A stretch of DNA of 21,584 nt from Okeania sp. Its GTDB lineage: Bacteria; Cyanobacteriota; Cyanobacteriia; Cyanobacteriales; Microcoleaceae. The position numbers and the translations under genes were made by a program. Shown here piece after piece: positions 1-21,584 of this stretch (position 1 is the first letter of the stretch; the number at the start of each line of letters is the position of its first letter). The stretch is from the NCBI RefSeq assembly GCF_035285525.1, contig NZ_JAYKGW010000076.1, positions 1 to 21,584 of the forward strand. The letters are read 5' to 3'. The notes under the pieces are model-generated. The model searched no databases. It saw nothing but the letters and a program-made list of their open reading frames with translations, and had not been told where the DNA came from.

Positions 1-39
1 CACGATTACATCCACATGGGTAAAAGGCCAAAAGCCTAA
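1..39 (+). CDS. Possible C-terminal end of the intron-encoded protein (partial; HNH-like tail)
   Basis: Frame +1 is open from position 1 to a TAA at 37-39 and reads HDYIHMGKRPKA*. H-x-x-I-H-x-G resembles the terminal C-H-x-x-I-H-x-G of the HNH/En domains of group II intron reverse transcriptases. The stop lies 10 nt before domain V. Twelve codons are far too few to prove the call. Confidence 0.35.
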   Translation, partial: HDYIHMGKRPKA

Positions 40-49
40 GATTATCTAG

Positions 50-83
50 GAGCCTATTGCGGTGAAAGTCGCACGATAGGTTC
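50..83 (+). ncRNA. Group II intron domain V (catalytic hairpin)
   Basis: Pairs G50-C83, A51-U82, G52-U81, C53-G80, C54-G79, U55-A78, A56-U77 and U57-A76. Bulge C74-G75. Pairs U58-A73, G59-C72, C60-G71, G61-C70, G62-U69 and U63-G68. The loop is GAAA at 64-67. Confidence 0.85.
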
Positions 84-125
84 TGAAGGAGAGGTGCGAG
101 GGATAATACCCTCCATCGACTCTAA

Positions 126-1196
<1,071 letters not shown>

Positions 1197-1244
1197 GAGA
1201 AAACTAGCAAAAATCGACGTATAAGACTAAAAATAGTTAGGGAT

Positions 1245-1276
1245 AGAAACTCAGATGTAGTAATTTCTGAGTTTCT
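1245..1276 (+). terminator. Hairpin downstream of eno (candidate terminator)
   Basis: Perfect 11-bp stem: AGAAACTCAGA (1245-1255) pairs with TCTGAGTTTCT (1266-1276), with a 10-nt loop. It lies 49 nt after the eno stop. The downstream tract is only moderately T-rich (TCCCATTTCTT). Confidence 0.3.
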
Positions 1277-1328
1277 TCCCATTTCTTAAGAATTAAGCCA
1301 AAATTTAAGTGTTGACTATAGTTAGTTT

Positions 1329-1359
1329 CTCAACTAATCTTAAGTAAGTTGAGTTTTTT
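1329..1359 (+). terminator. Weak hairpin plus T6 run (candidate intrinsic terminator)
   Basis: CTCAACT (1329-1335) pairs with AGTTGAG (1347-1353), followed directly by TTTTTT (1354-1359). The stem is short and AT-rich. Confidence 0.3.
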
Positions 1360-1787
1360 GTATTTTCGATTATAGTAACGAAAATTTTTGATGATAGATA
1401 AAAATAAAGAGTGTTGGTAATTTTGGCTATGATTTTTTTTAAGTTTAGAAACCGGGTTTGTATTAGATGGCTGACTATGGGGACATTGTTATCCAACCAA
1501 CTCGGTTTCTTATAGCACAAACCCATATTTCATATTTATATAGCAGTAGCAGTTTCGTTCAGAAGTAGCAAGTAAACATCGTATTTTTGTCTTATGTGGA
1601 TGGAGCTTTGTATCTGTTTTATAAAGCATTATATAGTACCAGATGTGATAGTATAAGTTTAAGTAATTACAACTAGATTCGTTATCAACTAATATATGTC
1701 GATAATTACCAAAATTATTGTAGATGGATTTAGGAAGGAATGATGTAAGTTTGAGGAAGTTAAATTAAATATTTAGCTTAAAAAAGG

Positions 1788-1817
1788 TTGATTTTTTTGA
1801 GGGAGAGTCTTTATAAT
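1788..1817 (+). promoter_or_regulatory. Sigma70-type promoter candidate upstream of the first methyltransferase
   Basis: TTGATT (1788-1793), an 18-nt spacer, then a perfect TATAAT (1812-1817), 113 nt upstream of the ATG at 1931. TATAAT alone is expected by chance many times in DNA this AT-rich. Confidence 0.3.
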
Positions 1818-1930
1818 TAAGGCTTGAATATTTCGACCTCAACCCTTCTAGCTAAATATTCTTTTAAAGAACATACAGCTAGCAGAAATTAATTCAAACA
1901 AAAGTAGTTTTCAATAATTATAAAAAAGTT

Positions 1931-2640
1931 ATGAACCAAGCAACAGAAACAAAGACTAATTATAGTTTTGACGCCATAAAAGAAGCTCATACTTTGTCTG
2001 GCGATCCTGAAAAGCTACAAGAATATTATGATCAATGGGCAGTAGCTTACGATGATGATGTATCTAGTGAAGAGTATATCGGCCCTAAGTACATTGTAGA
2101 TATCTTAGGAAGTCTCAAAGGTGATAATGACTTGAAAGCAATGGATGGAAGTGATAAAAATATAAAAATCCTAGATGCAGGATGCGGTAAAGGTTTAGTG
2201 GGTACTGTCCTCAAAACCAAAGGTTATCATTATGTAGATGGATGCGATCTATCTGAAGGCATGGTAGAAAAAGCTCGTTCGAGAGGTGCTTATAATGTTC
2301 TGGAAATTCGAGAGGTGCTTATAATGTTCTGGAAAGTGGAATCGACCTTACTAAAATAAATGAGGTTTATGAAGACAAGCAATATGATGCTACAGTTTGT
2401 TGTGGGGTATTTACTTTAGGTCATGTGCCTCCAACTGCCTTATTAGAACTAATCCGGATTACCAAACCAGGTGGCTGGGTAGTAGTAAGCACCCGCAAGA
2501 GCTATTACGATAGCACGAATTTCCAAGAAGTTTGCGATCGCTACCAACAAGAAGGTAAAGTCAAATTGGTCAATCATGTCAAAGATGGTCCATATATTGC
2601 TGAAGAAGGGGCACATTATTGGGGATTTGTAGTTTGCTAA
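1931..2640 (+). pseudogene. Class I SAM-dependent methyltransferase, frameshifted by a 29-bp tandem duplication
   Basis: ORFs 1931-2359 and 2425-2640 are the two halves of one gene. Motif I is ILDAGCGKGLVG, with DLSEGMVEKAR after it. The C-terminal half contains ITKPGGWVVVSTR. Deleting one 29-bp repeat unit joins them in frame (..RGAYNVLESGIDLTKINEVYEDKQYDATVCCGVFTLGHVPPTALLE..) and gives a 226-aa protein. Confidence 0.8.
2278..2335. repeat. Perfect 2 x 29-bp tandem duplication
   Basis: TTCGAGAGGTGCTTATAATGTTCTGGAAA occurs at 2278-2306 and again at 2307-2335, 29/29 identical. The flanking bases differ on both sides, so the unit is exactly 29 bp, which is not a multiple of 3. Confidence 0.95.
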
Positions 2641-3052
2641 TTAAACAACTATAATAAGCAAAAAGCAAAAGCTAGCTAACTAACCATAATATAGGTTTGG
2701 CGATCGCCTCCAGCTAGTTTGACCTTGGATGTTGATTCTAATAATTTTTTCACCCTTGAAAAGTTATGCAGCACTATTCCTAATTCTATCTATGAATAGG
2801 AGGTGGTTAATAGTGTTGTTCAGGTACTGTTTTTGGTTAGTCTTAGTATTTTTAAATTGCTCTTAATTATTTTCCTATAGGGCAAAAAAGTTAAACAGAA
2901 AAACTGATAGAATCAACTCCCTAGGTTTTACCAAAAAATTAACTATTTTCTATAAAAATAGAGTCAAGCAAAAATTAGCTAACTCTATAATTTTTGTTGC
3001 AGAAATAGGAAATATCAAATAGAAACTTGAACTATTATTAAAAATTAATTCT

Positions 3053-3982
3053 ATGAAAAGTTTGCCAATTATCTCCTTATCAGAATTAGAAAAAGCTAGT
3101 CAACAAGAAATTAAAAAATTGTATGATGTCTGCGATGAACATGGTTTTTTCTATCTGAAAGAACATGGAGTTTCTTCAGAAATAGTTAATCAAACTATTG
3201 AAGCATCCCGGAAGTTTTTTGAACTACCTGAAGATGTTAAATTAAACTACCGTCAAGATATTCAAAAAGTTTATCCCAAAACTTGTAGAGGTTACGTTCC
3301 TTTGTATGGAGAATTTCTGAATAAAGAAATTGGATTTGACCCCAAACAAGTTTTTGATTTAGGTATAGAAAGACCCCTATCTGAAGAACCCTTTACAGGT
3401 CCGACAGTTATACCTGATGATAGTGTAGCTCCTGGTTTTGCCAGTTCTCATTATCAGCTACAAAATGAAATTATGACCAAGGTAACTCCTAAATTATTAA
3501 AAGGATTAGCTTTAGCTTTAGGATTAGAAGCCAGTTGGTTCGACAAATATTTTACAGAACCGACATTAATTCAGCGGACGATATATTATCCAGCAGGGAC
3601 AGGAAAAGCAGGAAAACATACCGATAATGGCATATTTACAGTTTTAATTCAAGAATATTTTCCTGAGCCTTCTTTGAGGGTTCATACTAAAGAAGAATGG
3701 ATAGATGCTCCCTGTGTAGAAGATACGTTTGTGATTAATTTAGGGGATTTGTTACAAATGTGGACAAACAGATTATTTGTTAGTACACCCCATGAAGTAA
3801 TTCATCGTAATTCTGAAGCAACTCGAATATCAATTCCCTTTTTTGTTTATCCGAATATTGATGCAATAATTGAACCATTTGGTACTACTGAAAAAATTAG
3901 TTCTAAGGAAGTAATGTTGAAGAATTTTGTATCAATTTGGGAAACTTATGAAGGAGCAGGTAGGGCAAAAGAATTAGTTTAA
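3053..3982 (+). CDS. 2-oxoglutarate/Fe(II)-dependent oxygenase (IPNS/ACC-oxidase-like fold)
   Basis: N-terminal DIOX_N-like segment: LPIISLSEL...CDEHGFFYLKEHGV. Facial triad HTD in GKHTDNGIFTVLIQ, distal His in TPHEVIH, and the 2OG-binding RxS in TRISIPFF. Confidence 0.85.
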   Translation: MKSLPIISLSELEKASQQEIKKLYDVCDEHGFFYLKEHGVSSEIVNQTIEASRKFFELPEDVKLNYRQDIQKVYPKTCRGYVPLYGEFLNKEIGFDPKQVFDLGIERPLSEEPFTGPTVIPDDSVAPGFASSHYQLQNEIMTKVTPKLLKGLALALGLEASWFDKYFTEPTLIQRTIYYPAGTGKAGKHTDNGIFTVLIQEYFPEPSLRVHTKEEWIDAPCVEDTFVINLGDLLQMWTNRLFVSTPHEVIHRNSEATRISIPFFVYPNIDAIIEPFGTTEKISSKEVMLKNFVSIWETYEGAGRAKELV

Positions 3983-4297
3983 TTGAGGTAAACATTCAGC
4001 TATCAGCTATTGTTTTGAGAGCTGATTTATCAAGTAAATATTAAGGCGCTGAAATACTTGCTATACTTAGGAGTTTTGTTAAGTAGATTGTTATTAATTG
4101 CTAAAAGCTAGGTAATATAATGCTTTTGGCGAAGTTTACAAATAACATCATATCCGGTAGCATCGGATTTTTCGGGCATCGTGCGTGAAAATCAAGGTGG
4201 AAATGGCATAAAAGCTTCTGCCTTCAGCATAGCTGCCTTCTGCCTTCCTTCGACCAAAGTCTAATTTTATATTTTATTTGTAGAGAAAAAATGTGAA

Positions 4298-5614
4298 ATG
4301 AAAAACAAAGCTACAGTTGCTTATATTGGAACAGGTCACATGGGACGACCTATGATTTTTAAACTCTTAAAATTAGGGTATTCTGTGCAAGTTTATGATA
4401 AATATCCAGAAGCAGCTAAAACAGTGATTGAAGCAGGAGCGGTTTGGTGTAATAGTCCAAAAGAAGTTGCTCAGAATGCTGATATTGTAATCACTAATCT
4501 ACCTTTAGCCCATCATATTACAGAGAACATATTAGGGGAAAATGGAGCTTTGGTTGGAATGAAAACTGGCTCGACTTGGATTGATTTTTCAACTACAGAT
4601 TACCATAATACCAAGCATATTGCTGAAGAAGCTAGGAAAAAAGGTGTCTATAGTCTAGAAGTTCCCGTGAGTAATTTATCCCACATGGGGGTAGATTTTG
4701 GTAACATCAGTTTTTATGTTAGTGGAGATCGAGAGGGTTTTGACGCTAGTCAGGAAGTTTTGAATGACATAGGCAAAATATCCTTCTTCGTTATGAGTAA
4801 AATTGGCGAAGCACAGGCTGTAAAGCTTTTGACTAATTTACTGTGTTATACTGCTATAGTAGTTTTGGGGGAAGTGCTGGCGATCGCTAAAACCCATGAT
4901 ATTCCCTTAGATTGGATGTGGGAGTTTATGAAGGCATCCAAAGCTAATAGTTTTGCCGCAGAACAAATTTCTCCATTTATCTTTGATGGCAGTTACGACT
5001 ATTCCTGTAGTTTGGAGATTGCAGCTAAGGATAGTGATTTAACTGTGAAATTAGCTGAAGAGTTCAATTTGCCTTTACCTATAGGGAGAATTATTAAGGA
5101 TAGATATCAGCAAGCTGGAGAGGCATATAAATTCTCTGAAAATTATATCATTGTGACTAAATTAGTTGAAGATGAGAATAACTTAGATTTAAGAATACCA
5201 AGATTTACAGCACCTTCCCCTTATGGTTTAAATCGGAACTATGTTTATTCTAATAAGTTTGTTAAAGATGATTTTGGTCGGATCAAACCTTATCCCTATC
5301 AATTCAACTATGATAGACCTGAGCAAAAATTACAAGAACCCTTAGAAGAAATTGCTCAAACTTTGACAGAGTTGATGGCTTATGTCAATTACTTGGTTTT
5401 ACAGGAGTCTTATAAATTAGGTCAGAATATAGGATTAAGTCAAGATTTATTAGTTAAAGTTATTCGCTGGGGTTGTGGAAGTAGTTGGGTTTCTGATAAT
5501 GAAAATTCCTATCAACCTAATGATGAAATAATCGCCAAATTTAAAGACTATAACTTTGAGCAAAAAGTTAAGACTCCCGCTATCAATAAAATAATTTCTG
5601 TGTTAGAAAAATGA
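4298..5614 (+). CDS. NAD(P)-dependent beta-hydroxyacid dehydrogenase-like oxidoreductase (HIBADH/6PGDH family) with a long C-terminal extension, paralog A
   Basis: N-terminal Rossmann motif VAYIGTGHMGRPM. The family motif with the catalytic Lys is IGEAQAVKLLTNLL. The protein is 438 aa, against about 290 aa typical of the family. The last ~140 aa (LTELMAYVNYLVLQESYKLGQNIGLSQDLLVKVIRWGCGSSWV) look like a second copy of the all-helical C-terminal domain. Confidence 0.75.
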   Translation: MKNKATVAYIGTGHMGRPMIFKLLKLGYSVQVYDKYPEAAKTVIEAGAVWCNSPKEVAQNADIVITNLPLAHHITENILGENGALVGMKTGSTWIDFSTTDYHNTKHIAEEARKKGVYSLEVPVSNLSHMGVDFGNISFYVSGDREGFDASQEVLNDIGKISFFVMSKIGEAQAVKLLTNLLCYTAIVVLGEVLAIAKTHDIPLDWMWEFMKASKANSFAAEQISPFIFDGSYDYSCSLEIAAKDSDLTVKLAEEFNLPLPIGRIIKDRYQQAGEAYKFSENYIIVTKLVEDENNLDLRIPRFTAPSPYGLNRNYVYSNKFVKDDFGRIKPYPYQFNYDRPEQKLQEPLEEIAQTLTELMAYVNYLVLQESYKLGQNIGLSQDLLVKVIRWGCGSSWVSDNENSYQPNDEIIAKFKDYNFEQKVKTPAINKIISVLEK

Positions 5615-5665
5615 GATAAATCAAGAAATTTCATAAATGACAAAATAGAGAGATTTTAAACTAAA

Positions 5666-5770
5666 CAGAACTTACACAAACCAAGCAAGAAACCAGCTTT
5701 ATTCCGGTAACTCTTGTTTTTTAAACCAGGAAATTTCTTTGATAAAGCAGGTTTCTGTGTACGTCTTACT
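5666..5770. repeat. Degenerate MITE-like inverted-repeat element (CAGGACTTACA family)
   Basis: Left end CAGAACTTACACA (5666-5678) and right end TGTGTACGTCTTACT (5756-5770) are imperfect inverted copies. They resemble the termini of the elements at 13320, 13552 and 17178. An internal GAAACC/GGTTTC pairing is present. Confidence 0.4.
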
Positions 5771-5797
5771 AAAGTAAACTAAGCAGGATTTAAAACA

Positions 5798-6535
5798 ATG
5801 AAAAAAATATTAGCTTTGTGGGCAGTACCACGGTCAACTTCCACTGCATTTGAGCGTATGATGCGAGAAAGAGGAGATTTTGCCGTACATGATGAACCTT
5901 TTGGAAAATCTTTTTACTACTCCGAAGAACGTTGTGATACAACTCGTTATCCAGATATAAAACCAGATCCCCAATACAATTTTAGTTGTATTTTGGAAAA
6001 ATTAAAGCAAGAAAATGAACAGCAACCAGTTTTTATTAAAGATATGAGTTACCAGGTTGAACCTGTAGCTAATCAAGAGTTTTTGTCTAATTTTAATAAT
6101 AGTTTTCTGATTAGAAATCCAGAAAAAATGTTGCCTTCTCTTTTTAATAATTGGTCTGATTTTACTTTAGAAGAAACTGGATATGCTCAACTTGATAAGT
6201 TATTTGAAATGACTAAAGAAATTACTGGGAAAATACCAGTAGTAATTGATTCGGATGATTTAGTTAAAAAAACCAAGGCAACTGTTAAAACCTATTGCAA
6301 TGCTATGGATATATCATTTATTGAAGAAGCTTTAGAATGGAAATCTAAACCTCAACCTGAAATTAATCAATGGGAAGGGGGGTGGCATAATTATGTGTTA
6401 TCCAGTCAAGGATTTAAAGAAAGAACAAAAAAAGATTATGTCAAGATTGAAGATAGCGAACACCTAAAGCAAGCTTATGATTTTTGTTTACCTTATTACC
6501 AAAAACTTTATGAATATCGGTTGCAGATTGAATAA
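5798..6535 (+). CDS. Sulfotransferase-like P-loop protein, paralog A
   Basis: VPRSTSTAF near the N-terminus resembles the 5'-phosphosulfate-binding loop P-(K/R)-(S/T)-G-(S/T)-T. LIRNPEKMLPS resembles the 3'-phosphate-binding R-x-P-x(5)-S motif of PAPS-dependent sulfotransferases. It is about 50% identical by eye to ORF 11401-12138. The assignment rests on motifs only. Confidence 0.6.
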   Translation: MKKILALWAVPRSTSTAFERMMRERGDFAVHDEPFGKSFYYSEERCDTTRYPDIKPDPQYNFSCILEKLKQENEQQPVFIKDMSYQVEPVANQEFLSNFNNSFLIRNPEKMLPSLFNNWSDFTLEETGYAQLDKLFEMTKEITGKIPVVIDSDDLVKKTKATVKTYCNAMDISFIEEALEWKSKPQPEINQWEGGWHNYVLSSQGFKERTKKDYVKIEDSEHLKQAYDFCLPYYQKLYEYRLQIE

Positions 6536-6591
6536 GTTGTTGGGCATTAGTAATAGAAACCTCTAGAAAAGAGGCAATAGGCAATAGTTGA

Positions 6592-6834
6592 GCAATTAAT
6601 AATGAACAATTAATAATTAGGGTTTGCTGATTTATCGGGAACCGTAAAATTGGGAGAAAAGTATATTAAAAAATACATAGTGAAGTGATAAATGTAGACA
6701 AGATTCTTCCTCCCCATCCTCCCATAAGGGTTTCAAGAGTTCCCGATCGGGGATAGCTTAAAAAGGGAGGTTTTAAACCAGGATTGTTGAACGAATAATT
6801 ATTGAGTATCAACTCTTAATTATTAATTATTTGG
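6592..6834. repeat. Element bounded by inverted AT-rich (AATTAATAATTA) blocks
   Basis: Left block GCAATTAATAATGAACAATTAATAATTA (6592-6619). Right block GAATAATTATTGAGTATCAACTCTTAATTATTAATTATTTGG (6793-6834). TAATTATTAATT is the reverse complement of AATTAATAATTA. The interior carries TAGGGTTTGCTGA, CGGGAACCGTA and a CCTCCCC/GGGGA segment. Confidence 0.4.
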
Positions 6835-6935
6835 TAATAAAAATAATTGATAATTTATGTAATATAATTGACTTGATTTTGGATTTTTGAAGATGTCTAA
6901 TAGCTCTTGAAATTGATGATAATAAATAAAAGATA

Positions 6936-7640
6936 ATGATTAATGAGTATGTTGAAATAGCCAATTATTATGATAATCTATTGACCAGTGGATACTTTGA
7001 CTTTAATTACCTAAGCAATAGCTTGTACAATTTACTTGGTGCTAGAAGAAAAGTTTTAGATATTGGTGTAGGAACTGGATTACTTACTGAAAAAATGCTT
7101 TCCTTAGCAAACTATAAGATTGTTGGTGTTGATTTTTCTCCCCGAATGTTAGAAATTGCTAAAAAGAGATTAGTAAATTCAAATGTTAAGTTGATTTGTG
7201 AAGATATTACAGAATTTGAAACTGAGGAAAAGTTTGATGCTATAGTTTCAACTGGAGGTGTTATTTGTATATTAGAAGAAAATGGAGAATATAGAATTTC
7301 TAGTCACATAATCGATCCAGAAAAAAATAAACAGTTGCTGGGAAAGTTACACAGTCAGTTAGATCAGGGTGGGTTGTTAGCATTAGGCATTCAGGAAACT
7401 CATACTAACTATAAAAAGGAAATCAAAGATCAGATTTTTTATGAACAAAAAATTAAGCAGGAGGAAAATTATGTTGATAAGTGGTATGTGTTTTCTCAAG
7501 CTAATGGAAACATTTTGAGCGAACAATTTTGCCGTTTTTATGTTTTTGATGGACGAGAAACAAATAAAATCCTGGCTAATGCTGGATTTCAGCAAGGATA
7601 TAAGATTATTGATGGCAAGTTTTTAGTCAGCTACAAATGA
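6936..7640 (+). CDS. Class I SAM-dependent methyltransferase
   Basis: Motif I VLDIGVGTGLLTE, the post-I acidic residue in VGVDFSPRMLEIAKKR, and FDAIVSTGGV. The stop lies 10 nt before the next start, so the two genes are probably co-transcribed. Confidence 0.8.
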   Translation: MINEYVEIANYYDNLLTSGYFDFNYLSNSLYNLLGARRKVLDIGVGTGLLTEKMLSLANYKIVGVDFSPRMLEIAKKRLVNSNVKLICEDITEFETEEKFDAIVSTGGVICILEENGEYRISSHIIDPEKNKQLLGKLHSQLDQGGLLALGIQETHTNYKKEIKDQIFYEQKIKQEENYVDKWYVFSQANGNILSEQFCRFYVFDGRETNKILANAGFQQGYKIIDGKFLVSYK

Positions 7641-7650
7641 TATAGCAATT

Positions 7651-8724
7651 ATGACACAATTAATGAATGCTGTTCTTCTCACTGGGTATGGGGGACTGGA
7701 AAAATTGGAATATACCCAAGTAGCAAAACCCATTCCTCAGCAGGGAGAAGTTTTAATTAAAGTGGGTGCTTGTTCTGTTAATAATACAGACATAAACACC
7801 CGTACAGGATGGTATGCAGCAGATGAAGGGTTTCAAGAAATCCTTCAAGATACCAAGAAAAATGATGAGGAAAAATCTACAGGTTGGTCTCAGACTGGGA
7901 TACAATTTCCTAGAATCCAAGGAGCAGATATTGTGGGTAAAGTTGTAGAAATAGGGGCAGATGTTGAACCTAAATTTCTCAATCAAAGAGTAATTGTCGA
8001 TCCGTGGATTCGATTCGGAAATCTGGAAAAATATAAGTATGTAGGTAGCGAACTGAATGGGGGTTTTGCTGAATATGTTGCTATTCCTGTAGGCAACGTT
8101 TGTTTGATAAATTCATCTCTGTCAGATGTAGAATTAGCTACTGTACCTTGTTCTTATTCGACAGCCGAAAATCTCTTGACAAAAGCAAGAGTTAGTGATA
8201 AAGATACTGTTGTAATTATGGGTGCTTCTGGCGGTGTGGGGAGTTCTGCCGTTCAGTTAGCTAAAATTAGAGGAGCAACAGTTATTGCAATTGTTGGACA
8301 AAATAAAGAACATTTAGTCAAGGATCTAGGTGCCGATTATATTTATCCTCGCAACGATGAATTAGCATCAAATTTGGCAAAGCATCAAATTACTGTTTCT
8401 TTGGATGTAGTAGGTGGAGAATATTTTGAGATAATTTTTAAAGCTTTGAGTATTGGGGGACGATATGTGACAGCAGGAGCGATCGCTTCTCCTCTGGTTG
8501 AGTTAGACTTGCGAGATTTGATTTACAAAGATACAGAAATGATTGGGGCAACTCGCTTTGAATCTCAAGTTTTTCAGAATTTGCTTGAGTATATTGAAAA
8601 AGGTTTATTGAAACCTCAAGTAGCAAAAGTTTTTCCTCTGAGTCAAATCAAAGAAGCTCAGAAATTTTTTCAAAGTAAAGACTTTTTTGGAAAAGTTGTA
8701 ATTACACCTGAACAAAAATATTGA
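7651..8724 (+). CDS. Medium-chain dehydrogenase/reductase (quinone-oxidoreductase/zinc-ADH family)
   Basis: GEVLIKVGACSVNNTDINTRTG (GroES-like N-domain), GGFAEYVAIP, the NAD(P)-binding VVIMGASGGVGSSAVQLAKIRGATVIA, and a C-terminal FGKVVI. Confidence 0.85.
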   Translation: MTQLMNAVLLTGYGGLEKLEYTQVAKPIPQQGEVLIKVGACSVNNTDINTRTGWYAADEGFQEILQDTKKNDEEKSTGWSQTGIQFPRIQGADIVGKVVEIGADVEPKFLNQRVIVDPWIRFGNLEKYKYVGSELNGGFAEYVAIPVGNVCLINSSLSDVELATVPCSYSTAENLLTKARVSDKDTVVIMGASGGVGSSAVQLAKIRGATVIAIVGQNKEHLVKDLGADYIYPRNDELASNLAKHQITVSLDVVGGEYFEIIFKALSIGGRYVTAGAIASPLVELDLRDLIYKDTEMIGATRFESQVFQNLLEYIEKGLLKPQVAKVFPLSQIKEAQKFFQSKDFFGKVVITPEQKY

Positions 8725-8799
8725 CAAATGAAAACTAAGTTCTCTTGAGATGATAAAGTGACATAACATCTGAAAAAAATTAAAATTACAGAGAAAATA

Positions 8800-10113
8800 A
8801 TGACTAAACAAAAAGTTGGTTACATCGGCACTGGTGCGATGGGGAAACAAAACATCTACAAACTGCTGAAGGATGGGTATGAAGTGCAAGTTTATGATAA
8901 GTATCCAGAAGCAGCAAAACCAGTCATTGCCAAAGGGGCTATTTGGAAAGATAGTCCCAAGGAAACTGCCCAAGGGATGGATTTGGTGATTACTAATTTA
9001 CCCTTACCCCATCATGTACTAGAAAATATGTTGGGAGAAACTGGAGCAGCAGAAGGTATGAGAGAAGGTGCAACTTGGATGGATTTTTCTACAACTGACT
9101 ACCACAATACCCAACATATAGCAGGAGAAGTTGCCAAAAAAGGAATATTCAGTTTAGAATCTCCGGTGAGTAATTTATCTCACATGGGTGTAGATTTTTG
9201 TAATGTTAGTTACTATGTTAGTGGCGATCGCGAAGGCTACGATCTAAGTAAAGAAACCCTGGATGCGATGGGCAAAATTTCCTTTTTTGTGAGTAATACT
9301 ATCGGTGAAGCGCAAACAGTAAAACTCCTAACCAATTTGTTGTTTTATACACAAATGGTGACATTAGGGGAAGTTTATATGATTTGTAAAGTATATGGCA
9401 TTCCCTTGTTATGGATGTGGGAGTATATCAGACCATCTATAGGAAATAGTGTGCTGACAGAGCAAGTAAGTCCGTTTATTTTTGATGGCAGTTATGATTA
9501 TTCCTGTTCTTTAGAAATTACGGTAAAAGATACAGATTTAACAGTCAAGTTAGCTGATGAATTAAATGTTCCGTTACCGTTAGGGCGTATTGTGGAAGAG
9601 CGATATCGGGAAGCAGGGCAAAAATATGATGCCCATGATAATCATGTGAAAGTTACTAAATTAATTGAGGAAGATAATAATTTAGATTTGCGAGTTCCTG
9701 ATTTTACAGCTCCTTCTCCTTATGGTTTAGATCGGAGTTATGTTCATTCTGAAGAAAGAGTAACCGATAGTTTTGGGCGGATTAAACCTCTTCCCTATCA
9801 ACTAGAATATAAAGCACCAGAACCTTTGGAAGATGAGTATTTAATGGATATTGCTAAATCTCTGACAGATTTCATGGCTTATATCAATTACTTAGTCTTA
9901 GGGGAAGCTAACGATCTAGGGAAAGGTATGGGATTAACTGATGAGTTATTAGAAGATGTAATTCGTTGGAGTGTGGGAACCTGTTGGGTATCTGATAATA
10001 TTGATACTTATCAACCTAATCCAGAGATTGTGGAGAAAATTAAATCCTTTGATTTTTGCAGCAAGGTGAAACTTCCAGTTATGACAAAATTTTTGGCACA
10101 TCTGAGTCGTTAA
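8800..10113 (+). CDS. NAD(P)-dependent beta-hydroxyacid dehydrogenase-like oxidoreductase with a long C-terminal extension, paralog B
   Basis: VGYIGTGAMGKQN and IGEAQTVKLLTNLL. It is collinear over its full length with ORF 4298-5614 (437 vs 438 aa, roughly 60% identity by eye). Long identical runs include VQVYDKYPEAAK, FSTTDYHNT, PVSNLSHMGVDF, YVSGDREG and PFIFDGSYDYSCSLEI. Confidence 0.75.
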   Translation: MTKQKVGYIGTGAMGKQNIYKLLKDGYEVQVYDKYPEAAKPVIAKGAIWKDSPKETAQGMDLVITNLPLPHHVLENMLGETGAAEGMREGATWMDFSTTDYHNTQHIAGEVAKKGIFSLESPVSNLSHMGVDFCNVSYYVSGDREGYDLSKETLDAMGKISFFVSNTIGEAQTVKLLTNLLFYTQMVTLGEVYMICKVYGIPLLWMWEYIRPSIGNSVLTEQVSPFIFDGSYDYSCSLEITVKDTDLTVKLADELNVPLPLGRIVEERYREAGQKYDAHDNHVKVTKLIEEDNNLDLRVPDFTAPSPYGLDRSYVHSEERVTDSFGRIKPLPYQLEYKAPEPLEDEYLMDIAKSLTDFMAYINYLVLGEANDLGKGMGLTDELLEDVIRWSVGTCWVSDNIDTYQPNPEIVEKIKSFDFCSKVKLPVMTKFLAHLSR

Positions 10114-10142
10114 AGGAAGTTTTTCAACACTTTGATATTATG

Positions 10143-10178
10143 GTTTGCTCATCAAGTAATCAAAAAAATGAGCAAACT
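10143..10178 (+). terminator. Hairpin 30 nt after the stop of paralog B (candidate terminator)
   Basis: GTTTGCTCAT (10143-10152) pairs with ATGAGCAAAC (10169-10178), a perfect 10-bp stem with a 16-nt loop, followed by TATTTTA. Confidence 0.4.
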
Positions 10179-10195
10179 ATTTTAGCTCCCCCCTG

Positions 10196-10326
10196 CCCCT
10201 ATATCCCCCCTAACCCCCCTTCGTAAGGGGGGAACTGCTGAAAAAGGGGGGCACTTCAAAGTCCCCCTTTTTAAGGGGGGAACCGCTTAAAAAGTGGATA
10301 TTTCAAAGTCCCCCTTATTAAGGGGG
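10196..10326. repeat. Cluster of three C5-6/G5-6 hairpin repeats
   Basis: CCCCCC-TTCGTAA-GGGGGG (10214-10232), CCCCC-TTTTTAA-GGGGGG (10263-10280) and CCCCC-TTATTAA-GGGGG (10310-10326). The last two are each preceded by TTCAAAGT. The leader CCTAACCCCCC recurs at 21431-21441. Confidence 0.6.
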
Positions 10327-10344
10327 ATTTAGGGGGATCAAATA

Positions 10345-10476
10345 ATATCAAATCCGCATTTTATCGGTATAATTCACTTCCCGTAGGGGTTTGGTCTCCA
10401 AACCCTCTACAAACTAGGAGTTTTCGCTCTTTTTTGATAGTATTACCATTTTTTCCAAAGTAAGCGGATTTGATAT
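10345..10476. repeat. 132-bp element bounded by a perfect 13-bp inverted repeat (MITE-like)
   Basis: ATATCAAATCCGC (10345-10357) and GCGGATTTGATAT (10464-10476). There is an internal hairpin, GGGGTTTGG/CCAAACCCT (10386-10406). A solo copy of the left end, ATATCAAATCCGCTTAATTCGGTAT, occurs at 16040-16065. Confidence 0.5.
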
Positions 10477-10513
10477 AACCTCTAAGTCAACGATAAAAGG
10501 AGTATCAATAAAT

Positions 10514-11395
10514 ATGGACTTATTAGTCAATCAAATCAATCTATCCCAAGAAGAAAAACAGTTTTTTGCAGAAAATGGATTTATCAAATTGAAAAAACTG
10601 TTGACAAACGAAGCGATCGATGCCTTGCGAGAGCTAACTTCTAAAGCTACGAAAAGTCCTCCAAAGTTTTACTCTGGAGACTTTTCAAAAATGGGTTATG
10701 ACGTTGAAGAAGCGATTACACGAGATATCTATTCTTCTGCGAATTTTAAGGATGTTTTGAACCAATTAACAAATAATCGGGGAGTAGCTTTCATTCAAGG
10801 AATCGGATTTGAACTCGAACCAAATCAGAAAGGATTTAATTGGCATCACGATATTCTTTCATTTTGTTATGTCATGCCACAAGACTGGGCATATACTATG
10901 TGGATACCGCTCGATCCGATTAATATAAAAGAGCAACATGGAGGATTGTCCTATGTTTCTCGCCAAGTTCATTCTGCCCGCCAGTATTTTGACATGGTTT
11001 ACCAGTTAGTGCAACAAGAGAATATTTCTGAGTTCTCCCAGACTGAAGAGTTTAAGGATTGGAATTTTCAATATGCTTCCCCAGTTGAAACTTTTCTTCT
11101 GGATAAGAATAAAGTAGAAGATGATTTTGAAGTAGGTGATGCCCTTTTGCTAGACAAATTTGTTTGGCACAAAAGCTGCACTTTAAAAGAGGGAAAATTA
11201 CCATCAAGAATGGCTTATGTGATGCGTTTTGTCGATCGCCAAGCCCGCTACTCAAGAGTTTTTATTGAGGGAACCTACTCTATTTTAAATTCTACTACCA
11301 AAGATCTTGACAGTGATATTGGCTATCAACTAGGTAAATTTCTCCAAGATGGCGACATTATTTCTGACAACCTCGAAAGTTTAAAGAGCTACTAA
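10514..11395 (+). CDS. Phytanoyl-CoA dioxygenase (PhyH) family Fe(II)/2OG oxygenase
   Basis: N-terminal FFAENGFIKLKKLL, typical of the PhyH family. HxD is in NWHHD and the distal His in FVWHKS. An AAAGGAG Shine-Dalgarno-like sequence sits about 10 nt upstream of the ATG. Confidence 0.75.
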   Translation: MDLLVNQINLSQEEKQFFAENGFIKLKKLLTNEAIDALRELTSKATKSPPKFYSGDFSKMGYDVEEAITRDIYSSANFKDVLNQLTNNRGVAFIQGIGFELEPNQKGFNWHHDILSFCYVMPQDWAYTMWIPLDPINIKEQHGGLSYVSRQVHSARQYFDMVYQLVQQENISEFSQTEEFKDWNFQYASPVETFLLDKNKVEDDFEVGDALLLDKFVWHKSCTLKEGKLPSRMAYVMRFVDRQARYSRVFIEGTYSILNSTTKDLDSDIGYQLGKFLQDGDIISDNLESLKSY

Positions 11396-11400
11396 AAACA

Positions 11401-12138
11401 TTGAAAACCCAGAAGATATTAGTTTTATGGTCTACTTTGCGATCGACCTCTACAGCCTTTGAAACTATGATGCGACAGAGAGGGGATTTTCTGGTACTCC
11501 ATGAACCCTTTAGTCTATATTATTACAGGAGTCAGGAGAGGAAAAGCGATCGCTATGCTGAGTATAGTAGGGATTCAAACTTCAATTTTGAAACGATATT
11601 TCACAGCCTAATAGAGAAGGCTAAAAACCAGCCTTTGTTTATTAAAGATATGGCATATTATATTGTGGATAAAGCCAATCCAGAATTTTTGAATCACTTT
11701 GAACGCACTTTTCTGATTCGCGATCCAGCAAAATCTCTTCCTTCTCTATTTAGCTTATGGCCGGATTTTAGTTTAATTGAAGCTGGATATGCGCAGATGT
11801 ATCAATTATTTGAACTCACTAAAGCCTTTCTCGGAAAAAACCCTCCTGTGATTGACTCAGATGATTTAGTCCAAAAACCAGAAGCGACGGTTAAATGTTA
11901 CTGCGATGCAGTGAAAATCCAATTTATTCCTAAAGCCCTGAAATGGGAAACTAAAGTCCCCCAAGTTCCTAAATGGGTAGAAAATTGGCATACCAATTTA
12001 CAATCCACTCAAGGATTTGAACAAAGGACAAAAGATTTTCAAGTGGGTATTGAAGACAACGACTACTTAAAGAAAGCCTATGACTATTGTTTTCCTTATT
12101 ATCAAAAAATGTCTGAATATCGACTACGGATTCAATAA
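11401..12138 (+). CDS. Sulfotransferase-like P-loop protein, paralog B (TTG start)
   Basis: LRSTSTAF and LIRDPAKSLPS motifs, as in paralog A. It shares the C-terminal signature PYYQK..EYRL.I. The start is a TTG 5 nt after the PhyH stop; no in-frame ATG would retain the P-loop. This suggests translational coupling with the PhyH gene. Confidence 0.6.
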   Translation: MKTQKILVLWSTLRSTSTAFETMMRQRGDFLVLHEPFSLYYYRSQERKSDRYAEYSRDSNFNFETIFHSLIEKAKNQPLFIKDMAYYIVDKANPEFLNHFERTFLIRDPAKSLPSLFSLWPDFSLIEAGYAQMYQLFELTKAFLGKNPPVIDSDDLVQKPEATVKCYCDAVKIQFIPKALKWETKVPQVPKWVENWHTNLQSTQGFEQRTKDFQVGIEDNDYLKKAYDYCFPYYQKMSEYRLRIQ

Positions 12139-12144
12139 ATTGAC

Positions 12145-12153
12145 TGGTATAAT
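12145..12153 (+). promoter_or_regulatory. Extended -10 promoter element candidate
   Basis: TGGTATAAT matches the TGnTATAAT consensus. It lies 60 nt upstream of the ATG at 12213, in the 74-nt spacer after the sulfotransferase-like gene. Confidence 0.3.
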
Positions 12154-12212
12154 TTACTTAATTTAATGATACACAACTGATCCAAGTTATTCACTAAGAA
12201 TTAAATCCGCTG

Positions 12213-13316
12213 ATGAAAATATCTAAAATTTCCGTCTATCAAGTAACTTTACCCCTAGAACATCCTTACCGACTATCAGGTGGTAGATTGTATTTTGACA
12301 AACTTGATGCCACCATCGTTGCCATGGATACAGATGAAGGAATGCGAGGTTGGGGAGAAGGATGTCCTTGGGGTTCCACTTATTTACCCGCTTTTGCTAG
12401 AGGTATCAGAGCTGGTATTGAGGAACTTGCTCCTCAACTTATCGGACTCGATCCCAGACGTATTGATTTTATCTATCGAACAATGGATACTGCTCTCCCC
12501 GGTCATCCTTACATTAAGTCAGCTCTAGATATGGCTTGTTGGGATATTCTGGGTAAATCAACAGGTCTACCACTTTGCGAACTGTTTGGCGGTCGTCTTG
12601 ACCAAGAAATAACCATTCAAAATTCTGTTCCCACAGGTACTCCAGAAGAAATGATTGAATCCATTAAGCGGGGTCAAGCAAAAGGGGAAACTATCCATAC
12701 CTGTAAAATAGGAGCAGATGTCGCTTTAGATATTGAGAGGATTCAAGCGATCGGTGCTTATTTGCCAGCTAATGAAACTGCAACTTTTGATGTGAATAGA
12801 GCTTGGTTGGTAGATGATGGTATGCGGGTAATGAATTCGGTAAAAGAACCAATTTTGTATTTTGAACAACCTTGTGAAACTTATGAAGAGTGTTTACAGT
12901 TACGGAAACTGACTAATCATCCGATTATTTTAGATGAATGTATTCAAGCTTATGGTCATGTGGTTCGCGCTCAAGCTGACCGTGCTTGTGAAGCTATTGG
13001 ATTAAAGATTGGTCGGGTAGGAGGATTAACTAAAGCCAAGCGTATTCGAGATTTTTGTGTGGAAACGGGAATTAAGATGAATATTGAAGTTACTGGGGGA
13101 AGTGTGATTGGAGATTCTGGAGCAGTTCATCTCGCTCAGAGTACCCCACTAACTCACTTGCGGGCAACTTGGTTATGCCATGAAATGTTGACTGTGGATA
13201 CGGCTACGGGTGGTGCCCGGAATCATGGGGGTAAGACTTTGGCGCCAGATGCTCCAGGTTTGGGTGTGGAGCCAATAATGGATGTTTTAGGTGAAGCGAT
13301 CGCTGTGTATGAATAA
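12213..13316 (+). CDS. Enolase-superfamily enzyme, mandelate racemase/muconate lactonizing enzyme (MR/MLE) family
   Basis: Capping domain: WGEGCPWGSTYLPA and PGHPYIKSALDMACWDILGK. Barrel domain: KIGADVALDIERIQAI, metal ligands in FDVNRAW, YFEQPC and ILDECI, and a general-base Lys in GLKIGRVGGLTKA. Confidence 0.85.
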   Translation: MKISKISVYQVTLPLEHPYRLSGGRLYFDKLDATIVAMDTDEGMRGWGEGCPWGSTYLPAFARGIRAGIEELAPQLIGLDPRRIDFIYRTMDTALPGHPYIKSALDMACWDILGKSTGLPLCELFGGRLDQEITIQNSVPTGTPEEMIESIKRGQAKGETIHTCKIGADVALDIERIQAIGAYLPANETATFDVNRAWLVDDGMRVMNSVKEPILYFEQPCETYEECLQLRKLTNHPIILDECIQAYGHVVRAQADRACEAIGLKIGRVGGLTKAKRIRDFCVETGIKMNIEVTGGSVIGDSGAVHLAQSTPLTHLRATWLCHEMLTVDTATGGARNHGGKTLAPDAPGLGVEPIMDVLGEAIAVYE

Positions 13317-13319
13317 AAT

Positions 13320-13411
13320 CAGGACTTACAGGGGAGGTACTATGTATGGAGTTCAAAAACTATTGCGCAATAGTTTTTGACGCTATGTCTAGGGTCGCTG
13401 GGTAAGTCCTA
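13320..13411. repeat. MITE-like element, copy A (TIR CAGGACTTAC/GTAAGTCCT)
   Basis: CAGGACTTAC (13320-13329) and GTAAGTCCT (13402-13410) are inverted termini. The core is a perfect 24-nt palindrome, AAAAACTATTGC|GCAATAGTTTTT (13355-13378). The element starts 4 nt after the MR/MLE stop codon. Confidence 0.65.
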
Positions 13412-13551
13412 ATATAGCAATGTGCGCATTTAATATTTACAAATCACAGGAACTGTCGAATAGCTAAAAGTCTTATGTTATAAGCAATTTATTCTTTCTG
13501 TTCCCACCTTTTCTGTTCCCTGTTCCCTGCGCACAGGGCTATAAATAGACT

Positions 13552-13654
13552 AGGATTTACACCGGAGGAACCCGGTTTCTAGGATAAATCGTTGCTTTGA
13601 ACAGTAATAATCTACCCTCGTACCGGGTTTTTGGGTTCGCCTGTGTAAGTCCTG
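13552..13654. repeat. MITE-like element, related family (TIR AGGATTTACAC/GTGTAAGTCCTG)
   Basis: The termini at 13552-13562 and 13643-13654 are inverted copies and resemble the copy A termini. Internal pairing is AACCCGGT/ACCGGGTT. Confidence 0.5.
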
Positions 13655-13666
13655 TAGACATTTACC

Positions 13667-13816
13667 GAATAATTAATAGTTAATAATTATTCATTCAAGA
13701 ACTCACGGCTGGAAGCCTCCCCTATCCTAGGGGATAAGTCAAAAATTTTCCTTTTAGTCAATCCTCTTCTTTGAAGAAGGGGTAATTATTAATTATTAAT
13801 TGTTGATTATTAATTG
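13667..13816. repeat. Element bounded by inverted AT-rich (TAATTATTAATT) blocks
   Basis: Left block GAATAATTAATAGTTAATAATTATTCATTC (13667-13696). Right block TAATTATTAATTATTAATTGTTGATTATTAATTG (13783-13816). The interior carries CCTCCCCTATCCTAGGGGA and a CTTCTTTGAAGAAG palindrome. The architecture matches 6592-6834 and 17468-17812. Confidence 0.4.
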
Positions 13817-13929
13817 CTGAATGTGAGATGATAATATTATGTCTAACTTATTAGCCAGAACAGGGAAGTTTTATGGAACCTCCCTACAAGGTTTTGGTTA
13901 TGGTGATGTGGTTTATTAAGAAAGAAAAG

Positions 13930-13938
13930 TGCTATAAT
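13930..13938 (+). promoter_or_regulatory. Extended -10 promoter element candidate
   Basis: TGCTATAAT matches TGnTATAAT and lies 39 nt upstream of the ATG at 13977. Confidence 0.3.
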
Positions 13939-13976
13939 ATCAAGCCATTAAGATTATCAGTTTAATATTTTTTTAT

Positions 13977-14675
13977 ATGCACAAAAACAAAGAACATCCA
14001 GAAACAAATTATAATGATTTTCCACACTGGATTTTTGGTGCTGAAATAGCTAACAGATTTACTGATGAGGCAGAAAAACATATTCCTGATTATTGGAGAG
14101 TAATAGAGCTAACAACTAATATATTGAAAGATAATTTATCGAAAGATAGTAATATTATAGATGTAGGTTGTGCGAGTGGAAATACATTATTATATTTATA
14201 CAAACAAGGTTTCCCAAATTTATTTGGAATAGATTCTTCTCAAGAGATGTTAAAAGTAGCTGGAAAAAATCTTAGTCAAGTTGAGAAAAATTTTCCCTCA
14301 AGACTTTTTTACTCACAAACATTTGTAGAAAATATGACTTTTAATGCTATTATTTGTAACTGGACTCTTCACTTTATTCAAGAAAGACAAGAATACTTAA
14401 AAGCTATTTTTGATTCTTTAGTTAGTCAGGGATTATTTATTCTGACAGAAAAAACTATTCAAAGTCAAATAATAGAAAATCAATATATAGTTTTTAAACA
14501 AAATAAAGGATTAAGTAATGAAGAAATTGAACGTAAGAAAAAACAATTAAAAGGTGTATTAAATCCCTGGTCTATCAGAGCAAATCTAGAGTTACTAACT
14601 CAAACTGGTTTTTCTCAAATAGAAATCGTAAATGCTAGACTAGGATTTGTAACTTTTTTGTGTATAAAACCCTAA
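13977..14675 (+). CDS. Class I SAM-dependent methyltransferase, CmoA-like
   Basis: Motif I IIDVGCASGNTL. The N-terminal segment FGAEIANRFTDEAEKHIPDYWRVIE resembles the CmoA-type F-D-x-x-A-x-x-F-x(5)-S-V-P-G-Y. NWTLHFI parallels the CmoA motif NFTLQF. The gene is very AT-rich compared with its neighbours. Confidence 0.7.
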   Translation: MHKNKEHPETNYNDFPHWIFGAEIANRFTDEAEKHIPDYWRVIELTTNILKDNLSKDSNIIDVGCASGNTLLYLYKQGFPNLFGIDSSQEMLKVAGKNLSQVEKNFPSRLFYSQTFVENMTFNAIICNWTLHFIQERQEYLKAIFDSLVSQGLFILTEKTIQSQIIENQYIVFKQNKGLSNEEIERKKKQLKGVLNPWSIRANLELLTQTGFSQIEIVNARLGFVTFLCIKP

Positions 14676-14752
14676 GTAAAAAACAGAATTTTTTTTCAAG
14701 GTAGACTTTTTTTGACAACCAACATTATTATCCAATCTTAACTTAGAGAGAA

Positions 14753-14962
14753 ATGATAGAAAACGAATCTTTTGTAATAGTTAAGAACAAACGCTTTCAC
14801 TACATTTGGTTACGGGATAATTGTCTTTCCCAGACAAGTCTTCATGCCACATCTTTTCAGAAACTCTATGACTTCAGCGAACAAAAAGAACTCCCCAAGC
14901 CAAAATTTGTTGATTTAACAAATAAGGAATTGATAATTGACTGGGATGAAAATCCTCCATAG
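14753..14962 (+). pseudogene. Remnant of a gamma-butyrobetaine-hydroxylase/TauD-type N-terminal domain (DUF971-like), truncated
   Basis: FHYIWLRDNC...LIIDWDENPP matches the start of the GBBH-like N-terminal domain (F-H-x-x-W-L-R-D-N-C-x-C-x-x-C ... L-x-I-x-W-x-D). Two of the three zinc-binding Cys positions are Ser here (CLSQTS). The frame ends after 69 codons in a TAG, and a dispersed repeat begins within a few nt (shared sequence from 14966). No catalytic-domain ORF follows. Confidence 0.6.
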
Positions 14963-14965
14963 CTG

Positions 14966-15047
14966 AAAAAAGCAGAGTGTGGTTCGTGTGGGGAGGGTGG
15001 GAAGACAGAGAGAGGCAGTAGGAGGAATAATTGTTCCTTAATTTTTC
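14966..15047. repeat. Composite dispersed repeat, copy 1 (A-run, GCAGAGTGTGG, degenerate 9-mers, AATAATTGTTCCTTAATTTTTC)
   Basis: It shares the 17-nt leader AAAAAAGCAGAGTGTGG (14966-14982) and a 22-nt trailer (15026-15047, 19/22 identical) with the element at 17842-17964. The internal G-rich 9-mer array is short and degenerate here. Confidence 0.6.
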
Positions 15048-15105
15048 TATCCTCGGTCTGCCTAACATCCTATTTTTCGGGAACCGTACTTTTTTAACCT
15101 TTTTA

Positions 15106-15805
15106 ACCTAAAAGCTGGTACTTTTTCCCGATCTAAAGTTGTTAATAACTTTATCTGTCAATGCTTCTATATTTAGGGTTTGCTGAATAAATTTCCAAAC
15201 TTTGATCTGTAAAAGCTTTAGCCTTTTTCAGTTTCAAAAAGTACCTAGGGCTTGCTGAATTTTTATCAAAGTGTTTACGGGCGTTGCTTTCAGCATTAGA
15301 CCTCTCCAAAAATTCTCAAGTACCTGTTATAACTATCTTTCCAGAAGCGATAGCGTACCCTTAACCGGAGGTTATCGCCAGCTTCTCCAGATAGTCATTT
15401 TCTACGTGTTTTAAGTATTACAGATAGTTATTGTTAATTATTGACCATTTTTATCTAGTTTTTTTATGATTTTTTTTCGTAATCTAAGGTATGATTTATA
15501 CTAACATTAATGCTCAAGCATCTTCATCTAACCAGACCACATATTGTTAAAATTACTTTCTCACGGATTAAGTTCTTTTAATCTGAATCTTTCTCGTAAG
15601 ATTCTCAATATTTTTATCAGTCTTATTATATGCTCTTGCGTTTATTCTTTTTTTAGCTTTTCGCTGATTATTTTCCTTGGCTTCTTCTGACATTTTTTGG
15701 TTTCTTTTTTTTTGGCGTGTTAACTCTTTCTCCTCCTTGATATCCTTGAATTTCTATTTTGGAGAGGTCTATTTATAGATATTAAGAAAGTACCAGCTTT
15801 TAGGT
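15106..15805. repeat. Nested perfect inverted repeats bounding about 700 bp of non-coding DNA
   Basis: Outer pair: ACCTAAAAGCTGGTACTTT (15106-15124) and AAAGTACCAGCTTTTAGGT (15787-15805), 19/19. Inner pair: TAGACCTCTCCAAAA (15297-15311) and TTTTGGAGAGGTCTA (15757-15771), 15/15. An additional imperfect pair lies outside, at about 15020-15047 and 15850-15903. There is no ORF of 60 aa or more inside. Confidence 0.6.
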
Positions 15806-15988
15806 GATTCCAGCTTAAAAATCTACGATTTTGGGCAAAACTAGGGGTAAAAAATTAAGGGAAGATTCTTCTGTCTACCTTTTCTATAATTCTTATTCCT
15901 CCTGGATGCTGGATTCTCGATTCTGGCTGCTTCCCGCAACTAAAAGACTTTTTCAGCCAACCCTATTTAGGGAAGGAAGACAGAGGAA

Positions 15989-16025
15989 AGAAGGCAGAAG
16001 TGGGTTAACACCGCTTCTGCCTTCT
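15989..16025. repeat. 12-bp perfect hairpin (CTGCCTTC-type repeat)
   Basis: AGAAGGCAGAAG (15989-16000) pairs with CTTCTGCCTTCT (16014-16025). The CTGCCTTC motif is also tandemly repeated at 4218-4250. It lies about 110 nt downstream of the minus-strand permease stop, but no U-tract follows. Confidence 0.4.
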
Positions 16026-16137
16026 GTCTTACCCTTTTATATCAAATCCGCTTAATTCGGTATCAAAAAAATTTTCATCTTTATCCAAGAGCAAATCTTT
16101 CTCAATCCTCAATCGTGCTGACTCCTAGATTAACTAT

Positions 16138-17028
16138 TTAAGCAAAGCGACGACGTAACAAAGGTTGAATTGCCACTAGAGTCACAATATCAAACACCAA
16201 CAATACCAATAACGCTACCCCAAAAGAAATATCACCAAAAGGTGCTTCCATAACTACACTACCAAAACAGAAATTATTGTGTAGATACAAATATCTAATC
16301 GGTTCAATCGCATAACTCAAAGGATTTAAACTCGCTACTACTTGTAACCAACTTGGCATAAAAGATAGAGGTGCTAGAGCTGTACTAGCAAATAATAAAG
16401 GTAAGTTAGTTACAAAAATCACTGCCAAAAGTTCAATATGACCAGGTAAAGCAAAAGCCAGACCCAAACTTAAACCAGTGACACCAAAAACTAACATTAA
16501 AACAATCAGAGCGATAGTAGCTAATCCTAAAATATTAGGTAATCCTGCACCCAAAAATGCACCAGCAGCAACAATAATAGCTGATTGAATTAAACTTAGG
16601 GTGACAATAAAAGTAGCAGAAGCTAAAACAATCGAAAAGCGAGAAGTCAAAGGTGCTACCAAGAGGCGGTTGAGAAAACCAAACTCTCGGTCAAACATAA
16701 CTGGTAAACCAGCATTTAAAGCGCCAGCAAAAGCAGTGAAGACAATAATACCTGCACCAAGAAATTGTCCGTAGTTTTGACTTTCACCAAACAAACCTTG
16801 AGGAACATTTTGGAAAAGTGCCCCAAAAAGAATTAACCACATCAAAGGTTGAATAATTCCAGCAATTAAAGTAGAAGGCCGTCGTTTCAGTTGGATAAAT
16901 AAACGACGAGTTAGTGCCAGAGTTTCTTGAAAAAAGTCTCCTACCAAAGAACCGGAAGTTAAGGATGTCGTCTTAGTATCAGACAACTGACTTATATTTG
17001 GTTGAGAAGGGGTAATAGTACCACTCAT
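16138..17028 (-). CDS. ABC-2 type transporter permease (ycf38-like topology)
   Basis: 296 aa. A polar N-terminus is followed by RRLFIQLKRRPSTLIAGIIQPLMWLILFGALF and about six hydrophobic spans. The layout is typical of ABC-2 (DrrB/NodJ/Ycf38-type) permeases. No ATPase gene is adjacent. Confidence 0.8.
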   Translation of the reverse strand: MSGTITPSQPNISQLSDTKTTSLTSGSLVGDFFQETLALTRRLFIQLKRRPSTLIAGIIQPLMWLILFGALFQNVPQGLFGESQNYGQFLGAGIIVFTAFAGALNAGLPVMFDREFGFLNRLLVAPLTSRFSIVLASATFIVTLSLIQSAIIVAAGAFLGAGLPNILGLATIALIVLMLVFGVTGLSLGLAFALPGHIELLAVIFVTNLPLLFASTALAPLSFMPSWLQVVASLNPLSYAIEPIRYLYLHNNFCFGSVVMEAPFGDISFGVALLVLLVFDIVTLVAIQPLLRRRFA

Positions 17029-17177
17029 ATTATTAGATAGATAGTATTAGTGCAAATTTATTGTAGCAATTCTGAAAGGTCGTGGGTGGTGCGGTGCATT
17101 ATATTTTGGTGACGAGGCATAGCAGTGGGAGCATCTTGCCCCTGTACCAAGCATTCTTTTGTCCTATGTGTCATTAG

Positions 17178-17270
17178 CAGGACTTGCGCAAAGGTACTAA
17201 ATATAGAGTTAAAAAAACTATTGCGTATGGGGTTTTAAGCACGATATCTAGGGTAGTTCCGTAAGTCCTG
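17178..17270. repeat. MITE-like element, copy B
   Basis: CAGGACTTGC (17178-17187) ... GTAAGTCCTG (17261-17270). It is collinear with copy A, sharing GGTACTA, AAAAACTATTGCG and TCTAGGGT, but the central palindrome is degraded. Confidence 0.6.
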
Positions 17271-17380
17271 ATTAGTATGCAGCTACCTTCCCAAAAAGCA
17301 GGAGGTAAGAAAATTTAGGTTTGACATATCAGGAAATAAAAACACAAAAGGATAACTGTACTTTACAAGCTTCAGAAAAA

Positions 17381-17465
17381 CAGGAATTACAGGGGAGGTA
17401 CTATATATATAGGGTCAAAAAACTATTCTACAATAGTTTTAAGCAATATATCTAGGGTTGTTGCT
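17381..17465. repeat. MITE-like element, copy C (right terminus degenerate)
   Basis: CAGGAATTACAGGGGAGGTACTAT (17381-17404) is nearly identical to the copy A start. The core palindrome is AAAACTATTCTACAATAGTTTT. TCTAGGGTTG is conserved, but the right TIR is missing. Confidence 0.55.
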
Positions 17466-17554
17466 GCAATAATGGATAATTGATAATTACCTCTGTCTGC
17501 CTAAAACGGATAGGATTGAATAAAAGGAAAAAATTTATTTCTCCAGGGGAGATT

Positions 17555-17775
17555 AGATGTGGTTAGGGAACCGATCCATCTCACCCTTCGGGAAGTTCCG
17601 CTTTTTCTTCGGGAATGCTTCGCTTTTCATGTCGCATCGGGTTTTCGTATAGAGAATGCTGCGCTTTCCATGTCGGTTGAAGCGCCATTTCGCTGCGCGA
17701 CATATAAAGCGGAGCTTTGTGAAGTGCAAAAACGTCCGCTTTTTCCCTTTTAAAGGGGAGGCTTCAAAGCGCGAA
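17555..17775. repeat. G+C-richer island built from CGCTTT-type direct and inverted repeats
   Basis: Tandem CTTCGGGAAGTTCCGCTTTTT and CTTCGGGAATGCTTCGCTTTTC (17586-17628). A 22-nt direct repeat, GAATGCTTCGCTTTTCATGTCG (17613-17634) and GAATGCTGCGCTTTCCATGTCG (17654-17675), is 20/22 identical. An inverted copy CGACATATAAAGCG lies at 17697-17710. It ends with the CCCTTTTAAAGGGG palindrome and GGCTTCAAAG, as in the 10.2-kb hairpin cluster. Confidence 0.5.
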
Positions 17776-17841
17776 TTATTTAATTATTTAATTATTTAAT
17801 TATTAATTATTCGGTAAATCCTATTATAGATAGGGCTTGCT

Positions 17842-17964
17842 AAAAAAAGCAGAGTGTGGGAAGAGTAGGAAGTGTGGGAAGTGTGGGAAGAGTAGGAAGT
17901 GTGGGAAGTGTGGGAAGTGTGGGAAGAGTGGGAAGAAAGAGAAATAATTTTACCTTGATTTTTC
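17842..17964. repeat. Composite dispersed repeat, copy 2, with an expanded 9-nt tandem array
   Basis: Leader AAAAAAAGCAGAGTGTGGG, then nine 9-nt units at 17854-17934 (GTGTGGGAA x5, GAGTAGGAA x2, GAGTGGGAA, in the order 1-2-1-1-2-1-1-1-3), then the trailer AATAATTTTACCTTGATTTTTC (17943-17964). Confidence 0.8.
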
Positions 17965-18214
17965 AGTGCTTGTCTGTCCAAAATCTTAACTTGAGGAGCA
18001 GGAAGCAGTTCCAAACTAGGTACTTTTTCCAGACTTAAAAAGACTAAAACCTTTATTGAATAGTGCTTTTAGATTTAATCAGCCAGCCCTAGATAGATAT
18101 CAGACTTCTCATTAGTTACAGCGGTTTTCCTGGTTATGAGGTACACTTGTCGAGGGCAAAATATCCGCACTAGCTGTAAATTCTTTCTCCCTACTTCCTA
18201 AAATGTGATATAAA

Positions 18215-19069
18215 TTGGAACTGTTAAATAAAAAATGTCCAAACAGGTTCAATTCTAACGAAAAAAAATCTATGCTCAAACTTTCTTTAGAAAATGTCAA
18301 GGCAAAATTTAGGGAAATATTAATATATGGTATTGGCTCCAGACTGATCAAATTTATAGAACAGTTAATTCCTAGTTATTCCTTAATTGGCGATACAGCA
18401 TTTTTTGAGTCTTATCAATTTGAATGGGTAGAAGAACTAGAAGCAAATTGGATGTTAATTAGAAAAGAATTAGATGAACTCCTAAAATATCGAGATGATT
18501 TACCAAATTTCCAAGACATTTCTCCAGACCAAGCTGAATATACCAGTACTGATAATTTGTGGAAAACATATTTTATGTATGGGTATGGAATAAAATCTGA
18601 AAAAAATTGTCAAAGATGCCCAGAAACAACTCGTTTAATTGAAAAAATTCCTGGAATGAAAACGGCATTTTTTTCAATTTTAATGCCTGGTAAACATATT
18701 CCCGAACATAGAGGTCCGTACAAAGGAGTTATTCGTTGTTTATTAGGATTAAAAATACCAGAACCCAGAGAAAAATGTCGGATTCGAGTAGGTAATGAAA
18801 CTCGTTATTGGGAAGAAGGAAAAGGTATGTTTTTTGATGATTCTTTTCCCCATGAAGCTTGGAATGAAACTGATGATGTGAGGGTGGTTTTGTTTTTAGA
18901 TATTATGAGACCAATGGGTTTTCCTCTGTCAAAAATTAATTCGTTATTGATGAAAATTATTGCAATTTCTCCATATATTCAAGATGCTTATGAGAATCAA
19001 AAACAATGGGATAACCGTTTAGAAAAACTGTTTTCTAAGGAAAATGAAAAGGAGAAAGTTGCATCGTAA
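18215..19069 (+). CDS. Aspartyl/asparaginyl beta-hydroxylase family 2OG oxygenase (LpxO/AspH-like)
   Basis: GKHIPEHRGPYKGVIRCLLGLKIPE, CRIRVGNETRYWEEGKGMFFDDSFPHEAWNETD and VVLFLDIMRP match the Asp/Arg hydroxylase fold signature. The track start at 18215 is a TTG. The first in-frame ATG is at 18272 (MLKLSLEN...) and may be the true start. Confidence 0.8.
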   Translation: MELLNKKCPNRFNSNEKKSMLKLSLENVKAKFREILIYGIGSRLIKFIEQLIPSYSLIGDTAFFESYQFEWVEELEANWMLIRKELDELLKYRDDLPNFQDISPDQAEYTSTDNLWKTYFMYGYGIKSEKNCQRCPETTRLIEKIPGMKTAFFSILMPGKHIPEHRGPYKGVIRCLLGLKIPEPREKCRIRVGNETRYWEEGKGMFFDDSFPHEAWNETDDVRVVLFLDIMRPMGFPLSKINSLLMKIIAISPYIQDAYENQKQWDNRLEKLFSKENEKEKVAS

Positions 19070-19164
19070 ATACATTCAAAAAAAGCAGGAAAGATGCTAT
19101 TTTACCAAAAAAAATGAGGTATAAAGCCTCTCCTTTTAAGGGGATGAAAACAATATTGACAGCA

Positions 19165-19260
19165 GATTCCAAGTATATGAAGTACAGATATTAATAATTT
19201 AATTTTCATAAGTAGCGAGCCGAAAAGCTCGCGTCGGTGTACTTCACGCCTGGTGGAATC
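19165..19260. repeat. Imperfect 96-nt three-segment hairpin
   Basis: GATTCC (19165-19170) pairs with GGAATC (19255-19260). TGAAGTACA (19178-19186) pairs with TGTACTTCA (19238-19246). The apical hairpin is GCGAGC-CGAAAA-GCTCGC (19215-19232). Confidence 0.4.
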
Positions 19261-19588
19261 CCCTGTAAATTAGTATTTCAAAGCTCTCACTTTATCGGAG
19301 ATTGACTCTCTATTGATAACTGAAATGACCTACCTTATTGAGGTAGTTATTACAGAGAAGATACCTGTTATATAAATAAAAAGTCTTAGCATAAGTATCT
19401 GGCTTTTTCTACTAACTAACAGGCAAGATACCTGTGCTATTTTCTGAAATTATCAAAAGATATTTCTGTATATAAATTAACAAAAAATCAGCAGTAAATT
19501 ATTTAATGTATTTAGTAAGTATTCAGCTCTTAGCAGTCAGCTCTCAGCAATAATATAAAATCCGGCTGAATACTCATTATATAATTGT

Positions 19589-19659
19589 GGGAGATGGGGA
19601 GATGGGGAGGTGGGGAGATGGGGAGATGGGGAGATGGGGAGATGGGGAGATGGGGAGAT
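19589..19659. repeat. 8-nt tandem repeat array (GGGGAGAT)n
   Basis: One partial unit plus eight full units. Seven are GGGGAGAT and one is GGGGAGGT (19604-19611). The array is bracketed by the inverted repeat ATATAAAATCCGG (19553-19565) and CCGGATTCTATAT (19698-19710), 12/13 matching. It is preceded by the tandem 14-mers TCAGCTCTTAGCAG and TCAGCTCTCAGCAA (19523-19550). Confidence 0.85.
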
Positions 19660-19909
19660 TGAAGTGTAGATAAAATTATGAACATATACACTTGTAACCG
19701 GATTCTATATAAAAATAAATGAAGTAAAAATTTCCTTAACTTCTACTACATTTTTAACTAGAGAACTACAGTATAAGAAAAACCTGTATTCAAAACAATA
19801 AAGCTAATAATTGATTCCTAAATATTTACTATAATTTATGACAATTTTTATTCGCTAAGTTGTTCTATTTATTATTCATAAAAAATCAAAAATATATTGG
19901 GAGAGAGTA

Positions 19910-21424
19910 GTGGGTTACGATTTTGATGCAATTATTATTGGCAGTGGTGCAGGAGGAGGAACGATCGCCCATACTCTAGCCAAAGCTGGTAAACAAGTTC
20001 TCCTAGTAGAACGTGGTCCAAGATTTAGTGACGTTGAAGCTTTCCAAGATGAACAACGGATGTTAATCAATAAAGAAGCTTTCGATGATCGCCAAATTCA
20101 AGTTAATGGCCGTAATGCCCAACTCCACATCGCTGGAATATTAGGGGGTGGCACTGCTTTATATGGTGGAGTATTAATGCGTCCGAGTCCCTACGACTTC
20201 CACCCAGGCAAATTCTATGAGGAATGGCTACCCCGTCATCTGTGGGATTGGCCAATTACTTACGATGATTTGGCTCCCTATTTTGACCAAGCAGAAATAT
20301 TATTTCGTGTTGCTGGAGATCACCCATCCAAAATGCCTCATGTAGGTACAGCAAAAAATGGTTATCCAGGAAAAGTTCCTCCATTGGAACCAATTAACCA
20401 ACAATTGGAAGAAGGTATGAAAAATGCTGGGTTAATGCCATTTCATCTGCCTTTTGCTATAGATTTTGATATTTGTCTACGTTGCCCTAAATGTCCTGGT
20501 TTCTATTGTCCCAATGAAGCTCGTGGCTCCACAGTCAAGCGTACTATTGATGAAGCAGCCCTTAATTATAACCTAAAAATTAAAACTTTTACCGAAGCAG
20601 AATATTTAGTTACTAATAGTAGTAAAAAAGTTACAGGTATTCGTCTGATTTGTCGTGAAACTAAAAAAGTTGAGGAACTAACAGCTAAAGTTTATATTTT
20701 GTCTGCGGGAGCTTTAGGTAGTCCAGTTATTTTGATGAAGTCTGGTTTAACAGAACGTAGCGGACAACTGGGGCGAAATTATATGTATCATTGTGGCGCA
20801 TTAGTGGCAGGTTTATTCAAACAAGACATCGGAGGAGCAGATAAATTTATTAAACAATTAGGGTTTACAGATTTGTATTTGGGAACTGAAGAATTTCCCC
20901 ATAAATTGGGATTAGCTCAAACAGTACCTATTCCCGGTATTCTTTCTCTGCAACAAAATTTCCCGGTTCCCATACCAAAAGCGATCGCTGAATATTTATT
21001 GAAGCGAATGTTGGTAATAACTGGTATAGTAGAAGATTTACCCCAAGAAGAAAATCGGATCGAACTTGGCAAGGATGGGAAAATTAGTCTGTTCCATAAA
21101 TTCCATTCTTATGATGTTTACCGTTCTCAGTATTATCAGAAAAAGTTAAAGCAGGTGTTTCAGTCAGCAGGAACAGTATTTGCTTTGGGAGCAACAGGTG
21201 ATAAGGATGATATTCATACATCCCACCAGGTAGGTACAACTCGGTTTGGTAACGATCCAAATACATCTGTGTTGAATACAGATTGTCGTTTACACGATCG
21301 TGAAAATGTTTTTGTGGTCGATGGTGGATTTATGCCAAATGCTTTGGGAGTTAGTCCAGCTTTGACTATTGCAGCAAATGCTTTGAGAGTTGGAGATATT
21401 ATGTTGGAGAAAGGGGTGATTTGA
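19910..21424 (+). CDS. GMC-family FAD-dependent oxidoreductase (GTG start)
   Basis: N-terminal FAD fold YDFDAIIIGSGAGGGTIAHTLAKAGKQVLLVERG. The C-terminal GMC domain has HQVGTTRFGNDPNTSVLNTDCRLHDRENVFVVDGGFMPNALGVSPALTIAANALR. A GGGAGAGAG purine-rich stretch lies just upstream of the GTG. Confidence 0.85.
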   Translation: MGYDFDAIIIGSGAGGGTIAHTLAKAGKQVLLVERGPRFSDVEAFQDEQRMLINKEAFDDRQIQVNGRNAQLHIAGILGGGTALYGGVLMRPSPYDFHPGKFYEEWLPRHLWDWPITYDDLAPYFDQAEILFRVAGDHPSKMPHVGTAKNGYPGKVPPLEPINQQLEEGMKNAGLMPFHLPFAIDFDICLRCPKCPGFYCPNEARGSTVKRTIDEAALNYNLKIKTFTEAEYLVTNSSKKVTGIRLICRETKKVEELTAKVYILSAGALGSPVILMKSGLTERSGQLGRNYMYHCGALVAGLFKQDIGGADKFIKQLGFTDLYLGTEEFPHKLGLAQTVPIPGILSLQQNFPVPIPKAIAEYLLKRMLVITGIVEDLPQEENRIELGKDGKISLFHKFHSYDVYRSQYYQKKLKQVFQSAGTVFALGATGDKDDIHTSHQVGTTRFGNDPNTSVLNTDCRLHDRENVFVVDGGFMPNALGVSPALTIAANALRVGDIMLEKGVI

Positions 21425-21443
21425 GGAAAACCTAACCCCCCAA

Positions 21444-21468
21444 CCCCCTTCCCTTGTAGGGAAGGGGG
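21444..21468 (+). terminator. G/C-rich hairpin 20 nt after the GMC stop (repeat family; possible terminator)
   Basis: CCCCCTTCCC (21444-21453) pairs with GGGAAGGGGG (21459-21468), a perfect 10-bp stem with loop TTGTA. No U-tract follows. It belongs to the same CCTAACCCCCC-led family as 10196-10326. Confidence 0.35.
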
Positions 21469-21584
21469 AGCTAGATAACCTCTAGGTCAATGTGTGATAA
21501 GTTACGTTGTCGGGTAAAATGAAATAACCTAACTTTTTACAAAATAATTTATTTATGGAGTCTTCAAAACTACAGAAACCATCG

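Follow-up and report, generated by a model that had tools for sequence, protein, structure and literature searches.

In the sulfotransferases (ST) CurM ST and Ols ST, sulfate is used as a leaving group. In marine heterotrophs, homologues of the ST, MDR reductase and MR/MLE enzyme considered here are found in betaine-demethylase and dddQ islands, which also encode GbcA-like Rieske and DMGDH-like demethylases, RpiR regulators and DddQ, and in Gammaproteobacteria long HIBADH homologues occur in OpuA/creatinase-like/GbdR-like loci. A core cassette, consisting of a methyltransferase (MT1), an IPNS-like 2OG oxygenase, a long HIBADH-like reductase (HIB), an MR/MLE enzyme and usually an MDR reductase, was found in Thiomargarita (HIB, MT1, 2OG, MDR and MR/MLE at 55–68% identity), directly followed by an NRPS-PKS hybrid of more than 2894 aa. 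Pseudomonas encodes MT, 2OG, HIB and MR/MLE homologues at 38–48% identity adjoining an ST-A-T-reductase protein, the ST domain of which belongs to the same Pfam family as, and is 28% identical to, ST2 of the present cluster; in a degraded Pseudomonas copy, an APS kinase gene lies right after the ST-domain remnant. The ST-A-T-reductase gene is listed as the orphan biosynthetic gene cluster 'NRPS 7' (PMC8719888).

Here, we analysed a 21,584-nt (21.6-kb) stretch of DNA (the window) from Okeania sp., a marine filamentous cyanobacterium, and put at roughly 0.5 the probability that positions 1931–14962 encode this organism's version of a pathway that is conserved, uncharacterised and directed at a small polar carboxylic acid. 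An amino acid or a betaine is the most likely origin of the substrate, and the most likely role of the cluster is to make or remodel a small osmolyte-like compound that is methylated, hydroxylated and sulfated. Gene content, intact catalytic motifs, linkage across genomes and the decay of two genes are directly observed. The first-pass annotation of this DNA had recognised no characterised cyanobacterial pathway, and none matching the cluster was found in the literature searched.

The cluster consists of twelve consecutive plus-strand genes (ORF listing), and the profile searches that had been proposed for each protein assigned families to them (Pfam and NCBIfam), confirming the co-directional array of tailoring enzymes described earlier. 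The tight junctions reported between MT2 and the MDR gene (10 nt, 7640/7651) and between the second oxygenase and ST2 (5 nt, 11395/11401) were both exact, and the claim that 1931–14962 contains no PKS, NRPS, terpene synthase or housekeeping gene was borne out; there was likewise no assembly-line synthase within the whole window (ORF list, Pfam, NCBIfam). A single operon is unlikely because five intergenic gaps measure 315–660 nt, and these gaps, together with the modular make-up of the relatives (HIB1-ST1 stands alone in L002 and L007, and MT3-TMLD forms a separate pair), show that the cluster is not one fixed operon. NCBIfam equivalog scores were all below cutoff, and neither the cluster enzymes nor their close homologues have a demonstrated substrate.

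The core oxygenase is an IPNS/EFE-like Fe(II)/2OG enzyme (3053–3982; DIOX_N 1e-22, 2OG-FeII_Oxy 7e-19). Its translation carries HTD...H...RIS motifs, it is 47–93% identical to orthologues in related loci, and its best PDB matches are 9ovh (annotated as an ethylene/succinate-forming enzyme; 5e-41) and 6jyv. The accessory 293-aa Fe(II)/2OG oxygenase (10514–11395) had been called a PhyH protein, an assignment that did not hold, as the Pfam PhyH match was sub-threshold (E = 0.011, 16.5 bits vs. 22) and phmmer searches of PDB sequences placed it in the CurA-Hal/BtnX clade (BtnX 9pv1, 3e-31; CurA Hal 3nnf, 1e-22). Compared to the WHVG iron motif of the CurA-Hal/BtnX halogenases, this protein and its orthologues in L005 and L009 have WHHD, and because the motif is HxD rather than HxG the enzyme is predicted to be of the hydroxylase type.

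Both HIBADH-like reductases are of the long form. HIB1 (4298–5614, 438 aa; NAD_binding_2 4e-36, NAD_binding_11 1e-22) has a C-terminal extension of roughly 140 aa and the catalytic Lys/Asn motif AVKLLTNLL in its translation, and is best matched in the PDB by tartronate semialdehyde reductase (1vpd, 1e-32). HIB2 (8800–10113, 437 aa; Pfam), the paralogue belonging to the core cassette, shares 87–93% identity with the core copies of L006, L008, L010 and L012, 61% with that of Thiomargarita and 48% with that of Pseudomonas. The MDR reductase (7651–8724; ADH_N, ADH_zinc_N), which is core in most loci, is of the zinc-less quinone/enoyl-reductase type, with GAD at the position of GHE in Zn-ADHs; it is PIG3/acryloyl-CoA-reductase-like by NCBIfam, best matched by 4j6f (1.4e-76), and shares 42–48% identity with the MDR028-type gene found in dddQ clusters of roseobacters. 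The MR/MLE enolase-superfamily enzyme (12213–13316; MR_MLE_N, MR_MLE_C) scored 378.7 bits against NCBIfam HProlDhtase, below the cutoff of 500, and its best PDB matches were 2qdd (2.4e-115) and 3eez, which we take to be roseobacter proteins, then 4mgg, and 4h2h and 4e8g (about 1e-52), presumably HpbD. By sequence similarity, the nearest relatives of the enzyme are thus the proteins of roseobacter dddQ clusters and the groups of hydroxyproline dehydratases and hydroxyproline-betaine epimerases. This affiliation agrees with the substrate class proposed earlier (amino acid, hydroxy acid or betaine), as do the accessory hydroxylase of the TMLD/BBOX/TmpA family and the osmolyte transporters and channels found beside the cluster in relatives. 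The osmolyte or betaine theme is also in keeping with the demethylase genes that accompany the ST, MDR and MR/MLE homologues in heterotrophs.

Substrate class, order of steps, synthetic direction and product are what we infer from these families. The core would comprise MT1, the IPNS/EFE-like oxygenase, the long reductase, the zinc-less MDR reductase and the MR/MLE enzyme, the last abstracting a proton alpha to a carboxylate. To these the cyanobacteria would have added further methyltransferases and either one or two free-standing sulfotransferases of the PAPS type, together with two hydroxylases, one of the TMLD/BBOX type acting on trimethylammonium compounds and one akin to halogenases that act at carbons next to a carboxylate. 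Methylation may come first, after which the alpha and beta carbons would acquire hydroxyl groups by hydroxylation and carbonyl reduction; the MR/MLE enzyme would then epimerise or dehydrate the intermediate, the MDR enzyme would reduce it, and both sulfotransferase paralogues would finally O-sulfate it to give a sulfated, methylated, osmolyte-like metabolite.

ST1 (5798–6535; PF19798 5.8e-12, 46 bits) and ST2 (11401–12138; 3.5e-10, 40 bits; TTG start) both exceeded the 23.2-bit cutoff of PF19798 (Sulfotransfer_5). They share 54% identity and fall in separate cyanobacterial paralogue clades, ST-A and ST-B respectively. A 5'-PSB-like PRSxSTAF motif (PRSTSTAF) and a 3'-PB-like IRxPxxxxxS motif were invariant among 20 diverse family members, although in ST2 a Leu replaces a nearly invariant Pro of the 5'-PSB loop. 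The AF2 model of ST1 (pLDDT 90.9) gave CurM ST, TPST1/2, Ols ST and heparan sulfate 3-OSTs as top Foldseek matches. The description of these proteins as sulfotransferase-like was therefore upheld, as both putative PAPS-binding motifs are kept and the predicted models fold like sulfotransferases. A role in sulfation is further supported by the ST domain fused to the A-T-reductase enzyme next to the Pseudomonas cassette and by the APS kinase gene of the degraded copy. The further claim of PAPS-dependent O-sulfation stood for the families, and not for a sulfated end product: because sulfate serves as a leaving group for the closest structural relatives, CurM and Ols ST, the end compound may lack sulfate, and transient activation of their kind is possible. 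No PAPS-supply gene was present in the cyanobacterial loci.

The strongest competing explanation, which we nevertheless regard as unlikely, is that sulfation only turns a beta-hydroxyl into a leaving group and the end product carries no sulfate. It accords with the ST family being matched best, in structure and by profile, by the 'activating' CurM and Ols enzymes, with the joint travel of ST, MR/MLE and enoyl-reductase-like MDR genes in cyanobacteria and heterotrophs, and with a Roseofilum PKS that ends KR-ACP-TE, lacks an ST domain of its own and directly precedes a free ST of the PF19798 family. However, the CurM and Ols matches are remote (TM 0.43–0.51, 13–16% identity), and TPSTs and heparan sulfate sulfotransferases scored nearly as well. 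The route it would take, in which the MR/MLE enzyme (by alpha-proton abstraction) or another enzyme eliminates sulfate to leave an enoate or cyclised product that the MDR enzyme may reduce, seems similarly doubtful: enolase-superfamily dehydratases eliminate hydroxide without activation, and a cluster with two conserved ST paralogues is easier to reconcile with two stable sulfate esters.

Between four and ten of the gene families of the window recur, in rearranged order and at about 50–95% identity, in each of ten further loci of marine cyanobacteria (Hydrocoleum, Okeania, Sphaerospermopsis, Okeanomitos, Rivularia, Roseofilum, Phormidium and two MAGs), with L012 representing an intact version of the cluster and L026 a minimal six-gene version. 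The synteny test proposed earlier thus found co-localisation across genomes, pointing to a conserved functional unit; that many genomes keep the same set of genes shows the arrangement to be more than chance. The pairing of HIBADH-like and sulfotransferase genes singled out for that test proved to be a cyanobacterial module (HIB1-ST1 also occurs in L001, L002, L004 and L007); in marine heterotrophs, the sulfotransferase has other partners.

The earlier phrase 'without a scaffold synthase' was accurate for the window and not for the cassette in general, which adjoins synthase genes in Thiomargarita, Pseudomonas and Roseofilum, the last having a FAAL-ACP-KS-AT-cMT-KR-ACP-TE synthase embedded in the cluster. 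Overall, the earlier interpretation was partly supported, its observation being confirmed and its scaffold-synthase and sulfated-end-product parts not. Because the cassette abuts PKS or NRPS genes in three taxa, its product might be a building block, either a modified acid or a modified amino acid, for a PKS/NRPS encoded elsewhere in the Okeania genome or since lost. We give this somewhat less credence than transient sulfation, since none of the nine other cyanobacterial loci, Roseofilum being the exception, nor the window has an assembly-line synthase within reach, and those loci have osmolyte transporters and channels beside them instead.

A ProV/ProX-type ABC transporter lies directly after the cluster in L005 and L090 (ProX 882 bits), and in L026 the cluster is followed by a PutP-like symporter. 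The MscS channel gene of L010 falls inside the cluster, and that of L089 upstream of it. As ProVWX and PutP-like proteins are importers, their presence is as compatible with uptake and remodelling as with the recovery of a product that has leaked out. A catabolic or salvage route, in which an environmental osmolyte (hydroxyproline betaine or a carnitine-like compound) is imported and converted, as the heterotroph counterparts appear to do, would also suit the ST, MDR and MR/MLE homologues in demethylase islands proposed to degrade (hydroxy)proline betaine and the Gammaproteobacterial HIBADH loci. Yet known cyanobacterial betaine-synthesis genes also adjoin ProVWX, and exporters (an SMR pair after the cluster in L012, and EamA) and MscS also lie near the cluster. 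The cyanobacterial versions encode one to three methyltransferases and no demethylase, which favours synthesis over breakdown, and we consider the catabolic route improbable.

The three SAM methyltransferases claimed earlier were confirmed as families, although the first is a frameshifted pseudogene split into two ORFs. MT1 (1931–2640; METTL27-like class I, core; Pfam Methyltransf_25/11; best PDB match METTL27, 7qcb, 2.9e-22) is interrupted by a perfect 29-nt tandem duplication (2278–2335; repeat family D8), the copies of which, 2278–2306 and 2307–2335, are 100% identical by repeat search and direct reading of the sequence. By tblastn, residues 1–125 of an intact 226-aa orthologue align at 1931–2305 and residues 117–226 at 2308–2637 in another frame, and deletion of one copy yields a 226-aa MT1 collinear with the orthologues in L012 and L004. 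Since the duplication is perfect and the rest of MT1 undamaged, it would be either very recent or an assembly error. MT2 (6936–7640; class I, accessory; Methyltransf_25 1.3e-16), with orthologues only in L004, L012 and L015 (82–85% identity), might stand in for the broken MT1. MT3 (13977–14675; accessory, CmoA/YecO-like by Pfam; TIGR00740 105 bits vs. a cutoff of 193; PDB 1im8, 5.7e-18) is always paired in relatives with a TMLD-like gene (L008, L010, L012). Here, that partner is reduced to a 69-aa TMLD/BBOX/TmpA-family remnant (14753–14962; TIGR02410 1.8e-08), the GBBH-type N-domain remnant of the first-pass annotation, correctly so described: it is 78% identical to residues 1–69 of the intact 374-aa L012 gene (TauD 1e-36 plus GBBH-like_N), the remainder of which has no match downstream in the window, so that the catalytic TauD domain is lost, and repeats start at 14967. 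With core MT1 frameshifted and the TMLD-like gene truncated, the pathway is probably impaired in this window. That the whole region is a decaying relic without current function, for which the absence of the SDR that accompanies HIB1-ST1 in relatives and the ST2 loop substitution could also be cited, is the least probable reading, as the remaining ten genes are all full length, keep their motifs intact and share 60–95% identity with orthologues.

Between MT1 and the core oxygenase lies a non-coding spacer (2641–3052, plus strand) conserved in L012, L004 and L008 with a mean column identity of 85%; 1-nt indels ruled out a coding role, and Rfam gave no match. It contains a long-range inverted repeat (about 2723–2739 and 2906–2925), and its consensus fold is a long helix with one covarying pair (z = -2.2), making it a candidate regulatory region upstream of the 2OG oxygenase.

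All 12 genes between 1931 and 14962 lay on the plus strand in the ORF listing, and Pfam and NCBIfam searches bore out the families that the first-pass annotation had named for the methyltransferases (MTs), the IPNS-like oxygenase (2OG), the HIBADH-like reductases (HIBs), the sulfotransferases (STs), the MDR reductase, the MR/MLE enzyme and a 69-aa fragment. The cluster (window G+C ~35%) encoded three class I SAM methyltransferases (MT1, MT2 and MT3), two HIBADH-like reductases (HIB1 and HIB2; 437/438 aa), two Sulfotransfer_5 proteins (ST1 and ST2), and one each of an IPNS-like Fe/2OG oxygenase, an MDR reductase and an MR/MLE enolase-superfamily enzyme. The tight junctions of 10 nt and 5 nt claimed earlier were both exact, the remaining intergenic gaps measured 74–660 nt, and 80% of the span was coding. 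As had been stated, no PKS, NRPS, terpene synthase or housekeeping gene lay inside the cluster, and no scaffold synthase or precursor peptide (PKS, NRPS, terpene, RiPP) was found among window ORFs of at least 50 aa. Every cluster enzyme belonged to a known superfamily and none reached an equivalog threshold. Overall, the original observation was confirmed with three corrections, and its interpretation as a pathway for a hydroxylated, methylated, O-sulfated metabolite was supported in part.

Using ST look-ups and a scan of a genome collection, and then running every window protein by tblastn against 85 loci, we found most of the gene set, in shuffled order, in nine other cyanobacterial loci, with a complete Okeanomitos genome (L090) providing a tenth. 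Identities ranged from ~50% to 95%, and the sources were Hydrocoleum, Okeania, Sphaerospermopsis, Rivularia, Roseofilum, Phormidium and Okeanomitos, plus two MAGs; the closest relatives of ST1 came from Okeania hirsuta (92% identity) and Hydrocoleum sp. CS-953 (90%). Recurrent co-localisation in these ten loci upheld the treatment of the genes as a unit. The compact intact cluster at locus L012 was ordered MT1, 2OG, ST, MT2, MDR, HIB, MT3, TMLD-like, MR/MLE, ST, followed by two SMR genes (an exporter pair) and an SDR gene. Phormidium sp. CCY1219 carried a minimal version (HIB, MT1, 2OG, MDR, MR/MLE, ST) which, set beside the fuller L012 cluster, defines these six genes as the core. MT2, an MT3-TMLD pair, a halogenase-like hydroxylase, a second ST, a second HIB and the SDR were accessory modules, and the HIB1-ST1(-SDR) module also stood alone in two Okeania genomes. 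The cluster is thus genuine, conserved and uncharacterised: no description of the cyanobacterial cluster was found in our literature searches, and the sole published trace of the cassette that we found is a listing as an orphan Pseudomonas BGC (PMC8719888). It falls within a known kind, gene clusters of tailoring enzymes that act on a small metabolite, and is not new as a category.

The IPNS-like oxygenase matched DIOX_N (1e-22) and 2OG-FeII_Oxy (7e-19) in Pfam, consistent with an enzyme of the IPNS/DIOX_N type, and its translation contained H189-T-D, a distal H and R-I-S, corresponding to the iron triad HxD...H and the RxS 2OG-binding motif. The 'PhyH' label previously given to the second oxygenase, a 293-aa protein, did not hold, as PF05721 matched its N-terminal half only (E = 0.011, 16.5 bits against a cutoff of 22). 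This protein was instead homologous to the radical halogenases BtnX/AspX and CurA Hal (E = 3e-31 for the biotin halogenase BtnX and 1e-22 for CurA Hal) over almost its whole length, with the second iron-binding His conserved. However, the WHVG of the halogenases was WHHD in the 293-aa protein and in its orthologues at L005 (Sphaerospermopsis) and L009. Halogenases replace the facial-triad carboxylate with Gly or Ala (HxG/A), whereas the 293-aa protein has HxD; it is therefore expected to hydroxylate or to carry out another O2-dependent reaction, and a halogenase role was rejected despite the homology. BtnX and AspX target carbons adjoining a carboxylate (Kipouros and Chang, Nature 2026, PMC13489965).

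HIB1 and HIB2 (63% identical to each other) matched NAD_binding_2 (4e-36 and 2e-31) and NAD_binding_11 (1e-22 and 1.5e-24), which places them in the HIBADH family, and reached no NCBIfam equivalog (best 151.7 bits against 397). Both had an extra C-terminal segment of ~140 aa, where the NAD_binding_11 match was only faint. Both also carried (A/T)VKLLTNLL with the catalytic Lys/Asn, and this motif argues that they are hydroxyacid or aldehyde reductases rather than imine reductases. The MDR protein had IQGADIVG at the site of the GHE zinc ligands of Zn-ADHs, and its N-terminal motif, ACSVNNTDINTRTGWY, resembled those of quinone/enoyl reductases. Its best NCBIfam matches, a PIG3-type quinone oxidoreductase and an acryloyl-CoA reductase, were both below cutoff, and on motif reading rather than structure it resembles a zinc-less quinone/enoyl reductase. 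AcuI-type acrylate detoxification was rejected for this enzyme, since the homologous MDR of dddQ clusters belongs to the MDR028 type and failed to rescue acrylate sensitivity.

Superfamily membership of the MR/MLE enzyme was clear (MR_MLE_N, 4.5e-17; MR_MLE_C, 7e-32), and its best solved-structure matches were PDB 2qdd and 3eez, which we take to be roseobacter proteins of the dddQ-neighbourhood MR/MLE kind (the database entries give generic molecule names). Within the enolase superfamily, the enzyme grouped with those of the hydroxyproline-betaine/proline-betaine and cis-3-hydroxy-L-proline pathways (HpbD and c3LHyp dehydratase; Kumar et al. 2014, PMC3950512), at 6e-93 against 4mgg and ~1e-52 against 4h2h and 4e8g, and the betaine-transporter context matches too. 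However, it scored 378.7 bits against the HProlDhtase equivalog cutoff of 500 in NCBIfam, and the Rieske and flavin demethylases, D-amino-acid oxidase and delta1-pyrroline-2-carboxylate (Pyr2C) reductase types of those pathways were absent from the cyanobacterial cluster.

Taken together, the families of the cluster all act at or near the carboxylate end of a small acid. The MR/MLE enzyme would abstract an alpha-proton, the HIBADH-like and SDR enzymes would interconvert a beta-hydroxyl and a carbonyl, the MDR would reduce a C=C bond, the halogenase-like enzyme would hydroxylate next to the carboxylate and the TMLD-like enzyme would hydroxylate trimethylammonium acids, with sulfation and methylation added to this chemistry. 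We favour, at roughly even odds (about 0.5), a pathway for the synthesis or remodelling of a small acid, derived from a betaine or an amino acid, that is methylated, hydroxylated, reduced, epimerised or dehydrated, and O-sulfated. MT1 would methylate, with MT2 and MT3 as accessories, hydroxylation and reduction would take place at the alpha and beta positions, the MR/MLE enzyme would epimerise or dehydrate, the MDR would reduce, and two specialised sulfotransferases would O-sulfate; both the step order and the precise scaffold are our inference. The likelihoods attached here to this and to the alternative readings are rough judgements of separate, overlapping readings. A pathway that is real, and active in relatives, would imply a polar S-/N-containing metabolite absent from present marine cyanobacterial osmolyte and exometabolite inventories, and would also offer a first handle on PF19798.

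The surroundings of related clusters bear on the kind of product, as genes for osmolyte handling adjoined or interrupted the cluster in relatives. A ProV/ProX-type ABC transporter followed the cluster in both Nostocales genomes (ProX, 882 bits), a PutP-like sodium symporter lay beside the Phormidium cluster, and MscS-type channel genes were found inside the cluster of Okeania sp. SIO3I5 (L010 1982–4174) and directly upstream of the cassette of Candidatus Thiomargarita nelsonii (L089 1438–4902); this recurrent MscS linkage is consistent with osmolyte release. In Gammaproteobacteria, homologues of the long HIBADH-like reductase shared operons with genes for OpuA-type transporters, creatinase-like M24 hydrolases, GbdR-like regulators and Rieske oxygenases. 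These operons, together with the transporter and channel neighbours, point to a compatible-solute-like molecule that is zwitterionic or cationic. The Trichodesmium pathway for homoserine betaine was dropped as a candidate, with no named Trichodesmium among the ST or HIB matches listed.

Both sulfotransferases passed the Sulfotransfer_5 (PF19798) cutoff of 23.2 bits (ST1, 46.0; ST2, 40.1). Across 20 diverse members, the 5'-PSB loop PRSxSTAF (R12, S13, S15 and A17-F18) and the 3'-PB motif IRxPxxxxxS (R106...S114) were invariant, and they aligned with the elements of the CurM ST that bind 5'-phosphosulfate and 3'-phosphate, the loop there reading PRSGST. An AF2 model of the ST (pLDDT 90.9) gave 18 Foldseek matches in the PDB at E ≤ 1e-3, all of them sulfotransferases with TM scores of only 0.39–0.51; the CurM ST ranked first, tyrosylprotein sulfotransferases followed and the Ols ST was ninth. 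Cyanobacterial STs were monophyletic in a tree, with two paralogue clades matching ST1 and ST2. In ST2, Leu replaced the nearly invariant Pro11 of the PRSxST loop (LWSTLRSTSTAF, 11401–12138), a residue kept in the aligned PF19798 members, including ST2-like ones, and this substitution may weaken ST2. We predict that ST1 and ST2 are PAPS-dependent sulfotransferases, to which the link between an APS kinase and an ST-domain remnant in one Pseudomonas copy adds indirect support. Although PF19798 has >1,000 members, no characterised member was found in our literature and database look-ups.

Similarity to the 'activating' ST domains of CurM and Ols (PDB 4gbm and 4gox) raises the alternative that sulfate serves here, as in those enzymes, as a leaving group rather than as part of the product. 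These domains were the best structural match of the window ST (E = 5.7e-6) and its best non-antibody profile match (E = 0.002), their PRSxST loop and downstream R...S align, and they too belong to small-molecule pathways of cyanobacteria, with beta-hydroxy acids as substrates. However, identity was only 13–16%, the window STs are free-standing 245-aa proteins rather than PKS domains, and the window has neither a thioesterase nor an ACP; we consider this alternative unlikely, although it survives better than the others. In Roseofilum casamattae (L006 1441–10732), we also observed a 2832-aa FAAL-ACP-KS-AT-cMT-KR-ACP-TE synthase within the cluster, which resembles the termini of curacin CurM and olefin synthases without their ST domain, and a free-standing PF19798 ST lay 62 nt downstream of it. 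This locus may be a 'split' olefin-synthase-like system with a trans-acting sulfotransferase.

A further alternative is that the cassette feeds a building block to an assembly line. Searching with the long HIBADH-like reductase brought up copies in other phyla. Candidatus Thiomargarita nelsonii encoded HIB, MT1, 2OG, MDR and MR/MLE (55–68% identical) in an operon of overlapping genes, with an NRPS-PKS hybrid on the side opposite the MscS channel. Pseudomonas carried MT, 2OG, HIB and MR/MLE (38–48% identical), then a Rieske oxygenase, a LysR regulator and an EamA transporter, and next a protein ordered Sulfotransfer_5, adenylation, thiolation, reductase (L086 13618–17368). This locus matches 'NRPS 7', an orphan BGC from a pan-genome study of Pseudomonas, in which a downstream dehydrogenase and kinase are also given (Pacheco-Moreno et al., eLife 2021, PMC8719888). 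'NRPS 7' resembles the window cluster in having an MT, a DIOX_N-type 2OG, a long HIBADH-like dehydrogenase and an MR/MLE 'epimerase' in one operon at 38–48% identity, as well as a Sulfotransfer_5 domain and a linked kinase. It differs in that its ST sits as a domain at the N terminus of an A-T-reductase NRPS-like protein, the MDR gives way to a Rieske oxygenase, and there is no second ST, MT2, MT3, TMLD-like or halogenase-like gene. When the Pseudomonas ST domain was used as the query, full ST-A-T-R proteins were not among the matches.

Because scaffold synthases adjoined the cassette only in Thiomargarita, Roseofilum and Pseudomonas, we regard supply of an assembly line as a rather improbable role for the cluster. 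A building-block role in some taxa and a free product in others could nevertheless be compatible, and beside the assembly lines of Thiomargarita and Pseudomonas the same chemistry may supply an unusual natural-product building block. In a second Pseudomonas lineage (L093/L094 8032–11244), a degraded copy consisted of fragments of MR/MLE, Rieske and ST-domain sequence, and the gene straight after the ST-domain remnant encodes an APS kinase, the enzyme that makes PAPS. This copy adjoined conjugative-transfer genes, which suggests that the cluster moves on an integrative element.

STs also occurred in ~70 non-cyanobacterial loci, from roseobacters, other Alpha- and Gammaproteobacteria, Acidimicrobiia, Rubrobacter, Chloroflexota and sponge symbionts, and their partners differed from the cyanobacterial ones. 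Over all loci, cyanobacterial ones included, an Amdase-like (Asp/Glu-racemase-fold) gene lay immediately upstream of the ST in 42, and the ST co-occurred with an MDR in 25, a DMGDH-like demethylase in 22, an MR/MLE enzyme in 21 and a GbcA-like Rieske protein in 20. Non-cyanobacterial loci alone contained an MDR at 42–48% identity in 18 cases, an MR/MLE enzyme at 39–58% in 13 and both in 8. A roseobacter island (L068 779–10741, Ruegeria lacuscaerulensis) comprised two MR/MLE genes, an MDR028 reductase, a DMGDH-like demethylase, an RpiR regulator, a GbcA-like Rieske protein and an ST, and its DMSP-lyase-family cupin identifies it as the dddQ neighbourhood. Published work assigns the MDR found there to the MDR028 type, reports that it failed to relieve acrylate sensitivity, and argues that the neighbourhood serves to break down (hydroxy)proline betaine instead of cleaving DMSP (Todd et al. 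2012, PMC3338564; Lei et al., bioRxiv 10.1101/161257). The discussions of the dddQ neighbourhood in the papers that we consulted make no mention of the ST.

These heterotroph islands look catabolic, and by analogy the cyanobacterial cassette might handle an imported osmolyte in catabolism or salvage. The dddQ neighbourhood (SPO1593/ISM_14095 region) shares with the window a PF19798 ST (38–46%), an MDR028-type reductase (42–48%) and an MR/MLE enzyme (46–58%), and transporters adjoin several related clusters. In contrast to the window cluster, however, islands of this type have a GbcA-like Rieske protein, a DMGDH-like demethylase, an Amdase-like gene before the ST and RpiR, include DddQ in a few cases, and have no methyltransferases, IPNS-like oxygenase or long HIBADH-like reductase; we hold salvage by the cyanobacterial cassette to be improbable. 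A broader proposal joins the two sides and is a long shot: with the cassette, marine filamentous cyanobacteria would make an undescribed sulfated, methylated osmolyte or infochemical, and the widespread heterotroph ST/MDR028/MR-MLE islands, dddQ included, would be the matching catabolic pathway, with the cyanobacterial product as their native substrate. If true, both ends of an unrecognised marine C, N and S currency would be in view, together with the first PF19798 function. The ST/MDR/MR-MLE triad common to both sides offers a practical way into the debate over what the DddQ neighbourhood natively does.

The window copy itself is partly decayed. Its three genes for SAM methyltransferases were correctly assigned to family, but the first, MT1, is a pseudogene through a frameshift caused by a perfect 29-nt tandem duplication (2278–2306 and 2307–2335). 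Deleting one copy gives a 226-aa MT1 collinear with the L012 and L004 orthologues, and since the two copies are identical and the rest of MT1 is undamaged, the duplication is either very recent or an assembly artefact. MT1 resembles METTL27 and MT3 resembles CmoA/YecO, likenesses that leave N-, O- or C-methylation undecided. The reported GBBH-type remnant was also real, and proved to be the first 69 aa of a TMLD-like gene that is intact in relatives (L008, L010 and L012), where it encodes 374 aa with a GBBH-like N domain and a TauD domain. The window fragment matched the N-terminal end of dioxygenases of the trimethyllysine, gamma-butyrobetaine and TmpA types; of the two domains of these enzymes, GBBH-like N and catalytic TauD, the window retains aa 1–69 only, whereas the L012 orthologue has both and scores 162–208 bits against the three equivalogs, although all three scores are below cutoff.

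Tandem repeat arrays occupied the intergenic segments 14967–15014, 17844–17954 and 19581–19676, with 9-nt AGTGTGGGAAG-like and 8-nt GGGAGATG units. Starting 5 nt beyond the stop codon of the TMLD-like remnant, the first array has its leader, AAAAAGCAGAGTGTGG, in common with the array at 17844; a repeat-associated rearrangement is suggested to have removed the rest of the gene. In the gap that follows the cluster, a 30-nt inverted repeat (15106–15135 and 15776–15805, 83% complementary) flanks ~640 nt without a homologue-bearing ORF and may be the remains of a MITE or IS. A blastx search of the window against all related-locus proteins found no further pseudogene remnants (e.g. SDR or SMR) in the long spacers. 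That the window copy is a mere relic, an explanation confined to this copy and favoured by the broken MT1 and TMLD-like genes, is very improbable given the otherwise undamaged MT1. Partial decay does lower the value of the window copy, and L012-type clusters, Phormidium sp. CCY1219 and Okeanomitos corallinicola TIOX110 are better experimental entries.

The genes flanking the cluster (a 5'-truncated enolase, an ABC-2 permease on the opposite strand, an Asp/Arg beta-hydroxylase and a GMC oxidoreductase) had no counterpart in any related locus and lie outside the unit; the downstream hydroxylase and GMC oxidoreductase were rejected as cluster members on this ground. Group II intron domains V–VI were found at 48–126 on the plus strand (Rfam RF00029, 53.6 bits; ending at ~126), and enolase-like translation (QEKITPALL...) picks up directly after the intron end; the enolase ORF itself spans 192–1196. 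A group II intron, within which the window begins, thus appears to split the enolase gene, which explains the '5'-truncated' ORF.

Consensus scans for promoters (73 sites against 60.8 ± 8.6 in shuffles) and terminators (14 against 10.6 ± 3.7) did no better than shuffled sequence. When the window and six related cyanobacterial loci were searched against Rfam for a riboswitch that could identify the ligand, none was found, the sole matches being a group II intron fragment and a tRNA. The spacer between MT1 and 2OG (2641–3052) was as conserved as the flanking coding DNA, with 85% column identity to L012, L004 and L008, and one block of it was also present in L015; the spacer is non-coding because its indels are 1 nt long. 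Two invariant blocks (~2723–2739 and ~2906–2925) form a long-range inverted repeat or helix, and RNA folding gave z = -2.2 with one covarying pair only; no Rfam family matched. This spacer is possibly a cis-regulatory element of the cluster. Repeated GC-rich palindromes (CCCCCTTnnTAAGGGGG) were observed at 10215–10326, in the 400-nt spacer between HIB2 and the halogenase-like gene, and at 19107–19144; near-identical copies in Moorena (L013) and Sphaerospermopsis (L005) loci make them look like a dispersed hairpin element.

What the first reader, a model, noticed from the sequence alone, without database searches (positions are those of the whole stretch)
4298..12138. Duplicated two-gene module: long dehydrogenase followed by a sulfotransferase-like protein, present twice
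ORFs 4298-5614 and 5798-6535 are paralogous to ORFs 8800-10113 and 11401-12138, at roughly 60% and 50% amino-acid identity by eye. The order and strand are the same in both. The second copy has a PhyH dioxygenase inserted between the partners. Retention of both diverged copies in one locus suggests two parallel or successive reduce-then-sulfate steps, for example on two positions or two related substrates, rather than a recent redundant duplication.
Basis: partly seen in the sequence, partly recalled or inferred. Interest (0 to 1): 0.65.

Follow-up and report, generated by a model that had tools for sequence, protein, structure and literature searches.

The report
Two dehydrogenases, two sulfotransferases, one cluster
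A cyanobacterial gene cluster for an unknown small sulfated metabolite carries two old copies each of a dehydrogenase and a sulfotransferase, but they are not a duplicated two-gene unit: only the first pair travels together, and the second sulfotransferase is tied to a hydroxylase instead.

Summary
The two long dehydrogenases are 63% identical with no gaps, and the two Sulfotransfer_5 proteins are 54% identical. Order and strand match, and a PhyH-like gene lies between the second pair.

All four genes look functional. They keep every family-invariant residue, and dN/dS is 0.08-0.26. The A/B divergence is old (dS about 1.5).

The "duplicated module" reading is only partly right. In 65 related loci the long dehydrogenase belongs to a conserved core with a methyltransferase and an EFE-like oxygenase, often also an MDR reductase and an enolase-superfamily enzyme. 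This core usually has no sulfotransferase. Dehydrogenase and sulfotransferase copy numbers vary independently.

DH-A and ST-A are a co-inherited adjacent pair in Okeania, Dapis and relatives (distance ratio about 1, r=0.81). DH-B and ST-B are not (r=0.33). ST-B has no homologue above 70% identity, starts 5 bases after the hydroxylase stop, and its subfamily is never next to a dehydrogenase.

The recurring logic is hydroxylase or enolase-type enzyme followed by sulfotransferase, not reductase followed by sulfotransferase. The product is unknown; a methylated, hydroxylated, O-sulfated betaine-like acid is my best guess.

The core methyltransferase is frameshifted by a 29-bp tandem duplication.

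The parts
1931..2640 (+). Core class I SAM methyltransferase MTa, the orthologue of the 226-aa gene in Dapis L001. Here it is frameshifted by a perfect 29-bp tandem duplication (2278-2306 and 2307-2335).
   Evidence: tblastn shows aa 1-125 in one frame and aa 117-226 in another. The repeat is confirmed. It is absent from the orthologues in Dapis and L050. The closest solved structure is METTL27.
3053..3982 (+). Fe(II)/2OG oxygenase of the IPNS/EFE branch (OXY), a member of the universal core.
   Evidence: Pfam hits DIOX_N and 2OG-FeII_Oxy. The best solved structures are the reconstructed ethylene-forming enzyme 9ovh (5e-41) and PaIPNS 6jyv. It accompanies the long DH in 51 of 65 loci.
4298..5614 (+). 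DH-A: a long (438 aa) beta-hydroxyacid-dehydrogenase-like enzyme of the A-type lineage.
   Evidence: The AF2 model has pLDDT 93; the N-terminal ~295 aa match 1vpd (TM 0.89) and the last ~140 aa match nothing. It falls in the A-type clade with 98% bootstrap. dN/dS is 0.20-0.26.
5798..6535 (+). ST-A: a Sulfotransfer_5 protein of subfamily ST-II, co-inherited with DH-A.
   Evidence: Its orthologues lie directly after DH-A in L008, L009 and L010. It co-diverges with DH-A. The AF2 fold is closest to CurM ST and TPST. All conserved residues are kept.
6936..7640 (+). Second SAM methyltransferase MTb (234 aa). It ends 10 bases before the MDR start.
   Evidence: Pfam methyltransferase hits. Orthologues of 82-87% identity occur in L009, L025, L027, L050 and L052.
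7651..8724 (+). Medium-chain (zinc-ADH/quinone-oxidoreductase type) reductase MDR, a frequent core member.
   Evidence: Pfam hits ADH_N and ADH_zinc_N. The best solved structure is 4j6f, a putative alcohol dehydrogenase (1e-76). It occurs in 25 of 65 loci.
8800..10113 (+). DH-B: a long (437 aa) dehydrogenase of the B-type lineage, part of the MTb-MDR-DH-B block.
   Evidence: It falls in the B-type clade with 100% bootstrap. Orthologues are 92-94% identical, and dN/dS is 0.08-0.10.
10514..11395 (+). Fe/2OG hydroxylase related to the radical halogenases BtnX and CurA-Hal, but with an H-x-D iron motif.
   Evidence: PDB hits 9pv1 (3e-31) and 3nnf (1e-22). In the alignment the window reads WHHD where the halogenases read WHVG. 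The residues aligned with BtnX Ser120 and Arg248, which bind the substrate carboxylate, are the same here. The BtnX G117D mutant makes alpha-hydroxy acids (PMC13489965).
11401..12138 (+). ST-B: a Sulfotransfer_5 protein of subfamily ST-III. It has a TTG start 5 bases after the hydroxylase stop.
   Evidence: The nearest homologue among 5.8 billion proteins is 70% identical, and the metagenome scan found none. The N-terminal PAPS-loop residues are encoded upstream of the first ATG. All conserved residues are kept.
12213..13316 (+). Enolase-superfamily enzyme (ENOSF) of the cis-3-hydroxy-L-proline dehydratase / hydroxyproline-betaine epimerase group.
   Evidence: NCBIfam HProlDhtase scores 379 bits, below the 500 cut-off. 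PDB hits are 2qdd, 3eez and 4mgg, then 2pmq/4h2h/4e8g. It is the commonest gene directly upstream of an ST (10 of 21).
13977..14675 (+). Third SAM methyltransferase MTc (CmoA-like), probably the last gene of the cluster.
   Evidence: Pfam and NCBIfam hits. Orthologues of 79-85% identity occur in L009, L022, L025, L026, L050 and L052.

Best explanation
Positions 1931-14675 form one same-strand biosynthetic gene cluster of an uncharacterised but widespread family.

- **Core.** The conserved core is a long NAD-type beta-hydroxyacid-dehydrogenase-like enzyme, a class I methyltransferase and an EFE-like Fe/2OG oxygenase. An MDR reductase and an enolase-superfamily enzyme usually accompany them. Sulfotransferases, extra methyltransferases, a BtnX-like hydroxylase and exporters are variable tailoring genes.
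- **Origin of the copies.** The two DH and two ST copies do not come from duplication of a DH-ST module. DH-A plus ST-A is a co-inherited two-gene cassette shared with Okeania, Dapis and Hydrocoleum. DH-B belongs to the MTb-MDR-DH-B core block. ST-B belongs to a different sulfotransferase subfamily with its own much deeper history. It is translationally coupled to the hydroxylase and lies next to the enolase-type gene. The window therefore looks like a mosaic of two cluster variants.
- **Inferred mechanism.** Both STs are PAPS-dependent O-sulfotransferases acting on hydroxyl groups of a small carboxylate. ST-B most likely sulfates the hydroxyl installed by the adjacent hydroxylase. ST-A most likely sulfates a hydroxyl made by DH-A or by the EFE-like oxygenase.
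- **Inferred product (weaker).** The product is probably a methylated, hydroxylated, mono- or di-O-sulfated betaine-like (proline- or carnitine-type) acid that is exported or used as an osmolyte.

Shown: the paralogy, intactness, selection, phylogeny, co-divergence pattern and context statistics. Inferred: the substrates, the order of steps and the product.
For: - Paralogy and domains.
- Core composition, from 65 loci with the long DH: MTa in 44, OXY in 51, ENOSF in 39, MDR in 25, a stand-alone ST in only 17.
- DH tree: cyanobacterial DH monophyletic at 100%, A-type clade 98%, B-type clade 100%. Each type is the only DH in many clusters that otherwise have the same gene set.
- ST tree: three subfamilies. 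ST-A falls in ST-II and ST-B in ST-III (100%).
- Co-divergence: DH-A against ST-II gives r=0.81 with ratio about 1. DH-B against ST-III gives r=0.33 with ratio 5-7 for the window.
- dS against L026: DH-B 0.38, hydroxylase 0.41, ENOSF 0.40, but ST-B 1.13.
- ST neighbours: ENOSF upstream in 10, OXY in 5 and DH in 3 of 21. Second-OXY/ST-III cassettes occur in L016, L025, L027 and L028.
- ST-B starts 5 bases after the hydroxylase stop.
- Sulfotransferase chemistry: the fold is nearest CurM ST and TPST. All conserved residues are kept. Pseudomonas versions of the cluster fuse this ST to an A-T-R reductase module and add an APS kinase.
- Betaine-like substrate hints:
  - OpuA-type ABC transporters lie next to the cluster in L003, L016 and L073 and next to many proteobacterial loci.
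  - The Pseudomonas clusters carry a GbcA-like Rieske oxygenase, and Moorena L004 and Dapis L052 carry a CaiB-like CoA-transferase.
  - ENOSF is nearest the hydroxyproline-betaine epimerase / c3LHyp dehydratase group.
  - The cluster has three to four methyltransferases.
Against: - No experiment or paper links any of these genes to a product.
- The trees are neighbour-joining on modest samples. ST-II has only 42% bootstrap support.
- Many loci are cut by contig ends, so the counts of loci without an ST are upper bounds.
- ST-B and DH-B both have L026 as nearest relative (98% and 51% bootstrap). A common origin followed by very fast ST-B evolution is therefore not excluded, although the threefold higher dS argues against rate alone.
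- The core methyltransferase is frameshifted here. The pathway may not run in this organism, or the contig may carry an assembly error.
- The betaine-type product rests only on neighbourhood hints.
Confidence: 0.6

Rival explanations
1. An ancestral DH-ST two-gene module was duplicated within the locus and both copies were kept. They carry out two reduce-then-sulfate steps on two positions or on two related substrates. The hydroxylase was inserted later into the second copy.
For: Both genes are paralogous and lie in the same order on the same strand. All four are intact and under purifying selection. DH-A and ST-A adjacency is conserved in L008, L009 and L010 and they co-diverge. DH-B and ST-B both have L026 as nearest relative.
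Against: DH and ST copy numbers vary independently, and the window is the only locus with two of each. No ST-III gene is adjacent to a dehydrogenase in any locus. The B pair shows no co-divergence (r=0.33), and ST-B has dS 1.13 against 0.38 for DH-B. L022 and L050 have both ST types with a single DH. A-type and B-type DH are each the sole DH of otherwise equivalent clusters and differ at only 9 mostly conservative diagnostic sites.
Confidence: 0.15
2. The cluster is redundant or decaying. Two variants merged by lateral transfer, the extra DH and ST are functionally redundant leftovers, and the pathway is being lost in this genome.
For: The universal core methyltransferase is frameshifted by a 29-bp tandem duplication. 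DH-A evolves under weaker constraint (dN/dS 0.20-0.26) than DH-B (0.08-0.10). The diagnostic sites give no sign of functional divergence between DH-A and DH-B. Gene order is highly plastic among relatives.
Against: Apart from MTa, every gene is a full-length ORF. All four focal genes have dN/dS well below 1 and keep all invariant residues. The frameshift is a single very recent event with 95% identity downstream and could be an assembly artefact. DH-A/ST-A pairs persist in at least four other genomes.
Confidence: 0.12
3. Sulfation serves as activation, not decoration. As with the CurM sulfotransferase in curacin synthesis, the ST sulfates a beta-hydroxyl made by the beta-hydroxyacid dehydrogenase. 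The enolase-superfamily enzyme then removes the alpha-proton and expels sulfate, giving an unsaturated or cyclised product with no sulfate in it.
For: The nearest structural match of the ST model is the CurM ST domain. ENOSF is the commonest gene next to an ST (10 of 21), and it belongs to a group that carries out beta-elimination on 3-hydroxyproline. The DH is of the beta-hydroxyacid type.
Against: The TM-scores to CurM ST are low (0.42-0.47), and TPSTs and SULTs score similarly. ENOSF and DH occur without any ST in most loci, so they do not need sulfate activation. The Pseudomonas fusion of ST to an A-T-R reductase, next to an aldehyde reductase, fits sulfation of a terminal alcohol better.
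Confidence: 0.1

Closest known systems
Beta-hydroxyacid dehydrogenases (tartronate semialdehyde reductase GarR 1vpd, HIBADH, sulfolactaldehyde reductase YihU)
   Same: The N-terminal ~295 residues have the same two-domain fold (TM 0.8-0.9 to the target). The GxGxxG loop, the PVS substrate motif and the catalytic Lys176/Asn180 are kept. Asp34 after strand 2 points to NAD(H) use.
   Different: These proteins are about 140 residues longer. The extra C-terminal domain is conserved and confidently modelled but has no PDB match. The family has an invariant PVSNLSHMGVDF motif where the known enzymes have PVSGG. All NCBIfam equivalog scores fall far below their cut-offs. The substrate is unknown.
PAPS-dependent sulfotransferases (CurM ST domain 4gbm, tyrosylprotein sulfotransferases, cytosolic SULTs)
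   Same: The predicted fold and P-loop-like N-terminal motif (W-x3-R-S-x-S-T) match, as does an R-x-P motif at the usual 3'-phosphate position. An APS kinase sits in the homologous Pseudomonas clusters.
   Different: There is no sequence-level match to any solved structure, and TM-scores are only about 0.4-0.55. The Pfam family PF19798 has no characterised member that I could find. The acceptor substrate is unknown.
BtnX biotin halogenase and CurA halogenase domain (Fe/2OG radical halogenases)
   Same: They are clear sequence homologues (E 3e-31 and 1e-22). The second iron His is conserved, and so are the residues aligned with the BtnX carboxylate-binding Ser120 and Arg248.
   Different: The window protein has H-x-D where the halogenases have H-x-G, so it should hydroxylate rather than halogenate. 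The BtnX G117D mutant does exactly this.
Ethylene-forming enzyme / PaIPNS branch of Fe/2OG oxygenases
   Same: These are the best sequence matches for the cluster oxygenase (9ovh 5e-41, 6jyv 3e-37).
   Different: The match is moderate in score, at 144 and 132 bits. PaIPNS itself has no known function. Nothing here shows ethylene formation or arginine hydroxylation.
cis-3-hydroxy-L-proline dehydratase / 4-hydroxyproline-betaine 2-epimerase group of the enolase superfamily
   Same: The cluster's enolase-type enzyme aligns over its full length with NCBIfam HProlDhtase and with 2qdd, 3eez and 4mgg.
   Different: The score is 379 bits against a cut-off of 500, so it is not an equivalog. The substrate here is untested.

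Membership tests
Tandemly duplicated two-gene (DH-ST) module | Both genes of copy 1 are paralogous to the corresponding genes of copy 2, in the same order and on the same strand. | tested here: met
   63% and 54% identity, with the same order and strand.
Tandemly duplicated two-gene (DH-ST) module | The two genes of each copy share one history: they co-diverge across relatives. | tested here: not met
   Pair A co-diverges (r=0.81, ratio about 1). Pair B does not (r=0.33, ratio 5-7; ST-B dS 1.13 against DH-B 0.38 versus L026).
Tandemly duplicated two-gene (DH-ST) module | DH-ST adjacency is conserved for both copies in related loci. | tested here: not met
   DH-A/ST-A adjacency occurs in L008, L009 and L010. 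None of the 8 ST-III genes is next to a DH. DH and ST copy numbers vary independently.
Beta-hydroxyacid dehydrogenase family | Rossmann GxGxxG loop, substrate-binding Ser motif, catalytic Lys, and an all-helical NAD_binding_11 domain. | tested here: met
   Pfam hits both domains. G11/G13/G16, S125, K176 and N180 are invariant in 88 sequences that include both copies. The fold matches 1vpd.
Beta-hydroxyacid dehydrogenase family | Membership of a named equivalog (HIBADH, tartronate semialdehyde reductase, L-threonate dehydrogenase or SLA reductase). | tested here: not met
   The best NCBIfam scores are 105-152 bits against cut-offs of 292-397. There is also an extra 140-aa C-terminal domain.
PAPS-dependent sulfotransferases | Sulfotransferase fold with the 5'-phosphosulfate loop and the 3'-phosphate motif. 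| tested here: met
   Both copies score above the PF19798 cut-off. The R-S-x-S-T loop and the R106-x-P108 motif are invariant and present in both. The top fold hits are sulfotransferases.
PAPS-dependent sulfotransferases | Sulfate transfer from PAPS to a defined acceptor. | not testable with these tools
   The only support is context: an APS kinase in the Pseudomonas homologue clusters.
Fe/2OG radical halogenases (BtnX/CurA-Hal type) | An H-x-G/A ... H iron site that leaves room for halide. | tested here: not met
   The window protein reads W-H-H-D at the aligned position (H-x-D), the hydroxylase type.
DMSP transamination-pathway genes (DsyGD type) | A DsyG methyltransferase fused or adjacent to a DsyD domain of Pfam PF04115. 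| tested here: not met
   No PF04115 domain appears in the window or in related loci. The oxidative enzyme here is of the DIOX_N/2OG-FeII_Oxy type.

The most novel reading that the evidence does not exclude
The cluster family (long DH, methyltransferase, EFE-like oxygenase, plus enolase-type and MDR enzymes) makes a previously unknown class of N-methylated hydroxy-acid osmolyte. In Trichodesmium/Okeania-like marine cyanobacteria it would be converted by two non-orthologous Sulfotransfer_5 enzymes into a mono- or di-O-sulfated betaine, a functional analogue of choline-O-sulfate. This would give the first substrates for Pfam PF19798 and for the long-DH family, and would add a new organic sulfur compound to the ocean's inventory.
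Probability: 0.2. Interest if true: 0.7.

Novelty: new variant of a known kind. Interest (0 to 1): 0.45.

Why it matters
All the enzyme families here are familiar, and gene duplication inside biosynthetic clusters is common. The paralogy itself is therefore ordinary.

What is new is the context:
- A gene cluster family found in marine filamentous cyanobacteria (including symbionts such as Richelia, Prochloron and Hormoscilla), in giant sulfur bacteria, and in Pseudomonas and Mesorhizobium. I could find no literature on it.
- A distinct long dehydrogenase family whose extra domain has no known structure.
- An uncharacterised sulfotransferase family.

If the product is a sulfated osmolyte or signal in bloom-forming cyanobacteria, it bears on marine sulfur and carbon cycling.

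The comparison also gives a practical rule for dissecting such clusters. In this family, sulfotransferases pair with hydroxylases or enolase-type enzymes, not with the dehydrogenase.

Tried and rejected
- **DMSP synthesis.** I asked whether the DH-methyltransferase-oxygenase triad could be the reductase, S-methyltransferase and oxidative decarboxylase of the DMSP pathway. I rejected it as unsupported. The known DsyD domain is PF04115, not a 2OG oxygenase. A beta-hydroxyacid dehydrogenase is also an odd fit for a 2-oxo-acid reductase.
- **Halogenase reading of the PhyH-like gene.** Rejected because of the H-x-D motif.
- **Sequence search of ST-A against solved structures.** It returned only chance antibody hits.
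- **Close ST-B orthologues.** The metagenome scan found none. The last protein search gave 70% identity as the best hit.
- **Plasmid search with DH-A.** No match.
- **Promoter and terminator scan.** Counts equal those of the shuffled controls, so it says nothing about sub-operons.
- **Leftover gene fragments in the intergenic gaps.** None found.
- **Literature.** Ten searches found no paper on this cluster, on PF19798 function or on the long DH.
- **A-domain of the Pseudomonas ST::A-T-R fusion.** It lacks a recognisable FDxS motif and has an aromatic-rich stretch there instead. I did not interpret this further.

Full report
**1. Observation**

The window has a run of same-strand ORFs. DH-A (4298-5614, 438 aa) and DH-B (8800-10113, 437 aa) align end to end without gaps at 63% identity. 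ST-A (5798-6535) and ST-B (11401-12138), both 245 aa, are 54% identical.

Both dehydrogenases carry NAD_binding_2 and NAD_binding_11, which mark the beta-hydroxyacid dehydrogenase type. About 150 further residues have no Pfam match. Both sulfotransferases match Sulfotransfer_5, PF19798.

The gene between DH-B and ST-B (10514-11395) hits Pfam PhyH only weakly.

**2. The genes around them**

From 1931 to 14675 the + strand encodes, in order:
- a class I methyltransferase (MTa);
- a DIOX_N/2OG-FeII oxygenase (OXY);
- DH-A and ST-A;
- a second methyltransferase (MTb);
- an MDR reductase;
- DH-B;
- the PhyH-like protein;
- ST-B;
- an enolase-superfamily enzyme (ENOSF);
- a CmoA-like methyltransferase (MTc).

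The tight junctions are MTb-MDR (10 bases), MDR-DH-B (75 bases), hydroxylase-ST-B (5 bases) and ST-B-ENOSF (74 bases). DH-B and the hydroxylase are 400 bases apart.

Closest solved relatives:
- OXY is nearest a reconstructed ethylene-forming enzyme and PaIPNS, a protein of unknown function.
- ENOSF is nearest the cis-3-hydroxy-L-proline dehydratase / hydroxyproline-betaine epimerase group. It scores below the equivalog cut-off.
- The PhyH-like protein is nearest the radical halogenases BtnX and CurA-Hal. It has H-x-D where they have H-x-G, and it shares the residues aligned with the BtnX carboxylate-binding Ser and Arg. The BtnX G117D mutant makes alpha-hydroxy acids. I therefore read this protein as a hydroxylase of a free carboxylic acid.

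**3. Are the copies functional?**

Both dehydrogenases keep every residue that is invariant across 88 family members. These include the GxGxxG loop, Ser125, Lys176, Asn180 and the family-specific PVSNLSHMGVDF motif.

Both sulfotransferases keep every residue conserved in at least 95% of 141 family members.

ST-B needs its TTG start at 11401. The conserved PAPS-loop residues lie upstream of the first ATG, and the database gene call (P0241, 223 aa) misses them.

dN/dS against orthologues:

| Gene | dN/dS |
|---|---|
| DH-A | 0.20-0.26 |
| ST-A | 0.15-0.24 |
| DH-B | 0.08-0.10 |
| ST-B | 0.18-0.25 |

Between the A and B copies dS is about 1.5, which is saturated. The copies are old and none is decaying.

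AlphaFold models are confident, with pLDDT 93 for both proteins. The first ~295 residues of the DH superpose on tartronate semialdehyde reductase, and the last ~140 match nothing in the PDB. The ST model matches sulfotransferases best: CurM ST, TPST and SULTs, with modest TM-scores.

**4. Comparative context**

The long DH family has about 200 members in the protein collection. They come from cyanobacteria, Thiomargarita, Pseudomonas, Marinobacterium and others. A genome scan returned 68 loci, and I annotated them with the window's proteins.

Among 65 non-redundant loci with a long DH, the accompanying genes were:

| Gene | Loci |
|---|---|
| OXY | 51 |
| MTa | 44 |
| ENOSF | 39 |
| MDR | 25 |
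| stand-alone ST | 17 |

- Mesorhizobium and Aminobacter usually carry DH-MTa-OXY without a sulfotransferase.
- Pseudomonas carries MTa-OXY-DH-ENOSF plus a GbcA-like Rieske oxygenase. It also has the sulfotransferase fused to an adenylation-thiolation-reductase module, an aldehyde reductase and an APS kinase.
- Nostocales clusters sit next to an OpuA-type betaine ABC transporter.

The dehydrogenase is therefore a core enzyme and the sulfotransferase a variable addition.

**5. Is there a duplicated module?**

The cyanobacterial DHs are monophyletic (100% bootstrap) and split in two:
- The A-type clade (98%) holds window DH-A, Okeania hirsuta, Dapis, Okeania SIO2C9 and the Nostocales.
- The B-type clade (100%) holds Moorena, Okeania, Hormoscilla, Xenococcaceae, Leptolyngbya and others.

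Each type is the only DH in many clusters that otherwise share the same gene set. The two types differ at only 9 clade-diagnostic positions. These are mostly conservative and lie outside the catalytic motifs.

The sulfotransferases fall into three subfamilies. ST-A is in ST-II and ST-B is in ST-III (100%).

Copy numbers vary independently:

| Loci | Long DH | Stand-alone ST |
|---|---|---|
| 3 | 2 | 1 |
| 4 | 1 | 2 |
| 10 | 1 | 1 |
| 48 | 1 | 0 |
| window only | 2 | 2 |

L050 and L022 have almost the window's gene order, including both ST types, but a single DH.

Pairwise distances of DH-A-type and ST-II genes from the same loci correlate (r=0.81) with a ratio near 1. For DH-B-type and ST-III, r is 0.33, and the window's ST-B is 5-7 times more diverged than its DH-B.

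Against Okeania sp. SIO3B5 (L026), dS is 0.38 for DH-B, 0.41 for the hydroxylase and 0.40 for ENOSF, but 1.13 for ST-B.

ST-B has no homologue above 70% identity among 5.8 billion proteins, and none turned up in the metagenome scan.

No ST-III gene is adjacent to a DH. The gene directly upstream of an ST is ENOSF in 10 cases, OXY in 5 and DH in 3, out of 21. Second-OXY/ST-III cassettes recur in L016, L025, L027 and L028.

DH-A plus ST-A is therefore a genuine co-inherited pair. DH-B and ST-B are not a pair.

**6. Mechanism**

Shown:
- The genes belong to known enzyme families.
- They are intact.
- Their histories and neighbourhoods are as described above.

Inferred:
- Both STs transfer sulfate from PAPS to hydroxyl groups. 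Support comes from the motifs, the fold and the APS kinase in the Pseudomonas version.
- ST-B most likely acts on the hydroxyl made by the hydroxylase it is coupled to.
- ST-A most likely acts on a hydroxyl produced by DH-A or by OXY. OXY is its direct neighbour in L022 and L050.

Inferred more weakly: the substrate is a small methylated carboxylate of betaine type. The hints are the OpuA transporters, the GbcA-like Rieske oxygenase, the CaiB-like CoA-transferase, the proline-betaine-type enolase enzyme and the three to four methyltransferases. The invariant Asp34 after strand 2 suggests the DH uses NAD(H), going by general knowledge of this fold.

I found no paper on this cluster.

**7. Rivals**

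- The module-duplication model keeps some weight. Pair A behaves as a unit, and both B genes have L026 as nearest relative.
- A decay or redundancy model is raised by the frameshift in MTa, which is a perfect 29-bp tandem duplication absent from the orthologues, and by the weaker constraint on DH-A.
- A leaving-group model, with sulfation followed by elimination through the enolase-type enzyme as in CurM, fits the ENOSF-ST adjacency. It does not fit the many ST-free clusters.
- A DMSP-pathway idea was dropped.

**8. Limits**

- The trees are neighbour-joining with Kimura distances, not maximum likelihood.
- Many loci end at contig borders.
- dS is saturated for the deepest comparisons.
- The window appears to be a whole 21.6-kb contig (row P0032), so an assembly error in MTa cannot be excluded.

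**9. Verdict**

The paralogy is real and old, and all four genes look functional. The "duplicated reduce-then-sulfate module" is only partly right. The locus is better read as a mosaic cluster in which one DH-ST cassette joined a core that already had its own DH, plus a separately acquired hydroxylase-linked ST. The cluster family and its product are uncharacterised, and that is where the interest lies.

Noticed in passing
window 2278-2335 (within 1931-2640): A perfect 29-bp tandem duplication (TTCGAGAGGTGCTTATAATGTTCTGGAAA, twice) frameshifts the core methyltransferase MTa. It is absent from the orthologues in Dapis L001 and L050. Either the gene was inactivated very recently or the contig carries an assembly artefact.
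   Followed up: yes
window 10514-11395: The PhyH-like protein is a close relative of the radical halogenases BtnX and CurA-Hal. It has H-x-D where they have H-x-G, and it shares the residues aligned with the BtnX carboxylate-binding Ser and Arg. It looks like a natural hydroxylase counterpart of BtnX.
   Followed up: partly
window 11401-11466: ST-B must start at the TTG at 11401, 5 bases after the upstream stop codon. The database gene call (P0241, 223 aa) starts at an internal ATG and lacks the conserved PAPS-binding loop.
   Followed up: yes
window 5180-5614 and 9680-10113 (about residues 295-438 of both DHs): The long DH family has a conserved C-terminal domain of about 140 residues. It is confidently modelled, includes invariant N294, G310, D324, R328 and G375, and has no match among solved structures.
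   Followed up: partly
L006 15618-19697, and L041, L043, L044, L046-L048, L054: In Pseudomonas the same sulfotransferase family is fused to an adenylation-thiolation-reductase module (1359 aa). It sits beside an Ahr-like aldehyde reductase and an APS kinase, in a cluster with MTa, OXY, the long DH, ENOSF and a GbcA-like Rieske oxygenase. The adenylation domain lacks a recognisable FDxS motif.
   Followed up: partly
L057, L059, L061-L066, L074 (Mesorhizobium, Aminobacter): A minimal DH-MTa-OXY triad occurs without any sulfotransferase, often near OpuA-like ABC transporter genes. This may be the ancestral core of the pathway.
   Followed up: partly
L016 7220-8997, L025 13063-14825, L027 14948-16750, L028 5747-8450: A second copy of the EFE-like oxygenase lies directly next to an ST-III sulfotransferase in four loci. 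This is a recurrent hydroxylase-sulfotransferase cassette.
   Followed up: partly
L069 9998-14577 (Hormoscilla sp. GM7CHS1pb): The DH, ENOSF and OXY genes are each split into two or three ORFs. The cause is either pseudogenes in a sponge symbiont or indel errors in a long-read assembly.
   Followed up: no
window 16138-17028 (-), 18215-19069 (+), 19910-21424 (+): Downstream genes are an ABC-2 permease, an Asp/Asn beta-hydroxylase-like oxygenase and a GMC oxidoreductase. Long non-coding gaps separate them (14676-16137 and 17029-18214). I did not examine whether they belong to the cluster.
   Followed up: no
L024 381-7496, L034 10545-16571, L038 3992-11057: In Leptolyngbya PCC 7375, Thiomargarita and a Microcoleus MAG the core genes lie next to very large NRPS/PKS-like ORFs. 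The core product may be a building block there.
   Followed up: no
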